NCBI GenBank assembly: GCA_963701295.1
Contig: OY969585.1
Coordinates: 2,816,001 to 2,880,000 of the forward strand
Length of the DNA: 64,000 bases
Direction: 5' to 3'
Origin: Ignavibacteriota bacterium
GTDB taxonomy: Bacteria; Bacteroidota; Ignavibacteria; UBA10030
Part shown: positions 1-64,000 of the stretch, piece after piece
How the letters are laid out: every line of letters begins with the position of its first letter
Position numbering within the stretch: position 1 is the first letter of the stretch
Made by a program: the position numbers and the translations under genes
Notes under the pieces: model-generated
Databases searched by the model: none
Seen by the model: the letters and a program-made list of their open reading frames with translations, nothing else
Told to the model about the DNA's origin: nothing

Positions 1-1
1 C

Positions 2-3000
2 CACTACAGCTTATCATCAAATTCACTGTCCAACATCTTTCAGGACAGACAGGGTAATTTATGGCTTGCAAGTAAACAGGGAGATTTGAATTATTTTATT
101 CTTGATAATCCTTTTTACACCTGGTATAAGAACCCAAATTCAATACAGGGACTAACTAATAATTTAATTACCACAGTCATTGAAGATTCCAAAAGAAGGA
201 TCTGGGTAGGATATCAGGATGGCGGAATAGATATCATCGATGCAAAAAATGTAAAGCCCAAACTACATATCAAAGGGGATCAATCAACCGGACTTGGTCC
301 AGGGGCTATAATGTACATCTATGAAAGTAAAAATGGAACTATATGGGTAGGTAAATATCTAGATGGATTGAAGAAGTATAATGAAATATCAAAATCGTTT
401 TTATCGTTTCAACATAGAGAAAACAATGAGAAATCTATAGCCGGTAATGATGTAAGGTACATTTCTGAAGATAGCCATGGGAATTTATGGATAGCAATCC
501 ATGGCGGAGGCGTTGATAAATTCAATCCTGTTACCGGTGTATTTGTCCACCACCGGAGCGATCCAAACAGTCTATCAACAACAATCTTTAGCGACTGGAC
601 GTTTAGTGCTGTATGCGATAAAGAAGATAATATTTGGGTAGGTACAGTAGCAGGAGTTTCAGTACTCTCAGGAAAAAGCATACTCGTAAAACATTACCGG
701 GTTGATTCAAAAGAGGGATATAATCTTAGTAACGATATAGTAAAGACAATATTTTTTGATTCAAAGGGTTACGTATGGTTTGGTTCTTTAGACGGACTAA
801 ACAAACTTGATTCCAGAAATAGTACCATCAGAAAATATTTCACGAAAGACGGACTACCGAGCAACTTGATTATTGATATCTTAGAAGACGACCATTATAA
901 TCTTTGGATCAGCACAACTAAAGGCTTATCAAAATTCTCACCAGAGCAAGGAACTTTTCATAATTATTCTGTACATGATGGACTTGTGACCGATGATTTC
1001 AACACATTTGCAACTTATAAAAATCTAACGGGAGAAATGTATTTCGGCGGACGCGATGGATTAAATCGCTTTCATCCGGATAGTATTAAAATGAATAAGT
1101 TCATACCTCCTGTATACTTAACAGATTTCAAATTATTTAACCAATCTGTTCCTGTAAAAGATGATAACAGATCAGAAGAATATTCTCTCCCACTGCAAAT
1201 AAATTATTGCAAAGAAATTACGCTGGCGTATGCTCAGAACGTAATTAATTTGGAGTTTGTTGCACTCAATTATCTCAATCTTGAAAAAAATCAATATAGA
1301 TATAAGCTGGAAGGTTTTGAGAAAAATTGGACTTTGCCCGGATACAAGCGGGAAGTAACTTATACAAACCTTCAACCGGGAGAATATACCTTTAGAGTTC
1401 TAGCTTCAAATAATGATGGAATATGGAATACTGAAGGAGCTTCTCTTAAAATTATCGTTCACCCTCCATTCTGGCGAACTAACTGGGCATATGCTTTTTA
1501 CTTATTATTCGCAATTTTTCTACTTTATCTCTTTAGGAAACTGATATTACATGAAGCGGAAATAAATCGGACAGTCGAGCTTGAAAAACATGAGATACAA
1601 AAATTGCAGGAAATGGATGCTTTAAAAATGCAGTTCTTCTCAAATGTGTCTCACGAATTCCGATCGCCTTTGACGCTTATTGTAGGACCCATCGAAAAAA
1701 TCCTCCGTACCACTAAAGATGAAATGGTGAAATTACAGCTCAACCTTGTTTACAGAAACGCCAATCGTTTGCTGCGATTGATTAACCAATTGATGGATTT
1801 CAGAAAACTAGAAGAAGACAAATTGGAATTGGATCTTACTAAAAATGATGTTGTTCATTTCATAAAAGAGATCATTGATGCTTTCAAACAGGATGCAAAA
1901 CAACGAGAAATTGACTTTACTTATACATATTCTCATTCATCATTTAAAATTTGGTTTGATACGGATAAGCTCGACAAAATAATTTACAATTTGCTTTCAA
2001 ATGCATTTAAATACACTCCTGATAATGGTCACATCACGGTATCACTAGATTTTGATGAGGGTGGTAGCATGATCTCTCAGGCAAAATCTTGAAAGGCATC
2101 CTTCTGAAAAAAAAATCATAATTACCGTAAAGGATTCCGGAATCGGAATTCCCAAAGATGCCCAATCCAGAATATTCGACAGATTTTACCAGGTTAAGAA
2201 TATACTAACCACACAGGGCACCGGAATAGGACTATCGCTTACATATGAATTGGTTAAACTTCACAAAGGTATTATAAGAGTTGAAAGCGAACCTAACCAA
2301 GGTTCAATATTTACTGTTATTTTACCACTCTGGTCGGAGGAAACCGAGTTACCATATTTATCATCACTCCATGGAATAATGAAAGCTCATTATGAGGGGA
2401 ATAAAAAAGAAATCTTCACTAAACATAATACTGAATACTCAGATTTATCAGAAGAACGAACAATATTCTTAGATAAATTACCACAAATTTTGATTATCGA
2501 AGACAATGCCGATATGCGGTTGTTTATTAAGAATGAATTCAAAGAAAACTATAATGTTATCGAAGCTCATAATGGTACACTCGGTCTTAGTAAAGCTTTC
2601 GAAGAAATGCCCGATGCAATTATTTGTGATGTCATGATGCCGGGAATAGATGGCTATGAAGTGTGTAGAACACTTAAACATGACGAAAAAACAAGCCATA
2701 TTCCAATTGTCATGCTTACTGCTAAAAGTTCTGAACAGCATACAATTGAAGGTCTGGAAAGCGGTGCAGATGATTATGTGGCAAAACCTTTTAGTTCAGC
2801 TATCCTTCGGGTTAGGATTAAGAATCTCATTGAATCCAGAATACTCTTAAGAAAGAAATTTGTAAAAGAACCTTTTGCAACGATAAAAGATATTTCTCCG
2901 TCAAAAACTGATGAAAAACTACTCAAAAAAGCTTACGCAATAGTAGAGAAGAACCTGGATAATCCAAACTTTGAAGTAAATGATTTCGCGCATGAAATTG

Positions 3001-3236
3001 GTATGAGCCGTACACAGCTATACCGCAAAATACAGGCTATCTCAGGCCAATCAGTAAAAGAATTCATACGAATTATACGCTTAAAGAAAGCTGCCGAATT
3101 ATTACTAACTAAAGATAAAAATATTACAGAGATAGCCTATACTGTTGGATTTAATTCTCTCTCTTATTTTAGTCTGTCCTTTACCGAATATTTTGGAGTG
3201 AATCCTACAAAATATATTGAAAAATACATTAAATAA
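2..3236 (+). CDS. Hybrid two-component sensor kinase/response regulator (beta-propeller + Y_Y_Y, TM, HisKA, HATPase, REC, AraC); 5' end outside window; frameshift at ~2073-2090
   Basis: The frame is open from base 2. Motifs: repeated IxEDSxGNLW, YTNLQPGEYTFRV, a TM segment and FFSNVSHEFRSPL. The second frame resumes ITVKDSGIGIP...GTGIGL, followed by REC (CDVMMPGIDG) and an AraC HTH. Confidence 0.92.
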
Positions 3237-3458
3237 TCTGTGTAGAAATTTCATTTAATCTCATCTCATCGAAAAGTGCTAGCACACTGTTAGCAGTTGA
3301 ATTATGTGCGGAAATAAATACTTCCAATTCTAATTGCAGAAACTCTTTGTATTATTTGAAGGGCAATAATGTTGAAAAATGTTAATTCGAATGTGAAAGA
3401 ACTATGATTCTGGTTAGAAGCACCGCTCATAATATTTTCCCCTAGAACGATATTACTT

Positions 3459-3491
3459 GAAGGTTGCAGGTTCAAGTCCTGCCCCCGCTAC
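3459..3491 (+). tRNA. 3' fragment of an initiator-type tRNA-Met (T-arm + acceptor strand), att-like remnant
   Basis: GAAGGTTGCAGGTTCAAGTCCTGCCCCCGCTAC matches the typical tRNA-fMet 3' half. There is no intact 5' half upstream. Confidence 0.75.
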
Positions 3492-3507
3492 TTAGTCCAA
3501 AGAAGAA

Positions 3508-3544
3508 TCCTCATCGAATAAAATCGGTGAGGAATTTTTGTTTT
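3508..3544 (+). terminator. Intrinsic terminator after the tRNA fragment
   Basis: TCCTCATCGA-ATAAAA-TCGGTGAGGA hairpin followed by a T-rich tract. Confidence 0.7.
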
Positions 3545-3596
3545 AGGGTGTAATTGTAGTAAGATGTTTTGCTTTTTCTGCCCTTTTAACACCCAC

Positions 3597-3671
3597 GCTT
3601 ATTCAAATTTAGTGTCGCGCTTGGCGTGATTCAGTTATTTGGACAAGCCGAGCTTGAGCGTCTGGTTATGC
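3597..3671 (-). repeat. Truncated terminal attC of a different, shorter type
   Basis: R''/L'' side present (+ strand AGCTTGAGCGTCTGGTTATGC) plus an internal imperfect hairpin at 3597-3648. L'/R' are missing. Confidence 0.6.
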
Positions 3672-3679
3672 CGCTTATT

Positions 3680-4189
3680 TTATTTGTTTACTTGACCAAA
3701 TAATTGAGCTGCGGGACATCCGAGTTCTTGTTGTTTGCAATACTTACAGGAAAAAGAACTGCGAATAAACTCATTCCCTTTAAAGGAAATCAAAACAATA
3801 GCAATTATTGCAGCTAAAATTATCCATTTAAAATTGATCAATAATGTAATTATTCCGCCAATTAAAGGAAGAACTAGTAATAGCAAATCGGGTATCATAT
3901 CCCACCACGTCGATTTTCGTTCATTAAATTTCTTGGGATCACCTTTGGAGAATACCGATGCACAAATTTTCCCTTTCCCAAATCCGCATAATTTTCCGTA
4001 GTAATAGCAATTTACACATCCCTTGCGATATTGATTTATTTCCATAAAAATGAAATACAATAAATAAAATACAGCAAATATAGTTCCCAATTGAGCAAGG
4101 ATGAATAATCCAATAGCATAAATAGATATCGATAATGCATTAGCTATTGCAATCATCCAAAACGGATAGTTCTCATATTTGGATTGCAT
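3680..4189 (-). CDS. Cassette: hypothetical 4-TM membrane protein with CxxC motifs
   Basis: 169-aa ORF with an SD (GAGGAG), hydrophobic segments, and CVNC...C and CKYC...C motifs. Confidence 0.8.
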   Translation of the reverse strand: MQSKYENYPFWMIAIANALSISIYAIGLFILAQLGTIFAVFYLLYFIFMEINQYRKGCVNCYYYGKLCGFGKGKICASVFSKGDPKKFNERKSTWWDMIPDLLLLVLPLIGGIITLLINFKWIILAAIIAIVLISFKGNEFIRSSFSCKYCKQQELGCPAAQLFGQVNK

Positions 4190-4225
4190 AGTTAATACTC
4201 CTCACAATTGATCTAAGCGTAAGCG

Positions 4226-4381
4226 GCCTAACGGATCAGCGCTAAGCGGCGGCGTTGATAATTTTCAAGTTGCTGGAAACGAAACAAGTTTATGATATCA
4301 ACTTTCAAATAAACACAAAACCTATGCTCGCCATGAATTTTACAGTGAGCTCATTCCGTCAGCTTGAGCGCCTGGTTAGGC
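4226..4381 (-). repeat. attC-like site (156 bp)
   Basis: GCCTAAC GGATCAGC GCTAAGC ... GCTTGAGC GCCTG GTTAGGC on the + strand. Confidence 0.9.
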
Positions 4382-4487
4382 GGCAGATGAATTGAAGAGA
4401 TTTATAACTTCAAAAAATACTTATACTAAATAATTCAATAAAAGTTTTACAATATATATTTTCTGTTTCATTGCGATATTTAGAAAA

Positions 4488-5387
4488 TCATTTTGTTAAG
4501 TAACGCACTATAACTACTCCTGAACCTCCGTTACCACCAGGCATACTTACATACGTTCCGGAAACTAGTCCGCCGCCGCCACCACCACCACCTGTATTTG
4601 GTGTGCCATTGCCTGCAATGGAATTAGTATTTGATCCTGCACCTCCGCCTCCAACGCCCCCAGCACCTGGCGTGTCAGTACCATAAACGCCACCACCACC
4701 ACCGCCTCCATAATAGACATTTGAACCTGAAATACTGAAAGCTAACCCCGGTCCACCATTTCCATTTCCACCAGATCCGGTTCCACCACTTCCAACTCCA
4801 CCCGCACCACCGCCGCCTCCTGCAAGATAATTCCAAGCAGTTCCCCCAAGACCACCAGCATATCCTTGACCAGGTATTCCATCACCGTTGCTATTACCTA
4901 GATTTTGTGGACTGCCGCCTCCACCTGAACCCCCACTGTCTGCCATTGAAAACCTGCTTGCCCCACCACCTCCACCGATTGCTACTACTACATCAAATAT
5001 TGAGTTTGACCCATTTAAAGCTGTAATAGTGTTATCAGTAGAACCACTTCCACCTACTCCAACGATAACAGGTATATTTCCACTTACATAATAATATTTT
5101 TTATATACTACTCCGCCACCACCTCCACCACCAGCCGTATGACATCCCCCACCACCACCTCCTCCTACAACAAGTAATTCCACTAGCCCACTGTCAATAC
5201 AAGAAAATGTTCCGCTGCTGGTAAAAGTATGTATTGTGTAACCTCCGGCTTGGGTTATAGTTCCACCTGTAGCCGAGTTTAACATTCCAAGTGTGATATA
5301 AGTTGGAGCGGTTGATTGATCTTTTTGGCAGCTTGCGATAAATAACAAGCATCCAACTATCATTGAAATTAAAAAGTGTTTTGTCAT
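4488..5387 (-). CDS. Cassette: lipoprotein with glycine-rich (polyglycine-II-type) domain
   Basis: Lipobox-like FIASC; IHTFTSSGTF...LVVGGGGGGG...GGSGVVIVRY signature. Confidence 0.8.
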   Translation of the reverse strand: MTKHFLISMIVGCLLFIASCQKDQSTAPTYITLGMLNSATGGTITQAGGYTIHTFTSSGTFSCIDSGLVELLVVGGGGGGGCHTAGGGGGGGVVYKKYYYVSGNIPVIVGVGGSGSTDNTITALNGSNSIFDVVVAIGGGGGASRFSMADSGGSGGGGSPQNLGNSNGDGIPGQGYAGGLGGTAWNYLAGGGGGAGGVGSGGTGSGGNGNGGPGLAFSISGSNVYYGGGGGGGVYGTDTPGAGGVGGGGAGSNTNSIAGNGTPNTGGGGGGGGLVSGTYVSMPGGNGGSGVVIVRYLTK

Positions 5388-5429
5388 GGATATTTCTCCT
5401 ATTAGTTATAGAATGCTAATTTTAAGGTT

Positions 5430-5650
5430 GCCTAACGGACCGGCGCTAAGCTGCGGCGTTGATAACTCTCGTAATGCAACCAACGAAACAAGTTCATGCT
5501 GAAAACCAAATTAATAAACACTCAACCAACGAGGTATTGAAAAGTTAATTATAAAAACTTAAACCCACCATTAGCCATGAATTTCGCACCCAGCTCATTC
5601 CGTCAGCTTGCTTGCCCGCCGTCTTGTTGGGCGGGAGCGCCTGGTTAGGT
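5430..5650 (-). repeat. attC-like site, long class, with 25-bp hairpin insertion in L''
   Basis: GCCTAAC...GTTAGGT; insertion at 5611-5635. Confidence 0.88.
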
Positions 5651-5660
5651 TGCAATTGTT

Positions 5661-6873
5661 TCATTTGAGCAAAACAAGTTTTTTTATCTCAGTAAATGAG
5701 CCGGCTTGCAATCGATAAAAATAAAATCCACTCGGCATATTTGACGCATTCCATTGCCGTGTGTAGGTGCCAGCAGATAATTCTTCAGAGGTAATGATTG
5801 CTATTTCTCTTCCAAGTAAATCATATATCTTTAGTAACACATATGATTTCGATGGAATAATAAATGAAATAGTCGTAGATGGATTAAAAGGATTGGGATA
5901 ATTCTGACCAAGCCTGAAATTCGTCGGTAAGTCAGTCGAGAGCTTTTCTACTGAGGTTATTTCTGACAACGGTCGTTTCCAGACGCCGATTTCAGTCCCG
6001 GCAAAGAGATTCGTGCCGGAAACGGTAAGAATATATATAACAGTCTTTGCCAAACCAGTGTTGATAGGAGTCCAGCTTGTGCCATTATTGGTCGAAAGAA
6101 AGACGCCACCGTTCAGAGTCCCGGCAAAGAGATTTGTTCCAGAACCAGTAAGAGCAACGACAGGATTAGACATCAATCCGTTACTCATTGCAATCCAATT
6201 TGTACCGTTATTAGTAGATAGAAAGACACCTAAATCAGTTCCAGCATAGAGATTTGTACCAGAGACGGCAAGTGTAGAGACAATAGGAATATTCGACCAC
6301 CTATCTGTTAGGCCTGTATTCACTGCAGTCCAGCTTGTCCCATTGTTGGTCGATAGGAAAACGCCATCTTCAGTCCCTGCAAAGAGATTAGTACCAGAAA
6401 CAATAATATAGGCTAACTTTAATCCAGTACCTCGCTGCAGACCAACTAGTACCGTTATTGGTGGAAAGAAAAACGCCGTTATAAGTCGCGGCAAATAGAT
6501 TCGTACCGGAGACGGCAAAAGAATAGACAAAAGGGGATGTCAAGTTTGAATCGATTGCTTTCCAGCTTGTGCCATTGTTGGTGGATAGAAAGGCGCCACC
6601 ACCCCAAGTCCCGGCAAAAAGATTCGTACCGGAGAATGTAAGAGCATAGACATAAGGATTTGTCAATCCTGAATCGACTGTAATCCAACTTGTGCCGTCG
6701 TTAGTGGAAAGAAAGACACCGCCAGATCCTCCTGCAAAGAGATTCGTACCACTTGCAGTAATACATTGAATAAAACCATTGTTGGATCCTGTCTGTATCC
6801 ATTGAGCCATGGAAGGATTGATGCCGGATATCATAAAAATACTTAACATTAAAGAACGAATAATGTTTTTCAT
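5661..6873 (-). CDS. Cassette: secreted beta-propeller repeat protein with T9SS C-terminal domain; frameshift near 6430
   Basis: Signal peptide; repeats of SGTNLFAGT..GVFLSTNNGTSW spread over two overlapping ORFs (6388-6873, 5661-6530); QNYPNPFNPST...KKLVLLK. Confidence 0.85.
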
Positions 6874-6913
6874 ATGTCTGTTTTCTTCTGTTTAGTTACT
6901 ACAACGCAATTGC

Positions 6914-7068
6914 ACCTAACTGACTGGCGCTAAGCTGCGGCGTTGATAATTCTCGTAATGCAACCAAAGAAACAAGTTCATGCTGATTCTTTCAAGTTTG
7001 TACTGACCTATACGTGCAATGTAAATTGCACCCAGCTGGCAACCGTCAGCTTGAGCAGTGGGTTAGGA
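6914..7068 (-). repeat. attC-like site (155 bp)
   Basis: ACCTAAC...GCTAAGC...GCTTGAGC...GTTAGGA. Confidence 0.88.
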
Positions 7069-7080
7069 TGCAATTGCCAT

Positions 7081-8860
7081 TTACTTAAGCAAAATCATTT
7101 TCTTTGTCTTAACGAAACTTCCGGCAGTGAGTCTGTAGATATACACTCCGCTTGACAACCCACCTGCGTTAAAAGACACCGAGTGAGCACCAGCATTCTG
7201 ACGTTCGTTGACCAATGTTCTTATTTCCCTTCCTAACATATCGTAAACCTCTAAATTTATAAAACTGTTTGTCGGCAACTGATAACCGATGACCGTTGTA
7301 GGATTGAAAGGGTTAGGATAATTTTGATTCAGAACAAAAACGAGTGGAACATGCGAGCTTGTTCGCGAGACAACGCTCGTTACTGATGTTATCCAGGTCA
7401 GAGCCGCTTTTGCAACATCATCTTCACCTTTTGCGACACCATCTGGCGTTAACCAAACCTTGTCATCCATTTGAAATTCCACGTGTGTAAGATAATGAGG
7501 AAGACTGTCTTCCAAGACATACCCATTCAACCATGCGTACTGGGCAAAACAAATACTGTCGATACTTGTTATCTGATCGGATGCATATCCTGAAGCAGGA
7601 GGTTCCCCGAAAAACCGTGCCTTGGGGTGATTACGCAATTGTGTCGCTATAAAATCGTTAGCACTCACTGAATTTGGCCCCATTAGAACCGCGATTGGTT
7701 TATCGAAGAATCGCGTTGAATCGACAAACATGGAGAAAGTTGAAAAATACATCATCGAGAAATGATCGAACGGATCGTTGCGGCTCGCCAAATAAATCGG
7801 CGGGGGCGCGACTTTGAATAGAAGCGAAAGCCCTTCATCAGCATTCTCTACGTACCCTCCTTGGTTTGAGCGAATATCGATGACTATACCGTCCACCTTG
7901 TAGATGCGTGTCAGAGAGTCGATTGCATTGAAGAAATGTAAATTTGAATTAAACCAAGTCCACGAATAGACGTATCCGATGTTTGTACCCTGAACAATTC
8001 CCCACCGAACATCCTTAGCAGATGTGATCGAATCAGTCATCGGGACGCCTGCGACAGGTAGTTGTTCCGTACAAAACAAGCTTAAGTCTTTACCAATAAG
8101 AAGACTGGTGGGAAGATGCAGTGTGTCTCTCGTTGAATATTTTATGATGTCGATTGTATCAAAGAGATGCCAGTTTCTCCCAGCAGATTGAAGCCATGAA
8201 TGTGCGAACGCCCCTGCGTTTCCTCCCCAATACGATGTGAACGAAATTGGCAGCTCCATCTTAAGCAATCGAGGATAGAGTTGTTTCCACGGCACACCGT
8301 CATACCCCAGGACAATATCCCCGGGAACTAGCCCCAACGGATGCGATGGAATCGATTTGTAAACCAGAACGGTACTATCCTCAAGAGGAGTGAGTCCTGC
8401 GCCAAAACTATCGTCGTTTCCCCAACCCCCAGCAAATAACATAGGTATTCCTGGTGTGCCTCTTGTGAGATTCGTAATGCCCATATCTCCTATGTGAGTA
8501 TGCGGCTCCATCAATGCAATGGACATCTGACTGAGAATGGCTGCAAATCGGCCACGACTGACCCCTTTTTCGATCTCGGGCCGGTATTTGTTCTTGAGGA
8601 CGTTCCAATCGAAATCAAGATTTTGGAAACAGGCAAACTTCTGGTCGATCATTGTCCATACCGAATCGAAAGCTTGCAATTCTTCCGTTGCTGGAGCAGT
8701 CCCCCAAATACTATTCACTCGATCATGCCAATCAGACTTAAGGATATCGAGGGCTTGTGATTCAAGAATTGTGCTGGCACAAATCACAATGAGACAGCAC
8801 AGTAGAAAATTCTTCCAAATTAAGCGATTCTTGAATCCATCAAGAAATTCTTCCAAACTG
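7081..8860 (-). CDS. Cassette: S41-family peptidase with T9SS CTD (start uncertain)
   Basis: IVIDIRSNQGG, KPIAVLMGPNSVSAND, a PDZ-like GLVPGDIVLGYDG segment and C-terminal NYPNPFNP...KMILLK. Confidence 0.8.
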
Positions 8861-9075
8861 ATATTATGGGATAAATGATTGATATTTGTCAACTGTAGTA
8901 GAGCGGACGTTTCAGCTGTGCAGTTCTTCCGGACGGATCGTCTAAGTGTTAAATGTCTAGGGCAACAATGCTTAATTACCAAATAAACTCCCAGGCGTCA
9001 AAGAAACAAGAATTTCTAGAACCAGAAGAATTGTAGATATATTATTAAGAAACTCATTTTATATATTTTCCTGCT

Positions 9076-9232
9076 GCCTAACCAACGTCGCAGAAGCTAC
9101 CGTACTGATAATTTTCAAAATATTGATAACGAAACAAGTTCATTGTACCTACTTTCAAATTAATATAAAATCTACGCTCGCCGTGAATTTTGCAGTGAGC
9201 TCATTCCGTCAGCTTGGAGCTGCTGGTTATAC
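9076..9232 (-). repeat. attC-like site, degenerate (157 bp)
   Basis: GCCTAAC...GTTATAC with substitutions in the L boxes; interior homologous to 4226-4381. Confidence 0.8.
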
Positions 9233-9241
9233 CGCTTGCAT

Positions 9242-10192
9242 TTATTTCTTGTCTTTCAAATATTTGCTATAAAATTCGGCGATCTTATTAAAAAACTCCG
9301 GATAGGTGATGAATTCCGGCCCGTTCATGCCGCCGTGTTCGGCATGAGGCACTATCCATAATTCTTTTTGTCCCTTCAATTCACCCGCTATTTTCTTCGA
9401 CATCCAGACTGGCGTGCGATTATCCTTTTCGCCGACAATTAAGAACACCGGAATCGAAACTTTCTTTGCTGCGTTTACTGGCAACAGTTCAATGGGATAA
9501 TTTTCCGGCGGTAAAAAATTTCTGTCAGGAGAAACTTGTTTCAGTATCGGTAAAAGATCAGCAAATGATGTCAGCAACGCTCGGCCGACATAGGCTGCTA
9601 TGTCGTTCCTCTTTGCGGCGATAGCGAAAGACAAATAAGCACCGGTGGAAAAGCCCATGACACCAATTCGCATTGTATCAACTTCCGGCTGTTGCTTTAA
9701 GAAATCGACAGCCGCATTATAATCGGTAATGAATTCCGCATAGCACAATCTATCCTCTTCAGTTGGCCAATCCGAGCTTTCTCCGAAACCACGCCAATCA
9801 AAGAGCAGAACATTGTAACCCCGCGTAAACAAATGATAACCATAAAAAATTAGCTGCGTCATATTTCCAGCATCACCATCGCAAATAATGATGGTCGGCC
9901 TCCTCGAATCATCCAACGTTGTATATAGCCTCGCTTTGGGTTTGAGTTCTTGAGGTACCGGCACAATCCGTCCGATGATCGAGTTAGCTATACCTGAAGT
10001 ATCCTGTGCCGGGAAAAACCAGCCCTTCAATTTAAGACTGTCGGCAGTTTGAATTACAACTTGTCTGTAAATGATTCCGTAATCTGAAGGGATTGCGCGG
10101 TACTGTCTTTCTGGTTTGAGTGCATACAACAACGAAGAGGTGAGAAGAAGCAAGGAAACCAGCGATAACAGGGAAGTTCTAAACTTAACCAT
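9242..10192 (-). CDS. Cassette: secreted alpha/beta hydrolase
   Basis: FDWRGFGES, GFSTG nucleophile elbow, GEKD acid, HAEH His; SD AAGGAG. Confidence 0.88.
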   Translation of the reverse strand: MVKFRTSLLSLVSLLLLTSSLLYALKPERQYRAIPSDYGIIYRQVVIQTADSLKLKGWFFPAQDTSGIANSIIGRIVPVPQELKPKARLYTTLDDSRRPTIIICDGDAGNMTQLIFYGYHLFTRGYNVLLFDWRGFGESSDWPTEEDRLCYAEFITDYNAAVDFLKQQPEVDTMRIGVMGFSTGAYLSFAIAAKRNDIAAYVGRALLTSFADLLPILKQVSPDRNFLPPENYPIELLPVNAAKKVSIPVFLIVGEKDNRTPVWMSKKIAGELKGQKELWIVPHAEHGGMNGPEFITYPEFFNKIAEFYSKYLKDKK

Positions 10193-10288
10193 TTTGTCAT
10201 CTCCTTTTTAACATGGATTCTCTATCTCAAAATTTTGAATCGAACATACAAACAGTAATGTTATCTAACTTTCATAAAAGTGCAAGAG

Positions 10289-10470
10289 GCATAATGGATC
10301 GGCGCTAAGCTGCAGCGCTGATAACTTTCATAATGTACTAAACGAACCAAGTTCATTCACTTCACTTTCAATTCTGCACTTGACCTCTACGCGCAATGCA
10401 AAATGCACTCGCGCTTTTACCGTCAGCTTGCTTGCCCGCCGTCTTGTTGGGCGGGAGCGCCTGGTTAGGC
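10289..10470 (-). repeat. attC-like site with mutated core (GTT to ATT) and 25-bp hairpin insertion
   Basis: GCATAAT...GTTAGGC; the insertion at 10431-10455 is identical to 5611-5635. Confidence 0.85.
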
Positions 10471-10477
10471 GGCTTTG

Positions 10478-11152
10478 CTAAAATGATGTCGTATCTTCTT
10501 TAACAGAAATAATTTTCCCGTTTTTATAAGACTTAATAGTCGTGATAGATCGCTTGTTCTCAAAGTCGTTGTAGGTATCTACTTCTCTAAGTAGAATTAA
10601 TTTGCCATTTTTGAAACAATGAGTATAGACAGCACCACCAGTACTCCCTCCTGCATCATAAGATGTAATTGTATGTTTAACAGAATCAGGGTCTGGATCT
10701 CTTAACTCGCTAAAATCATCATTAAATACATACTTGCCTGTTTTTGGATTGTACAGCCAAACATAATTTTGTCCTCCAGCACTTCCGTCGTTATACTCTA
10801 TAAGAATATCATTATAACCATCAAAATTCATGTCCTTTGTCTCAACAGCTCTCGGATTAAAAATAAAATCATCATTTTTAGGCAAATGGAGCCTTTGTAA
10901 TATTTTATTACTGCCTTCTTGTCGCACCTCTATTCGGATTACCTTTGGACCAGGATCAACATTCTGTTCCCAATCACTTACGAATACCGAAAATTTATAT
11001 TGAGGTAATTGCTTCGCCACAGTTATCGTAAAGTCATATTGGTTATCAGAGACCTTAACAAACGGTACTTGCGCAAGATATTGGGCGACTACAATTTCAG
11101 TGAAAGAAAATAGAAACAAATGCAAAGCAACCACTTTATATAATATTTTCAT
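10478..11152 (-). CDS. Cassette: secreted protein, XAC2610-related/FG-GAP-like
   Basis: Signal peptide from MKILYK; DMNFDGYNDILI...YVWLYNPKTGKY motif. Confidence 0.65.
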   Translation of the reverse strand: MKILYKVVALHLFLFSFTEIVVAQYLAQVPFVKVSDNQYDFTITVAKQLPQYKFSVFVSDWEQNVDPGPKVIRIEVRQEGSNKILQRLHLPKNDDFIFNPRAVETKDMNFDGYNDILIEYNDGSAGGQNYVWLYNPKTGKYVFNDDFSELRDPDPDSVKHTITSYDAGGSTGGAVYTHCFKNGKLILLREVDTYNDFENKRSITTIKSYKNGKIISVKEDTTSF

Positions 11153-11187
11153 CTCGTCATATCCTTTGATTAGTACTGAGCAATGCC

Positions 11188-11339
11188 AGCTAACGGTCCT
11201 AAGCTGCGGCGTTGAAAAGCTGCAAGATGCACCCAGCAAAATGAGTTCACGCTGATAATTTTTAATTTTGCACCCGACCTCTGCACGCCATGCGTAACGT
11301 ACCCGGCTGGCAACCGTCAGCTTGAGCGCCTGGTTAGGC
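11188..11339 (-). repeat. attC-like site (152 bp), short deletion between L' and R'
   Basis: AGCTAAC GGTC CTAAGC ... GCTTGAGC GCCTG GTTAGGC. Confidence 0.85.
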
Positions 11340-11349
11340 AGCGTAAGAT

Positions 11350-11694
11350 TTAACGTAACCAGACAAAGCTACCATTTATCTCTTTAGCAAGTGTAACTGC
11401 GCCGTTGCCATAGTCATGACAAAAAATGTATTGATGAGGTAAGCGCAGTGCGACATCTTTAAATTTATGGTTTTTGTCCATAAGCTCGTCAAGAACTTGT
11501 TTAGAGCGTGATATTTTAGCTTTTGCCATTTCCGGAGTTGTATTCTCAATGTTCCATTCTGAATAACTATAAACGACTAAACAATTATCCTTCTCTTTCG
11601 AGAATACAACGCCATGATAATTAAAGGCATTACCCTCAATAAATTGATCTATGGCAATTTCAATACGCTGTGGCGTTGCGTCGGTAATATCCAT
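11350..11694 (-). CDS. Cassette: hypothetical protein (114 aa)
   Basis: The ORF fills the cassette, whose ends form a perfect 15-bp inverted repeat (GTTAGGCAGCGTAAG / CTTACGCTGCCTAAC). Confidence 0.75.
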   Translation of the reverse strand: MDITDATPQRIEIAIDQFIEGNAFNYHGVVFSKEKDNCLVVYSYSEWNIENTTPEMAKAKISRSKQVLDELMDKNHKFKDVALRLPHQYIFCHDYGNGAVTLAKEINGSFVWLR

Positions 11695-11982
11695 TATTCT
11701 TCCTTACGCTGCCTAACGGATTGCGGCTAAGCTGCCGCATGACCAACTTTAATTAACCACAAAACGAAACGAGTTCATGCTGATAACAAAATTAACATGT
11801 ACTCAACCAATGAAGTACTGAAAAGTTAATAATAAAAACGTCAAACCACCATCAGCCATGTAAATTGCTCCAACGCTCATCCGGTCAGCTTGAGCCGCTG
11901 GATATTACCAAAAAGGAATCTCCCGATTATGTACATTGATAATTCTCTAGGTCACCAACATCCACAATCTAAGGAGATTCCC

Positions 11983-12984
11983 ATGTATTACTCAGGTATC
12001 GATTTGCATTCTGATAATTGTTTTATCACCACTGTTGATGACACTGGTGCTGTCATCAAGCGACAACGTGTCGAGAATAACAATGAACGTGTTCTTGATT
12101 ACTTCCACTCTCTGCCCGGTCCTCATCACGCAGTCGTTGAGTCTACCACAGGATGGTACTGGCTCAACGATCTTCTCAGCGATCACGGCATCGAGCTTGT
12201 CCTTGCTCACGCCAAATATCTCAAAGCCATCAGTTATGCTAAAGTTAAAACAGATAAAGTCGATTCGCAAACTCTTGCTCTTCTCTTACGACAGGGACTC
12301 ATTCCACGGGCTCACAAAATCAGCCGAGAACTACGCGGCCTGCGCGATACCATGCGTATTCGTCTACGGCTCGTTCAGCAACGAACTGCCAGTCTTCTGC
12401 GTCTCTACAGTATTCAGACCAAATTTAACGGCTCTGTTCCGGATCCGTATCGTTTTCAACTTGCTGTCTTGCAACATACCAGAGACACTTTTACTGCTCA
12501 GATCCTCTCGCTGGAAAAATCTCTCCATCCTGTGCTGATTCCCAACGACGATATTCAACGGCTCTTGCACATTCCAGGTATCGGCAAGCTCACCGCATTC
12601 ACGGTGTATCTTGAAATCGACGGCATTGAACGATTCGACTCCGATAAAAAGTTTGTCTCTTACTGCCGACTCGTCCCTGCTGCCGATAACTCCAATCGCT
12701 CTGTGCACCATCGCTCCAGCAAAGACGGCAATAAGTATCTCAAAATCGCCTTCTCCGATGCCGCTGTTCATGCTATTCAGTACTATCCGGAATACAAACG
12801 CTTATTCCAGAAATTAGCTCGTCGCTCCAATGAGGCGACTGCGCGAACCGTCGTTGCCAAAGAACTTGCGAAGATTGTTTACTATGTCTTAAAAAACAAA
12901 ACAATATATAAAGGTCTCAAAGGTCAGCCGATCAGCCGGCATAAATCTCAGCAGTGGCCGCGCCTCTCAAGCCCGCTTTCCTAA
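11983..12984 (+). CDS. IS110-family DEDD transposase/recombinase
   Basis: GIDLHS, VVEST, KTDKVDS, IPGIGKLTA, and a GNKYLK motif; SD AAGGAG. Confidence 0.95.
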   Translation: MYYSGIDLHSDNCFITTVDDTGAVIKRQRVENNNERVLDYFHSLPGPHHAVVESTTGWYWLNDLLSDHGIELVLAHAKYLKAISYAKVKTDKVDSQTLALLLRQGLIPRAHKISRELRGLRDTMRIRLRLVQQRTASLLRLYSIQTKFNGSVPDPYRFQLAVLQHTRDTFTAQILSLEKSLHPVLIPNDDIQRLLHIPGIGKLTAFTVYLEIDGIERFDSDKKFVSYCRLVPAADNSNRSVHHRSSKDGNKYLKIAFSDAAVHAIQYYPEYKRLFQKLARRSNEATARTVVAKELAKIVYYVLKNKTIYKGLKGQPISRHKSQQWPRLSSPLS

Positions 12985-13140
12985 CTGATCCCGACTGCGT
13001 CGGGATCGTTCGCTGGATTGGGAAGAGAGTGCGCTGTGCCGTGGTAATATCTGGAACATCTCGCTCGACGAGATACGCTTTCACCATCGTTTCTTCAATG
13101 AGTGAATGTAAATCCGTAAACTGGTTTGGACGGCATTGCT
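12971..13140 (+). ncRNA. Candidate bridge/seek RNA of the IS110 element (boundaries approximate)
   Basis: Two stem-flanked loops carry guides for the target (CCTAAC 12980-12985; CGCTGG 13011-13016) and the donor junction (GGTAATATC 13043-13051; TAAACTGG 13117-13124). Confidence 0.75.
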
Positions 13141-13294
13141 CTGGTAATCGCCTGTCTATTCGATAGAGAACGCGGCATCGGCACGGATTCGGTCGTCCTT
13201 AATGTTAAAGAACTCTGCATTCCGATTGCGCGGAACGCATCGGGAGTATATTATTTACTTGACTCTTTCCTTTTTAAACTGGTTAGGCAGCGCT

Positions 13295-13699
13295 TTATTT
13301 CTTATCGTTCTTTGAATCTAATTTTTTCATCTCGAAACCTCTAACGATGACATACGCAATGAGAGCAACCAGAAAAAATATAAGGAGCATCCACGCAATA
13401 CTCTGCAATGAATCGATAATAGATTTGTACACCTCTATAATCCATCGGTCAGAAGTAAGCTGAAGAATTCTGCCTTCTTTGTCCGATGTAATGTACTTTT
13501 CGAGATCCCATAATCTCACTCCGCCGGAAATGCCAACAACAAATATTGCAAAGAGGATGTACCGTCGCCAAGTGGGAGCCAGATCCTCGCTGACAAGTCG
13601 GCTAAGAATTTTTGTAATGGGTCGTGCGAAGAGGAATGCAACCAAAGTTGACATCGCCAATGCAATAACGAAGGTTACAATTAACAATGTGACAAACAT
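13295..13699 (-). CDS. Cassette: hypothetical 3-TM membrane protein
   Basis: 134-aa hydrophobic ORF, SD AGGAGG; cassette ends form a perfect 16-bp inverted repeat. Confidence 0.82.
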   Translation of the reverse strand: MFVTLLIVTFVIALAMSTLVAFLFARPITKILSRLVSEDLAPTWRRYILFAIFVVGISGGVRLWDLEKYITSDKEGRILQLTSDRWIIEVYKSIIDSLQSIAWMLLIFFLVALIAYVIVRGFEMKKLDSKNDKK

Positions 13700-13734
13700 G
13701 TGATACCTCCTTTTGACAAATAACTTAAAGCGCT

Positions 13735-13889
13735 GCCTAACGGACGCGGCTAAGCTGCGACGACGAAAACTATCAATCTTGTACCCAACGAAACGAGTTC
13801 AAGCAGGATCTTTCCAATTCCACAAGAACACTATTTGCCATGTTTAATGTACCGTCGCGCAATTCGTCAGCTTGAGCCGCTGGTTGCGC
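13735..13889 (-). repeat. attC-like site (155 bp), 1-nt deletion in R''
   Basis: GCCTAAC...GCTTGAGCCGCTG GTTGCGC, where the other end of the cassette predicts GTTAGCGC. Confidence 0.85.
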
Positions 13890-13895
13890 GCAAAG

Positions 13896-14375
13896 TTACC
13901 CGCATCCACAGCCACCCTGTGCTTTAACCATTTCGGTTCGAGTTTCGTTCTTAATAGTTATGATACTCTCCATCCACTCGAATTCACAATTATCGTTTGT
14001 TGGAGAACATACAGTGAGAAATATAAGCTTTACCTTGACGAAATATTTCCCGTATGAGTATAGCTTAATAATAGAATCGCCGACCTGTAATAATTTCTTT
14101 TGCGGCCGTACTTCTTCAATCAACTTGAGACTAATGTCATGACCATCGAGGTTCATCCAACCGATGGTGTCCTTAGCCGATCCGTCGCTGTGAAAAATGT
14201 CGCCAGACTTATGCGTGGCATCTAGATAGAAATTGCAGCCGCATTCGTCTCTATGCTCAGGAATAGATATGGGTGCAACAATGGATTTTTCCTGCGACAA
14301 TGAAAATTGGCTAGATATAGTGCATGCTAAACAGCATACGAATAAAAAGCAGAACCTATTTAGAATTATAATCAT
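13896..14375 (-). CDS. Cassette: hypothetical secreted Cys-containing protein
   Basis: Signal-like N-terminus; ECGC, C...C and terminal GGCGCG. Confidence 0.75.
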   Translation of the reverse strand: MIIILNRFCFLFVCCLACTISSQFSLSQEKSIVAPISIPEHRDECGCNFYLDATHKSGDIFHSDGSAKDTIGWMNLDGHDISLKLIEEVRPQKKLLQVGDSIIKLYSYGKYFVKVKLIFLTVCSPTNDNCEFEWMESIITIKNETRTEMVKAQGGCGCG

Positions 14376-14390
14376 TGATTTTACTTTGCG

Positions 14391-14578
14391 CGCTAACGGA
14401 CCGCAACTAAGCTGCGGCGCTGATAATTTTCAATATACACAAAACGAAGTGAGTTCATGCTAAAAGTTTATTATTAAACATCTAAACCTCTACGCGCCAT
14501 GCTTAACGTACCCATTTACCCGCCATGCTTTATCTTTGGGCGAGCGCTCATTCCGTCAGCTTGAGCGCCTGGTTAGGT
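14391..14578 (-). repeat. attC-like site with ~30-bp degenerate hairpin insertion
   Basis: CGCTAAC...GTTAGGT; extra TTTACCCGCCATGCTTTATCTTTGGGCGAG at 14515-14544. Confidence 0.85.
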
Positions 14579-14591
14579 GAACTTGCAACTA

Positions 14592-16796
14592 CTATTTGAT
14601 TAACAACATTTTCTTTACCACAAAAAAACCTCCAGCTTCGATGCGATAGAAATATACTCCGGAGGCAGAGGAAGATCCATTCCACTCTCTTGAATATGAT
14701 CCTGAATCTAAATCTCTATCGACAAGAGTTGCTATCTGATTGCCTAACAAATCAAAGATCCTGACGTGAACTTTACATCGAAAAGGAATAGAGAAATTGA
14801 TTCTTGTCAACGGATTAAAAGGGTTTGGGTAGTTCTGCTCCAGATGGAATCCATTAATCTTATTATTACTAGATTGTTGTACGTTCGTTGTCGAATGAAT
14901 GCTTCTAAATACGCCCTGCCTATAAGTGCCTGCAAATAGAAGTCCTGAATGATCTGGGGCCAAGGCAAAAACAGAAGTACTCGTCAAACCGTTGTTCAGA
15001 AGATTCCATGTTACACCAGCATCTGTTGACTGGAAAACTCCATCGCCAGAGTTACTATAGCTACCAACATAAATGTTCGATCTGGAGTTTAATGCGATAC
15101 AATTAATTGAAACATTTGGAAGACCAATATTTTCCCATGACAGACCATTGTTGTTAGAACGAAATAATCCATTGTCATAAGTCCCTGCATAAAGGTTTCC
15201 CACTGAATCAACTGCAAGACTGTAAATGTACGTATCTGGAATTCCTATACTAGTTGACGTCCAATTGTTGCCATTGTCAGTAGTGCGAAAAACATGTCCA
15301 CTTGGGAGTCCATTTACATTGCCAGTTCCAGCATAAATGAAGCCACTATTCGGCACTGCAATCATGCAGTTTACACTCCAATCTTCGAGACCAACATTTG
15401 CTTGTGCCCAAGTATCTCCACGGTCTGTGGATCGATAGACACCGAGATATGATCCAGCGAAGATACTTTGGTTCGGTGCTATTGCAAGAGCATTGAGTCT
15501 GATGGAATCCAAAGGCGTTTGCATCCAAGTAGCGCCAAGGTTCGTGCTTCGATATACACCATTGCTAGTACCAGTATAGACCCAATTACTCGAATCGATT
15601 GAGATCGATTGAATCCATGAACTTTTCAGACCCTCGTTAGATTCTTGCCAACTCGTGCCCCCATCGGTAGAACGGAATAGTCCATTGCCAATGTATGGCC
15701 CCGAATAGCCATAACCAGTTCCAGCAAAGATATATCCATTCCGACTAACACAGATCGAATGAATCCATGTATTGAGTAATCCGAGATTTCCTTCCGACCA
15801 GTGAGCACCAAAGTCTGTGGAAAAGCAAATGCCGCCACCTCCGGTACCTGTAAACAAACGGCCAGAGTGATCCGAATAAATCGAGTTTATGTACATGCTT
15901 GATAATCCATTGCTGGAACCCAGCCAACTGATGCCATGATTGGTCGAGCAAAAGACTCCATGACCTAAAGAGGCTGAGACCTGACCGGTGCCAGCATACA
16001 GGCGATTGGCATTGTCAGCCACTAGAGAGTGAATGTACTCGGCGGGTAAGCCAGAGTCAGCTGTGAACCAGTCATCTCCAGAATTTGTGGAGCGATACAC
16101 CTGACCAGCATATGTCCCAGCGTATACATCATTGTTTAAATCGACAGTGATGGCAGAAATCCATTCTGGTTGTTTAACGACAACCCAGGAATTACCACCA
16201 TCAGTTGACCGATGTAATCCACCAGTTCCTCCACCAGTCATACCGTGATACTCTTCCTCGGTTCCTGCGAAAATGAAGCCCTGTTGATTCTCCGCAAAAG
16301 CCCGAATGGAAAAGTTTGTCAATCCAATATTCAATTGATACCACGAACTACCCTCATTTGTTGATCGATAGATACCACCGCCAGATGTCCCAACAAAAAC
16401 AGCTCCGTTTCGAGTGATAAGAAGAACATTGGTGTATGTTGAAGTCATCCAGTTATCGATACGTTCCCAGCTTTGTGCATGATTTGTCGACTTGAAAACA
16501 CCCTCTACAGTTCCAACAAAAAGAACGGTATCAGATCCTACAGCAATAGTTGTAATTGATAATGAAGTCAATCCAGCATTTGAAGAAGACCAACTTTTTC
16601 CTTCATCGGTTGATTTGAAGATGCCACTTCCATCAGTGCCAGCGTAGAGTGTGCCATTAGAATCGGACACAATCGATGACACGTACGCCCCAAAAGGTCC
16701 ATTTGATTGCTGCCAGAAGTTTGCCTGAGCAATAGCAAATGTTGGAATAAGAAACAAAAAGCAAATGATTAAATACTTCATATGATACTTCCACAT
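14592..16796 (-). CDS. Cassette: large BNR/Asp-box beta-propeller protein with T9SS CTD (start may be 16781)
   Basis: Many SxDxGxxW repeats, a signal peptide and QNYPNPFNP...KKMLLIK; cassette ends form a perfect 16-bp inverted repeat. Confidence 0.9.
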   Translation of the reverse strand: MWKYHMKYLIICFLFLIPTFAIAQANFWQQSNGPFGAYVSSIVSDSNGTLYAGTDGSGIFKSTDEGKSWSSSNAGLTSLSITTIAVGSDTVLFVGTVEGVFKSTNHAQSWERIDNWMTSTYTNVLLITRNGAVFVGTSGGGIYRSTNEGSSWYQLNIGLTNFSIRAFAENQQGFIFAGTEEEYHGMTGGGTGGLHRSTDGGNSWVVVKQPEWISAITVDLNNDVYAGTYAGQVYRSTNSGDDWFTADSGLPAEYIHSLVADNANRLYAGTGQVSASLGHGVFCSTNHGISWLGSSNGLSSMYINSIYSDHSGRLFTGTGGGGICFSTDFGAHWSEGNLGLLNTWIHSICVSRNGYIFAGTGYGYSGPYIGNGLFRSTDGGTSWQESNEGLKSSWIQSISIDSSNWVYTGTSNGVYRSTNLGATWMQTPLDSIRLNALAIAPNQSIFAGSYLGVYRSTDRGDTWAQANVGLEDWSVNCMIAVPNSGFIYAGTGNVNGLPSGHVFRTTDNGNNWTSTSIGIPDTYIYSLAVDSVGNLYAGTYDNGLFRSNNNGLSWENIGLPNVSINCIALNSRSNIYVGSYSNSGDGVFQSTDAGVTWNLLNNGLTSTSVFALAPDHSGLLFAGTYRQGVFRSIHSTTNVQQSSNNKINGFHLEQNYPNPFNPLTRINFSIPFRCKVHVRIFDLLGNQIATLVDRDLDSGSYSREWNGSSSASGVYFYRIEAGGFFVVKKMLLIK

Positions 16797-16811
16797 TATT
16801 TATGCAAGTTC

Positions 16812-17008
16812 ACCTAACGGACCGGCGCTAAGCTGCGGCAATGATAACCCGCAAGCTGCTGAAAACGAACTAAGTTCATTCTGAAAACCAAATTAAATAT
16901 TCCTCAACCAATGAGGTACTGAAAAGTTAATTATAAAAACCTAAACCCACCACAAGCAATGCTTAACGTACCCCAGCTCATTCCGTCAGCTTGAGCGCCT
17001 GGTTAGAA
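16812..17008 (-). repeat. attC-like site, long class (197 bp), apparently intact
   Basis: ACCTAAC GGACCGGC GCTAAGC ... GCTTGAGC GCCTG GTTAGAA. Confidence 0.9.
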
Positions 17009-17063
17009 CGCACGCGGCACAATTTATAAATGATGAACAAAATGGATATTGTTTAATTGTAAG

Positions 17064-17660
17064 TCACATTTCTTTCGTAACGTTATCAACCCATGTCGCA
17101 AAATTCTCATATCCGTCATCTGCTACCCAATCATAAACGGAATACCACTTTTTTAATTGATAAGTTTGGCTCCACTCCTCACGTGGGAGTTGATTTTCCA
17201 GCGTGTATCCGTTTTTATCCACGCTGGTTTGCCAAGCCGTGTTATTCCATTCGAGAAATTCCAGACTTGTTCCATTGCCATTATAACGGATTGCTAAATA
17301 ATCGAATGGATTCGGGCCAAGTGCTTTGATCGTTTGGCTTTTATCTTTAATACTATTTATATGAACTCCGAACATACCGTTTCCTTTCGATATGCTCTTG
17401 AATATTTCATATCGAACCCAGCGACGGGCATATGTATCACTTCCAATTAGTACAACTGTAGCGGATGTGTTCACGAGCGCATCATCAATAAGGCGTTTGA
17501 TTGCTTCAGGGCCGGTTTTTCGTGCTTTTTCCCAAATTGAAGCGTCAAAAAATCCCGCATCATCTCTGGTCTCTTTAGTCAGGTCATGTTTTCGAACAAC
17601 GTTCGCGCGAAACGTTTCAACATCCTCATAGTCAAAGCTGAAAAATACTCTTTTTGCCAT
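17064..17660 (-). CDS. Cassette 1 gene B: TIR-like domain protein (MTH538/DUF1863, ThsB-like)
   Basis: KRVFFSFDYED, TSATVVLIGSDTYARRWVRYEI with the catalytic-position Glu. Confidence 0.88.
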   Translation of the reverse strand: MAKRVFFSFDYEDVETFRANVVRKHDLTKETRDDAGFFDASIWEKARKTGPEAIKRLIDDALVNTSATVVLIGSDTYARRWVRYEIFKSISKGNGMFGVHINSIKDKSQTIKALGPNPFDYLAIRYNGNGTSLEFLEWNNTAWQTSVDKNGYTLENQLPREEWSQTYQLKKWYSVYDWVADDGYENFATWVDNVTKEM

Positions 17661-17662
17661 AT

Positions 17663-18058
17663 TTAAAGTGTCCACATGATTAAGATGATTGTCCCAATCA
17701 ACACTGCATAAAAAGGGAGAATCGTTTTTGAAAATACTGTCTTGAGATATGTATGTTTATCCATGGCATTTTGGGAAAACTTCATGGAAAAATCTATACT
17801 TGATTCCTCCTTTATCCTTACTTCATCATACAACTCTCTAAACAACCTTTCCTGCCATAAGTAATAAGAATCAAGAAGCCAAAAGATGAAGATCGGAATA
17901 TATGCGATGAGGATGTACTGGTTCTTAGTTCCAGAAGAAAGCGCTGTTAGAGCCGCAACAATTGTGATACACCATCCTTTAGCAAAAAATGAATTGTTTC
18001 CAAGTCTGTTAATAACGCCCTGGATAAATTCTAAATGTTTGAGTTTCTTTTCGTTCAT
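17663..18058 (-). CDS. Cassette 1 gene A: small 3-TM protein translationally coupled to the TIR gene
   Basis: KHLEFIQGVINRLGNNSFFAKGW...FWLLDSYYLWQERLFRELY; the stop lies 2 bp before the TIR ATG. Confidence 0.85.
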   Translation of the reverse strand: MNEKKLKHLEFIQGVINRLGNNSFFAKGWCITIVAALTALSSGTKNQYILIAYIPIFIFWLLDSYYLWQERLFRELYDEVRIKEESSIDFSMKFSQNAMDKHTYLKTVFSKTILPFYAVLIGTIILIMWTL

Positions 18059-18097
18059 GGAATCACCATAGTCTAAAGATCAAAGAATTTTCGTGCG

Positions 18098-18172
18098 TTC
18101 TAACAATGATTAGACTGCATACCACAGCCTAATACGCTTTTTTGTGTGTTAGACTACATATTGCGGCCTAAC
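18098..18172 (-). other. attI-like site
   Basis: Core GTTAGAA of the first cassette, preceded on the minus strand by GTCTAAT and by two 23-bp imperfect direct repeats (18110-18132, 18149-18171; 18/23 identical) rather than by an attC. Confidence 0.65.
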
Positions 18173-18254
18173 ATGATGAACTTGGTAACTATGAAACGGA
18201 TTCTGGCAGCTCCCAACAATTCCCCACTTTCTTCGGATACTTATCCGCGCAGGT

Positions 18255-18283
18255 AATCTATCAATAGCATCTTTAAAACGCAA
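18255..18283 (-). promoter_or_regulatory. Candidate Pc cassette promoter
   Basis: Minus strand TTGCGT-N17-TAGATT with a TGn extension, pointing into the array. Confidence 0.55.
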
Positions 18284-18540
18284 GGGAATAAATTTCTATC
18301 CTCGAAGAAGCCCTAAGAGACCCTAATATTTTCCAGAAACAAAATATTAGAAATCGAATCGCCATATGGAATGAAAATAATTTCCAGAAAAAATTATAGG
18401 AAAACCACTTCCCCATCCTCTCTACATTGATTCCTCTGGTATATCGAAGTAGAAGATACTCCAGAAACTCCTGTAAGGCTTAAAAGGTTGAGGCTCAAAA
18501 GAATGCTATTCTGAATCCTCTTTTTACTTAGCATCGTAAA

Positions 18541-18566
18541 GAAAAGCGCTCAATCTTGCGCTTTTC
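18541..18566. terminator. Possible bidirectional terminator hairpin
   Basis: GAAAAGCGC-N8-GCGCTTTTC. Confidence 0.45.
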
Positions 18567-18880
18567 TCCACCGTCACAGATAGGCAACGGCTTTATGTTG
18601 GAGGGATTGTCGGAGGGATGGAAAGCGGGTGAAAAGCGCGGACGGGACAGTATCGAGTAACATAGACAACAACGCCATAGTTGAACCAAAGGTGAAATAA
18701 AAGCATTAATATGTTATCGTAGATTTGTTTGCTGTTTATTGGCGGGAATGTTACACTCATTGGCGAAGAGCCAAATAATGGCGTGTTCAAATTGAAAAGA
18801 CAGATCTGCAAAAATATTTGTACCCAAATTGTAACATTTTGAAAATTCTTGTATCTAAAAGGCAAACAACAGGAGAATCT

Positions 18881-19729
18881 ATGAAACAGTTTGCCAAATT
18901 ATCAATTCTAATCGCTTTCTCAGCTTTGACAATGAATGTCTTTGGGCAAAGCAATAATTACCCTTTTGAAATAAAAATCTCTGGAAAAGGAATTCATTCA
19001 ATAATCTTCATCCCCGGTTTTGCTTGTTCGGGAAAAGTTTGGGATGAAACAAAAATACTCTACGAAACTAAGTACACTTGCTACATTTTGACTATGGCTG
19101 GTTTTGCAGAAGTTCCTCCTCAGTCTCAACCAACATTTCAGAATTGGGAGAAAGCCATTGCTGCATACATCCAACAAAACAAAATAGACAAGCCCATCAT
19201 TGTAGGGCATAGTTTAGGCGGTGGTTTAGCTATGGCATTAGCTGCTGATTATCCTGATCTCATTTCTAAAATAGTTATTGTCGATGCACTGCCTTGTTTG
19301 GCTGCATTAATGGATACTTCGTTTCAAGTAAAAGAAAACAATGATTGTAGTGCTATGGTATCACAAATCACATCAGCAACGAACGAACAGTTTTATCAAA
19401 TGCAAAAACAAAACATACCACATTTATTGGCAGATACATCAAAACATGACCTTGTGGTTAGCTGGTCGGTTCAATCAGACAGAACAACATTTGCAGAAAT
19501 GTATTGTGATTTTTCTAATACTGACTTACGAGAGAAGATTTCTGGTATTACATGCCCTGCATTAATTTTATTGGAATCATCTTTCGAGAACTTCAAACCG
19601 GCAATAAATGAACAATTCAAAAATCTGAAGACTTCCAATTTGCAATATGCCACGAAAGGTCTCCACTTTATTATGTATGACGACAAAGATTGGTATAACA
19701 CACAACTCAACAACTTTATTGGACGATAA
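18881..19729 (+). CDS. Secreted alpha/beta hydrolase
   Basis: IFIPGF, GHSLGG, GLHFIMYD; SD AGGAG. Confidence 0.9.
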   Translation: MKQFAKLSILIAFSALTMNVFGQSNNYPFEIKISGKGIHSIIFIPGFACSGKVWDETKILYETKYTCYILTMAGFAEVPPQSQPTFQNWEKAIAAYIQQNKIDKPIIVGHSLGGGLAMALAADYPDLISKIVIVDALPCLAALMDTSFQVKENNDCSAMVSQITSATNEQFYQMQKQNIPHLLADTSKHDLVVSWSVQSDRTTFAEMYCDFSNTDLREKISGITCPALILLESSFENFKPAINEQFKNLKTSNLQYATKGLHFIMYDDKDWYNTQLNNFIGR

Positions 19730-19736
19730 CAAACAA

Positions 19737-20207
19737 ATGACTTTTGAAGAAATATATAAGACTTATTGGCAGAAAGTTTTCCGTTTATGTATGGGATATG
19801 TAAACGACCACGATTGGGCGAAAGATATTGCACAGGAAACTTTTCTTACTATCTGGCAGCAACTGTCAAAATTCAGAAATGAATCATCAATAGGAACTTG
19901 GGTTTTTAGAATCGCTACAAATCATTGTTTGCGGCAGATCGAAAAGAATAAGAGAATGCCGAAAGCAAATATGCCTACAGAAATCGCAGAGGTTCCGCAG
20001 ACTGATGATAGCAATAAAATTGAATTCCTTTATAAATGTATTTCAGAGTTACCCGAAACAGATCGCATCATCATTTCACTTGAGCTTGAAGATTTAAAGC
20101 AATCCGAAGTTGCGAACATTGTAGGAATATCAGAGGCAAATGTTAGAGTAAGGATCCATCGTATCAAAGAACAATTAACGAGAAAGTTTAATAACTATGA
20201 AAAATAA
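19737..20207 (+). CDS. ECF RNA polymerase sigma factor
   Basis: AKDIAQETF..IW, TWVFRIATN, and region 4 EVANIVGISEANVRVRIHRIK. Confidence 0.92.
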   Translation: MTFEEIYKTYWQKVFRLCMGYVNDHDWAKDIAQETFLTIWQQLSKFRNESSIGTWVFRIATNHCLRQIEKNKRMPKANMPTEIAEVPQTDDSNKIEFLYKCISELPETDRIIISLELEDLKQSEVANIVGISEANVRVRIHRIKEQLTRKFNNYEK

Positions 20208-20793
20208 TATTGACTTAAAAGAATTGTGGAATAAGCAAGAAACAACAACTCCCGACGTAAAGGAACTCTTCGATAAAATAAAGAGGCTCAAAAGGAACAA
20301 CTTAAATGCGTTGATCGCGACAAATGTCGCGCTGCTTTTGACTTGTGCATTCATTGGATTTGTGTGGTATTATTTTCAGCCGGAAATGATAACTACCAAG
20401 ATTGGAATTGTATTGGCAATCATGGCGATGGTTTTATATCTATTCGCATACAATAGAATGATTCCATTATTAGTTCATGTTGGCTACGACATGAACAACA
20501 ATCAGTGCTTACAACAGCTTTTAAAATTAAAAGAGAAGCAATTTTTCCTTCAAACTACGATACTGAATATTTATTGTATCCTGCTTTCTGGAAGTCTTTT
20601 TCTCTACTTGATTGAGTATGCTCTTCGTATGGAGTTGATTTGGGCTATTGTTTCTTATGCCGTGACATTTCTTTTGATCGTGGTTGTTTGGTTCGACTTT
20701 AGACTAAGGAAAATAAAAAAACAGCAAGCAAAAATAAATGGATTAATCGATAAGCTTGAAGTATTAGATAGACAATTGAAAACGATCGAATAA
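20197..20793 (+). CDS. 4-TM membrane protein, probable anti-sigma factor
   Basis: Overlaps the ECF stop; DLKELW N-terminus followed by TM helices. Confidence 0.75.
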   Translation: MKNNIDLKELWNKQETTTPDVKELFDKIKRLKRNNLNALIATNVALLLTCAFIGFVWYYFQPEMITTKIGIVLAIMAMVLYLFAYNRMIPLLVHVGYDMNNNQCLQQLLKLKEKQFFLQTTILNIYCILLSGSLFLYLIEYALRMELIWAIVSYAVTFLLIVVVWFDFRLRKIKKQQAKINGLIDKLEVLDRQLKTIE

Positions 20794-21087
20794 AGGGTTA
20801 CACATAACAAGGCATCGCCGAAATATGTGCGTAGGCTACAGGTTCAACGCTTGTAATTCATTCACACTTTGTTATAGAATAAAATTAGAACGGAGGATGT
20901 CACAATCTGATTTCCGAAAACTATTTGTTCAGGAACTCTTCAAATATTTGATCTCTTCAAAATATTTCTCATTGGCAATCCTGAGTGACATGCTCGCGAA
21001 TGATGTACCAATGATAAGTTAGTATGTTTTCATTATCAAGCTCAGGCTACCTAATAATACGAATAGTTCTTTGGTTCAGAATTGAAA

Positions 21088-21126
21088 TAAAAAAGCGCCT
21101 GACACACTACCCAATGCCAGGCACCT
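21088..21126 (-). terminator. Intrinsic terminator downstream of bfr
   Basis: Minus strand AGGTGCCTGGCAT...GTGTCAGGCGCTTTTTT. Confidence 0.55.
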
Positions 21127-21306
21127 AAGGAGGCTTTCCCAATCGGGGAGGTTGAGATTGCAATTATAACTTATTAATCGTCTCTCTATTTGTTAACTTG
21201 TCCAAAGTGACCCTTTTGCCATCCTATCACAACCCCCGAGACATTTAGCGAGATGGCAAGCTGACCATATAGGGCATAGCGGTCATTCAATTTTTTAGGC
21301 AACGGA

Positions 21307-21786
21307 TTACTTATCGTTATCTCCGACCTGATTGGCCAGATAATTTTCTACACCTATCTGCTTGATCTGGTCACGCTGTTGCTCTAACCAATCACCATGT
21401 CCTTCTTCCATTAAAAGAATTTTGGTCAAGAGATCGGCTGTGCCAGCGTCGGATACTTCTCGCGCTTGAGTAATAGCTTTGTTATATAACTGAACAGCCG
21501 TTTGTTCCCCGTTGCTGTCGTTCGAAAGCATTGCAGGAATATCAACGCCAATCTTTATTTGATTGAGCTTGGACATGGTCGGTGATCCTTCAAGGAAGAG
21601 AATTCGCCCTATAAGCCACTCAGCATGCTTCATTTCATCAACCGCTTGTTTCTCAATAGCTTTGTGGAGTTTGGCATATCCCCAGTTATCGCACATTTCC
21701 GAATGAACCATATACTGGCTAATGGCGGTTAATTCCTCCGAGAGTAATTCATTCAGTGTGGCAAGAAGTTTTTCATTCCCTTTCAT
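21307..21786 (-). CDS. bfr: Bacterioferritin
   Basis: ELTAISQYMVH, DEMKHAEWLIGRILFLEG, EEGH ferroxidase motifs. Confidence 0.95.
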   Translation of the reverse strand: MKGNEKLLATLNELLSEELTAISQYMVHSEMCDNWGYAKLHKAIEKQAVDEMKHAEWLIGRILFLEGSPTMSKLNQIKIGVDIPAMLSNDSNGEQTAVQLYNKAITQAREVSDAGTADLLTKILLMEEGHGDWLEQQRDQIKQIGVENYLANQVGDNDK

Positions 21787-22108
21787 AATTTTTTCTCCTT
21801 CGAAGTTGTCATGTTATTCGTAGATTAAGTGTGCCATATTGTAAGGAAATTGAAATATACAAGCAACTAACAGGTAAACACCTTTTCATAAAACCGCATT
21901 AAGACATCATTTAAAAATCCAAATAAAAAATATAGAATTCGATTTGCCGGTCGCCTATATACAAGTCTTTGAAAAAATGAAAATAAAACTTTGGAATCAT
22001 CCCATTTAACCTATCTGGATCCCCGTCGTCTCTCAAAGCAGAAGCTACTTTTGCAGCAATTGTAAGGTAAAAATACAATTTCCGACAGAAAAAGAGAGAA
22101 TCTATTGT

Positions 22109-23164
22109 TCAGCATACGCTCCGATGATAATAATCTAAATTTAATTCCAGATTTATTTTATTCACTTCATTGTACAGTTGCTCGGGTTGTAAATGAGCAT
22201 AGAGCTCAGTCGTTTGCGCCGATGAGGCATGGCCTAATAATTTAGAAACTGAGTATAAAGGAACAGCAGCCTTTACAAGAGCCGTCGCAAATGAATGGCG
22301 GAGGCTATGAAGGTGAAGATTATCGTTAAGCCCGGCACGTCTGACATATCTCTTAAATTTCTGTGATACTGTTCCTTCTTTTAATTTACTCCCTTTTTGA
22401 TCATAGAAAACAGTTTCACATTCAAATCTTACAATTTGTTTTCTTTCTTTTAGCAATCTCCACAATTCCTCATTTATGGGGACGACACGGTTTCTTCTCG
22501 TTTTTGTAGTGAAAGAATCTGTATTTCTTACGAGGATCACTTTGGCATTAAAATCTACGTCACTCCACTGTAATGAAAGAAGCTCCCCCAATCTGAGGCC
22601 AGATAATATAGCCGTAAGGACTAAATCACGGAAATCAGTATCCCTGACTGCAAAAAGGAATGTTCTAAATTCACTTTCAGTGAAGTATGCAGGCACAATC
22701 TCACTTACTTTCGGTTTGGTGACTTTTCTAAAAGGATTATGTTCAAGAAAAGACCACTGCACAGCTTTCTCAAAGGCTGATGCAAGGGATATATAGTATT
22801 TCCTCGTGCTCCATTCTGAGGCTTCCACTTTTTTCACACTCAGGAAGTGTTCAATCTCCCGAATACCGATTGATTGCAGTGGTTTATCTCCCTCCACACG
22901 AATCAACTCCCTAAATGCAGTCTGATATGTGGTGTATGTTTTCTTTGTCAAAACACCTGATGCATATTCGAAGTATTGCTTTACAAAATCCGAAAGAATA
23001 ATTCTTTTAAGGTTTTGTTTCTTCTGGTGTTCTTCAACTTGGAATTGCAAAAGAAAAGCGAACGCTTTAGATTTCTTCTTGCACTTTGTCGAAACCTTAT
23101 TTCTCTTTCCGGTTTCATCATGAGAGAAGACATAATACACGCCACCAATTTTTGACAGGAACAT
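22109..23164 (-). CDS. Phage/island-type tyrosine integrase
   Basis: SGLRLGEL, KTRRNR, HSLRH, LLGH and TELY catalytic motifs; N-terminal arm-binding-like domain; no IntI-specific insertion visible. Confidence 0.93.
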   Translation of the reverse strand: MFLSKIGGVYYVFSHDETGKRNKVSTKCKKKSKAFAFLLQFQVEEHQKKQNLKRIILSDFVKQYFEYASGVLTKKTYTTYQTAFRELIRVEGDKPLQSIGIREIEHFLSVKKVEASEWSTRKYYISLASAFEKAVQWSFLEHNPFRKVTKPKVSEIVPAYFTESEFRTFLFAVRDTDFRDLVLTAILSGLRLGELLSLQWSDVDFNAKVILVRNTDSFTTKTRRNRVVPINEELWRLLKERKQIVRFECETVFYDQKGSKLKEGTVSQKFKRYVRRAGLNDNLHLHSLRHSFATALVKAAVPLYSVSKLLGHASSAQTTELYAHLQPEQLYNEVNKINLELNLDYYHRSVC

Positions 23165-23203
23165 GATACACCTCCAGAATAAGGAGATGAAAGAGAAGGA
23201 TTC

Positions 23204-23393
23204 AGTGCCTAATATAGTGCCAAGTTGATTTTTAGCGATTAAAAAAGGCGCAAAATAAAGGGGTTTTGTGTAGCTTCGAGGTGTTTAGGAAACCGCTGCT
23301 CTATCCATCTGAGCTACGGGGTCGTTGCTTTTATTCTGAATTCGGCATTTTATTTTTCAACTTTTTTCCAAAAGTGCCAAGTTTGGTGCCAAC
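23204..23393. repeat. Two tandem pairs of RGTGCCWA direct repeats (integrase arm-type sites) flanking the tRNA fragment
   Basis: Copies start at 23204/23216 and 23373/23385; each pair has a 12-bp period. Confidence 0.65.
23283..23323 (-). tRNA. 5' half of tRNA-Arg(CCT), att core remnant
   Basis: GACCCCGTAGCTCAGATGGATAGAGCAGCGGTTTCCTAAAC, then diverges; no T-arm. Confidence 0.85.
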
Positions 23394-23532
23394 TCTTTTT
23401 CTATTTTCACCTTGTTAGTACAATCGCTTTCTGTGTCATTCTGGTACTTCCTACCGTACAATTTATGACAAGCTATTTGTAAGTAATTTGATTATCGCAT
23501 GCGGAATTTTTGAATGATTTCATTGCTCTCAA

Positions 23533-23561
23533 AAAATACGAAACTTTGCTCCTCTTTGCAA
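23533..23561 (-). promoter_or_regulatory. Candidate sigma70 promoter towards the tRNA half/integrase
   Basis: Minus strand TTGCAA-N17-TATTTT. Confidence 0.35.
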
Positions 23562-23629
23562 GTGAACTCAGAAAACGGTAGTGGGCTACTTTCGATATGA
23601 CTTTTGACACGATTTTGAGAATTATTCAA

Positions 23630-23923
23630 TTATGCTTGCAGCGAGCAGTCCTTCTTGCTGTTTCTCGAATATTGTGGCTTACAAAGAATGGCAACGATCC
23701 CAATGATGATGGAAATAAAAGTTAACCATAATATTATTCTTATCATTTTGCGAATATCTTTTTGAACTATTTCGTTGTGAATATTTTGTTCTTTTATTCG
23801 TTTATGTTTTTCTTCAACGGCGGCTTGTCTAAAAGGAGATTCTGCTTGATTATAGTATGTATCAAGGATTGTTTCAAGTTCAGCGTCTGTTTTTGTTTTT
23901 CGTGTGTTCTCTATGAGATTCAC
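23630..23923 (-). CDS. Small hypothetical protein with C-terminal TM
   Basis: 97-aa ORF only. Confidence 0.4.
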   Translation of the reverse strand: MNLIENTRKTKTDAELETILDTYYNQAESPFRQAAVEEKHKRIKEQNIHNEIVQKDIRKMIRIILWLTFISIIIGIVAILCKPQYSRNSKKDCSLQA

Positions 23924-24199
23924 TAATTACATTTGATATAATTTTTCTCTAATATGAATATGAAAAACGATAATAATAAAACACTAATGTTCGCATTTAG
24001 CAACGGCTTATCAAAGAGTGAAGCTATCTCATTTCCTAAAACAATGAACGGCGGGGATAAATACTATGTAACCTGTGTTTTTCGCAATCCCAAAGCCCTC
24101 CACATTGAAGATAGAGAACGGTGGGTAGTTGTTCGCGATATCCGAAAAGGTGAAATTGTGCCGAATAGGTACGCGTTGTTTGTGGAGAGACAAGAACTT

Positions 24200-25020
24200 T
24201 GTGTGATGTGTTAATTTATATAAAGCAACTATGCAAGCCAGTATCCAATTACCGCTCCTATCCAAGTCTCTTAAGGTTCCGAACAATTATCGGCTTTATT
24301 TTATTTTGGCTTTTATTGATTTTTGCTTCAAGTTCAGATAATATCTCCTTTTTCAGTTCATCAATTTCTTTTATGACTTTTCCCACGGCTTTTTAAATTC
24401 TTCCTTTTTAGAATAATCTATAACAGAGCCATAATCTTTTACGTTTGATAAGAATCGATTTCGTATTGCAGTCAACTTAATGTCAATATTATCTAGTCCT
24501 TCGATTTGTTGTTCTTCTAGAATTTTGTATCGACCACTTATCCTCGCACTAATTCGTTTATACTTAATACCTAAATCCCTATCGCTTAAGGGTAGAATCC
24601 GTTCTTCTATTCTGCTTCCTTTAAGTTTTAATTTAAAAAAATTGAAACTCACTATTTAAGACACGTACTTTTCGAGCAAGATCAGGTTTTATTGGTGGTC
24701 GTTTCTTCAAGTTCTGTATCGCCTCGTTGATTTCTTCTTGCAACAACCGCCTCAGGAGTATGTATCGATGCTTTCTCTTGAGGGATAATAGCTTTCAGTA
24801 TCCGATCAATATCACTTTGTACAATATGAATAGCATCTGGACTTTACACCGTTGATTTTGGCTCATCTTCTATGGATTGTGGTATTGGAGAGAAAACAAA
24901 AGCAGAATCATCAAAACAAACAACTCCTATGCGAAGACTATTACACCGATAAAGTGTTATGCCTGCATCTTGTAGCTTTTTAAGAACTGAATTTTCTCCA
25001 TACCACATACGACAAGTTGT
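24200..25020 (-). pseudogene. Degraded gene (PLD-like N-terminal/coiled-coil hypothetical), with stops and frameshifts
   Basis: Protein-like fragments in different frames: RMGYGENSVLKKLQDAG...LRIGVVCFDDSAFVFSP, then LKGSRIEERILPL, then a coiled coil. Confidence 0.45.
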
Positions 25021-25151
25021 GATCAGAATGACCGTGAATAAACAATTTTTCAGATATTTCTAAAGAATTAGGAAGACGAATAGAATGATGTACTTTGTCT
25101 GAAGAAAACTTTTTGCGTACGCTAAATCAAAGATAAACTCGAAACCATTCT

Positions 25152-25982
25152 TCAAGGCTGTTGATAGACCCGAACATAATCCACGACCATTAGTTGCGGG
25201 AATGTTGTGAATTCGTTTGGACTTCCGGGCCAATCTCCACCTACGGCTACATTTAAGAGTAGGTGGAAACGCTGATCAAATGGAGATGATTTGTTTACCG
25301 AATAGTATTTATTGCCATCAACAAACCATTGAATTGAAGTCGAGTCCCATTCGACTGCAAAGACATGAAAACTGCCGGCGAAACTTGCAGAATCTAATGG
25401 CAAGGAAAAATTTCCGCCGAATTGTACATGGTTACCGTATGCATCTGCACAATGAATTGTTCCATAGACTTCCCAGGTATTATCGCCAAGACATTCCATA
25501 ATGTCGATCTCTCCACTTTTTGGCCATCCTCCATAGATATCATCAGTCGGAAGCATCCAGATTGCCGGCCAGAGACCTTTTCCAAATGGAAGTTTCGCAC
25601 GGATTTCAAACCGTCCATATTTCCAATCGCCTCTGTATTTTGTACGCATTCTTGCAGAGGTATATTGCTTGCCCTGGTACTCTTCTTTTAGCGCACAGAT
25701 GACAAGTGCCCCCTTTTCTAAATACGAATTTGAGGGATTATCTGTATAGTACTGAAGTTCATTATTGCCACCACCATTCCCATTCACTTCATACTCCCAC
25801 TTGCTTGTATCAACCTTGGTTCCGTTGAATTCGTCGTTCCACATTAATTTCCAGCCAGGCAACTGAGGAATAGAATCAGTAATAATCATTGGTGGTTGTG
25901 TAATACCATTGTCTTCTTTTTTGCATCCAACAATTAATGCAAACAAACAAATCGTCCTAATAAGAGATAGAATAATCTTCAA
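25152..25982 (-). CDS. GH16 endo-beta-1,3-glucanase (laminarinase), lipoprotein
   Basis: WPAIWML...WPKSGEIDIME; lipobox LIVGC. Confidence 0.95.
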   Translation of the reverse strand: MKIILSLIRTICLFALIVGCKKEDNGITQPPMIITDSIPQLPGWKLMWNDEFNGTKVDTSKWEYEVNGNGGGNNELQYYTDNPSNSYLEKGALVICALKEEYQGKQYTSARMRTKYRGDWKYGRFEIRAKLPFGKGLWPAIWMLPTDDIYGGWPKSGEIDIMECLGDNTWEVYGTIHCADAYGNHVQFGGNFSLPLDSASFAGSFHVFAVEWDSTSIQWFVDGNKYYSVNKSSPFDQRFHLLLNVAVGGDWPGSPNEFTTFPQLMVVDYVRVYQQP

Positions 25983-26050
25983 AGCAGAAATATCTTAATT
26001 TAGTTGTTTGATAAACTTCTCTTAACCTTATATTAAAATATATAATAATA

Positions 26051-28078
26051 TTACTTCAACAAAAGCATCTTCTTCTGGAAGGTGTGCTGGTTACTCTGTT
26101 CGTCTGTCGCTAATAACCGATACATATACAACCCACTTGTCAGCCGATGAGCATTCAGTATGGTTTGATGATAACCCGCTTCCTGTTGTTCATTAACTAA
26201 TTGCATTGCTTCCCGGCCAAGTATATCATACACCTTGAGCAACACTCGGCTCACTGTTGGCAATTGATAACTGATTATTGTCGTTGAATTAAAAGGATTC
26301 GGATAGTTTTGTTGCAGTTGATAATCCGAGGTATCTTGGGTGTGGGCGTTCACATTTGTAAATTTAATAAAGTTTAAATTAAACCCGCCTGCCAAGAAAG
26401 ATATTCCAAGCTGGTGTGTCCCAGCTGTAAGTGAATATTGGCCGGCATTTATCGAACTCCATGTTTGCCAGCCGCCGGTAATTGGAAGAGTCAGAATATC
26501 TGAAATAAAGTTTCCATCCTTCTGTAATCTGAACATGCCTCCTGTCGCATTTGCAGCAAATCGTACACTCACATCATATAATGCTGTTTCAGCAACATTC
26601 ACTGTAAAATTTAAGAATTCTCCAGTATTGATCCAGCCAACGTCGTACCCATTCGTTGGAGAATCAGAACAACTTTCAATATCCACTCCATCGTTTCTAT
26701 AGAGACCCCCAGTATTCCAAACACTGTTACCGGTTCCTCCAGTATTTTCATAGTCATTATCTCCATATGCAAAACCATTCCTTCCCATATCGTACTCGGT
26801 AGCGAATACAAAGCCAGGAATCTTGAGATTCGAAAATGGAATTGTAGCTGTCGTATAGGGCTGTCGGAAAATCGCATCAATAACATCACGACGAACCGAA
26901 CACCTATCGATATTTAAATTCATAGCTTGACTATCCAAGGCATTCACTGCGTCCTGAACACTTGGCTGCGGCATCTGATTATTCCAATATTGAATGAGAT
27001 TTTTATACCCTGCCGTCATTGGGGACGAAAGCAATGTTGCAGTGGATTCAATTTTCTTGTGCGGCCACCACGACCAACCAATTTTGTTCGCTTCAAAGAG
27101 TGCAATGCAATCTGCGAACCATTGGTTTGAATTCTCGCCTGACTCCCCGCACCAAAGCGGGACATTGGTGGAGTTGCGAAGATTGATGACCCAATTGATG
27201 GAATTCTGATCGGTTGCATTCCAATACTTATGGAAGCTATATACCATATTCGTATCCCATGGCGGCGTGAGTCCTGTGAAATCATTCGCCCATTGATTTC
27301 CCTCAATGAAAATGATATGGTTCTGGTCAACTGTTCGAATGGCATTTGTGATTGCTATGTACAAATCCCGTAACGGTTGGTTTACAGATCCGAGATCCCA
27401 TACAGTTTCATTCAATAAATCGTATCCGCCAATCCATTGTTTATCTGCATAGCGCCGTGCAAGTTCCTTCCATAAAGCCACTGTTTGTTGTTGGTATACC
27501 GTACTCTCCCATAACGACGGATAGCCGCTATAGTCGCTGATGTTGGCGCTGTTCTGACCACCTGGTGCGCAATGTAAATCTAAAATAAGATATAGATGAT
27601 TCGCCTCACACCAACTGAGCAGACTGTCGATCTGTGTAAACCCCGATTCAAGAAAAACACCGGTCTGTCCTTTAGGCGTTAGTAATTCATAATGCATGGG
27701 CAAGCGGATGGAATTGAACCCCCATCTTGCAAGAGAATCAATATCTTCTCGAGTCACATAGTTCTGTTGATACGATTGAAAAAATTGATCCGCATTCGTT
27801 TGACCTACTAATGCAACAATAATATTCCGAATTTCCGTTGGAGAATTTGCAAATCCAGCAGTTTGAAGCATATATCCTTCCGGTACGAGCCAGCCTCCAA
27901 GCCCAATACCTCGGAGAATCATTTCGTCTCTATTGTCTTTGATGATCCTCGTTCCCGATGCTCGAAGATATCCTTGAGCAACGAGAATTCCGTTTGCAAT
28001 ACAAATGCTTATGATCAAATCGAATACCAGCTTTACAAGTTGAAACATTATTCTATTGTAATTTAATAAGCTCATCAT
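26051..28078 (-). CDS. GH5 glucanase + CBM6 + T9SS CTD
   Basis: LGGWLVPEGYM, GYDLLNE, WCGESGEN; CBM6 TGGWQTW; NYPNPFN. Confidence 0.92.
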   Translation of the reverse strand: MMSLLNYNRIMFQLVKLVFDLIISICIANGILVAQGYLRASGTRIIKDNRDEMILRGIGLGGWLVPEGYMLQTAGFANSPTEIRNIIVALVGQTNADQFFQSYQQNYVTREDIDSLARWGFNSIRLPMHYELLTPKGQTGVFLESGFTQIDSLLSWCEANHLYLILDLHCAPGGQNSANISDYSGYPSLWESTVYQQQTVALWKELARRYADKQWIGGYDLLNETVWDLGSVNQPLRDLYIAITNAIRTVDQNHIIFIEGNQWANDFTGLTPPWDTNMVYSFHKYWNATDQNSINWVINLRNSTNVPLWCGESGENSNQWFADCIALFEANKIGWSWWPHKKIESTATLLSSPMTAGYKNLIQYWNNQMPQPSVQDAVNALDSQAMNLNIDRCSVRRDVIDAIFRQPYTTATIPFSNLKIPGFVFATEYDMGRNGFAYGDNDYENTGGTGNSVWNTGGLYRNDGVDIESCSDSPTNGYDVGWINTGEFLNFTVNVAETALYDVSVRFAANATGGMFRLQKDGNFISDILTLPITGGWQTWSSINAGQYSLTAGTHQLGISFLAGGFNLNFIKFTNVNAHTQDTSDYQLQQNYPNPFNSTTIISYQLPTVSRVLLKVYDILGREAMQLVNEQQEAGYHQTILNAHRLTSGLYMYRLLATDEQSNQHTFQKKMLLLK

Positions 28079-28099
28079 TTTATTTCTCTTGTCTTGCAG

Positions 28100-31000
28100 C
28101 TACTTGATGAGAACCATTCGCCTGCTTTGTAGTCGTGTTCCAGATATTAAGACTGCAACATAGATTCCGCTTGGAAGTGCTGATGCATCAAAGTTCACCT
28201 GATAGAGCTTTCCAGGATTCGCAATTTGATCAAAAAGGTCCACTACCTTTTGACCGAGCACGTTGTACACAATCAATGTCGTGCGCGCTCTTTGAGCAAG
28301 CGTAAATTCAATTCTTGTGCTGGGATTAAATGGATTAGGATAGTTGTTAAAGAGAGAAAAATCCTTTGGCTGAGTCATAGTATTATCGCGAGAATTTATT
28401 CCTGTGGAACTGGACCCATGCACCTGCATTTCATAAATTGAATATCCCCATTGCGTGGCACGCTGTATTCCGAGCATTTGTATCCACCGTGCATCAGTAG
28501 ATATCGAAATCTTTTCAGCGCCGCCTGCACCGTTCGTCTGATGGAAAACATTTGTCCAACTAGAAAAGTCCGTCGAAGTTTTAATATAATATTCCTTTGC
28601 ATACGCCGTTTCCCAAAAGAGCGTGACGTCATCAATGTGATAAACCGAATCAAGATCGACGGTTATGGATTGTGGATCGCTGAACGCAGACGACCAGCGT
28701 GTTCCCATATTACCATCTACAGCATTAGGCCCTTCTAATCCTGTACTTTCGATTGAAGAAACTATCACCGATTTATTCAATGCAAGATTGACCGGCGGTT
28801 GAGGATACACGGTCAATAGTGTCGAAAAAGAATTATTAGTTTCCACGCATTCATCCACGGTGTTATCAGGATCGACAGTGGCACCAACACTATAATTCCC
28901 AACTGCATCTGCAGTCCAAGTATTAGTGCTATTAAACCCTGTATTGCCGCAAATCAAAGCCATGCCACCTGCTAGAATCGAACTAGTAAAATTATCCGAC
29001 CAGCATACTTGTTGACCATTCACGTTGAAAGAAACCTTCAAAGGAGAACCTGCAATTGTCGCTGCTGTTCCTTGGTTCTTTACCGATGCCAGAAATATTA
29101 CTTTTTGTCCAGGCAACGGATATGGTGGTACCATTTTGATGTTGGTGATGAGCAGGTCAGGTTTCTTTGGACCTTGAGATACAGCAAAATTACCAGAAAG
29201 AGGGAGATTATCCGAAGAACCTCCAACCTGTACAATATATTTTCCCGGGTCAACTTCATACGTACTGCTGGTTTCGTTGAAGTAATAGAGTTCATCTGCG
29301 GTTACTGTGAACGTTACGGTCACCGTTTGTCCCGGATTGATTGCAACACGCTTGAATCCTTTTAATTGCTTCACGGGCATTGCTACAGATGACGATGAAT
29401 CACTGAGGTACAATTGAACCACTTCGTCTCCTAGCCGCGACCCAGAATTCGTTACATCCACGGTCACTGTTACTTGTTCACCCGGATTAACAGCGACAGG
29501 TGTAATGACAAGATTGCTATATGAAAATGTTGAATAACTCAATCCAAAACCAAATGCATATTGAGGTGTATATCCCATTTTGTCAAACCAACGGTATCCT
29601 CGTCCGTAGCCCGTATTGAAATCATCATTTTGCAGCCAAGGTGGTAGCTGAGTATCGCTCTTCGGCATCGTTACAGGAAGTTTTCCGCCAGGATTGTAAT
29701 CGCCAAAAAGAACATCGGCGAGTGCAGTTCCCCCTTCCTGCCCGGGATAAAATGCATACACCAATCCTTTAATACTTTCGGCATTGAGACCGCAGATACC
29801 CCCGCTAAAGAGAACGACAATAATATTTAAATTTACTGCAGCTAGTGCATCAATAAGATCTTGTTGCTTTCCAGGTATTTGAATCGATCCGCCAACCCGG
29901 TCAAATCCCTCACCTTCCTGACTTCCATTGAGTCCTCCACAGTAGATCACAACATCAGATGTTGCGGCAATTGTTCGTGCAGCCGCGAAGCTACTTGTAT
30001 CCGCGCTATTAATATCACAACCCTTCGCATACAGAACTTTGTTCGCACCGATCTTCGCTTCTATTCCTTGCTTGGGACTGACAGTGTAGAAAGGTGTAAC
30101 ATATGCACTGCCGGATCCATCAATTTGCAACGTCGCCGCACTGGGACCAATGAGTGCCACGCTATTGATAGTGCTTTTATTTAAAGGAAGAATATTATCT
30201 TGATTTTTGAGAAGCACTAGTGATTTGCGGCCTGCTTCCAAGCATAGCTGTTGATGAGCACTGCTATTTACATCATCGGGGTTGCCAGGAGGTTGATAAT
30301 CAAGCATCCCTGCAAGAATCTTCGTTCGCAAGACTCGACGTACTGCTTCATCAATAACCGATTGTGGAACGGTACCATTAGCAACAAGTGAAGGGAGATT
30401 GTTCTTGTAATCGTCAGAGCCCATACAAATATCGCAACCAGCTTTGATGGCATATTCAGTAGTCCAAATTGAACCCCAATCTGAAACAACATAATATGGA
30501 AATCCCCAATGTGTTTTGAGTATGGTCGTAAGCAGATTATAATTTTCTGCACACTTCTGTCCGTTAATTTGGTTATATGCGTTCATCACGCAGAACGCGC
30601 CTCCCCGCTGAACTGCTGTTCTGAATGCTAGTCCGGCATCTTCATGCAGAACACGCTGGCTCGCTGTAATATTGTTCGACGTCCGACCATTTTCCCGATG
30701 GTTCGCATTATAATGTTTGATGGTTGCAATGCACGGTGTTGACTGAATCCCTTGAACTACAGCAGTTGTGATCTGAGCACACAAATAAGGATCTTCGCCT
30801 CCAGTTTCCGGACTCCGCCCATTACGCGGATCTCGATCTATATCAAGACAGGGTCCAAGAGCTTGATGCTTTCCTTTCCCTCGAAATTCTTTTCCCATCG
30901 CCTCACCAATGCGATGTGCAAGTTCAACATCCCACATCGATGCCATCCCAATGCCAACAGGAAAGCTTGTTGCCAATCCATCGCGAACCCCATGTGGTCC

Positions 31001-31261
31001 ATCTGACATGATAAATCCTGGTACTCCCAGCCGCATGTTGTCAGCCGTATTAAAACCACCTTCTGCATGAAGCTGCGTGATTTTTTCATCCATCGTCATC
31101 TTACTCAGCAGCGTGTCGATTCGTGTTTCAACAGTTTGTGCGCTCACTTTGAAGCTACTTAGTGAAAAAAGGATCCCTAAAAGCGTCAACCTCATAAAAT
31201 ATTTATTTTTCAGGATCGATGTATTCATAATTATTTTCTTTATTAAGAGTATCTCATACAT
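28100..31261 (-). CDS. GH3 beta-glucosidase + Fn3-like + CARDB + CBM32 + T9SS CTD
   Basis: SDGPHGVR, KHY, VVSDW, LVLLKN; AVDGNMGTRWSS; NYPNPFNP. Confidence 0.95.
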   Translation of the reverse strand: MYEILLIKKIIMNTSILKNKYFMRLTLLGILFSLSSFKVSAQTVETRIDTLLSKMTMDEKITQLHAEGGFNTADNMRLGVPGFIMSDGPHGVRDGLATSFPVGIGMASMWDVELAHRIGEAMGKEFRGKGKHQALGPCLDIDRDPRNGRSPETGGEDPYLCAQITTAVVQGIQSTPCIATIKHYNANHRENGRTSNNITASQRVLHEDAGLAFRTAVQRGGAFCVMNAYNQINGQKCAENYNLLTTILKTHWGFPYYVVSDWGSIWTTEYAIKAGCDICMGSDDYKNNLPSLVANGTVPQSVIDEAVRRVLRTKILAGMLDYQPPGNPDDVNSSAHQQLCLEAGRKSLVLLKNQDNILPLNKSTINSVALIGPSAATLQIDGSGSAYVTPFYTVSPKQGIEAKIGANKVLYAKGCDINSADTSSFAAARTIAATSDVVIYCGGLNGSQEGEGFDRVGGSIQIPGKQQDLIDALAAVNLNIIVVLFSGGICGLNAESIKGLVYAFYPGQEGGTALADVLFGDYNPGGKLPVTMPKSDTQLPPWLQNDDFNTGYGRGYRWFDKMGYTPQYAFGFGLSYSTFSYSNLVITPVAVNPGEQVTVTVDVTNSGSRLGDEVVQLYLSDSSSSVAMPVKQLKGFKRVAINPGQTVTVTFTVTADELYYFNETSSTYEVDPGKYIVQVGGSSDNLPLSGNFAVSQGPKKPDLLITNIKMVPPYPLPGQKVIFLASVKNQGTAATIAGSPLKVSFNVNGQQVCWSDNFTSSILAGGMALICGNTGFNSTNTWTADAVGNYSVGATVDPDNTVDECVETNNSFSTLLTVYPQPPVNLALNKSVIVSSIESTGLEGPNAVDGNMGTRWSSAFSDPQSITVDLDSVYHIDDVTLFWETAYAKEYYIKTSTDFSSWTNVFHQTNGAGGAEKISISTDARWIQMLGIQRATQWGYSIYEMQVHGSSSTGINSRDNTMTQPKDFSLFNNYPNPFNPSTRIEFTLAQRARTTLIVYNVLGQKVVDLFDQIANPGKLYQVNFDASALPSGIYVAVLISGTRLQSRRMVLIK

Positions 31262-31363
31262 TAGTATTTATTCGTATTCATCCCCGACACCTTGACATAT
31301 CCTTCATTCAAGCGGCAGTTTTTAAATTGACTAAACCGAATGAATTTCCATAATGTGTTATTC

Positions 31364-33223
31364 CTATGGAATTGTTTTTGTGAGTTGTTCGTATTCCTTA
31401 ATCCAATCCCACTGCTGCATAAGAAGAGGGACGGCAGTCATCATTCCTCCGAAACCCATAAAACGCTGTGTAAACATTGAGATCAACGACGGCTTGACCA
31501 ATTTCAGTTTTTCATAATCAATACTCACTTGTTGTTCATGTGCGAGTTTTGCAATAAAGCGATTGGTTGTCTGCTTCCGCTTCTCAATCATCAATCGCTC
31601 TCTTATGTTCTGACAAAGGGTATCAAAACCGACGATCGCTTCCTTTGTGCGTCGTTTGCCGAGGACAGTGAAGAGTGAATAACCTTCTTCCAATTTGACC
31701 GGACCGACAAGTGTTCCTGTATCTGCAAGCAGGGCACGGAAACCGATTTCGGGATGTTGAAGGACTACAAAATAGCCAGACTCACCACCATTCTTCATCC
31801 ACTCCGCACGTATGGAATATTGAGGCACCATTTCCACAAGAGTTTTCCCGCGTTGAAGTTCATTGATTATCCGTGTCGCATCTTCTAGAGTATACACCAA
31901 AATTTCACGCACATTGACCTCATAGTATCGACCAAAAAATTCTTTGGTCTTGAGGAGATGCTCAACGATATCTTCGATAGTAACTTTGACACTATCGCGG
32001 ACATCATAATAGAGCTGGCGGGCAGCCCAATAGCCGGTCCACAATTCCAAATCGCGTTGGACCGGTGCTGAATTCTGGAGGAGTTGTCTGCGACCTTCAC
32101 GTGCAAGCAACTCATTCCCTACCAAATGTTTCACTTCCTCATTCAGCTCCATTTTGAATGAAAAACCTTCCAAAGATTTTGAAATAAAGTTTTCATAGCG
32201 AAACATTTCGAGTAATTCTCCAAGCATCATGTTGCCACCAGTGATGGTAATGAATGTTGTGTCAAGATAAGGCTTCAGCCGATATATGAGAACGTCCACC
32301 ATCTCCGACGTAATCATATACCCGCCGTCTCTCTGATAATATTTTGGCTCAATTTCTCTCCGCAACGCAATAATAGAATCTGCAAGTACATTGAAGATAT
32401 TGGAATCAGCTACCGCATTCTTCGATGAAAGTACTGCAAGCGAATAACGTTCTCCTAGATCCTGTTCGTGTCGTTCTTTCAAGATTTTTTCGACTTTACG
32501 GCTACGTTCCTCCAACGTCATCTCTCCTGATTCGAGATTCGTAACCTTATCGAGCAGATAGAGCACAGACCAACCGAGATTATGCGAATGGAATGGTTTA
32601 GATACTCTGGAGGTACCAATAGAATAGGCAGCATTTTCGTATGCGGAATCCGGACCTCCAAAACGGATATTGATCGTATCGATCTCTGTAAACAGACCTC
32701 TTGGCAATCCTTGAAGAATAGTCTTTGTTTTGTTTGCGCGAAGACGTTTTACGAGAACCTTGCCGCTAACTTCCGAACGAACAAGAAACGCAATAACTTT
32801 GAGCTTCCATTCAAAACGGTGTATCCCTGCGATTACTTCTTCTGCAGTCGGCTTTGCATTAGTTTCAACCTCACGTTTAAAGAGCTCGTCACGGATAAAG
32901 AGATTCTCGAGCTCGTGATGCATGAGTTTGGTGACTTTATCTTCAGACACACTTTTGCGTTTCGCTTCATTTGCAAGCACCTTTTCTGCAATTAAAGCCA
33001 ACAGCGCCTTCACCTTCACAGAGTCCATGTGAGATGGCTTATCTTTGCGGGGGAAAGGCATCAATTCGAGACGCTCGAGGAGATCGCGCGCTGTAATAGC
33101 GCTCATGCCTATTCGCGCTACAGTGTCTTGCGGTAATGCCGCTCGTTCCTGCGACCGTCCCGAAACATAAACAACAAAAGATATTGCAAGAATGATGGCT
33201 GCTCTATGAATCAGTTTCATCAC
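31364..33223 (-). CDS. PpiC/SurA-like periplasmic peptidyl-prolyl isomerase/chaperone
   Basis: VNVREILV...GGESGYF...VGPVKLEEGYSLF parvulin-like repeat; signal peptide. Confidence 0.7.
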   Translation of the reverse strand: MMKLIHRAAIILAISFVVYVSGRSQERAALPQDTVARIGMSAITARDLLERLELMPFPRKDKPSHMDSVKVKALLALIAEKVLANEAKRKSVSEDKVTKLMHHELENLFIRDELFKREVETNAKPTAEEVIAGIHRFEWKLKVIAFLVRSEVSGKVLVKRLRANKTKTILQGLPRGLFTEIDTINIRFGGPDSAYENAAYSIGTSRVSKPFHSHNLGWSVLYLLDKVTNLESGEMTLEERSRKVEKILKERHEQDLGERYSLAVLSSKNAVADSNIFNVLADSIIALRREIEPKYYQRDGGYMITSEMVDVLIYRLKPYLDTTFITITGGNMMLGELLEMFRYENFISKSLEGFSFKMELNEEVKHLVGNELLAREGRRQLLQNSAPVQRDLELWTGYWAARQLYYDVRDSVKVTIEDIVEHLLKTKEFFGRYYEVNVREILVYTLEDATRIINELQRGKTLVEMVPQYSIRAEWMKNGGESGYFVVLQHPEIGFRALLADTGTLVGPVKLEEGYSLFTVLGKRRTKEAIVGFDTLCQNIRERLMIEKRKQTTNRFIAKLAHEQQVSIDYEKLKLVKPSLISMFTQRFMGFGGMMTAVPLLMQQWDWIKEYEQLTKTIP

Positions 33224-33548
33224 AACCTATCTATGACTACATTCCGAACACAACGAGAATATAGAGATATGTAAAATCGCAGGATTATTTTTGTATTGGA
33301 AACGCAGTGACTTTTTATTTATTTTCGCTCATTTCCTCAGTAAGCATTCACATCCGAGAAGGTTTGTTTTTTTTCTTCGGATCATTCCGACACTGTCTCC
33401 AATTGCGATATAACAATATCATTCAAACAGGTATAAAATCCAAACATAAAAAAAAGAAATGAAAAAACAATAAGTGCTGCTGCATAATTCACACCTCAAA
33501 CACTTGTCAATTTCCTCACTGGGTTATTGTGTACTATGCAACTCGCCG

Positions 33549-36500
33549 TCAATTCCTACTTTGACTCAATTGTTTTCTATAAAGTACACCAAAATGGTTT
33601 TTCAATGTTGTAATTGGAGTAATAAACACATCTATTCTCAGAACTTCACCTTTCCGATTAAATATTGAAGCGCTCAGAGACTCGTCAAGGAAAAGTTCAC
33701 GAATCTCCCTTATGCTCCCATCACTTTTTGTAATGCGAATTTTTTCATCACGCGAAATATGGTAGATAATTGGAAGTTGGCAAAACGTAAATACTAGTGT
33801 GCCCTTTTCCAAGTCGATACTTTTTTCATTGCCATCAATAGGATAATAACAATAAGATTTTGGAGTTTTTAAGAATTCTTCCTCTCTTAAAAGGATAGGA
33901 CGGAAAGTAAGTTTGCCATTCTCAACAAGGACTCCCAATTCAACAAATCGCGAAATGATATCTTCTTTTACCTGACCACTCAATCCCGGTTGCTGAACTC
34001 CCATATTCCCCGGAGTATGGGAATAGGGATCTGTTGGAAAAGCTCCATAAATAGAGGGTGACTTATGAGCACCAATACCCTCGCAGATTTCATAATAATG
34101 ATTCATCAAACGTTTTTTAATAGCAGCGCTTTCGTTGTTCTCTCCTGCCCGAGTAACCACTTCCGTAACAGCAAGCAACAGTTTAGAAACCATATGCCAA
34201 TAGATGCAACCCAATCCTTCATATTTATAAAAAGTTCCTGAACGCCCGGTAAACGATTGATGATCAAACAGGCGCTCATAAATATCTAGAATGAGTTCCT
34301 TTTCTTTCTGTACAAAAGATTGATATTCGCCGCTTCGTAGATCTTCGAGGGCTGTTTTTAAAATGTCCGCATTCCGGAAATCACTATGAAAGTGTATCCC
34401 ACCATTCGGATCAATAATAATGATTTGTCGATTCCCATTTTCAATAAGCTTCTTCAAGAGGGCGGATTTTTCGAATTCTTTCTTTGGAATATTGTTTTTT
34501 TCTACAAATCGTGGCAGTTGTCTATCCGGATATAATAAGAAACTCGATTGATCTTTTCGATATAATGCACTTGCCCGAAGTGCCTCCAACACTTCTACAG
34601 AATCTGTTGCAGAAAGATAACCAGAGCTCAGAACTGCCACCTGCCCTTCGAGCATTTCATATAAATGACGAATAGATATTCCCTCTCCATTATCAACCTT
34701 CATCAGGTTGTACGCATGATAGAGATTGTCTTTACGCTTGTTCGCTTTAATGGTGTGGTCGGTGTGCTTTAACGAAAGATCAAAGAATTCTCTCAGCTCA
34801 GAAACGGTTACCTTCCTCCTTCTTTCAGAAAGACCTTTCGAATAGATTCTATTTCGATAGTTAGTTCCAGCTTGACCAAGTTTTTCAAGAACACCTTTTC
34901 GATCTTTATTGGAAATCGGTCCGTCCAATAAAGTCAGATGTGCTTTGAATGTTTCAGTAATCGCAGCGAATAACTGTGCCACTTCTTCCGATATTTGAAC
35001 TTCCGATATCTTTGAAGATTGGAATAGATCGCGGAATAATGCCAAATATCTTCGCAGATAGTAGAGGGTAACCATCGAGACTCCCGAACCCACCAAGGCA
35101 TTGTTAGCGTCATTCCAATCTGGACGTTGTGTATTCATCCAAATTCCAGCTTCAGGAATATAATTGCAAAGCTTCGCTAATATCGAAACAAGAATCTTTT
35201 CAGTTAAATTGACATGGATGATCTCTCCATGCTCGTTTGCGAGAAATTTTCCATCTGTTCCAAGCTGTTCCACGCGTTTCTCAATCTCACGCTCTAATGC
35301 CATATCAAAGTCAATTGTCTTCCGAGGATCTTTGATTAAATCAACATATGGTTTTATTCGATATGGGACATTTGCATAGGAGAAGATATCCTTTATCAGG
35401 AATTCATGAATCTTTCCGGGATGGTAATGAACCGAGATTTCCAACAGTTTCACCAGATAAATTATTTGATGATCACCCCAATATCCGATATACGACCAGG
35501 CATCATGAGGATCGAGCACCTCCCAATCGAACCCATCTCGCGTCACACGGTACGGATTATATCCATCGGCAGTGGATGCATTGACAAACTTTGTGATCAT
35601 CCCTTCGACATATCCGGGGAAACTCAACGCTAACGCTTCCCAATTCTGGAAAATATCACGCCAATTCCCCTGATAGTTCAACGCTTTTTTCCCGTGTTCA
35701 TCTTTAATTTCTATTGAGAAGATATTCCATGGACGGCTCGGATCACCATGACGCCGACTAAATGTGAGTGGCAGGTATTCATAACACAATTTTTCAAGAT
35801 CGACTGAATTGAGAGCAACTATCTTCGACAATAAATCGGGATGAGATATTTTTTCAGGAAGAGTCTGCAGGAAGCTGTTGTATGTTTCGGCTAAAAGATT
35901 ATTTGTGGTTTTTATGAAGGAAATAATATCATCTCTATCAACTGAGTAACCAGTATCGAAGAAACCACCTCGCATAACATTAAACAATACATTCGAATAA
36001 TGGCGAGAACAAGTCAGTGTATCTTCCGTCATTTGAAGACCATCAGCACTGGCAACGATCTTCACGAGGCTATCTGTACCATTTATAACATCATCCATGA
36101 GTTGTTTGGGAATGTTTCTCCCTTTTTTAATCAATTCAGATAGAGCAGCAACATCAGACCCATCTTGATTGACATCGGCAACTATGAACCATTCCTTCTC
36201 TTCCCCTTTAGTCAAAGCAAATTCTGCGTCAATGAAATATGCACCTCGTGAAGCTCTGATATCGGTTTCTTGTTTGACGGGCAAACCTTTTTTGAATGCA
36301 TCCAATTGCAGAGACGAGACAAGCCTCTTAGAACTCTTTAATCCAACGGACCAAACTGTAGTTGCTTTCAAGGCCTCGCTTGGCTCAGCTCTGTCTACAG
36401 GAATTGAGCTGAGTAGAAAAAGCCCCAATCCAGAATCCGTTTGCAATTCATTTTTCTTATAACCATCAACAAGTGTACTATATTCCAACTGGAATCTTCG

Positions 36501-37072
36501 ATTTAGTCCAGAAGGAAGCAGGTTCTGTATTCCATCCAATATCTTTATTTCTATTGGACCACGATTATGGTTCTCAATGTGGGATCGTTTGATGAAACCG
36601 TACTTTTCACTGTTGAACCAGGCATATCGGAATGTCACACGTAAGTCGTGATTGATTTCTTCATAAATCAATTTATTGCCAAAGACATTTTTGTACAAAT
36701 TTCTTTCTAGTTCGATAGATAGCGTCATAATTCTGAGAAAATGGTTCCCATAAATATGTTTTTTCCTTTTTAGTAAGAAAGAGAATAGTCTTGCTGCCGG
36801 TGTTCTCTTTCGAATCATGAATTCTATCGTCAGTATAGTAGGGGAAAAGAGCGTTGTCTGGGTTTTTGCGTCCCGCGGTGAGCCCTCCATTGCTTGAGAT
36901 GAACATCCAATGATCTGACGAACTGACAATGCTCATGAAAAACGGAGGCATCTGATCATAATTAGAAATTTTATAAAATTTCTCTCCCTTGAGGTCGACA
37001 TAGTTGCCCACAACATGACGCTTCTCGACATTTCAGATCAGTTTTGCCAACAAAAATAGATTTTCGCTTCAT
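33549..37072 (-). CDS. GH149 beta-1,3-glucan phosphorylase; frameshifts near 36710 and 37025
   Basis: YKISNYDQMPPFFMSIVSSSDHWMF, PLTFSRRHGDPSRPWN, YQGNWRDIFQNWEAL, YEGLGCIYWHMVSKL. Confidence 0.85.
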
Positions 37073-37133
37073 TTCATATACATCCTGTACAGCACAACCT
37101 TAGTAGTTGCCAAAAACGGAGTGGTTCGTTCCT

Positions 37134-38120
37134 TCATTTCTTGTCTTCATAACTCGGAGACGTCGGTCCACTTGGCATTAGCTCCGGGTACCACCGCTGC
37201 ATCGCTAATTTCGCCTCCCGTTTTACAGAAAACATGCCCCAATGTCCCTCAGTGCCATTTCCTTTCCATGGTTCGTCAAAGGCTTCAAAGAAGAACAATG
37301 TGACTTTGTTTTTCTGTGCCCAAGTGTTGAGTTCTTCGAAGTAACGCTTCTGTTTTTTCTCGTCGCCTGCCCTTGGTGCATGCATATTACCGACTGTATA
37401 TGTTGCCCACCCGGCTTCGCCAATAACAACGGGTTTATTGGGAACAGCTGCTTTCACCATATCGAATAACCTTACAGTGACAGCAAATCCGCTATCGATA
37501 TCGTGTTTTCCCCACAGAGGATACATATGCGTAGCAACAAAATCAACTTCGTTTGCCAATTTTGATCCCCTTTTAGTCCAGAACATGAAATCATCATCCA
37601 CCGTCACGGGTACATGAACAGCGGCCTTGACCTGTTTGACGTACTGAATAACCTTATCTTCGGGTACTTTGTGATCAGACCAATCAACAAGAATCTCATT
37701 GCCAACACTGACAGCGATAACAATATCTTTGTACTCGTTAGCAAGGCGAATGCACTCTGCAATTTGTTTGGCATTGTTTGCCTCGTTGCCAGGCTCAGCA
37801 CTAAGCCATGCACCCAACATCACGTTAAGATGGATTTTCTCCCTTCGAATTACTTCCAGGATGTCTCTACTGTGCTGATCAGAACCGTATGTACGAATCA
37901 GTATCCAATGCTTTTGCAATATCTTGAAATCTTCAAGAATCTGTGTTTGAGAAGGACATTTGTTGGAATCAGGGTTTTGACCCTCTCGATATCCGGAATA
38001 ACAGATTGCATTACCAAACCATTGTTGTTGGGTTAAATCAATTTTTGTATCGTCATCCTTCTGACCTAATAGAATAGCCGAAATACAAATTAGCATTGCC
38101 AAATAATATTTAAGGAGCAT
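37134..38120 (-). CDS. GH17 beta-1,3-glucanase/transglycosylase
   Basis: CYSGYREGQ, LIRTYG, VSVGNE, IGEAGW, FEAFDEPWK. Confidence 0.92.
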   Translation of the reverse strand: MLLKYYLAMLICISAILLGQKDDDTKIDLTQQQWFGNAICYSGYREGQNPDSNKCPSQTQILEDFKILQKHWILIRTYGSDQHSRDILEVIRREKIHLNVMLGAWLSAEPGNEANNAKQIAECIRLANEYKDIVIAVSVGNEILVDWSDHKVPEDKVIQYVKQVKAAVHVPVTVDDDFMFWTKRGSKLANEVDFVATHMYPLWGKHDIDSGFAVTVRLFDMVKAAVPNKPVVIGEAGWATYTVGNMHAPRAGDEKKQKRYFEELNTWAQKNKVTLFFFEAFDEPWKGNGTEGHWGMFSVKREAKLAMQRWYPELMPSGPTSPSYEDKK

Positions 38121-38178
38121 TCTCGTTTTTACAGCTCGCCTTTATGCTTATTCTTTTTTTCTAGCAGATAGATCCTGT

Positions 38179-39498
38179 TCAATTTTTTCCATCATCTTGT
38201 TCATCTAACACATAGAACCACACTGCAGCAGCAGCTAAGAGACCGGCAATAGCAGGAATAATACTCATCATCAAGCGAATACCGTCTTGTGCCCCTTCAG
38301 TTTGCACAACATTTGCGATAAAGCCGAAATATGCCAATAACCATCCGGTGAAAGCACCGCCAATGGCCCAACCTAATTTTTGAGCAAACGTTGCCGCAGA
38401 AAAAACCAGGCCTGTTGCACGCCTGCCCGATTTCCATTCCGAATAATCTGCAGTATCTGCGTACATAGCCCAAATTAAAGGAGCTGTCGGCCCCAGAATA
38501 AATGAAATGAGAATATGGGAGGCAAAGACGAGTACAATGTTTTCCTTAGGTATGAAATAGAAAAAGATTGTAAGAATGCTGACAATCAACCATAAGACCA
38601 TATAGAGAGTACGTTTCCCAAGCAGCTTTGATAAATACTTCGTTATCATGACTCCGGCGATGGCGGCGATGGTACCGCTTACCATAAAAGCGGAAGTGAG
38701 GATTTCATTACCCACATAGTACTTGAAATAATATATAATCGATCCGGAACGAATGGAATTATAAGAAAGCGCAAATATACCAATGAAGAATAGGACTATC
38801 CACGGCCGGTTGTGAAGAAGGTCCCGCAGATCGTTTTTAATCGATGTTTTTTGATCTTTAGGCGGATGAACTCTTTCCCGAGTGTTCAAAAAAGTAATAA
38901 TAAAGAGAGCGACAGCCACAGCAGAAAACACTACCATCGTCCATTGGAATCCAGTCGCCTGATCTCCTTTCCCAAAATAGTGTACCAGCGGAAGAGTTGT
39001 ACCTTGAACAATAAATATCGCAACAAAGGCAAGAACAAATCTATACGAAGAGACACTTGTTCTTTCTAATGAATTGGGCGTTAGGACTCCCATCAACGCC
39101 GAATAGGGAGTATTGATTGCAGTATAGGCCGCCATCATAAGTGTGCTGGTAATATAGGCATAGATTATTTTTCCACTTATACTGAGGTTGGGAGTTGTAA
39201 ATGTGAGCACACCTATAATACCGATTGGTAATGCCATCCAGAGAAGATAGGGACGGAATTTCCCCCACTTTGTATTGGTCCTATCCGCGATCACACCCAT
39301 AATTGGATCAATACCTGTATCCCATATCCTTGTTACCAGCAACATCGTTCCTGCTGCTGCCGCAGAAATACCGAACACATCAGTATAGAAAAATAGGATA
39401 AAACTCATAAACATCTGCCAATAGAAGTTTGAGGCTGTATCACCAAGCCCATAACCGATTTTTTCCTTTATCGAAAGCTTTTGCGAATCATTGTTCAT
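38179..39498 (-). CDS. MFS glycoside-pentoside-hexuronide sugar symporter (C-terminus possibly frameshifted)
   Basis: EKIGYGLGD, DPIMGVIADRTNTKWGKFRPYL, ADTADYSEWKSGRR. Confidence 0.93.
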   Translation of the reverse strand: MNNDSQKLSIKEKIGYGLGDTASNFYWQMFMSFILFFYTDVFGISAAAAGTMLLVTRIWDTGIDPIMGVIADRTNTKWGKFRPYLLWMALPIGIIGVLTFTTPNLSISGKIIYAYITSTLMMAAYTAINTPYSALMGVLTPNSLERTSVSSYRFVLAFVAIFIVQGTTLPLVHYFGKGDQATGFQWTMVVFSAVAVALFIITFLNTRERVHPPKDQKTSIKNDLRDLLHNRPWIVLFFIGIFALSYNSIRSGSIIYYFKYYVGNEILTSAFMVSGTIAAIAGVMITKYLSKLLGKRTLYMVLWLIVSILTIFFYFIPKENIVLVFASHILISFILGPTAPLIWAMYADTADYSEWKSGRRATGLVFSAATFAQKLGWAIGGAFTGWLLAYFGFIANVVQTEGAQDGIRLMMSIIPAIAGLLAAAAVWFYVLDEQDDGKN

Positions 39499-39564
39499 TA
39501 CGATCTCCAATTATAGGGTGATGAGGAATATTTTCTTTTTAGATTTCTCGTTTAATAAGAAAGG

Positions 39565-41067
39565 TTACTCAATAATTACAGTCTGAAGAGCATTACCAAT
39601 AATTTTTATTGAAACGGATTTATTCCCAAGCAGAACAGTATATTCCACCGGATCATCTTTTTGATTGAGAAGGGCGATCGCAATCGTTCCATCTGGATTC
39701 TTACACGATGTGATCATCAAATCTTTTAATTCTGATGATACACCTATTCTATAAGCCCCCGGTCTAAAATATTTACTAAAGTGCTCCATAACATAAAAGA
39801 GCGGAGTATAATAGACTTCATCTGTTTCTGGTTTTGCTATTACAGGCGCAATACACCAATTCTTAGCGTGATTCGGACCACCTTGAGTATCTAACACCAT
39901 ATTCCAATCAATCCAACCGACCAACCAACTATTCAGTCCGCCAATAATATCACGCGCGTATCGAAAGACCGGAACATATTTGGGATGAAGCGGTTTATCT
40001 GCCTCTGCAGCATACTGATACCCCCAATCCTTTGCTTCCTTTTCCCAATACCATTTATCATCCTGCCAGCGTGGAATCTCAGAATCAATGCATCCTTCGG
40101 TATTCAAAATTTTCTTATCTGGAAATCTTTGATGGACGTAATTCAGCACATCTGGATACCATTCAATGGTACTGCTGTACCAGTGCACAGCAGTTCCCCA
40201 TACATTTTTCACGATTTCAGGATCGCTCAGAAGTGTATCAACCCACGGTTTCACATTATCACGATTGTGATCGTAAATGAGAATCTTTGTATTTATATTA
40301 TCTCTTTGAAACTGCGGAACAAGATAGTTTTTGATAAACTCTCTCATACTAGCAGGCGTGAATATCATTGTTTCCCAATGTCCGTTATTATTTTCGGGTT
40401 CGTTTTCAACCGTTATTGCCCAAATGTTTATCCCTTGTTTTGCGTATTCATGCAAATATTTGCTGAAGTACAAAGCCCAAGTAGAATAATATTCAGGGAG
40501 TAAAAATCCATCATTCCAGCCCCGATTGTCCTTCATCCAGGGTGGAGCTGTCCATGGCGATGCAAGAATCTTGAAGTTCGCTCCTTCACATTTCATGGCA
40601 TCTTTAATCAACGGGATTATATCTTCCAAATCTCTCGCAATGCTAAAATATTTTAATTCTTTATCACCAGGGATATTAGCATATGCGTAATTCATTGTTG
40701 AGAAATCGCAGCTATTTATATGCGTCCGCGTTAGTGTATATTCTGCTTTATCAGATCGAAAATATGCATCAATAACCTCTTTTCTCTCTTTCGGACTCAG
40801 TTTGTTCAGTACATACGCCGAGGATTGTGTAAACGCACCTCCAAACCCTTCGATCTGCTGGTATAAGGTATCAGGAGATAAGGTGATAATCGGGAGTCTT
40901 GTTTCCTTTGAGGTGAGCAGTGAAAGCGATTCCTTGAGTGCCATTTTATCGCCGCTCTTTGAGGTTTGATACACTTTTGCTGTTTTGTATTCTTTCATTT
41001 GAATATTCTGGCTATTTGCAGGCACTGTGAGTAAACACCATAACAAAATTACGACTATCGCTTTCAT
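39565..41067 (-). CDS. GH30 glycoside hydrolase (beta-1,6-glucanase/glucosylceramidase-like)
   Basis: GFGGAFT, ASPWTAPPWMK, ITVENEP, NTEGC, DWNMVLD. Confidence 0.92.
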   Translation of the reverse strand: MKAIVVILLWCLLTVPANSQNIQMKEYKTAKVYQTSKSGDKMALKESLSLLTSKETRLPIITLSPDTLYQQIEGFGGAFTQSSAYVLNKLSPKERKEVIDAYFRSDKAEYTLTRTHINSCDFSTMNYAYANIPGDKELKYFSIARDLEDIIPLIKDAMKCEGANFKILASPWTAPPWMKDNRGWNDGFLLPEYYSTWALYFSKYLHEYAKQGINIWAITVENEPENNNGHWETMIFTPASMREFIKNYLVPQFQRDNINTKILIYDHNRDNVKPWVDTLLSDPEIVKNVWGTAVHWYSSTIEWYPDVLNYVHQRFPDKKILNTEGCIDSEIPRWQDDKWYWEKEAKDWGYQYAAEADKPLHPKYVPVFRYARDIIGGLNSWLVGWIDWNMVLDTQGGPNHAKNWCIAPVIAKPETDEVYYTPLFYVMEHFSKYFRPGAYRIGVSSELKDLMITSCKNPDGTIAIALLNQKDDPVEYTVLLGNKSVSIKIIGNALQTVIIE

Positions 41068-41099
41068 TGAGTATCCTTTTTTGAGATAAATAAGTTTTT

Positions 41100-41312
41100 G
41101 CATTGCTGAACGAAATGATCATTCGATAGTATAGTAATACACTCCGGAAGAAAAATAGGTGCTTGTCTTGGTGCGAGCGTTCCTTCCTTACCCGGTGCTT
41201 TTGTACGATACTCTGCACCTTTGTAAGGTTTCTGTGCTGTTGGGATGTACGCACAAACCGATAGAACCGAAAGTGATATAAAGAATTGTTTTTTCAATAA
41301 CCTCCGGCGCAT
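41100..41312 (-). pseudogene. Truncated remnant of a secreted GH16-like gene
   Basis: Signal peptide followed by KPYKGAEYRTK and GKEGTLA, after which similarity is lost. Confidence 0.45.
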
Positions 41313-41372
41313 ATTCTTAAAACTAGTTTTTCTCTTTAGTCCCAAATACTATATGCACCATTTCGTTGACTT

Positions 41373-42398
41373 TCAGAAAATTATACCTAAATCAATTTTC
41401 TGCACATACTTAAGACGGCCAAAATCCTGGTACGCGTAATCAAATGTAAATTGCAGATTACCAATCAGAAATTGCTTTACGCCCATACCGAGCGTGAGTC
41501 CTTCTTCTGAATCTTTTTGAAAGAGCGATTTCATTCCTGCTCTGAGATACAGAAAATCATAAAAAACGTACTCGCCTCCGACATTCATGCACTCGTAGTT
41601 ATCACTCGGATGCATTGCATCAGCTGCGAGCGTCATTTTTCCCAGTACGCCAATCGGAACATCATAGGAAATACCAACTCGGAAATTCAATGGTAAATCC
41701 CATTGGTCCGTTGCCAGATATGCCGGTATATTGCCGTTATTGCCTGTCGTTGACAAATCGGGGTCGTAAGAAACCAATGCATTTTCACCTTGTATTTGCA
41801 TCTTCGAGCCGAAGTTGGATATTGACATTCCAAGTATGATACCTTTAAATGGCGTTATGTATTTCACACCCATGTCAATTGCAATCGCACTTGCACTCAT
41901 TTTCCAAATTTGTTGATAGATAATCTTCGGAGTGAATCCTATCGAAAACGCATCAGTCAATTTCAAACCATATGTCAAACCTACAGCAAGGTCGGTAACG
42001 CTAAAAACTTCACCTGTTCCATCTTGTTGGTCGACTGTGGTCACCTTCATGTCTCCATAGTTAGAAACCGTAATATTCAAACCCAGAGCACCGTATGAAC
42101 CGAGAGATGTGGTAACACCGATGTACTCGTATTGAAGATCAGCAATCCAACTTGTATGGTCAATTAGCACTTGTATTCCTTGCAAATCAGCTATTCCTGC
42201 AGGGTTCCAATACATCGCACTTGGATCGTCCGCAATTGCTACAAAGGCGCCTCCCATGCCAAGGGCCCGCGCACCTTGCGCAATGGATAGAAATGGTGCA
42301 GCTGTGGTACCGCGTTTTGAGACGTCGCTCGTTTGTGCGGTTGTAAGCGCGCTGTAGAAGAAGATCAGTATTAGAATGCATTCAATTCTCATTTTCAT
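41373..42398 (-). CDS. PorV/PorQ-family outer-membrane beta-barrel
   Basis: FLSIAQGARALGMGGAFVAIADDPSAMYWNPAG; terminal DYAY...F. Confidence 0.88.
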   Translation of the reverse strand: MKMRIECILILIFFYSALTTAQTSDVSKRGTTAAPFLSIAQGARALGMGGAFVAIADDPSAMYWNPAGIADLQGIQVLIDHTSWIADLQYEYIGVTTSLGSYGALGLNITVSNYGDMKVTTVDQQDGTGEVFSVTDLAVGLTYGLKLTDAFSIGFTPKIIYQQIWKMSASAIAIDMGVKYITPFKGIILGMSISNFGSKMQIQGENALVSYDPDLSTTGNNGNIPAYLATDQWDLPLNFRVGISYDVPIGVLGKMTLAADAMHPSDNYECMNVGGEYVFYDFLYLRAGMKSLFQKDSEEGLTLGMGVKQFLIGNLQFTFDYAYQDFGRLKYVQKIDLGIIF

Positions 42399-42406
42399 AA
42401 AATACC

Positions 42407-45400
42407 TCACTTTACTACTGCGAATTTACCGATATACTGACCAATGCCAGGTGCATCGACATGGAAAATATAAAGACCATACGCAATATCCATTCCGTCA
42501 TCCGACACGAGATTCCAAGACATAGAGCCATCCATGGGCGATGTATTCTTGTAGAGTGTCTTCACGAGAGCACCAGCAATCGTATAAATCCGTATTGTAC
42601 ACTTCGCCGGTAGTTTCATGAATTGGATGAGACGATCACCACGGCCAGTTGAAAAAAGCGTACGAGATTCCCACTTTGCTGTGGCGAAATATGGATTGGG
42701 TACTACTGTTATTTGACTCAATTGGGTCTTCGCCGCACCATTATCTGTTCGAGAAGCAATCATCTTAAACAAAAAATAATCGCCTGAAAGAAATGGTCGG
42801 AATGTTTTGATGGCGAAACGATCTCCTGGTTGCGGCTCTTTGATCACCCCAAACGGTCTACCATAAGAAATCTTCCACGTCCATTTGAAGTTCCTATTGT
42901 TCACAACTTGATCAATAATCCGGATTGTATCTCCCACGGTTAATGTGCCGGAGGTATCCATGTCCTGAACGATGAACTTCGCTTGAACCCAATTGCTAGA
43001 AGTATCCTTCTTGAAGATGTGGAACTTAACCGGCATTCTTGGATAGGTAGGATCTCCCAATGAAAATGCAGAAGTATCCACAAATGTGTTGTACCATCGT
43101 ATTTCATAATCTGCCGGCCATGCGACTCTATTAGTAGATATAAAATCTTGCGCTACAAGAATCCTCACATTGCTTGACCCAACAACCCAGCCTGTACCAG
43201 CATCATTCACCGCAATCGAATCGTTCAGCACAGAGAGAATCATGCCATCAAACGGGAGCGTAATCTTGCCATTGCCTATGCTCGCCGTATCCGCACCAAG
43301 GATCAACGTATCCGTGACATTGTTGCGGGTTCTATAAATATCGAACGACTTTGTATGATAAATCGGTATGGTCGTATCAGACTTGAATTTTACTATATAT
43401 TGATCGCCATCCTGGATTTGCGCAGGATTTAGGATTGTCAACCTCAGGCTACCTGTTCCTAAACCCTGAGCTACGTGATCCATATCTCCGTTCGTTTGCG
43501 GTGGCAGATAACCCGCGGCCGGTTTCTGGGGCGTGACAACAGCACAATTGATGTCAACGAACTTGATATTCCCAGCATAATCCTGTGAAATGATTTTTGA
43601 GCATTCTGTTGGCTGCAACGGTTTTCCGTTCGGTGTCGGTCCTCCTTTCGAATATGAACACACAGCATAATAATACCGAACACCATTTGTAACTGTTGAA
43701 TCAATATACGAATGTTGCAAACCATTATTCGAACCGCGCCAGAACCGTGCACCGTTAATACCGACTGGATCCGGCCCTGCAATGCTGTCCACAAGATCAA
43801 ACTGTGCAATCGGCTTATAGTATTTAGGATTACCCTGGGAATCTGTAATTTTTTTGACGTCGTCAAATTCCGGTTCCTCACTTCGATAGATCGTATATCC
43901 TTCGAAACTCTTAAAATATCCCTGTGCAGGATCACCGTTTTGATAACCGTAGAAGCGATCCGTTGATGTTTCTGCGATATTATCCCAAAAAAGAGAAACC
44001 TTTTTATCGCTCGGAACCGCTGTAAGATGTGGGGTGTAGGGTGGTTTCGTGAATCGGTAGTTCGCATTATAGATATCTTGTACTGTTACTTTGTTGAAAA
44101 TGAGCGCATCCAAATTATCACCAAAAATAAGCGCCATAGAAAATCGCTCCCGTTTTGTCTGCTTCAGAGGGAAAGGACCAGAAGCAAACACCATTTGAAT
44201 ATTTGAGTTCTCGACCGTTGTGTCACGGAAGCCATTATTCATAGCATTCCACATTACCTCATCGTTACTTATCCATAACCCGGTTGGACCGTGAGTTTGA
44301 TCAAGGATTCTGATTGTCATTGCTGTCAATCCTATCATATCCGATTCGCCTATATCGGTCTCATCAAAATCCGGTTCGCCGTGTGTAGGTATACCGTCAC
44401 CTTCCCCTTCATCTGGTCCTGTGTAATTTAGGTCCGAAGGGCCAAGACCGTCTCGACCAACATCATCATTCAGTGGTTCGCCCGGGTCCCACTTACCATT
44501 ATGGTTCAGGTCGGTGTACGGGATCCAATTATGGTTGTCATCAATATTATTGTCACGACGCTCGTCGACCAATCCATTTAGATTATTATCGATTCCGTCA
44601 TAAGGATTTCCTGGACTTTCGAGGTAGGCGTATCCTATATAACCAGCCACGTAATTGGTAGCGCTTTGCGTTCCTTGACCGCACGTAGGGCACCACGCAT
44701 AAGTCAAGGCGAGAGATTGTCCTGCCCCATGCGTGCTCCTATCGAATAATGCGCTGTTACCTGGAGTGTTTGTTCCTCCTACGCCCGGATCTGTATAAAA
44801 ACCAAAACAGGTTGAATCATAATCATGGTCAGATATGTTCACGATATCATAATGCCAGAAGATGCAATCTTCCGCCAGGACGTGAGTCCATTGAAATCCA
44901 CGTACCTCTACCCGTAGACCAAGTCCTCCTCTGTCTGAATCAGAAGCAATCGGATAATAGTTGAATGGTGGACGCGTCCATTTTTTGTCTTTTGAATCAT
45001 CCATAACAAAAAATGTTTCAAAATCAGCATTCGAAACCCCCAATCCAAAATAGCCGTACCAATACCCATTCCATGCTGGTGTGAGACCAAGTGCAGCAGG
45101 CCATATCGGTGGAAAGGTTGAAGGATCTCTATTCACTGCAGGACTTTGAGAAGATGGATTTGCATAACCGGGAATGGGCTGCAATACCCACTCCTCGCCA
45201 GTCAAGGGATCTTTGCTGACAACTTCTCTGTAAGCGGAGACTAATGGAGTGATCGTTTGACCATTCGGCGCTATAATCTTCGCAGCGATCAACACGGCGG
45301 TTCCATCTAGATATGAATGTCCTGTGCCTTTTGGCCATTCAGCCGATGGTTCATCGGGCCAGTGTCCAACTTCTCCGTCATTTATGTAGACAGTTGAGAT

Positions 45401-45871
45401 GCGATTTCCATCCATAACACTTTTTTTCCGGTACTGAACATTGCCTTTCGGTTCATTGCGATACGCTTGAGTTTTTGCGTCAACGACAGACCCTGCAAGC
45501 CCAAACCCAATTACTTGCAGCGAATCTGGCGATGTCTGATCATTGCTCGTAACAATGAGCCACGCTGAAACGAGACCTGAGTGTGTGGGAATAAAATGAA
45601 TGGTATCAATGTATGACAATGCAGGTGCAATGGTGAACGCCATTTGATTCACTGAAAATTCTGGTTGGGTAAAATTGAGATTCGTAATCTTCAACGTATC
45701 AGTCCCGATATTCGCAATCAATATTGTAGTCTCATTCAGATGCGAATATTCGCCGACTCTCACATCTCCAAAATCAATCGATTGCGTGTTGAATGTGAGT
45801 TTCGGCTGTCCAAAAGCGAAAGTGAATCCCAGTGAGATTAAAATTGGAATAAGCGTTTTTTTTCGAAACAT
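42407..45871 (-). CDS. Large secreted hypothetical protein: Ig-like N-terminus, Asp-rich Ca-binding repeats, Fn3-like, variant T9SS CTD
   Basis: SIDFGDV..IANIGTDTLKI, DGIDNNLNGLVDE, VVPNPY...IQFMKLPAKCTIRIYT...GLYIFHV...GKFAVVK. Confidence 0.85.
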   Translation of the reverse strand: MFRKKTLIPILISLGFTFAFGQPKLTFNTQSIDFGDVRVGEYSHLNETTILIANIGTDTLKITNLNFTQPEFSVNQMAFTIAPALSYIDTIHFIPTHSGLVSAWLIVTSNDQTSPDSLQVIGFGLAGSVVDAKTQAYRNEPKGNVQYRKKSVMDGNRISTVYINDGEVGHWPDEPSAEWPKGTGHSYLDGTAVLIAAKIIAPNGQTITPLVSAYREVVSKDPLTGEEWVLQPIPGYANPSSQSPAVNRDPSTFPPIWPAALGLTPAWNGYWYGYFGLGVSNADFETFFVMDDSKDKKWTRPPFNYYPIASDSDRGGLGLRVEVRGFQWTHVLAEDCIFWHYDIVNISDHDYDSTCFGFYTDPGVGGTNTPGNSALFDRSTHGAGQSLALTYAWCPTCGQGTQSATNYVAGYIGYAYLESPGNPYDGIDNNLNGLVDERRDNNIDDNHNWIPYTDLNHNGKWDPGEPLNDDVGRDGLGPSDLNYTGPDEGEGDGIPTHGEPDFDETDIGESDMIGLTAMTIRILDQTHGPTGLWISNDEVMWNAMNNGFRDTTVENSNIQMVFASGPFPLKQTKRERFSMALIFGDNLDALIFNKVTVQDIYNANYRFTKPPYTPHLTAVPSDKKVSLFWDNIAETSTDRFYGYQNGDPAQGYFKSFEGYTIYRSEEPEFDDVKKITDSQGNPKYYKPIAQFDLVDSIAGPDPVGINGARFWRGSNNGLQHSYIDSTVTNGVRYYYAVCSYSKGGPTPNGKPLQPTECSKIISQDYAGNIKFVDINCAVVTPQKPAAGYLPPQTNGDMDHVAQGLGTGSLRLTILNPAQIQDGDQYIVKFKSDTTIPIYHTKSFDIYRTRNNVTDTLILGADTASIGNGKITLPFDGMILSVLNDSIAVNDAGTGWVVGSSNVRILVAQDFISTNRVAWPADYEIRWYNTFVDTSAFSLGDPTYPRMPVKFHIFKKDTSSNWVQAKFIVQDMDTSGTLTVGDTIRIIDQVVNNRNFKWTWKISYGRPFGVIKEPQPGDRFAIKTFRPFLSGDYFLFKMIASRTDNGAAKTQLSQITVVPNPYFATAKWESRTLFSTGRGDRLIQFMKLPAKCTIRIYTIAGALVKTLYKNTSPMDGSMSWNLVSDDGMDIAYGLYIFHVDAPGIGQYIGKFAVVK

Positions 45872-45899
45872 ATCTAACTCCTAAATTCGAAATCTATTC

Positions 45900-48677
45900 T
45901 TAGTAATCGACTCTGAAACCAAGCCGCACCTGACGCGGGGCCACGAAACTCGTTGGATCATTTAAGTATTGCTGTATTGTATTCAAGCCGACAATGGCGC
46001 CCGCCTGATAAGTGTACAAATCGATATTCGCTCTACCGCTCGCAGAATTTACATTTACTTCATTTTTTGTATCGAGAAGATTGTAGATTAATGCGAAGAG
46101 GGTGAAATGAACGTCTGCGAGAGAAACAGACTTTTCGGCACTCATATCCACATTAAATGTAGAAGGTTTGAGTCCTCCGTTTTCAAAACGCAGACCGCCC
46201 GAAACGCGAGTATCTTCAGTATAGGGAAATCCTGATCCATACGAAAAAATGAGTCCGACGTTCCAATCCTGAGGTTTGCCCACTGTGAAAGACAAGTTGA
46301 GAGTCGAACGTTGATCCCAACTCAACGGAACTACGGTTTTGTTTGTTTCAATCGGTGGAGATGTTTGATTATTATAAAACACTGACAGGGGATCGGACGC
46401 ATCACCTGAAGCCAGTTGATATGTATAATCAAGCTTCACACCATAATAGTCTGCAAAGCGGCGATCAAGCGAAAGAACAAAGCCTTTCACATTGCCATAA
46501 TCACGATTTACATATCTGGCATATTCAAAACCTTCATAGGTTTGTATAATTTCTGTACCAAGTAAATTACGGATGTCGTTATAGTACACCGAAAAATCAA
46601 GACCGACATTAGTGAAAAGAACCTGTTGAAGACCGATTTCATACTTGGTAGTTCGTTGCGGTTGAAGGTCTGGATTTCCTGCAATTGTGTTGAGGGTACT
46701 CGATGGTGGAACAAGATAATCAGAGTTTGTATACAGGTTGTCGAAACTTGGTATTTGGAAAAAATGCCCATACGAAAAGTGGATTATCCCCTGATCAGTA
46801 ATCGGGAAAGAAATGCCAAGACGCGGGCTAAATTGAGTTTTTTTACTCGCAGCTTTCCAGACATCCGGAAAAGGAAATAGAGGATTCTTTGTCGGATTCT
46901 TTAAATCCATCGGATAAGACGAAGCCGGATCAAAATAATCAAACCGAATGCCAGCATTAATAATCATCATATCGTATTCGACTTTGTCCTGGACATAGGC
47001 AGAGAGTTCGTTAGGTTTTTTAAAATACTCCTGATTACCTGGAGCGCCAAGATTCGGATATCCCAGTTGAGGGATGGCTATACCGGTAATACTGTCCATT
47101 ACTGTCGAGTTTAGATTGATTAAAGATGTTGAATGTGAATAAATTTCATGCTCGCGCCATTCAAGTCCGACACCGATTTTTTGTTTATTTGTAATTTGCG
47201 AATTTAACACCCACTGGACTATTCCTGTTTTTGTATATCGATCATAGCGACTGGTCTGGTTGCCACCTGAACGAAATGTATATGCAGTACCACCGCCAGT
47301 AGGTTGTCCTTGTGCAGGATCAACATAACGCGGATCGAGCGGATCTTCGTAAAGGTATCCCTTATAATTATACCAATTGTAACCGAACTTCAGAGTTTGA
47401 TATGTATTGACCGTCGGGGAATAGGTGATTTGAAACGAGTGAATCCAATCAGTACGATAGTGATTCATAATACCGTCCGGGGTCCATGCAAATGAATGGT
47501 CATAGTACTTATTCCAGTTGTCATCCCACAGACCGTTATAAATGAATTTTAAAGTTCCGATGGAATAGGCTAGTTTGCCATTGAGAGAACGTCTTTGAGA
47601 CGGATTCATTGCAACATATTCTGGATTTCCGATAAGCGAAGAAACATCGGATGAGCTTTGAGGAATGTACTGTTTGCCCCTGACGGTATAGACATAGATT
47701 GGGTTGCCATCTGGATAATACAATGGAACTCCCTGATTGGTTTTCAATTGGTACGGTGTTATATCTGTGACATCATAGACTCGCTGACCATAGAGGTAAC
47801 CTCTATCCGAAGAGTACCTTCCTGTCACAAAAAAAGTCAAACTAGAAATGTACGGAATATAGCCGCTTAGACTTCCTTGAATATTTTTTATCCCGAGATT
47901 CTTTATACTACCATTATTTGGAAAGATATCAGTATGCGAAGTGGCATAGTTACCGGTATAAGCGGAAATGGAACCATGGTACGTCGATGATCCTTCAGAC
48001 GTAACAACGTTGACGATACCAGACATTGCTTGGCCGTATTCTGCATTGAATGTTCCGCTGATGACTTCCATTTCACGAACTACCGAGTTGTCGATTTGCA
48101 GAGGCATGGAGCCATCGTAGGGATCGTTGACTGCAACTCCGTCAACTAAGTACGCTACTTCGCCTGAACGGCCGCCACGGAAATGACCACCAACAACTCC
48201 TGCCTGGATACTAATAACCTGGGAAATATTCTCTGTGGGAATGCGCTTCAATTCCTCTTCCGATACCGTCACAGAGGACGATGTGAGATCTTTTTGCACG
48301 AGAGGCCGCTCGGCCATAACGACCACATCACTTGTCTGAATCGCTTCCGAACGAAGTTTGACATCGATCTTTGTTGTCAAATCGATTTTCACAATAACAT
48401 TTGAGATAGTCGTCTTGCGATAGCCGACGAAACTGACTATAATAGAATATTCTCCCGGTGGTATGTTGTTAATGGTGTAAAAGCCATCCAAATCGGTTAC
48501 AGTGCCAAGTGACGTTTCTTTAACAAGAATGTTAGCAGTTATTAAAGGGTCATTGTTCGCCGCATCTGTCACACGACCAGCAATTTTGCCTGTCTGACCT
48601 GCTTGTGCCATTGCCGGAAAAAGGAGGAATGACACAACAAGGAGATGACCTAGTACATTGCATACAGTCTTCGACAT
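45900..48677 (-). CDS. TonB-dependent receptor with carboxypeptidase-regulatory N-domain
   Basis: GKIAGRVTD, HFRGGRSGEV, SGTFNAEYG, FSPRLG, NPDLQPQRT, PRQVRLG. Confidence 0.93.
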   Translation of the reverse strand: MSKTVCNVLGHLLVVSFLLFPAMAQAGQTGKIAGRVTDAANNDPLITANILVKETSLGTVTDLDGFYTINNIPPGEYSIIVSFVGYRKTTISNVIVKIDLTTKIDVKLRSEAIQTSDVVVMAERPLVQKDLTSSSVTVSEEELKRIPTENISQVISIQAGVVGGHFRGGRSGEVAYLVDGVAVNDPYDGSMPLQIDNSVVREMEVISGTFNAEYGQAMSGIVNVVTSEGSSTYHGSISAYTGNYATSHTDIFPNNGSIKNLGIKNIQGSLSGYIPYISSLTFFVTGRYSSDRGYLYGQRVYDVTDITPYQLKTNQGVPLYYPDGNPIYVYTVRGKQYIPQSSSDVSSLIGNPEYVAMNPSQRRSLNGKLAYSIGTLKFIYNGLWDDNWNKYYDHSFAWTPDGIMNHYRTDWIHSFQITYSPTVNTYQTLKFGYNWYNYKGYLYEDPLDPRYVDPAQGQPTGGGTAYTFRSGGNQTSRYDRYTKTGIVQWVLNSQITNKQKIGVGLEWREHEIYSHSTSLINLNSTVMDSITGIAIPQLGYPNLGAPGNQEYFKKPNELSAYVQDKVEYDMMIINAGIRFDYFDPASSYPMDLKNPTKNPLFPFPDVWKAASKKTQFSPRLGISFPITDQGIIHFSYGHFFQIPSFDNLYTNSDYLVPPSSTLNTIAGNPDLQPQRTTKYEIGLQQVLFTNVGLDFSVYYNDIRNLLGTEIIQTYEGFEYARYVNRDYGNVKGFVLSLDRRFADYYGVKLDYTYQLASGDASDPLSVFYNNQTSPPIETNKTVVPLSWDQRSTLNLSFTVGKPQDWNVGLIFSYGSGFPYTEDTRVSGGLRFENGGLKPSTFNVDMSAEKSVSLADVHFTLFALIYNLLDTKNEVNVNSASGRANIDLYTYQAGAIVGLNTIQQYLNDPTSFVAPRQVRLGFRVDY

Positions 48678-48739
48678 AGTTGGTATACCTTCTCTTTTTT
48701 ACAACTTGCTTAGGGTCATTTTTTTTATTTTAATGATCA

Positions 48740-48774
48740 CGCGAGGCATTTCGAAAGCGTCAAAATACCTCGCG
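48740..48774 (-). terminator. Intergenic stem-loop (terminator or mRNA stabiliser)
   Basis: CGCGAGGCATTT...AAATACCTCGCG. Confidence 0.45.
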
Positions 48775-48784
48775 TTGAATTGTT

Positions 48785-51316
48785 TCACTTCAGCAGGAGT
48801 AATTTATGCGTAGCCCCAAACGAACCAGATTCCAGACGATAGAAATAAACCCCGCTGGAAAAGCTTTGTCCCGCCGTGTTGAAGGTCACAGTATAAGTGC
48901 CGGCAACCTGATTTTCATCGACCAACGTCGATACCTCACGACCTAGCATATCGTATACCTTCAGAGAAACATTTCCAGGTTTTTCTATGCTGTACTTAAT
49001 TTTTGTCGAAGGGTTGAATGGATTGGGATAGTTCTGCGAAAGCGTATATTTTACAGGAACAACACTCACCTGTTCCACGGAGACCGTTGGCGTCATCAAA
49101 TTACCAATCCACGTATACGTCCAATGCCACATATCTTGGTACGAGTTGTCATTATTCAACGGGGAATAACACAGCATTCCGTCTCTGAAATCTGCGGCAG
49201 TCTTGTTGTCCCGATCATTGATCTCGAAGTCAATTGGAATTCTCATACCTTCCGCTGGTACAAAAAGCTTATCACCCGACCTGGCTTTGGTGAACGCCGT
49301 AAACGGAATTTTTGCCTCCACGGTATAACCCGAACCAATAATCTTTTGGACCCATGCATAGTCCGGGTTGGGATTCATACCATTCGAATATGCGTACATC
49401 AATGTAACATTTAAACCGTCAAGTCGAACCCGATTCTGGGAGAAGCGAATATGATAATCTGGCTTTACGCCACCGGGCAGTCCGCTATGGAACTTGCCTC
49501 TCCAGTCATAGAGACCGATAAAGAGATCAGGGGCATCCTGTTCGTAGTCAAGTGAGGAGGCAGTATCAACTTTAACCACATCATCGGTCACATCAAACGC
49601 TACATAGAGGTAGTTTGCATCTACAGCCAAGTAGGCCTTGGCAGAGCAATCAGCGTCATTGTCAATAACACCGTTCTCATTCACATGAGCAGTCCCAGAA
49701 TCCTTCGAAATGAGAAATGGTTTGATTCCTGCCGATATCCACTCTGAAAGATCCCCATCAGCAGCGAAGTTTGTTGGCGGAGCTTTAGCAATGGTTGGGA
49801 CACCTTTGGCCAACGTTGTAATAGGACCCTTTAAAGAGGTGCCGCTCAGATTACCTGATACATCTTTTGCCTGGACACCATAATAATAGGTCAGTAATTG
49901 GTTGGTGTTTGGTGCACGAAGAATGTGTGTAACATTGAGTGCTTGAATATTATATGGTGGTATATCCTCGACAGTTGTGTCGGTTGGATCCGTCCACGGA
50001 TGATCAGCGACATAGACATTGTAGGTCACATTGGGTTTGTTTGTGACCGCATTCCAACTAAACACATTCGAGAACGTGCTGGATGCTACGTTAAGTCCTG
50101 TCGCAGAATCCGGCGGAATCACATCAAGAATAGGATTACCCGTCCAGACGTTTGTTATCCAGATCATTTTGCCGGCGATCCCACTGTTTTCAGTCATAAA
50201 CTGGAACACTGTAATAGCAGAAGAATCAAAAGCATGACCCGCATTTTCGTCTATGAAACTCCTTAGTGGAAGAGAGTATTGATGCCATTGACCATCTTGG
50301 GACGGAGTGAATACAGAACCTCTTTTTCCGGCAGCAGCTGTTTCGAACTGCGCACGCAACGCTCCAGTCCCCACATCTACCTTCATCATAAAATTCAAAC
50401 TATCGACATGCCATGCTCCAGCAAGGTTTACAGGAGATTTAAGATTAGCTCCGCCTCCTCCCCAACCGTTGACCTGCACCATCTGAATTGCATTGAGTTT
50501 GGGTGTAGGACCTGCCCCTGGTACAACACTCATAGTGACTCCAGACCACGTCCACAAGCTGCTCGGTTGCACATATGTACCATTGTAGTCCTTCCCTGTA
50601 AAGTAGACGAAAGGAATTGGTCGGTAACCAGTTCTCTCGAATTTATCAAACGATACTTCGATAGAATCTGCCGGAATATTTCCAGAAGCAACAGCGGGTG
50701 GGGGAGTTGTAACAAGAACAAGATACCATGCAACAATTTTATCCCGATCAAGTTTGTGATTATTCCATGTTAATCCGCCCCAATTAGAAGGAGCTACAAT
50801 AAAACCTGTGCTATCCGGGGCTTCTGAACCTGTTGATGGTCTTTCAATAATTGGTATACGAATATTTACCCAGTCCGAGGTAACATTATCAAGAATTCCA
50901 TCATTTTGGTAAATGTAAGTTTCTACAGGATCTCCTTGATTGGGTTGATCAAGAAGCTCCACACGAAATGACATCCATTGTGGATGTTGCGGTGCCATAC
51001 GAACCTTATACCAGAGACTAATTGTATCACTCGAACTATAATCCCATGGCGTATCACCAGTTTTTTGTGCAATCCCAAATTGAGAGAAAGTGCCCCAGGA
51101 ATATAACGAATCAAGCCTTGAACGCACCTTCATCGAAGACCAACCTTCCACCTTATCCGTTGAGTCGATTGAAAGGCGAATATAGCATTTCCCACCTCCG
51201 TTCGCCGTTGTGTATGTGGTGCCGGGGGCATTAAAATTATCAATTGTGTATACTTGTCCATACGAAGCAAATGATAATACTGCGATGGCAAGTGCGAGAA
51301 AAGGTAACATCCGCAT
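48785..51316 (-). CDS. Multi-CBM surface glycan-binding protein (CBM9-like domain) with T9SS CTD
   Basis: ADGDLSEW, YLYVAFDVTDD, GYTVEAKIPF, DFEINDRD; NYPNPFNPST. Confidence 0.8.
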   Translation of the reverse strand: MRMLPFLALAIAVLSFASYGQVYTIDNFNAPGTTYTTANGGGKCYIRLSIDSTDKVEGWSSMKVRSRLDSLYSWGTFSQFGIAQKTGDTPWDYSSSDTISLWYKVRMAPQHPQWMSFRVELLDQPNQGDPVETYIYQNDGILDNVTSDWVNIRIPIIERPSTGSEAPDSTGFIVAPSNWGGLTWNNHKLDRDKIVAWYLVLVTTPPPAVASGNIPADSIEVSFDKFERTGYRPIPFVYFTGKDYNGTYVQPSSLWTWSGVTMSVVPGAGPTPKLNAIQMVQVNGWGGGGANLKSPVNLAGAWHVDSLNFMMKVDVGTGALRAQFETAAAGKRGSVFTPSQDGQWHQYSLPLRSFIDENAGHAFDSSAITVFQFMTENSGIAGKMIWITNVWTGNPILDVIPPDSATGLNVASSTFSNVFSWNAVTNKPNVTYNVYVADHPWTDPTDTTVEDIPPYNIQALNVTHILRAPNTNQLLTYYYGVQAKDVSGNLSGTSLKGPITTLAKGVPTIAKAPPTNFAADGDLSEWISAGIKPFLISKDSGTAHVNENGVIDNDADCSAKAYLAVDANYLYVAFDVTDDVVKVDTASSLDYEQDAPDLFIGLYDWRGKFHSGLPGGVKPDYHIRFSQNRVRLDGLNVTLMYAYSNGMNPNPDYAWVQKIIGSGYTVEAKIPFTAFTKARSGDKLFVPAEGMRIPIDFEINDRDNKTAADFRDGMLCYSPLNNDNSYQDMWHWTYTWIGNLMTPTVSVEQVSVVPVKYTLSQNYPNPFNPSTKIKYSIEKPGNVSLKVYDMLGREVSTLVDENQVAGTYTVTFNTAGQSFSSGVYFYRLESGSFGATHKLLLLK

Positions 51317-51345
51317 GATAAATCCTCCTATTTATTGGTTATGAA

Positions 51346-52899
51346 TTAATCATTGATTTTATTGTGTACCAATTCAATTCCGTAATTTTTTCCGAGATTC
51401 CGGCTATACTTCTTTTCAATAGCGTTGTTCCAATGCTCCATCACGCCTAAGCTTTTGCACCTGACCTGATCTCTTTCGGGATCGTAAAATGTTTTTGATG
51501 GAGGATCATTGGCTAATGCAGCTTCAATTAAATAATTATCGGCATATTTCATATCTGGGGCATCTGGCCATTCGTTACTTAGAAAATCAAGTCCAACCGC
51601 ATCAATAGCCACTCCATCTTGCGATGCAAAAAGGCTTCCTGCCCAGCTATCGTTGAAGGGAGACATTTTCCATTTGGGCGACGGTGGCCCGGCAACTGAT
51701 TTTGAGCCATACAGACCATCAATCAAAAACAACATGGTCTTTTCGCCTAAATCTTTTTGCCCCATAAAATCGACAAAAGTCATATATTTTGGTTTTCCAT
51801 TCCTGTTCTGGTCAAAATTGTTGTGGGCATTTTTTCTCCAATCGCTGTTAATACTGGTTGCACCATAATAATTTTTGGCACAAAGAGTGACACCTTGACC
51901 AACGTGCCCTTTCAGTAATGCCATATTGATGAGATAATCGGCTTCTACTACACAGGTTGCTAAACCTTTCGCTAATTGACCATTATCGATAGAATAAGGA
52001 ATAGCATTCTCTACATAAGTAGTTTTCACTCGTCCATCGTTTCCGGTATTATCGACAAAAACTACGTCAGTGAATTCTGCATGGCACTTATTGAAAACAT
52101 TGTTGGTAATAAATCGGCTGGCATCAAATACGGTAATATTTTTTTGCGGAACACTTGCATCCTTTACAAGACTTCTCACCAGAGCAAGCACCATTTGTGG
52201 GGAAGCGTTCAATTCATTATCGTCGGAATGGCTATAGGTATTGTTCTCATTAATTTTGATTGCAATTTTCTGGTGGGCAAGATAACCTTCATCTTTATTT
52301 TTCTTTGATTTATTGAAATACCTGAACAATACATCCCAAGCTTTTGATTGGTTCTTTTCTCCTGTGAGCAATGTGATGGCTGCAGGTAACATTTTATCGG
52401 TTTCAGTTTGTGAAGTGTTTGCATCATCCCACCAATTGCCGTTGGTGCCATCCCATTTTGCAACATCCGGATTGTGTACCCATACCACTCTACCCGGGAA
52501 AACGCCTCGTTCCACACCTACGGGTTGGTTGGTTTCAAATTTTGAAACATGAACCGCACACGCATAAAGTTCTTCTATTTTATTTCCAAAAAATATAACT
52601 GAGCATACAACGGCAACGACCAAAAACATTGCCATAGAGATATATCTTCCACGGTTAAAGCTTTTTCCGGCATTCCGGAATGCACATGCCGATCCGAAGA
52701 AAGTTAAAAGATAAATAACGAAGCTTGACATCAAAGGAGCTGCAGCTCGCATACAAGGATATGTCACCCTTTGGGGCTTTGGAATTACCCTGATCAGAAA
52801 CCAAAGAGAAGAAGCCATGCCCAATAAAATATATATTATTTTTACTGATGCACGTTCTTCATAAAGTCTTTTATTCATAATACTGAACCTTGTTTTCAT
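51346..52899 (-). CDS. DUF362-domain protein
   Basis: WFLIRVIPKP..YPC, PGRVVWVHNP, IAIKIN, LINMALLKGH..GVTLCAKNYYG. Confidence 0.75.
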   Translation of the reverse strand: MKTRFSIMNKRLYEERASVKIIYILLGMASSLWFLIRVIPKPQRVTYPCMRAAAPLMSSFVIYLLTFFGSACAFRNAGKSFNRGRYISMAMFLVVAVVCSVIFFGNKIEELYACAVHVSKFETNQPVGVERGVFPGRVVWVHNPDVAKWDGTNGNWWDDANTSQTETDKMLPAAITLLTGEKNQSKAWDVLFRYFNKSKKNKDEGYLAHQKIAIKINENNTYSHSDDNELNASPQMVLALVRSLVKDASVPQKNITVFDASRFITNNVFNKCHAEFTDVVFVDNTGNDGRVKTTYVENAIPYSIDNGQLAKGLATCVVEADYLINMALLKGHVGQGVTLCAKNYYGATSINSDWRKNAHNNFDQNRNGKPKYMTFVDFMGQKDLGEKTMLFLIDGLYGSKSVAGPPSPKWKMSPFNDSWAGSLFASQDGVAIDAVGLDFLSNEWPDAPDMKYADNYLIEAALANDPPSKTFYDPERDQVRCKSLGVMEHWNNAIEKKYSRNLGKNYGIELVHNKIND

Positions 52900-52925
52900 T
52901 GTACAGTAAAATTAAATTTGATATA

Positions 52926-53603
52926 TTATATTTTCAGTTTGAATTCAATCCATTCGTAATTCATGTTTCCATTTGCAACCGTATGGAGCGTGAGGATGTG
53001 AATACCTTTTTGCAATTCAACTTGCGCTAAAGTAAATGCAAGATTCCAATGATGCCATTGCCTCCATGCAACAGTGTCTCTCTCTTGGTGTGTAGATGGA
53101 ACGAGTAGCGGACCTGAAATATCTTTTCCATCTATTGAAAGAGATATAGTGCCATTTCCGTTTGCAGTATACATAAGGCCGACATCATATTTTCCCGTTT
53201 CATTTACTTGTACCGTATAATTAATCCACTCGCCAGGCACGGTCCATCCCACATACAATTGTCCCATAAGAGGTTCTGTAAGATTATATTTATTATCGTC
53301 TATATCTCCAGTTTTGGTGTAGGAAATATCAACTCCTTCCTTCATACGAAATTCATTCAGAAATGTGCCGTTCGCAGGATTGAGTTTCCCACTTCCATTG
53401 TTGACCGAATCATTATCATGATAGGCGATTCCTTCTCCACCTGTATCATAAAGCGCGCACTGAATTTTACCAGGAATTTGCTGAGGATGGTCATTCCAAG
53501 CCTTACCTTTGTATTTCTCCTGTGAGAAAGTTTTGGGGGAACAAAACATAAAACCTGTAATTAATAGCAGGCAAAAACTACAAAAATTGATGTTTTTTCT
53601 CAT
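52926..53603 (-). CDS. Secreted CBM6-type carbohydrate-binding protein
   Basis: IPGKIQ..YDTGGEGIAYHD, VGWTVPGEWINYTV. Confidence 0.8.
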   Translation of the reverse strand: MRKNINFCSFCLLLITGFMFCSPKTFSQEKYKGKAWNDHPQQIPGKIQCALYDTGGEGIAYHDNDSVNNGSGKLNPANGTFLNEFRMKEGVDISYTKTGDIDDNKYNLTEPLMGQLYVGWTVPGEWINYTVQVNETGKYDVGLMYTANGNGTISLSIDGKDISGPLLVPSTHQERDTVAWRQWHHWNLAFTLAQVELQKGIHILTLHTVANGNMNYEWIEFKLKI

Positions 53604-53795
53604 GAATATGATACTTTGAGTTAAGAAAGGTTAGTTATGAACACATAGAGCTTACCTGCAATGTCATAAATGGTGACGCGTTGAGTTTGTTTTCATTCGT
53701 TTCTTTTTCTCTTAAAAAATTATTTCTTCCAAAACAGTTTTTAAAAGTATGATAGGTTTCATCAAAATTTTAATACCTCGTGTCTGAGAGAACCA

Positions 53796-55016
53796 TCACC
53801 TACTATAATAAGGGGCACCAGAATTACCCATATCAATTGCCACTATTGAGGGGTCACTTGACATAACACGTTCATAAAGAATATTACCTGTCCATGTTAA
53901 CCCACCAACTGCGGTTGTAATAAGATTTTTATACAATGGGCGCATTCCTGTGACCGTACCCGTGCTGTAGTAGACCAACAAAATGGGATCGACACTTTTA
54001 TCGGTAGCAATGTACATATTACCGTTAGCGGAAAAGGTCAAATCTTTAACCTTTGAAGTGGCATAATCACCGCTCGTGCTCCACAGTAATACCTGTTCTT
54101 GTGTTCCTAATGTGCCACCCGAAATTTGATGACGATAAACACCAGTGGTGGTTCCTCCTACAGCTAGAACATAAACATAATTTTGAAAAACGCGTACAGC
54201 CAAAATATTATAATTGACATAAGAAGGTCCTTTGGCCACTGAGGTTGCTTGAACGATATCTATGGTTTTATTTGTCCCTGATGTTCCCCCTGCATAAATA
54301 ACTCCATTTTGATCAAAGTCGAAACATGTCATATTTTCAAGAAAGCCGAATAATTTGGTTAGATTACCTCCTCCGCGTGCAACGGAATGAAATTCTCCAT
54401 CACTTCCCGTCATCAGTGCGTATAATGTCCCATTCGGCACAATCCGCATACAAGAAATTGTTAAACTGGTTGAATATGTAGCATAATCGCTCATTATCCC
54501 ATTTGTCGAAATTTTACGAATTACTTTATACGTTCCGGTACTGTCACGAGCACTAATAACCGCTACGTATACATTGCCAGAAGTATCAGAGGCAATAGTA
54601 TTCGAGAGTGTAGAACCGGGAAATGTACCAAGCGGTGTTACAACTCTTTTTATTTTATATTTTATTTGGGCAACATCATCAGCAAGCTGAACAACAACTC
54701 TTGTAGAAATAGTTTCACCGTAAGTTAACGGCCTGAGCATTACAATCTGATTCGAAGTAAAATTGGTGATAATACCAGGTTCTATTCCAAAATAGACAGA
54801 GCATTGATCCACAGTAGTCCCAAAATTACTTCCATTGATCGTGATATCAAGAACACCACCAATTGCACTATCCGCAGGAGAAATGCTCGTAATGACAGGG
54901 GATGCGACAGGATTTGCCGCTGGCGGCCAGCCCGGCGGAATAATATTATCAACGCACCCCGAAAGTAGAGCTACGATGATTACAAATGTAATAATAATAA
55001 ATATATTTTTTTTCAT
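53796..55016 (-). CDS. IPT/TIG + beta-propeller lipoprotein
   Basis: Lipobox LSGC; PVITSISP...ITINGSNFG. Confidence 0.8.
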   Translation of the reverse strand: MKKNIFIIITFVIIVALLSGCVDNIIPPGWPPAANPVASPVITSISPADSAIGGVLDITINGSNFGTTVDQCSVYFGIEPGIITNFTSNQIVMLRPLTYGETISTRVVVQLADDVAQIKYKIKRVVTPLGTFPGSTLSNTIASDTSGNVYVAVISARDSTGTYKVIRKISTNGIMSDYATYSTSLTISCMRIVPNGTLYALMTGSDGEFHSVARGGGNLTKLFGFLENMTCFDFDQNGVIYAGGTSGTNKTIDIVQATSVAKGPSYVNYNILAVRVFQNYVYVLAVGGTTTGVYRHQISGGTLGTQEQVLLWSTSGDYATSKVKDLTFSANGNMYIATDKSVDPILLVYYSTGTVTGMRPLYKNLITTAVGGLTWTGNILYERVMSSDPSIVAIDMGNSGAPYYSR

Positions 55017-55030
55017 GTTTAATCTCCTCA

Positions 55031-56035
55031 CTATATCTTTAATCTTACCGTAATGCGCTGAATGTCATCGAAATATTTCATCGGTGTGTACGCATAATCT
55101 ATTGCAAGGCCAAACTGCGATACGCCAACTCCATAACTGAATTGTTCTAAATCAGCGTGCGAGTTATAGCCTAAGCGGAAGGAGATCGTATTCATAAATG
55201 TATAGTTTATGCCTATTAAAAGTTGTTCCGGGTACGAACGATCATGTGTTAAATCGACCGACACGATCAAGCTTTGATCTTCCTTAGCTTTTTCCCAAAA
55301 ATCCATTACATCCATGGAAACACCGAGAGTAAAAAGAAGCGGCATTTGAAACGATTCCTGTTCATACGTTAGCTGTCCGGAAAAGTGACGAATAGATATT
55401 CCAAACGAAAGACTCTTGAGTCCAGTTTTAAAAAGGGTACCAAAGTCAAAAGCTATCGGATTCATCTTAAAAGAAGTCTTTACCGTGCTGGAATCCCTGA
55501 TGTCAATGCTTGTGGGAACATCGCCATCTCCCAAACTCTGGTGAACATATTTTATCTGACCTCCGACGGAAAACTGATCGGTCAATTTATTAGCATAGCC
55601 GATGCCCGCGCTATAGGCTTGCAAAGAAAATGTACCTAAATACAGAAAATTATCATTATTATTGTACACTATGGTTCTATAAAAATCACCATAGTTTACA
55701 TCCTGTACTGATACACCAACAATGCCCCATGAACCCAAATTAACAGCCGCGCTAAATTGCGTATGTTTAATATCGGCGATCCATGGGTTATAACTTGCCG
55801 ATACTTCTGCGGTATTTTTCATTTCCGTTAAGCAGGCGGGGTTGAAAAAAAGTGAACTCGAGCCCATTGGCAGTGTGTTAACTGCACCAGCCATTCCGGC
55901 TGCTTTTGCATCTGAAATAACACTCAAGAAATCAAAACCGGTTTGCGCAAGTTTGACATTATCTTGAGCAATGCTGCCATTTCTCATAGATATAAGAAAG
56001 ACAAGCTCAATGAAAAGAATTATTCTTATTTTCAT
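55031..56035 (-). CDS. PorV/PorQ-family outer-membrane beta-barrel (second paralog)
   Basis: KLAQTGFDFL..DAKAAGMAG..FFNPA; DYAYTP. Confidence 0.85.
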   Translation of the reverse strand: MKIRIILFIELVFLISMRNGSIAQDNVKLAQTGFDFLSVISDAKAAGMAGAVNTLPMGSSSLFFNPACLTEMKNTAEVSASYNPWIADIKHTQFSAAVNLGSWGIVGVSVQDVNYGDFYRTIVYNNNDNFLYLGTFSLQAYSAGIGYANKLTDQFSVGGQIKYVHQSLGDGDVPTSIDIRDSSTVKTSFKMNPIAFDFGTLFKTGLKSLSFGISIRHFSGQLTYEQESFQMPLLFTLGVSMDVMDFWEKAKEDQSLIVSVDLTHDRSYPEQLLIGINYTFMNTISFRLGYNSHADLEQFSYGVGVSQFGLAIDYAYTPMKYFDDIQRITVRLKI

Positions 56036-56060
56036 AACATTTATTCCTCAGATTAATTTG

Positions 56061-58315
56061 TCAACGAATTACAACAAATTTTCTGTATATGGACTTACCA
56101 CTACTTGTTTGAAAATGAGCAATATATATCCCGCTTACGATCGTTTGACCGTATGTTGTTTTTTGATTCCAATGTTCGTCTCCGCTCCCATTCGTATGTT
56201 CCATCTGCCATATCAGTTCTCCACGCTCAGTGAATATCCGGATAGTACACCCTTCCTTCGGTAAATTCACAAACGCGATTCTATCCTGGTCAAAACCTTG
56301 GTTGGCAAGCGTCGGATCAAGAGTCAATCCCCACTGTAGTTTTCTGGATCTTACGATATATGGATTGGGAACTATATAGATAGAATCCATTCCGGATTTA
56401 CCCTCTTTAAGCAAATAAGCACCCTCCTCCGTTTGGGTTAAGAACTGACTACTTACCAAAGGAACACCCGGTTCAATCGTATTAGTCGAGCCGTCATCTT
56501 TGCTCTGGATGTAGTAAAAATATTCTGTGGCACGCGCTACTGCGGTATCAAGATATGTATCGTTAGGATACGATTTATCACATTCCCATATTTTCTTGTA
56601 TACCGTTATATCATCATATACACTTCCGGCTGCACGATATATCACAAATCCGTTGAAATGAGCTGATGCTCTGGCTTCACTAGCTGTCCACGAAAGCTGA
56701 ATGCCATTAGCACTAGAAGTTACATTAAATTGCGCAGGCGCCGGAGGCGGTTGAAGAGCATGGTAGTCGGAATTATATAAATCTATTGCTCTTTGGAACA
56801 TTCTTTGGATTGAGTAAGGCTTCGTGGAGTCTTCAATAGAAAATACCCATGCGTCTTTGTATTGGTTATAAGGTGCGGCATCGATTTTATATTTAGTATA
56901 AACTGGGTTAGCACTGACAAGTGAGCTGGTACCGATACTGACACCAGAGGGCATCGTGAATGCCGGTGTAACTCCGCCTGAAGGATTATACCCTGCATAC
57001 CAATTATTTGAAACCACGCGATTCGAATCTCGATCGAGTCCCGTTACTCCTTCGGCTAAAACAATATGAATACTATCGCCGGGGGCAAGCTTGTATGGTC
57101 CGAAACCCTGTATTTGCCCTGGACCGGCAGTACTACCTTGCAGCATTGTTTTTGAAAATTGATCTGCGCATGTTGCGCTACTTGCAACAAACTCATCCGC
57201 ATAGCTCTTCGGATGAAGTCCTGTATTTCCGCCAAGACTCATAAATTTATACCATCGAGCCATTGAAGTTTCATCATAAGGCGGGCACGCATAATCTAAA
57301 GGATCATCCGCATTGATATATGCCGTATTCATCGGTTGAGTTTTATCGTCACTTTGATCATGCGCCGATTTATCAGCATGGAGCGTAACACAACCTACAT
57401 ACCGCGCAGCAGCAAGCACGCTTCCAGATTGATACGGATTAGGACATCCCCAGTCATCCAGGACTTTGTTGTCCCCACTATGAGGACCATAATACCCATA
57501 CAGCGCTCGATATTTAAAGTCCGCACTCGTTGGGTCTGTGCCCATAACCTGAACTAATGTATTAACTCCCCAGCGCGTACTTTGTGCCGACCAACCAACA
57601 ACAGGAAAATTAGAACTTGCTACGGCTTCTCCAGCAAGACTATACCGATATTGGAATAGAAATAGACAACTATCAAGAGTCTGAGGTACCACTGTTCCTG
57701 CTACATTAATAATTCCCGTGTTTTTGAAAACATAATCGTAGATAAAGAAATTATTATTGTATTGATTGGGAAAAACCATAATCTTTCTCGTCATCGTTAT
57801 TCCCATCGGAGTATTAATCGTATTGACGATCATTCGATCTGCCTGCATGGTGGGGTCTATCTCATCCAACTTATCATAAAGACCCATTGTCGCATTGGCA
57901 ATTTTTCCATCGACGGTTACCACGGGGTGATTATATTTTCCTATATATTTAAACGGTTGAGTAAGTGCGTTGAGACCGTCATAGCTCCCTGAGCGAGGAC
58001 CGAGTGTCAGCACTTTGTATTTGAAGGGTAGTTTGCTAACAGGATCTATGAAATTTTGACAGCCGATCCATAAGCCTTTCGCCCGTACAGAACAAGATTT
58101 TAATCCATACGCAGCAGGCCAGACATAGGCCGGTCCATAAAGGGGGTTTCATCGCTTTCCGTTTCAGTGCCATAATCTGTAAAATATGACTGGATATTAC
58201 TAAAACGTATCCACGCTCTTAAACCCTGTGCTTTCACAGAAACTGTGGAAAGAACTACAGCGATAAAAACAAAAATTAAAAATAAAAGTATATTACGTCT
58301 CATAAACAGTTTCAT
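56061..58315 (-). CDS. Secreted hypothetical protein with Fn3-like domain and variant T9SS CTD; frameshift near 58100-58140
   Basis: Signal peptide in 58100-58315, body in the 56061 frame; IVPNPY...IAFVNLP..CTIRIFTERGEL...SGIYIAHF...KFVVIR. Confidence 0.8.
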
Positions 58316-58332
58316 GGAATTTTCTCCTCCAA

Positions 58333-61300
58333 TCATATTTTAAACGATAGCTTCATTCCGAAAAATATTTGCCGTGGATTCAAAAATGTGAATGACGTTA
58401 AATTGGGCATATCGATATACGCCTTGGTGCTCAAAATTTTATCCATTCTTGCTTTATCAACTTCCACCCATTGACCATTCGTAACCTCGTTATACGTCGC
58501 TGTTTGTGCACCATAATAAATTGTTCCCGCAATCACACTGGAAATAGGCGGTAAAGAACTCACCCATAATACAGGTTGATAATCAGCACCATTTGCTCTA
58601 TAGTCACCGATTCTATCATTTCCCGGTACGTTATTATATACATCGCTTTTAGGAAGATGAAGAGATTCCATATATGAATCTTCGTCGGCAGTACCAGAAA
58701 ATGAATTCATATTCATCTTTTTGTAATTCAGAACATTATACACATCGACAAACAACTCGACGTTTACAGTCCTCAAATCAAAGGCCTTGCTAAATCTTAA
58801 TTGGACGTCACAGTTATCTGTGGTTTGCACATTATTGTTTATTCCATATCTACCGAACGGATTATAAGTGGTATACGAACCCGCTTGCCAATTGAATTGC
58901 ACATTTAACAAAAAACTACCCAACGGTATAAAAGAGCCCCAGTGAGGACCAAAATCCTCAGGAGTAAATAAACTGATGTTCACTCGAGCATAAGGACTGG
59001 GAACGGGCACTTGTTGGTACGACTTATCTGTTTGTGCAGCATAATTTGTTTGATCTGTGACATTCTCATATTCGAAATTATTGCCAAACCAACCTCCAGA
59101 AATCGATTGATATGTGTAGTTTGCAAATCCCGTCCAAAACTGACCGCTAGTCTTTCGTAAAGAAATTTCAAGGCCACGAACATCCTGCATAACCAGAACT
59201 TATGGGCTGAGCGTACCCATTGAGGTACCCATAGGTACATACGTAACAGTAAGTGTATTTCCATTGATATCGAGCTGATCATTTGTGATATCCCGATAAA
59301 ATGCGCTTATTTGGAGAAGAATATTATCACCTAAGTAATGATCATACCCGAGCTCGTAGGCAACAGTTTTCGCCAGAGTTTGATTTGGATTACCGAAGTT
59401 TGCAACTTGTCCAGATGATGAGCGGCCTATAGCATACATATTTTCGTATGACGGCATTTGCATAAAATGTCCGTAATTGAAATAAAGTTTTGAGTTTTCT
59501 GTAATTGGATGTGCAATACCGAGGCGTGGACTAAATTGCCATTGTGGTTTTGATCGGGTAAGAGGTACTTCCGAAGTTGCATTGGGTCCAAAAAACGACA
59601 CAGAGAATGGATTACCAGTGTACCAATCCGTCTGAGGATCGCTATAATCCACCCTGAATCCTAAATTAGCAACAAATCCATTTGTCTCTAATTTATCCTG
59701 GATATACATACCTGCTCTGATGGGGTAAACACGCATTAGAATACGGTCTTGATAGGATAGACCGTCACTTAATGCATAAACTTGTCCATAATCAAAAGAC
59801 AAATCGTTATAAACAAATTCTATTCCTGTTTTGAGTAAGTTCTTGAAGTCAATCTGACTTGTAAAATCTGCCTTCAACGATGTTGCAGATACTTCACTAT
59901 GGTCCCGATACAAACATTCGGAACCTCCAAACTCAAGCCCCGTTGGCCCCATTGTTTTCATGGTAGCATATCCGTATGGCTCTTCATTGACAAAGAAACC
60001 ATTCACAATTTGATAAACCGAATCCATGTTCCGTCCCGCCGAAGGTTCGGAAAGGTACGATCGCGTTATTCGCTCGAGTCTAATTTCATAATATGATGTT
60101 GGAGAAAGGAATTGAGTTACATCTCCCGAAATTGAGTTATATGATATTTCAGACGGGCTGAAATACGCTGTATTAAAGAGTCCAGTTTGACCATAGCCTG
60201 CAATTTGATCAGCTACTTGCTGCGGAGTCGTGATATAGAGACCGCTAGCCCAGTTTTGAGCCAGCGTGAAAGGCCAGTTTTGAGCTTGCGAATATTGTTT
60301 ACCAGAAAAGAATGCTACGGCCAACTTCAAGGATTTTGTCAGGTCTGAGTTAAATCGCACGTTCCAGTCCCAATTCACATTATCGTCTCGTGTCAATGGA
60401 ACCAAGAGCGTTACGTCTTGTCTACGGTAGGTACTAAAGAAACGAAGATCGCCTAGATACTTATCAATAAAAGGTACCGGACCGCCAAAACCTGCATCAA
60501 CATCATAATCGGGTTGGGCAACTGGTCGTCTTCGTGTATCGAAAAGAAATTGCTTTTGTAGCGCCTCTGGAGAAAGATATGTAGAACCAACCGTTGTATT
60601 TCTTTCCTGTGATACCGTATTCCATCCCTCCCAATTTGGATATGAAGCTTGAGTATATGTATCCCAAGCACCATTACTCGTACCTGTCCAACAAACTGCG
60701 GGATCTAAATACGGCCGTAGCCAATAAGAATTTTTATCAAACGGTGATATACCCATAGCTTTATATTGGTACGGGCTAGCGCGAACAGTCGCTGTCGCGG
60801 TATAGTGTGATTTATCTCCCTCTTTCGTAATCACATTGACGATGCCGGAGCGAACCTGGCCATATTCGGCATTAAACCCACCGCGTTCTATAGAAACTTC
60901 TTTAACAGAACTCATCGCAATCGATGAAATAGGGCTATTATTCCGTGGATCACGGAGTGATATACCATTAACCTGAAACAATGCATCACTCTGGTCTCCA
61001 CCACGGATTTGCATATTTTCCTTTACACCGGCTTGAGTCTGAATAACCGACAGCATATTTGAAACGGGCAGTTGACTAATTTCATCACTACTCACTGTAA
61101 CAACGGCGGCAGACACATCGGGTTTGATAAGCCTTTCCCCATAAACAATTGTTTCTTCAACTTGGACATCTTTTGCCTCGAGGGTGACATCGACGCGTGC
61201 TGTTTGATCAATGTAAACCCTCACATCAGTCATGACAATTTTTCTATAACCAACGCAAGAGATTTGAACTTGATATATTCCCGGAGGAACGGACAATATA

Positions 61301-61500
61301 GAATATTCTCCACTCATATCTGTAGAAACACCAAGAGATGTACCGAGGACGATGACATTAGCTTCCATGATAGGTTCACCGTTTAATTTATCGGTAATCG
61401 TCCCTGCAATTTTTCCTGTAGTACCTGCTATCCCAATCACAGATAAAGAAAACAGCCCTAATAATAAGAGCAATGTCAGAAAAAGAAATCTACTTTTCAT
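58333..61500 (-). CDS. TonB-dependent receptor; frameshift near 59200
   Basis: GKIAGTITD, IRGG, GGFNAEYG, FSPRLG; C-terminal part DVRGLE...NPRQIFFGMKLSF in the next frame. Confidence 0.9.
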
Positions 61501-62160
61501 AGTTTTTTTTTCCTTATGTATTGAGTAAACGATTAAAACACTATCTCTAATCAATGGCGCAACGATAACAGTAATTCTCAAACTTAATTCAGATCAAGTC
61601 CTATATTATGGGTAACCTCCCTACAGGTCCATTATGTTGTAGGTTGATACGAGATGTAATTGATTAAACCTAGGGTTCAAATTACAATTTTTCTCTCAAT
61701 CTGAACCGTATTATCTCTTCTGCTTCTTTCAGATGAGCCGCCACAGCCGCCGTTGTTTTATTTACTTTTTTACTTTCATACTGCATTTAGAATATTTTGA
61801 TTTTTCCTTGATTTGGTGATTATGAATAGTTGTTTATGGTGAATTAATTATCATTAAATGCTTGTGTTTCTAAGAAGAAATAATAGATTGGTAAAAATGG
61901 CGCTTATTTCCATAAGTGGTGTCAACATTTATGATACGCTCTTCCTGGGTGGTAATAGTACAAGTTAAATCACTGACCTGACCATCATGTTATGTACCAT
62001 AGAATTAATTACCAAAAGCTTAAAAAAATGCCCTATTGTTTTTTTAGCAATATCATTTATATGTCGAATCCTTATCAGAAATGATAACGAGTGGAGAACT
62101 ATCTTATTAACCTTAGTTAAAAAAATGTGGTAGTTGGAGCGGACAACAAGCGGTCAACCT

Positions 62161-63621
62161 TTATTTCAAGCCAAGTTCCTTACATATTCTATGATAATTG
62201 GGAGGGGCAAGACCTAGTTTTCTAGCTGCTTCTGCATCAGATGTGGAATTCTTTCGTATGTATTCAAAATATTTCCTCCGAAAATATTTTTCCATCTCCC
62301 ACAAGTTCTTCTCACCTTCTGGGTGAGGAAATAAGACTCCATCAATCGTACTGAGTGACTGTAGCTGTGATTGCAGATGAAAGATTTCTTTCACCACTTC
62401 AACGGAGATGATAGTTTCGTTGCGTAATAGGACGCGGTGTACGACATTTTTTAATTCACGGACATTTCCTGGCCATGAATACTTTTTAAGCAGATCATGT
62501 GCAGTATCCGCGGTTATTGGCGGTGTCTTACCCATGTCTATACTTATCTGCCGAATATAATGCTCCCAAAGAACAAGAATATCTTCCGGACGATCTTTGA
62601 GAAGCGAAACGTAGATTGGGACAACATTAAGTCTATAAAACAAATCTTCTCGAAATCTTCCTGCCAATACCTCCTGCTGAAGAATTTTATTCGTTGCGGC
62701 AATAATTCGAACATCAACTTTGATTTTGTCTGTTCTACCGATTTTTGCAAGCTCTCCCCCCTCAATCACGCGAAGTAACTTGGATTGTGCTTGTGGTGGA
62801 AGATCCGCTATTTCATCAAGAAACAGTGTTCCATGATGTGCTACTTCGAATAATCCCGGCTTACTCGTTGTAGCGTTGGTAAATGCTCCTTTCTCATACC
62901 CAAACAGTTCACTTTCGATAAGGTCTTGCGGAATGCTGCTACAATTGATTGGAACAAAGTTTTCGAATTTCCGCTTGCTCTCATAGTGAATATTGGTTGC
63001 GACCAGTTCCTTCCCTGTCCCTGTTGATCCTGTAATCAGTACTGTTGCATCGGATGTTGAAAGTTGTTTAATTTGGCTCCGTATTTTTTGGCTTTGTTCA
63101 GAAATCCCAAGAATTCGGACACTTGCGAGTTTATCTTCAACATTGTGTAAAAGTTTCCGTTGGGCTCTCAATTGTTCGCGTTCAAGGTTCTTTCTTTGAT
63201 ATGCATTTACTATGCTGATAATAAAATCCGTCGGTTGATAGATAAAATCTTTGATATCTGTCGGATATTTTGTGCAGTACCAAAAGGCACCAGCTTTGAG
63301 TAATTTATTGGCGAAATCAAAATCCGTAATGTTGACAGTCATTTTTGTGATCACAATGATCTGCAACGATGATGAAATCTTTTTAATAGCATGAATCAGA
63401 GAATCGCCCATAATCCTCCCAGCGATTTGCATATCCATAATCACGACGTCGAATTGATCTTTTCCTCTTCCGAGCAATTTCAAGGCAGTATCGCCATTAG
63501 AAACTACCTCAAGGATTTGTATCTGGTCGCTAAATGGACGTATCGTATTACGCACACGACGCACATCAAAGTCTTCATCCTCGATTAAAAGAACTCTTAT
63601 TATTCCATTAAATAGCATCAT
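62161..63621 (-). CDS. NtrC-family sigma54-dependent response regulator
   Basis: REC domain; GSTGTGKE, ESELFGYEKGAFTNA, LFLDEI, FREDLFYRL, WPGNVREL; C-terminal HTH. Confidence 0.95.
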   Translation of the reverse strand: MMLFNGIIRVLLIEDEDFDVRRVRNTIRPFSDQIQILEVVSNGDTALKLLGRGKDQFDVVIMDMQIAGRIMGDSLIHAIKKISSSLQIIVITKMTVNITDFDFANKLLKAGAFWYCTKYPTDIKDFIYQPTDFIISIVNAYQRKNLEREQLRAQRKLLHNVEDKLASVRILGISEQSQKIRSQIKQLSTSDATVLITGSTGTGKELVATNIHYESKRKFENFVPINCSSIPQDLIESELFGYEKGAFTNATTSKPGLFEVAHHGTLFLDEIADLPPQAQSKLLRVIEGGELAKIGRTDKIKVDVRIIAATNKILQQEVLAGRFREDLFYRLNVVPIYVSLLKDRPEDILVLWEHYIRQISIDMGKTPPITADTAHDLLKKYSWPGNVRELKNVVHRVLLRNETIISVEVVKEIFHLQSQLQSLSTIDGVLFPHPEGEKNLWEMEKYFRRKYFEYIRKNSTSDAEAARKLGLAPPNYHRICKELGLK

Positions 63622-63636
63622 ATCTCTCTGTCATTC

Positions 63637-64000
63637 TTAATGATACATTGTAAATGTAAATTGGCATCCTCCTGTCGGTTTGTTCTCTACATCTATTGTC
63701 CAACCGAAACGCTGCGTTGCAATTTCATAGGCGATGTAGCAACCATAACCGGAATGTTGCTTCCCCATTGGTTCGCCAGAAGTTACGTGATCAAGAAATA
63801 TTTTTTTCACGCCACTTGCATCGAGTTCAAGAAGGTTTGGATCAACACCGTTACCATTATCCTCAATACGAATAGAGGATTGGCGTGTAGTAGGTTTATA
63901 CTTTGTCGTGATTACCACTCGTGTATTATCATTCCCTGAATGGTCCAATGCATTTTGAATAATAGGCTCAAATACTTCCCAAATCACATATTCATTAATA
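63637..64000 (-). CDS. Sensor histidine kinase, C-terminal HATPase part (5' end outside window)
   Basis: IIQNALDH, IEDNGNGV, GYGCYIA. Confidence 0.85.
   Translation of the reverse strand, partial: INEYVIWEVFEPIIQNALDHSGNDNTRVVITTKYKPTTRQSSIRIEDNGNGVDPNLLELDASGVKKIFLDHVTSGEPMGKQHSGYGCYIAYEIATQRFGWTIDVENKPTGGCQFTFTMYH

Follow-up and report, generated by a model that had tools for sequence, protein, structure and literature searches.

An attI-headed integron cassette array without an integrase gene in an Ignavibacteria genome, and its likely loading in trans

Can an array of integron cassettes that has no integrase gene beside it still take up cassettes? Such arrays, the CALINs, roughly equal complete integrons in number and are commonly taken for degraded leftovers. 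The question is raised by positions 3597..18283 of the window (the whole stretch of 64,000 nucleotides analysed here, from a source genome assembled as one contig and called G000 below; the genomes compared with it carry handles from G001 to G014). This locus is a real integron cassette array, headed by an attI site with a predicted Pc and devoid of intI; formally, it is a CALIN.

The array and its attC sites

Ten attC-like sites with L''/L' boxes had been proposed here by a first-pass annotation, and all were located with canonical R/L anatomy, plus an extra half-site. They delimit 11 cassettes with genes on the minus strand, which is the attC top strand throughout the array. From head to tail, the features are:

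18818..20793, plus: operon for a hydrolase, an ECF sigma and a membrane protein, upstream of the head, used as orthology anchor (94.7% identity with G009:C7:71084-73510)
18255..18283, minus: predicted Pc-like promoter motif TTGCGT-17 nt-TAGATT, extended -10 TG, aimed at attI
18097..18172, minus: attI, four 10-bp boxes in two inverted pairs, then a 4-nt spacer and the crossover core
17663..18058, minus: cassette 1, gene 1, PDC-M50A-like small membrane protein of a candidate anti-phage pair (PADLOC E 2e-50)
17064..17675, minus: cassette 1, gene 2, ThsB-type TIR protein / PDC-M50B (PF08937 E 3.7e-19; PADLOC E 1.6e-57)
16812..17008, minus: attC of cassette 1, 197 bp, long class
14592..16796, minus: cassette 2 (2247 bp), BNR/propeller protein with T9SS sorting domain
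14391..14578, minus: attC of cassette 2, 188 bp, poor folding in array context
13896..14375, minus: cassette 3, 159-aa ORF without family match
13735..13889, minus: attC of cassette 3, 155 bp, R'' short by one base
13295..13699, minus: cassette 4, 134-aa hydrophobic ORF without family match
11900..13281, plus: IS110/IS1111-type insertion sequence in the R''-L'' spacer of the cassette-4 attC (PF01548, PF02371, NF033542)
11711..11899, minus: attC of cassette 4, L''-to-R' part; R'' at 13282-13288 past the IS, ~197 bp in total
11350..11694, minus: cassette 5, 114-aa ORF without family match
11188..11339, minus: attC of cassette 5, 152 bp, L'-R' spacer shortened
10478..11239, minus: cassette 6, XAC2610-related protein (NF047539 E 1.9e-20)
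10289..10470, minus: attC of cassette 6, 182 bp (157 bp + 25-nt hairpin insert 10431-10455 in L'')
9242..10192, minus: cassette 7, alpha/beta hydrolase
9076..9232, minus: attC of cassette 7, 157 bp, L' decayed
7081..8982, minus: cassette 8, S41 peptidase with T9SS sorting domain; mismatched ends, likely two decayed cassettes fused
6914..7068, minus: attC of cassette 8, 155 bp
5661..6873, minus: cassette 9, BNR-repeat T9SS protein in two broken ORFs (6388-6873, 5661-6530)
5430..5650, minus: attC of cassette 9, 221 bp (196 bp + 25-nt hairpin insert 5611-5635 in L'')
4488..5387, minus: cassette 10, glycine-rich protein (PF21722 E 1e-20)
4226..4381, minus: attC of cassette 10, 156 bp; predicted fold pairs both R and L boxes, two bulged bases
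3680..4189, minus: cassette 11, 169-aa hydrophobic ORF without family match
about 3597..3671, minus: terminal half attC (R'' and L'' only)
3459..3491, plus: 33-bp copy of a tRNA-Met 3' end, an att-like scar just past the array tail (intact gene G000:C1:1811584-1811657)

On the top strand, each attC reads R'' RYYYAAC, a 5-nt spacer, L'' GCTCAAGC, L' GCTTAGC, a 7-9-nt spacer (shorter in the damaged site 11188-11339) and R' GTTRRRY. This core anatomy is present, with damage in the sites at 9076, 11188 and 13735, and the shared interior motif reported earlier recurs, with variants, in 10 of the 10 window sites. The lengths of 152-221 bp first given hold as coordinates but not as a native range, since the hairpin inserts inflate the 182- and 221-bp sites and native lengths in the window are thus 152-197 bp. 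The family falls into two length classes, 149-160 or 187-199 bp, and is indeed longer than most described attC (149-199 bp in G000 versus 57-141 bp published), so that cassette counts for this lineage may be underestimated. The IntegronFinder default attC size limit is 200 bp. Because many arrays share the family, it is not this array's own, as had been thought; locus L052 also bears it. The T9SS sorting domains and a PorV-like gene fit the FCB group.

A hairpin with extrahelical bases, without which the first-pass annotation would have abandoned its reading, is predicted; a G in L'' bulges out, as does one further base. Pairing of the L boxes exceeded 0.8 in 6 of the 10 window attC (one folded with the IS omitted), and that of the R boxes was about 0.9 or higher in three. 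Genome-wide, L pairing was above 0.5 in 64 of 95 whole attC sites. The top strand was stabler than the bottom one (+2.0 kcal/mol), and the whole-site folding z-score of attC 4226-4381 was only -0.72. For five of nine window cassettes, the predicted fold of the circle form was 9-12 kcal/mol more stable than that of the cassette in the array.

The cassette ends were said earlier to be complementary over 15-16 bp in three cassettes and 13 bp in another. Our measurements agree: perfect own-end matches span 13, 16, 16 (across the IS) and 15 bp in cassettes 1, 2, 4 and 5, respectively; that of cassette 3 is broken by a one-base gap, and cassettes 6-11 match over merely 0-7 perfect bp. Own-end matches of at least 13 bp occur in 51 of 115 parsed cassettes genome-wide, versus 0.2% with randomly paired ends, and are thus not due to chance; in the half-site control, a 1-kb-shuffled genome strand yielded nothing above scores of 18 (L) and 16 (R). 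Their lengths are sharply bounded in G000, peaking at 13-16 bp with none of the 115 above 16 bp (one G009 cassette reaches 18). We also considered whether long own-end complementarity is unique to this lineage, which was partly rejected: among 36 cassettes of other lineages, parsed by a generic rule after four L052 rows were set aside for their shared attC family, 11 match over at least 11 bp and one over at least 13 bp.

The IS in the cassette-4 attC has a transposase ORF at 11890-12984 as called, followed by a long non-coding region, and a 9-bp perfect subterminal inverted repeat found by eye. All identical copies in G000 (9/9) sit at this same attC position, and two diverged copies (82%) also lie in attC. 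Neither this interruption nor the attI and Pc-like head with its missing intI had been remarked on before.

The head and the genome around it

The attI boxes lie at 18163-18172, 18148-18157, 18124-18133 and 18109-18118, with the crossover core G/TTAGAAC at 18104. The site is 91.8% identical over 85 bp to the one adjoining intI at G000:C1:3566438-3566522. Besides this full attI, homology to the intI-proximal region covers about 180 bp of the head, and the alignment stops at the Pc-like motif. That motif stands upstream of 17 of the 22 attI heads examined, versus 1.4% of random 330-mers, the motif having been defined from these heads; a sigma-70 scan of the head gave two sites (2.5 expected), the Pc-like motif not among them. 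The intI gene is missing from its start codon onward, and no IntI match was found within 3 kb upstream. A recombinase at 22109-23164 was rejected as the array's integrase (87 bits versus a 265 cut-off). Thus, of a complete integron, attI at the array head is present, and intI beside attI and array is absent. Searching congeners with the left flank (a hybrid sensor-regulator) revealed no orthologous array context.

G000 as a whole contains 164 attC-like sites in 11 clusters, seven attI copies and one intact intI, the window array being one of six integrase-less satellite heads. This intI lies ~730 kb away at 3.57 Mb (G000:C1:3566706-3567665), with the same attC family beside it and its attI. 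Of 21 tyrosine-recombinase matches, this IntI alone exceeds the cut-off; its catalytic motifs are intact, and tblastn found no second copy beyond a 45-aa 3' fragment. Remnants of intI persist at other heads, namely a short stub at 2.46 Mb, a 26-residue fragment at 1.80 Mb and 74 codons in G006:C8. The attC bottom strands lie on the template for the leading strand in 136 of 164 entries and 10 of 11 clusters, including the window's (the exception is at 225-261 kb). Single attC sites and headless clusters also occur. Cassettes of 290, 314 and 442 bp are 100% identical between different intI-less arrays, flanked by different neighbours. No LexA was found over cut-off. Of the sequencing runs listed as containing the genome, none is RNA and six are DNA, with small shares; the four inspected showed nothing but repeats of relatives, with no same-strain junction of use.

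The first-pass reading as a sedentary chromosomal integron is supported by the homogeneous attC, the conserved intI locus and the variable content; it does not hold for the window array itself, which is incomplete and has no intI in cis.

Loading in trans or decay of a relic

Pattern searches found seven attI in G000, four in G009 and two each in G001, G004, G006, G011, G013 and G014, and none with reversed-pattern controls. Full-length intI lies in cis at six of 26 heads in 11 genomes and is absent from the other 20, of which two are too near a contig end to judge. The intI flanks match those of G000 in G001, G009 and G010, and not in the G007, G011 and G012 loci examined. Four genomes from another family of the order (genus g58) also contain the L'' arm motif, at counts of 53-238 and with a different interior. 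A control set from the related-locus search consisted mostly of distant IntI (52-63%).

At the window's orthologous locus, G009:C7 has the same integrase-less head and no cassette in common with the window; outside attC, the arrays share only BNR/T9SS-tail paralog matches of at most 212 bp at 66-79%. These two heads and that at 3.17 Mb in G000 have 24-bp and 18-bp deletions in common and carry the same non-intI sequence in place of the intI start, and their first cassettes are all different. A second intI-less attI follows an HMGL-like gene beside nadA/B/C-type genes in G001, G004, G008 and G009, with no IntI match at any and a different first cassette in each; about 400 bp of junction filler is common to G000, G004 and G009. 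At intI-less heads, first cassettes show a 13-15 bp perfect own-end match in 10 of 14 measurable cases, which indicates fresh, exact insertion at the attI crossover. Invariant cassette content among relatives, which had been named as grounds for doubt, is not what we see: window and G009 cassettes differ, and content varies between species (the comparisons being between species, not strains).

Since a related species holds different cassettes behind the same integrase-less head, it is likely, judging from these sequences, that the single distant IntI of G000 still loads and shuffles the window array in trans, as a satellite of a distributed sedentary integron. In the available text of one study, attI is recognised solely by its cognate integrase (PMC2095811).

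It is less probable, and on balance unlikely, that the array is a frozen relic. A complete integron would then have arrived by duplication or on a congener island, lost its intI and now only decay, and species differences would reflect wholesale replacement of head plus array by homologous recombination or horizontal transfer from intI-bearing donors. The intI stubs in G000 and G006:C8 fit such a history, as do the decay concentrated in the distal cassettes 6-11, the tRNA-Met scar at the window tail and the proximity of 5 of 11 clusters to tRNA genes (within 5 kb; simulated mean 1.7, p 0.015). However, block replacement at the orthologous locus would need a donor that is intI-less too, the three heads with one intI-less junction hold different, fresh first cassettes, the nad-locus attI is kept without intI in four species, and near their heads the largest satellites (25-30 sites) are no less intact than the intI-linked array. 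Two further results favour the relic. At 91.9% over 221 bp, the window head resembles its G000 paralog more than its G009 ortholog (75% over 385 bp), so homologous recombination may exchange heads and could swap arrays without IntI. Moreover, the 442-bp cassette common to two arrays carries the IS inside its attC in both, and an IS-split attC should be immovable by IntI, which indicates that homologous exchange also operates between arrays.

That shared cassette and the closer match of the head to its paralog count against trans loading, as does the distal decay. So do several other results: no parsed cassette is common to the intI-linked array and any satellite (one 98% piece of 618 bp is, not bounded by cores); no near-identical copy of any window cassette was found elsewhere in G000; both R and L boxes pair at P>0.5 in array context in only 39 of 95 whole attC; the window attI boxes have three substitutions relative to other G000 copies; the G000 nad-locus copy has lost its attI; the search pattern itself accounts for part of the box conservation among orphan heads; and G006, G008 and G014 are limited to a more distant IntI (60-62%). 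G004 and G013 have intI-less heads yet no IntI match at E 1e-30, in fragmented assemblies 97% and 99% complete.

We regard as very improbable an origin as an ordinary CALIN without true attI, by secondary-site (attG) insertion or IS-mediated splitting of the main array. Both are CALIN routes in the available texts of published work (PMC4889954; 10.1101/2022.09.11.507474), and the array does contain an IS and G000 lone attC sites and headless clusters, but the full attI with its intI-proximal homology largely refutes this origin, and the IS sits inside a mid-array attC, not at the array end. That the repeats are REP-like or RNA elements between genes, as the conserved interior without assigned role and the folding z-score of only -0.72 might suggest, is barely credible given the canonical anatomy with bulged bases, the cassette-specific matched ends, the same family beside intact intI and attI, the attC-targeting IS and the lack of any Rfam match in 3000-24000.

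Under loading in trans, a complete integron head would have been copied or acquired and its intI would have decayed to leave Pc-attI, as the stubs surviving at two other heads suggest; the intI-less module may then itself have been copied, since two deletions and the junction are common to the window, 3.17-Mb and G009:C7 heads. IntI from 3.57 Mb would insert cassette circles at satellite attI by attC bottom strand x attI recombination, the newest cassette (in the window, the PDC-M50/TIR candidate defence pair) coming under Pc while distal ones decay. Own-end complementarity of 13-16 bp would extend the R-box duplex in the excised circle only, favouring integration over excision, and several heads would provide several highly expressed first positions at the cost of one integrase. 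More tentatively, the whole genus may run a distributed integron of this kind, in which the integrase-less Pc-attI module proliferates alone and persists through speciation, one cognate IntI loads all copies and many first positions are expressed at once; the cassette-specific terminal inverted repeats, pairing only in the excised circle, might then be an integration ratchet and a record of how cassette ends arise.

Relation to known integrons

Different fresh cassettes behind orthologous integrase-less heads are historical evidence for some CALINs being active landing pads. One genome supplies an integrase and seven natural attI variants, which makes trans loading testable, and the sharply bounded own-end repeats give models of cassette genesis a constraint that can be measured. 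In a literature search outside subscription-only papers and the IntegronFinder-paper supplementary tables (which may list this lineage), no paper was found on multiple attI-bearing satellites of one integrase or on these long attC sites.

The window array resembles CALINs as described in the available text of Cury et al. 2016 (PMC4889954) in having at least two attC, no nearby intI, an IntI elsewhere in the replicon and an IS within the array. It differs in its full cognate attI and Pc-like motif and in appearing to gain cassettes. The same text envisages CALINs as cassette donors to an integron's attI, treats attI as not searchable in most integrons and reports ten or more sites as rare among CALINs (6.6% had more than 10). 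The IS is likewise close to the IS1111-attC group (ISKpn4, ISPst6), which, in the portion of PMC11187229 available, shares the DEDD transposase, downstream non-coding region and site-specific attC insertion; the window IS differs in its subterminal inverted repeat, only 9 bp as judged by eye against 11-13 bp in the group, and in having this long attC family as its target.

Compared with the sedentary chromosomal integrons of Vibrio and Xanthomonas, as far as the available texts describe them (Loot et al. 2017, PMC5371416; 10.1101/2025.06.18.660453), G000 is alike in its homogeneous attC, whose bottom strands lie on the leading-strand template, whose terminal loops are long and whose top strand is the stabler one. 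Xanthomonas likewise has CALINs at conserved loci away from intI, attI there being unreported in the accessible part of that source. Unlike in these genera, G000 cassettes are spread over 11 clusters and seven attI heads, not one array, and the cargo includes 2-kb T9SS-secreted proteins. Finally, the class 2 integron with inactive intI2, in the parts of PMC11213556 and PMC8876359 available, is like the window head in combining attI-Pc with a dead integrase of its own and possible action in trans. There, however, the intI2 gene persists but carries a stop codon, the array hardly varies and the enzyme acting in trans is non-cognate, whereas platforms of the window type have intI deleted and are many, chromosomal, cognate and subject to cassette turnover.

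The cassette array and its attC sites

The following features of the source genome (G000, one contig of 3.64 Mb, 99.3% complete) are referred to below; the window occupies 2816001–2880000 of its contig C1, and coordinates are those of the window unless marked as genome coordinates.

18097–18172: attI that starts the array, crossover core at 18104
17663–18058 and 17064–17675, minus strand: the two genes of cassette 1
4226–17008, minus strand: span of ten homologous attC-like repeats
3597–3671, minus strand: half copy of the repeat, at the array tail
11900–13281: IS110/IS1111-type element
5611–5635 and 10431–10455: 25-nt hairpin copies
1156323, 1157250 and 3159832 (genome): further 25-nt hairpin copies
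3459–3491: 33-bp tRNA-Met 3′ scar
22109–23164: tyrosine recombinase of phage type, lying 4 kb past the array head

Every repeat stands 3′ of a minus-strand gene and reads, on that strand, RYYYAAC - 5 bases - GCTCAAGC - long interior - GCTTAGC - spacer - GTTRRRY. The attC box order can be read in each, bearing out the ten sites claimed in the first-pass annotation, whose complementarity of cassette ends was also exact (13, 16, 16 and 15 bp for cassettes 1, 2, 4 and 5, counted from the attI); the own-end match in cassettes 6–11 is 0–7 bp. Its attC lengths need correction at two sites, since the values of 182 and 221 include the 25-nt hairpin inserted in L″. In the bottom-strand fold of the best-preserved sites, the R and L boxes are paired with two bulged bases; three sites (9076, 10289 and 14391) fold poorly, and the whole-site folding energy is significant for one site (z −2.91) and unremarkable for another (z −0.72). 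A GAAC-N3-GTTC-like palindrome is kept in the attC interiors (for example, 16863–16879), about 55 nt ahead of each next cassette. Cassettes of 1.3–2.2 kb encode T9SS-sorted proteins in the window (cassettes 2, 8 and 9) and in many arrays of the genus, a large and lineage-specific cargo by integron-cassette standards. The BNR cassette gene (5661–6873) and the hybrid sensor kinase/AraC regulator (86–2092 and 2250–3236) are each broken into two ORFs, by decay or long-read error.

One window attC is split by the IS110/IS1111-type element; the element has nine identical copies in G000, all at one attC position, and its two diverged copies also lie in attC, an attC-specific insertion like that described for the IS1111-attC group (PMC11187229). 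Short stretches of its non-coding region match both ends of the IS, as expected of a guide RNA. In five attC sites, an identical 25-nt hairpin occupies the extrahelical-base position of L″, and the insert junction shows a 4-nt CAAG repeat; variants occur in attC interiors and outside arrays, and we take it to resemble a REP-like mini-element.

Genome-wide attC clusters and a single integrase

A position-weight scan of G000 gave 164 attC-like entries, whole or half, grouped into 11 clusters of at least two sites spanning 240 kb, plus five singles. All four boxes were called in 107 entries (70 of 149–160 bp, 33 of 187–199 bp and 4 outliers), against a reported length range of 57–141 bp (PMC5371416). 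With the origin placed at ~976.5 kb from GC skew and dnaA, the bottom strand is the leading-strand template in 136 of the 164 entries and 10 of the 11 clusters, as has been described for the majority of sedentary integrons (PMC5371416). Among the large arrays, a single one has its bottom strands on the lagging-strand template (genome 225025–261297, 25 sites); it is one of the most intact. Just one of 21 tyrosine-recombinase matches passed the integron-integrase cut-off (genome 3566706–3567665, 453 bits); it has the catalytic motifs, and apart from it G000 has just one close IntI trace, a 3′ fragment of 45 residues at 581.7 kb.

Perfect own-end matches of 13–16 bp, and none longer, were found in 51 of 115 parsed G000 cassettes, compared with 0.2% of random pairs. 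Small gene-less cassettes (199–314 bp), repeated in the arrays at 225–261 kb, 1.80 Mb, 2.46–2.50 Mb and 3.13–3.17 Mb and in some cases 100% identical between arrays, match over only 8 bp. A long own-end match is not a unique trait: other lineages reach 11–14 bp, with at least 11 bp in 11 of 36 cassettes. The L″ arm motif occurs order-wide at low counts and is abundant in genus g1 and in genus g58, of another family in the same order, whose attC sites are 113–152 bp long with another interior. One g58 genome, G103, has 238 near-identical arm matches on one strand (contigs C1 and C5) and two IntI genes; it holds a very large conventional array, unlike the distributed layout in G000.

Heads that lack intI

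The window attI has 10-bp boxes, arranged as two inverted pairs, and a G/TT core; over 85 bp it shares 91.8% identity with the attI beside intI. The right half of its core matches the own 3′ end of cassette 1 over 13 bp. Homology between the two heads continues past attI for ~180 bp and ends at the intI ribosome-binding site, intI being gone from its start codon onward at the window head. The last conserved head element, TTGCGT-17-TAGATT, is a putative Pc, present in 17 of 22 heads, the very heads from which it was defined, versus 1.4% of random windows; it is not among the sites listed by a sigma-70 scan of the window head. Cassette 1, in the position predicted to be best expressed, is a PDC-M50A/B pair (a small membrane protein and a ThsB-type TIR) and a candidate for anti-phage defence.

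G000 has seven attI copies, six without intI. The attI pattern is present in 10 of 15 congeners, in more than one copy in 7. Among 26 heads in 11 genomes, full-length intI lies in cis at 6 and is lacking at 20; two of the latter are too near a contig end for a call, and tblastn detects intI fragments at two. Congener G009 has at the orthologous locus (contig C7) a 94.7% identical copy of the operon that lies upstream of the head in the window, with an attI at the same place. The heads of the window, of G000 at 3.17 Mb and of this locus have common 24-bp and 18-bp deletions and the same sequence replacing intI, which makes the loss of intI older than the divergence from G009 and older than the copying inside G000. 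No cassette is common to the window and G009 arrays, which have short paralog matches only. A second intI-less attI adjoins nadA/B/C-type genes in four congeners (G001, G004, G008 and G009), the first cassette being a different one in each and three of these arrays being readable for only 1.7–2.4 kb before the contig end; the junction filler there is common to G000, G004 and G009, and the attI is decayed in G000.

A tRNA gene lies within 5 kb of 5 of the 11 G000 clusters (expected 1.7, p 0.015) and the tRNA-Met scar abuts the window array tail, which suggests that islands are one vehicle of the Pc-attI modules. A recombinase similar to that beyond the window head lies near the G009 ortholog; the scar and the window recombinase are possibly the ends of an old island.

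Probable loading in trans and known integrons

The window array most likely serves as a satellite Pc-attI platform into which the one cognate IntI loads cassettes in trans. Recognition of attI by its cognate integrase only, as reported (PMC2095811), would explain the continuing similarity of the intI-less copies to the linked attI. Cassettes would enter at 18104, the PDC-M50A/B pair being the newest and older cassettes decaying distally. First cassettes at intI-less heads have a 13–15 bp perfect own-end match in 10 of 14 measurable cases. Such repeats pair in the circle form only; among nine cassettes, site folding in the circle is 9–12 kcal/mol more stable than in the array in five, 6.7 better in one, about equal in one and worse in two. 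This circle-only pairing may tilt the balance towards integration rather than excision.

Exchange of heads or blocks by homologous recombination is a real rival, rather improbable in our estimate. It is kept alive by several observations: no window cassette was found again elsewhere in G000, no parsed cassette is common to the satellites and the intI-linked array, the window head is nearer to its paralog than to its ortholog, and an IntI match is absent in G004 and G013 despite their heads, with only 60–62% IntI in G006, G008 and G014. Cassettes that are 100% identical (290, 314 and 442 bp) do occur in different intI-less G000 arrays, between different neighbours; the attC of the 442-bp one is IS-split in both copies, a further point against loading in trans. 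Loading in trans remains our preferred reading.

Integrons in Ignavibacteriae are already in print (10.1101/2022.02.28.482270). By the definition in PMC4889954, the window array is a CALIN and not a complete integron. Published origins of CALINs include intI loss, rearrangement and secondary-site insertion (PMC4889954; 10.1101/2022.09.11.507474), and trans action is named for excision from CALINs (PMC9668308; 10.1101/2025.06.18.660453) and for class 2 integrons (PMC11213556). In the literature searched, we found no account of a single integrase serving several cognate attI platforms. The contribution of the present case is the finding of orthologous intI-less heads that have a common deletion history and carry different cassettes.

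Follow-up and report, generated by a model that had tools for sequence, protein, structure and literature searches.

A multi-copy IS110-family insertion sequence at the R'' box of attC sites in an Ignavibacteriota genome, with a predicted two-loop bridge RNA

The split attC site, the element and its genomic copies

The window (the whole 64,000-nt stretch of the Ignavibacteriota contig analysed here) contains, between positions 4226 and 17002, a gene-cassette array on the minus strand with long attC sites (~150–200 nt) and no integrase nearby; several of these cassettes encode secreted proteins whose C-termini resemble, by eye, Por/T9SS sorting domains. One attC of the array is interrupted by an insertion sequence (IS) of 1381 bp at 11902..13282 on the plus strand, running opposite to the cassettes, with one core copy counted at its right end and its limits set by nine identical copies with differing flanks. 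The large left part of this attC lies at 11711..11901 (minus strand) and comprises the R' box (11711-11717), the L' box (11726-11732), the L'' box (11888-11895), a 5-nt spacer and the G of the R'' box (11901), which the IS has split from the remaining R'' box at 13283..13288 (minus strand; TTAGGC on the plus strand). The split site belongs to a cassette with a 134-aa ORF (13295..13699, minus strand) and is followed by the next cassette, with a 114-aa ORF (11350..11694, minus strand); neither ORF has a Pfam match. On the cassette strand, joining the two parts restores a full attC, with its R and L boxes pairing at 14/14. Farther along the window, a tyrosine recombinase gene (22187-22951, minus strand; 391-aa frame) matches the integron integrase model only weakly, below the cut-off, and the single integron integrase above the TIGR02249 cut-off in the genome lies ~690 kb away from the window.

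Within the IS, a ribosome-binding site (11971-11976, plus strand) precedes the gene for a 333-aa recombinase (11983..12984, plus strand), leaving 81 nt of non-coding sequence upstream of the gene and 298 nt downstream. The protein combines a RuvC-like DEDD domain, PF01548 (D7, E53, D91 and D94), with a C-terminal PF02371 domain and a catalytic serine, S237, which aligns with the catalytic-serine motif of IS621 and sits in NSN rather than the usual SG; its assignment to the IS110 family, made earlier in a sequence-only reading of this DNA, is upheld by these domains and residues. An AlphaFold single-sequence model (pLDDT 45) was set aside. Sub-terminal inverted repeats of 9 bp, which the sequence-only reading had passed over and which reach 13 bp in some relatives, are located 8 nt inside the left end (AAAAAGGAA, 11910..11918, plus strand) and 7 nt inside the right end (TTCCTTTTT, 13267..13275, plus strand).

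The genome (3.64 Mb, one contig) holds nine identical copies of the element and two divergent ones (81–83% at the DNA level, 89% in the protein). All 11 copies sit at the same attC base, between the G and the TT of the R'' complement (written G|TT below), antisense to the cassettes, and the R'' target proposed earlier thus recurs in every copy. Two of the nine identical copies have common flanks, leaving eight independent insertion events for the identical element, and each of the ten distinct sites in this genome scores as attC (p 0.03 or less). The element therefore displays the IS110-family traits of a specific target, a fixed orientation and the lack of a true target duplication (11/11 copies; shared stretch 1–4 nt). 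Empty alleles of the occupied cassettes were absent from the genome, and the target was rebuilt from the flanks and from empty attC sites.

The two divergent copies (G000:C1:2408632-2410027 and 2396324-2397736) match each other across 74 nt on the left flank plus 1239 nt of the element itself and then diverge, with the right end of the latter, GTGG, mismatching its own donor guide, ATGG; this pattern likely reflects a recombinant between variants. Lone IS right-end remnants followed by TTAG or CTAG occur in G000:C1 near positions 1810046, 2382028, 2384981, 3157480, 3160833, 3333607 and 97794; several are fused into attC-like sequence, and they are traces of older insertions by related elements.

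Guide sequences, junctions and RNA structure

The sequence-only reading had described four readable guides at and after the end of the gene, and every string it quoted was found where it had been placed: CCTAACTG at 12980, GATCCCGAC at 12987 with GTCGGGATC at 12999, CGCTGGATTGG at 13011, TGCCGT at 13037 with ACGGCA at 13130, GGTAATATCTG at 13043, TAAACTGGTTTGG at 13117, and CTGG at both 11898 and 13279. As delimited here, all on the plus strand, target guide 1 (T1; CCTAAC, 12980..12985) is the reverse complement of the core G plus TTAGG; target guide 2 (T2; 13011..13018) reads CGCTGG, the attC spacer plus core, followed by AT, the predicted handshake dinucleotide matching the IS left end; donor guide 1 (D1; GGTAATATC, 13043..13051) is reverse-complementary to the core G together with the IS left end; and donor guide 2 (D2; 13117..13126) consists of TAAACTGG, the IS right end plus core, followed by TT, the predicted handshake dinucleotide matching the target. 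The four guide strings together appeared in 0/200,000 base shuffles of the 286-nt region (product of single rates ~1.5e-8). The TAA that ends the recombinase ORF lies within CCTAAC of T1, an overlap already pointed out in the earlier reading, and the stop codon coincides with this TAA in 63/73 parsed loci, the exceptions including frameshifted genes, copies with CCTCAC (read-through by 4 aa) and locus L103.

For covariation, we parsed 100 loci, comprising 74 from genomes (almost all Ignavibacteriota/Bacteroidota), the 15 closest of 80 metagenomic loci and the 11 own copies. Parses of L098, L100, L101 and L102 were corrected by hand, two right junctions (L032, L075) and two D2 guides (L019, L021) were left out, and incomplete loci fell out, giving 83–84 loci per guide. 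Over about 83 related loci, all four guides vary jointly with the target flanks or the IS ends. Counted over unique pairs, with relatedness ignored, guide–DNA identity totals were higher than in any of 5000 permutations, whichever guide was considered: 353 against a mean of 314.5 and a maximum of 339 for T1 (56 pairs), 267 against 203.7 and 229 for T2 (51 pairs), 222 against 203.5 and 217 for D1 (33 pairs), and 180 against 125.2 and 145 for D2 (25 pairs). In a control that set cognate against crossed pairings, T2 matched at 169 versus 100 of 205 positions and D2 at 175 versus 88 of 180. Position -3 of D2 matches in 25/25 pairs, across all four bases A, C, G and T; T2 carries a G opposite the target T at -2 in 16/51 pairs, D1 pairing is poor beyond ~7 nt, and the two divergent own-genome copies have a CCTCAC guide that matches neither flank. 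The proposal of four guides is thus borne out by covariation with target and donor across relatives. The sequence-only reading had also named what would speak against it, namely homologs that keep the same loops on other targets. L103 (Ga0070683_100160752), a clade member of 44% identity whose ORF ends 44 nt before guide 1, sits on a non-attC target (7/14 box pairs), and both its target guides are altered, to AGAGAACC and CTCTG, fitting the new flanks; on this check, the outcome favours the guides.

The genome also offers 110 empty attC ends, located inside arrays in nine regions delimited by us, as a comparison set for site choice. GCTGG precedes the junction in 7/8 independent insertions versus 31/110 empty ends (p 0.0014), GCTGG|TTAGG is found in 6/8 versus 11/110 (p 9e-5), and the commonest attC type, CGCCTGG (48/110 empty ends), received 0/8 insertions (p 0.02); all six bases of CGCTGG are matched in only 3/9 identical copies. 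Site preference among attC ends follows the guide sequence. These counts bear on an alternative in which the protein reads the folded attC hairpin like an integron integrase and the RNA matches are secondary or only fine-tune the register. Consistent with such recognition, all own-genome insertions are in attC, the guides are short and mismatch-tolerant, and, among the 95 occurrences of GCTGGTTA in the genome, the 63 outside the 32 attC ends all lack the element. However, the choice among structurally similar attC sites tracks guide sequence, the guides covary base by base, L103 occupies its non-attC target through a guide change, and attC ends account for 11 of the genome's 13 GCTGGTTAGG strings, which makes sequence nearly sufficient by itself. 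We therefore regard recognition of the hairpin by the protein as improbable and retain guide-directed targeting.

Across the clade, 39 of 75 rebuilt sites score at least 11/14 attC box pairs in a simple R/L box pairing out of 14 with 5–8 nt spacers; sites scoring below 11/14 may be long or divergent attC, or non-attC. The right flank begins with TTA in 71 of 74 distinct flanks. The left flanks of L019, L021, L024 and L011 show an incomplete attC with a TTGACTTTT stretch resembling an IS right end shortly upstream, and are possibly nested or rearranged insertions. The right junction of L075 turns back into non-coding sequence of the element itself, as in a tandem duplication or a self-insertion.

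The sequence-only reading had further taken CTGG as a 4-nt shared core, which the junctions do not support. The two junctions have 1, 2, 3 or 4 nt in common in 13, 35, 17 and 12 of 77 loci, respectively, and the 12 loci that reach 4 nt are the element's nine copies and three copies of one close relative. Where target and guide differ, the right junction tracks the donor guide at -3 in 46/46 cases and at -4 in 59/60; the C and T of CTGG are therefore ordinary guide-paired flank positions, and we rejected a 4-nt core. Position -2 behaves as part of the exchanged region, with the target base present in 10/23 discordant cases, and the last G is always shared. Junction comparison accordingly points to a putative 2-nt core, GG, at 11900..11901 (left copy) and 13281-13282 (right copy) on the plus strand. 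The predicted handshake dinucleotides match in 75/83 and 78/83 loci, yet they are nearly invariant, and the exceptions show no covariation (AA in 8/83 loci; TG against a GT target in L103, uncompensated); a handshake role for AU/UU is only tentative. In IS621, handshake guides match the incoming partner (PMC13626964).

The predicted target-binding domain of the bridge RNA spans 12955..13040 (plus strand), and its helices are conserved and show compensatory changes; GG at 12956-57 closes it by pairing with CC at 13039-40. It begins inside the gene, and the first 30 nt of the RNA would therefore also encode the C-terminal tail of the protein. On the donor side, the conserved feature is the inner stem between the guides (13053..13115, plus strand), with a GGA/TCC base, a covarying third pair (A-U 16, G-C 17, U-A 1; n=34) and variable hairpins within. 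The helix TGCCGT/ACGGCA, previously proposed to close loop 2, forms in the single-sequence fold, but at least five of its pairs are kept in only 2/34 aligned sequences, and we rejected it as a conserved helix; the conserved partner of the CC in TGCCGT is instead the GG at 12956-57. The consensus over the 34 aligned sequences, derived from the same alignment that scored it, has five helices with 93.9% of cells paired and two-sided changes in 9/16 consensus pairs (0/500 shuffles equal; slid controls 24–49%). Single-sequence folding is weak (z -1.68). The region thus combines two features expected of a bridge RNA: four guides that pair with both target and donor strands and overlap at the core, and a conserved secondary structure, well supported in the target domain and confined to the inner stem on the donor side.

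It could be argued that only a short target-loop seekRNA is functional, the donor matches not being guides and the ends being read by the protein via the inverted repeats. A seekRNA of 70–100 nt is the abundant species reported for IS1111 elements and is sufficient for ISEc11 (PMC11187229), and a conserved outer helix is lacking on the donor side here. Against this stands the covariation of D2, the tightest of the four guides (175/180 over the last 5 nt), for which selection on RNA–donor pairing is needed. We consider a functional target loop alone very improbable and continue with an RNA that has both target and donor guides. In the distant ISGsu4-like loci L116 and L125, we observed tandem or extra target-type loops downstream of the gene.

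Phylogenetic position and relation to known systems

Phylogenetic placement used 45 rows out of 76 representatives (LG+G4, rooted on one long branch), with frameshifted and redundant rows excluded and no IS621-type row contained. The element and its relatives form a clade (100/98) that joins the ISGsu4-like elements (99/98), with canonical IS1111 elements apart (99/96). With an ISGsu4-family protein (plasmid record AP028203.1) the recombinase shares 31.4% identity (E 5e-46); it shares 19–24% with members of the ISEc11, IS5075, IS4321 and ISKpn2 families and with L173, and 21.6% with L175, an ISPa21-type protein encoded between smr and qacEdelta1 in NZ_LT991958.1, the interval given for ISPa21 (PMC7232449). 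The AU test rejects a single clade with L175 (p 9e-58; a single ISPa21-type protein was used) and one with all five canonical IS1111 elements (p 0.006). Only three distant related loci were found in viral contigs.

These results bear on whether the element is a plain member of the described IS1111-attC group (ISKpn4, ISPa21, ISPst6, ISPa25) that reached Ignavibacteria, a link the sequence-only reading had drawn. The likeness is considerable: both have a DEDD recombinase that is, or here is likely to be, RNA-guided, a downstream non-coding region and sub-terminal repeats (PMC11187229, PMC13604230, PMC3001079), and both target attC antisense to the cassettes, with the top-strand match 5' of the bottom-strand match (PMC11187229, PMC3001079). 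Nevertheless, the protein belongs to a separate clade at ~22% identity to the ISPa21 type, and the insertion points differ. ISKpn4, ISPst6 and ISPa25 insert within L'', at AA*CG (Table 1 of PMC13604230), with which the insertion of L175 agrees, whereas the element studied here inserts at G|TT in R'', 7 nt away from the L'' site. The sub-terminal repeats lie 8 and 7 nt from the ends here, unlike the 7 and about 3 nt of the IS1111 definition of Siddiquee, with a repeat spacer in the circle of 15 nt versus 10 nt; the target loop here starts within the coding sequence; and the hosts are Ignavibacteriota/Bacteroidota and other environmental groups. Of that definition, the long downstream non-coding region is present, but full-length transposase kinship is not (19–24% identity). 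On phylogeny and insertion point we therefore rejected IS1111-attC membership, which we hold to be extremely improbable, and the link reduces to functional likeness. This lineage stands outside the IS1111-attC group, and its attC targeting arose independently or through a separate retargeting.

The nearest named elements, ISGsu4, ISGsu5, ISShfr7 and ISShwo5, form the sister clade and have similar downstream RNA motifs by eye, but are only ~31% identical, and the ISGsu4-family loci L083 and L181 lie outside attC (8/14). The source data of PMC11187229 place ISGsu4 under IS110, and PMC11208160 groups it with the other three; a literature search on the four names returned nothing relevant. In the sister clade, L087, L154 and L180 have TAAC guides, abut G|TT and carry unusually long non-coding regions, with only L154 passing the attC score; attC targeting may therefore predate the clade. 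A description of the clade or of its insertion point was not found in the open literature, bioRxiv supplements aside; the ISfinder entries of ISShfr7 and ISShwo5 may mention attC.

With IS621 and ISCro4, the element shares two guide pairs, each arranged as left guide, stem, right guide and handshake dinucleotide (PMC11208160, PMC11208158, PMC13626964; PDB 8wt6, 9t56), a putative 2-nt core, the DEDD residues plus serine, and a predicted target-loop handshake AU facing donor AT. It differs from them in carrying the RNA downstream rather than upstream of the gene, in sites read in inverted orientation, in a core of GG (CC on the other strand) rather than CT, and in a donor region without a conserved closing helix; protein similarity is weak (E 6.5e-8 and 1.2e-5). 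Group IIC-attC introns are likewise RNA-based mobile elements that enter the attC bottom strand antisense to the array, but they are retroelements that use reverse splicing, with no DEDD recombinase or bridge RNA (PMC3001079).

An earlier study purified the seekRNAs of the attC-targeting ISKpn4 and ISPst6 and mapped them, the matches following the same order as here (PMC11187229); another predicted bridge RNAs for 93% of the ISfinder elements in the IS1111 group and 86% of those in the IS110 group (PMC11208160). Supplementary Data 2 of the latter includes 11 targets (target_seq136-146) that by eye resemble attC R'' ends centred on GT; in its main text the term attC occurs in the references only, and the attC-like targets stand without comment. 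Surprise is limited, because the basic mechanism and guide-RNA attC targeting are already established, the latter experimentally for ISKpn4 and ISPst6; new are the separate branch and the different landing spot.

Proposed mechanism and consequences for cassette arrays

Taken together, the data very probably describe a multi-copy IS110-family IS that inserts at G|TT of attC R'', likely by bridge-RNA-guided recombination with a predicted two-loop RNA at and after the gene end. Copy number, the fixed site, site preference, guide covariation, RNA helices and phylogeny come directly from the sequence analysis; for the remaining steps, we infer the circle, promoter, transcript, RNP, cleavage chemistry and handshake role from analogy. 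As in IS621 and ISEc11, the IS ends would join in a circle, building a promoter TTGACT-17-GATATT from the outward -35 hexamer TTGACT (13259..13264, plus strand), which stands 17 nt before GATATT in the computed junction; for IS621, a single-strand copy-out has been proposed (bioRxiv 10.64898/2026.08.31.748434). A transcript from this promoter would run through the gene into the RNA. Through CCTAAC and CGCTGG, the target loop would pair with both strands of the attC end, and the donor guides GGTAATATC and TAAACTGG would do likewise at the circle junction. After RNA-guided synapsis, serine-mediated strand exchange would take place around the GG core, as in IS621 (PMC11208158), and the AU/UU handshake, with two pairs before and four after exchange, would favour insertion. 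Read on the other strand, target and donor take the form left arm, CC, right arm, and the RNA that of left guide, hairpin, right guide, as in IS621; insertion would be fixed opposite to the cassettes because the layout maps onto IS621 when read from that strand.

No circle junction was detected in the contigs of eight runs (contigs drop rare forms), the 182 loci or the genome; no transcript of the element was observed, and a promoter/terminator scan stayed at chance level. RNA-library contigs of relatives span 13025-13267 (X16, depth 103.8) and 13025-13197 (X18); they come from other strains with small word shares and no control and are not counted as evidence.

For the cassettes, insertion changes the GTT of R'' to GAT at the left junction, and both the R box and the stem matter for recombination at attC (PMC7439510); the split attC is therefore probably weakened or dead, with two cassettes fused. 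A more far-reaching picture, which we regard as rather unlikely, would place the element in a third IS110 lineage distinct from both IS1111 and IS621. Its bridge RNA would be of the IS621 type but inverted, with a target guide doubling as the recombinase stop codon, and insertion opposite to the integrase cut would leave the split attC able to recombine, the element travelling as cassette cargo.

One genome with more than 110 attC sites carries 11 full-length copies together with several right-end remnants, which makes these elements a real force on cassette arrays outside Proteobacteria. More broadly, RNA-guided IS110 elements appear to have reached attC more than once, via unrelated proteins and at different bases, and the loci assembled here form a natural base-by-base covariation set for the bridge RNA of a branch without a solved structure. 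The apparent non-CT core, the tolerated -2 mismatch and the retargeted member offer usable design rules for testing a new compact recombinase.

One finding speaks against a dead site: two copies (G000:C1:234624-236008 and 2474332-2475716) share exactly one cassette unit in different arrays, 148 nt on the left and 445 nt on the right, of which the genome holds no empty copy. Both breaks of the unit lie no more than 5 nt from an R' crossover. Cassette mobility would account for the arrangement, but gene conversion, or separate insertions into two duplicate cassettes, would do so equally well.

Follow-up and report, generated by a model that had tools for sequence, protein, structure and literature searches.

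The question raised by this locus is how glycan oligosaccharides are imported by a bacterium whose TonB-dependent receptors are not followed by a SusD-like lipoprotein. Polysaccharide utilisation loci are found by means of the SusC/SusD pair. Few susCD genes are reported from the gene clusters of Ignavibacteriales (PMC10576277), which raises the question of how glycans enter these sediment and soil degraders. We have analysed a window of 64,000 nucleotides from an Ignavibacteriota bacterium, for which the original prediction was that one order of genes (TonB receptor, middle protein ending in a variant C-terminal domain (CTD), PorV paralog) occurs twice in a glucan locus. Indeed, both modules, termed A and B, were found on the minus strand, but the arrangement occurs ten times in the genome. 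The relevant features are as follows:

25152..41103, minus strand: beta-1,3-glucan genes (GH30, MFS sugar transporter, GH17-like, GH149 phosphorylase, PPIase-like, GH3, GH5-CBM6, GH16)
41373..42398, minus strand: PorV/PorQ-family barrel B (NF033709, 212 bits)
42407..45871, minus strand: middle protein B, 1154 aa
42410..42715, minus strand: variant CTD of middle protein B (VVPNPY...GKFAVVK), with barrel B as its predicted binding partner
45900..48677, minus strand: TonB-dependent receptor B, 925 aa (Pfam Plug, TonB_dep_Rec barrel, CarboxypepD domain)
48785..51316, minus strand: secreted CBM9-like protein that ends in an ordinary type-A CTD, immediately upstream of receptor B
52926..53603, minus strand: CBM6-type protein, which accompanies module A in two relatives
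53796..55016, minus strand: IPT/TIG lipoprotein (Pfam TIG; lipobox LLSGC), directly downstream of barrel A
55031..56035, minus strand: PorV/PorQ-family barrel A (NF033709, 178.5 bits)
56061..58315, minus strand: middle protein A, about 750 aa (signal peptide without lipobox, supersandwich, linker helices, FnIII, variant CTD)
58333..61500, minus strand: TonB-dependent receptor A, type A, about 1050 aa (Plug, TonB_dep_Rec barrel, CarboxypepD)

Organization of the two modules

All three genes of module B are intact and separated by gaps of 28 bp (receptor/middle) and 8 bp (middle/barrel). Middle protein B comprises a signal peptide, an Ig domain, a supersandwich, a linker helix, an FnIII domain, an extra beta domain and the variant CTD, and an acidic insertion in its supersandwich is likely to bind Ca. 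Receptor B falls outside the SusC/RagA family, scoring 88.3 bits on TIGR04056 against a cut-off of 368 bits, and the N-terminal piece of receptor A reaches 59 bits against the same cut-off. Both barrels exceed the 90-bit cut-off of NF033709 and are thus members of the PorV/PorQ family, barrel B giving in addition a profile match to solved PorV at E 5.9e-22; the two lie below both equivalog cut-offs, scoring 81 and 72 bits for PorV (NF033710, cut-off 250) and 105 and 84 bits for PorQ (NF033711, cut-off 220).

In module A the trio genes are separated by 17 and 25 bp, and as the IPT/TIG lipoprotein directly follows the barrel, the module consists of four genes. The predicted gene content stood as regards the order of the trio, but the fourth gene had been missed and two frames are broken in the present assembly: in receptor A two compensating indels near 59186-59233 result in a stop at 59200-59202, and middle gene A carries a frameshift near 58123-58138. 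The orthologs are intact in the same-genus genomes G072 and G188 (1053 and 1050 aa for the receptor, 756 and 759 aa for the middle protein), and a contig of a relative in run X1 is devoid of the extra bases. A search of sequencing runs yielded no run with half of the query words, and no RNA run among the matches listed. The breaks may represent an assembly error or real decay, and module A may be dead in the present strain. The IPT/TIG lipoprotein, which likely includes a beta-propeller, lies downstream of the barrel in 5/5 type-A trios of the genome and, among related loci, is present in 49 of the 55 type-A loci with room for it versus none of 101 type-B loci. This lipoprotein is not a SusD. 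Together, the four genes of module A form a movable cassette.

The downstream beta-1,3-glucan genes stay beside module B in G072 and G188, and the CBM9-like secreted protein is a frequent neighbour of module B orthologs. Homologs of the beta-glucan genes adjoin middle B orthologs (at least 47% identity) in 32 of 34 loci and are rarer elsewhere (12 of 66 more distant middle-B homologs, 1 of 64 type-A loci). The substrate of module B is likely a beta-1,3-glucan oligosaccharide. Scans for a sigma-54 motif and for sigma-70 and terminator signals gave results at or below chance.

Trios, T9SS and SusD in the genome

The genome (99.3% complete) encodes ten trios, which account for 10 of its 14 PorV-family genes above the cut-off; most of the other trios also adjoin sugar genes, two of the ten being without obvious sugar genes nearby. 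The SusD families PF07980, PF14322 and PF12771 gave no match in the genome, the Bacteroides thetaiotaomicron control being positive each time, and no SusC (TIGR04056) exceeded its cut-off. The prediction that no SusD-like lipoprotein follows either receptor is hence borne out, both for these proteins and for the whole genome. SprA, PorU and PorV are all encoded, GldK scores below its cut-off, and GldM gave no match in the genome or in the controls. The middle proteins have the features of T9SS cargo, namely a signal peptide and a CTD of predicted Ig-like fold, and the genome encodes both SprA and PorV. The best PorV-family gene of the genome adjoins PorU, away from the trios, and since the trio barrels are in addition below the PorV equivalog cut-off, we have rejected them as the housekeeping PorV. 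In a protein tree of the genome's 15 PorV-family members only the type-A clade is resolved.

The variant CTD and its predicted barrel partner

When scored on a type-A CTD profile derived from 99 tails encoded in the same genome, the tails of the ten trios reach 0-22 bits, versus 94-167 bits on trio profiles that include the scored tails, in agreement with the claim that they carry a variant distinct from the CTD of the enzymes. On the type-A families TIGR04183/PF18962 middle protein A reaches 15.6 bits against a cut-off of 23, and middle protein B has no match. As for type B, neither TIGR04131 nor PF11751 matched the trio genes or exceeded its cut-off anywhere in the genome, the control genomes being also blank, and a Pfam scan of the trio proteins revealed neither a type-B tail nor a PorP barrel family; a type-B/PorP system was rejected on these grounds. 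Both tails match the PorZ profile weakly (E 3e-4 and 0.017), and PorZ contributes the sole CTD to the 50 best structural matches found with the type-A model (Z 11.9, rmsd 2.6, 87 residues).

The original prediction assigned to each barrel the role of a private shuttle or anchor of its middle protein. For module B the tail is indeed predicted to bind the co-encoded barrel, the complex scoring 0.93 versus 0.01 for the best control, with controls that were unrelated proteins only. The runs share at least 87% of contacts, the partner pLDDT is at least 77, and the same mark is reached by 116 of 157 solved pairs and 2 of 215 mismatched pairs. Complexes of PorV with tails have been solved (entries 8gl6-8gln, which share a PorV chain; PMC10994853), so that the predicted complex may pass through likeness; also, as close cousins of true partners pass, the result need not reflect specificity for the cognate barrel. 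None of the confident contacts involves the type-specific loop of the tail (residues 32-50 of the piece that was modelled). Analysis of barrel-versus-tail mutual information over 91 paired rows gave top scores that barely exceed near-neighbour swaps and involve mostly one loop position. Of the top 15 covarying pairs, four map to the modelled interface, compared with a mean of 1.5 and at most 3 in 40 swaps, and the excess is weaker in larger sets, in which 5 of 40 swaps reach the top-60 count. Because the excess fades and the complex model was built from the same alignments, covariation was given no weight.

Fold of the middle proteins

AlphaFold models of both types, that of type A being of an intact paralog from the same genome, evidence an N-terminal supersandwich of the GH15/GH94 type followed by FnIII and the tail domain, which is PorZ-like in type A. 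Both models are mostly beta. A SusD or a catalytic fold, either of which would have conflicted with the original prediction, was looked for, and the models contain no SusD fold and no catalytic (alpha/alpha)6 barrel. N-termini resembling signal peptides were recognised by eye, and the two middle proteins of the window have no lipobox. A middle protein with SusD fold was rejected on the basis of the mostly-beta models and the lack of a SusD Pfam match and of a lipobox. Foldseek searches with whole models were swamped by FnIII repeats, and the fact that no SusD appeared among the matches listed is no test of absence; an Atlas structure search returned unnamed clusters only.

The N-domains best match the N-terminal supersandwich of glucan-active GH15/GH94/GH116 enzymes, with top Z of 18.4 and 20.4, rmsd of 3.5 and 3.0, 259 and 264 residues aligned and 8-12% identity. 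A GH174 endo-fucanase, in which the supersandwich stands alone as an enzyme, aligns to the whole N-domain (Z 13.8 and 14.9), its structure 9k1g covering model residues 21-478 at Z 14.9, and for this reason the fold alone is compatible with catalysis. At the level of sequence, the type-A profile gave no significant match to PDB chains (best E 0.023), and the type-A and type-B N-domain profiles were not alignable (best probability 1.5%); the two types are thus linked only by FnIII, the CTD and the predicted fold. Each type has conserved acidic residues in its N-domain, not alignable between types and, in type B, located to a large extent in the acidic insertion, and conserved tryptophans are also found.

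Conservation of the trio

We have surveyed 226 related loci, considering as informative those with room for the neighbour in question. A receptor of the same type lies upstream of the middle gene in 209 of 211 informative loci and a barrel of the same type downstream in 197 of 199, and cross-type pairs are absent from the surveyed loci. Chance juxtaposition is rejected by these numbers, and the neighbourhood survey proposed with the original prediction shows that the trio is kept. The receptor/middle adjacency spans several phyla, yet the flanking genes have been rearranged even between genomes of the same genus. Linkage and kinship act as confounding factors in the statistics on neighbours. 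Distances among the trio genes are correlated (rho 0.73-0.93), as are those among the ten trios of the genome (Mantel 0.80-0.86). The co-phylogeny check that had been suggested gives correlations, but linkage alone explains them and these mirror-tree results were set aside. In type A the divergence of the N-domain follows that of the receptor closely, with a partial correlation of 0.70 given the barrel.

Middle protein B has 3305 matches. Genomes with a middle-B match contain more PorV-family matches (5-22 in 35 genomes) than those without (0-7 in 38 genomes, 35 of which hold 4 or fewer). SusD is also encoded in 33 of the 80 genomes with a middle-B match, and for this reason the term 'SusD replacement', as originally put forward, is too strong.

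Comparison with known systems

The trio shares with SusC/SusD (RagA/RagB) a TonB receptor with a CarboxypepD-like extension, a partner encoded by the next gene, location in CAZyme clusters and multiplication per substrate. The SusD fold is TPR-helical. In contrast, the partner in the trio is predicted to be all-beta, without lipobox and with a T9SS tail, the receptor scores far under the SusC cut-off, and the third gene encodes a putative anchor. In Porphyromonas gingivalis, PorZ-PorQ (and PorU-PorV) likewise associate a T9SS cargo with atypical CTD and a PorV-family barrel partner; PorQ-PorZ assembles without PorV (PMC10947112) and PorZ is reported to deliver A-LPS to PorU. Whereas PorZ is a single housekeeping component, the trio proteins occur in ten copies, with a supersandwich-FnIII body, TonB receptors and sugar loci. 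Type-B CTD cargo with PorP/SprF, from Flavobacterium johnsoniae, resembles the trio in that the barrel gene is directly downstream of the cargo gene, and cognate pairing and stoichiometric use have been shown (PMC12618676). However, the trio tails are not type B and the trio barrels are not PorP; the type-B cargo are adhesins, either established or predicted, and the main text of that paper nowhere mentions 'TonB'. The PorZ-PorQ pair is a closer precedent for the trio than type-B/PorP. In the models, the middle proteins share the supersandwich fold and linker helices with the N-domains of GH15/GH65/GH94/GH116 and with GH174 but, unlike GH15/GH65/GH94 enzymes, have no (alpha/alpha)6 catalytic barrel. 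No description of a trio of TonB receptor, supersandwich protein and PorV-family barrel was found in the literature searched, and the available part of PMC5317091 has no PorV or T9SS term.

Role of the middle protein

On balance, we lean towards the middle protein being exported by the T9SS and tethered to the barrel, where it would capture glycans in a role that parallels that of SusD. It would leave the cell through SprA and would be picked up not by the housekeeping PorV but by the barrel encoded next to it. The complex model suggests that this PorV/PorQ-family barrel grips the C-terminal tail and so keeps the protein on the cell surface; by analogy with PorZ on PorQ, the tail may escape PorU cleavage. 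The protein would contact the receptor or sit near it, and its supersandwich would bind sugar, capturing oligosaccharides for the importer, which is SusD's job in Bacteroides.

The supersandwich could instead be catalytic, the middle protein being a tethered surface enzyme (an endo-glycanase or a sugar-modifying one) that feeds the importer. Aldose epimerases use this fold for catalysis, as does, apparently, GH174, for which activity and acidic catalytic residues are described (PMC11943901), and the N-domain of each type has conserved acidic residues. We nevertheless regard an enzyme as unlikely: the N-domains of GH15/GH94/GH116, which are non-catalytic, match best and exceed GH174 by 4-5 Z units; no alignable acid pair is common to both types, many of the type-B acids being those of the acidic insertion; the loci already hold typical secreted hydrolases with ordinary type-A tails; and the use of one family across alpha-glucan, beta-glucan and other sugar loci would better suit a binding scaffold. 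It is distinctly unlikely that the middle protein is a receptor cap or assembly factor, or the barrel a transient private shuttle, with capture performed by the receptor, the IPT/TIG lipoprotein (type A) or neighbouring CBM proteins. Type-A modules do bring their own lipoprotein, a CBM9-like neighbour is usual for module B orthologs, and the co-divergence of N-domain and receptor in type A suits a structural partner equally; but type-B modules lack the lipoprotein, a supersandwich of carbohydrate-enzyme type with conserved tryptophans suggests a ligand site, and ten separate barrels suit stoichiometric anchoring, as argued for the type-B shuttles (PMC12618676), better than recycling. Very improbable is a receptor merely co-regulated with a neighbouring middle/barrel pair acting as a surface adhesin or glycan-attachment unit; the distance and Mantel correlations, which follow from linkage alone, agree with such a scenario, but against it stand the adjacency kept across several phyla, the types that are never mixed and the reshuffled flanks.

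Returning to the barrel-tethered capture partner, a broader and more tentative proposal is that the trio constitutes a second, independently built machine for outer-membrane glycan import in the wider Bacteroidota and sister phyla (Ignavibacteria, KSB1, Marinimicrobia/Fidelibacterota, Calditrichia). In this machine the T9SS, in place of lipoprotein flipping, would deliver a supersandwich 'lid', a paralog-specific PorV-type barrel would lock each lid next to the TonB receptor of the same trio, and CTDs of a third class would serve as addresses. If true, the trio would provide a marker for the glycan-uptake loci of these sediment and soil degraders and a testable function for thousands of unnamed proteins; it would also link the T9SS to TonB-dependent uptake and offer naturally occurring tail/barrel pairs in which the addressing of secretion signals could be studied.

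Two modules in the glucan locus

Both modules of the original prediction, each formed by a TonB-dependent receptor, a middle protein with a variant type IX secretion system (T9SS) C-terminal domain (CTD) and a PorV/PorQ-family barrel, were recovered as described, on the minus strand and with intergenic gaps of 8-28 bp; an IPT/TIG lipoprotein gene overlooked there directly follows the module A barrel.

58333-61500, minus strand, receptor A
56061-58315, minus strand, middle protein A
55031-56035, minus strand, barrel A
53796-55016, IPT/TIG lipoprotein, fourth gene of module A
45900-48677, minus strand, receptor B
42407-45871, minus strand, middle protein B (1154 aa)
41373-42398, minus strand, barrel B

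The two receptors contain plug, barrel and CarboxypepD-like domains and score far under the SusC cut-off, and the barrels lie above the cut-off of the PorV/PorQ family model and below the PorV and PorQ equivalog cut-offs. Module B has no broken gene. Module A is interrupted in two genes: a stop at 59200-59202 lies in the receptor frame, between two indels that compensate each other, and the reading frame of the middle gene shifts near 58123-58138. The orthologs in two genomes of the same genus (G072 and G188; 80-83% identity) are unbroken (receptor 1053 and 1050 aa, middle protein 756 and 759 aa), and both sequence alignments and the contig of one relative show the window to carry extra bases at the break sites. 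A search for sequencing runs turned up none from this strain. The breaks could represent real decay, or an assembly error, which is plausible because sprA and two further middle genes are likewise split in this assembly. The sprA gene (L013:7808-14759; G000:C1:3470808-3477759) appears as overlapping frames of 2035 and 310 aa, resembling other long split genes of the assembly, likely from an indel error. Another type-A middle gene (L005:11043-13504) lies in two frames of 379 and 374 aa, a break that may be genuine since a homolog in G072 (G072:C3:983098-985390) is interrupted at a comparable place. A phage-type integrase gene (22109-23164) lies just past the end of the locus.

Trios and secretion machinery in the genome

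The genome (a single 3.64-Mb contig, 99.3% complete) encodes ten trios, five of type A and five of type B, one of the latter divergent; thus the gene order described as occurring twice is present in both places, but recurs ten times genome-wide. The trios take up 10 of the 14 PorV-family genes over cut-off, and a lipoprotein ends all five type-A trios. The claimed absence of SusD beside the receptors extends to the whole genome, where three SusD families found no match (a control genome was positive), and no receptor exceeds the SusC cut-off.

SprA, PorU and PorV are encoded, PorV adjoining PorU; PorP and type-B CTD tails gave nothing over cut-off. GldK has only a weak match and GldM none, in a search run without positive control, so this T9SS may lack the known motor. 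Around 105 C-termini score best with the type-A CTD profile, on which the ten trio tails reach 0-22 bits, in agreement with the proposed distinction from the enzymes' CTD. Their consensus reads V.PNPY, a long type-specific loop, F..LP..CT.RI.T..G.L and then K.FV.IR or KFA.IK. A 761-aa protein (G000:C1:1390893-1393178), possibly PorZ, has a tail scoring on the trio profiles and not on type A; a second PorU-like protein has 1789 aa (G000:C1:2916226-2921595). A further atypical CTD belongs to a 516-aa protein (L012:6671-10079) whose gene precedes those of two PorV-like barrels; no TonB receptor was seen alongside.

Conservation of the trio

Of 7994 candidates scored for middle protein B, 3305 are relatives; for an intact type-A paralog the figure is 483 of 7998. 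Few of these carry a name, which is 'hypothetical protein' except for one 'fibronectin type III domain-containing protein', and record titles cover Ignavibacteria, KSB1, Neomarinimicrobiota and Calditrichia. Within the phylum, 137 of 301 genomes match middle protein B, some weakly. We surveyed 226 loci (77 type A, 149 type B), picked as top or spread middle-protein matches; a stricter initial pass over 146 loci had missed a few owing to overlapping ORF calls. The predicted conservation was upheld: a same-type receptor lies upstream in 209 (contig end in 15, not found in 2) and a same-type barrel downstream in 197 (contig end in 27, not found in 2), none of the 226 being mixed, counts that are descriptive because of kinship among the loci, several of which come from the same genome. 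Where there is room, the lipoprotein follows in 49 of 55 type-A versus 0 of 101 type-B loci.

The 35 genomes counted that match middle protein B have 5-22 PorV-family matches each, versus 0-7 in 38 genomes that do not. SusD occurs in 33 of 80 middle-B genomes (12 of 52 for the class to which the window belongs), so that the trio often stands alone, yet can coexist with SusC/SusD. In genome G002 a complete type-B trio (L141, G002:C1:1267500-1282500) lies ~12 kb from a SusD gene (G002:C1:1289857-1290513), thus both systems can share a neighbourhood.

Genomic context and probable substrate

In loci of at least 9 kb we sought the beta-glucan genes of the window (CBM9-like protein, GH3, GH5, GH16, GH17-like, GH30, GH149). 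Homologs adjoin 32 of 34 close middle-B orthologs, defined by 47% identity or more, a threshold chosen after seeing the ranking, and are found beside 12 of 66 distant relatives and 1 of 64 type-A loci. G072 keeps the GH30-MFS-GH17-GH149 run with module B and has module A on a separate contig without these genes, and in G188 module A is at the opposite end of the locus. These arrangements mark module B as the core of the beta-1,3-glucan locus and module A as a movable cassette.

Elsewhere in the genome, a Pfam scan of 36 neighbours places the other trios beside GH3/MFS/CBM9, GH77/LacI/GH13, sodium symporter/CBM9, GH35/GH59 and sugar-kinase/GH31 genes, except for two trios whose surroundings show no evident sugar genes. 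The divergent trio (L003:6592-14301), which may have a non-glycan role, sits right behind ribosomal protein genes, is followed by a GWxTD-domain protein and lacks sugar genes. Directly upstream of the glucan locus (62161-64000 and L014:2161-6437) are genes for a sugar-binding protein, for what is likely a sensor kinase and for a response regulator of the sigma-54 type; a second type-A trio of the genome has the same set (L004:2369-6410), and homologous regulators adjoin several type-A trios elsewhere (L068, L069, L072, L113). The sigma-54 consensus was not found upstream. A SurA/PrsA-like PPIase protein of ~620 aa, which may be a folding helper, is encoded near type-B trios (31364-33223, L002:13535-15391 and several relatives).

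Structure and proposed function of the middle protein

AlphaFold models of an intact type-A paralog encoded in this genome (118 sequences, pLDDT 91.7) and of middle protein B minus its Ig domain (69 sequences, pLDDT 89.2) share a predicted large beta-supersandwich, linker helices, FnIII and CTD, type B adding a beta domain. By profile comparison the FnIII and CTD of one type are homologous to those of the other (probabilities 97.8 and 98.9), with no alignment between the N-domains. In a comparison with 48,161 PDB representatives, the models most resemble the domains found at the N-terminus of dextran dextrinase, glucoamylase, GH116 and the phosphorylases of cellodextrin and laminaribiose, with Z of up to 18.4 and 20.4. 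The type-A model tail matches the PorZ CTD (Z 11.9, rmsd 2.6, 87 residues, 26% identity).

Folded together, the last 122 residues of middle protein B and the barrel encoded with it (91 paired rows for each, unrelated proteins as controls) scored 0.93 versus 0.01 for the best control, with contact agreement between runs of at least 87% and partner pLDDT of at least 77. Of 157 solved pairs 116 attained this mark, as did 2 of 215 mismatched ones, counts that carry over only roughly to these alignments. One CTD-sandwich face would pack against the barrel's N-terminal segment and loops, the type-specific loop being outside the confident contacts. As PorV complexes with type-A tails are already solved (PMC10994853), the score may be owed to likeness with them.

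The reading we favour, by a small margin over even odds, is that the middle protein passes through SprA, is picked up by the co-encoded barrel via its variant tail and stays uncleaved and tethered, as PorZ on PorQ, a pair that forms without PorV (PMC10947112), its supersandwich acting as a glycan binder displayed next to the receptor. Having no lipobox, the protein needs a barrel-type anchor. Type-B CTD cargo depends on cognate co-encoded shuttles (PMC12618676). The complete version, a lid with private addressing, is somewhat doubtful. A tethered enzyme is improbable, though kept alive by the GH174 endo-fucanase (PMC11943901), which matches the whole N-domain (Z 13.8 and 14.9); the catalytic helical barrel of the best-matching enzymes, a fold that would have spoken against a SusD-like role, is absent from both models. 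Slightly less probable still, in our view, is that the protein is a structural cap or the barrel a transient shuttle, other proteins doing the capture, and mere co-regulation of neighbours quite unlikely, types being unmixed across the loci.

Full-text searches of main texts, few subscription papers among them, turned up no description of the trio; relevant gene tables could stand in supplements. In published work susCD is scarce in Ignavibacteriales clusters (PMC10576277), Mros0761-0759 are named SusC, D and E, as assigned there (PMC3534657), and for a Rhodothermus xylan locus a TonB receptor is listed, followed by two hypothetical proteins, the first with a Por tail (PMC6987092, Table 1), which may be an unrecognised trio. 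The trio is a real and widespread module of known kinds of parts and is apparently undescribed; it probably represents a new form of TonB-dependent glycan uptake in which T9SS anchors the partner protein.
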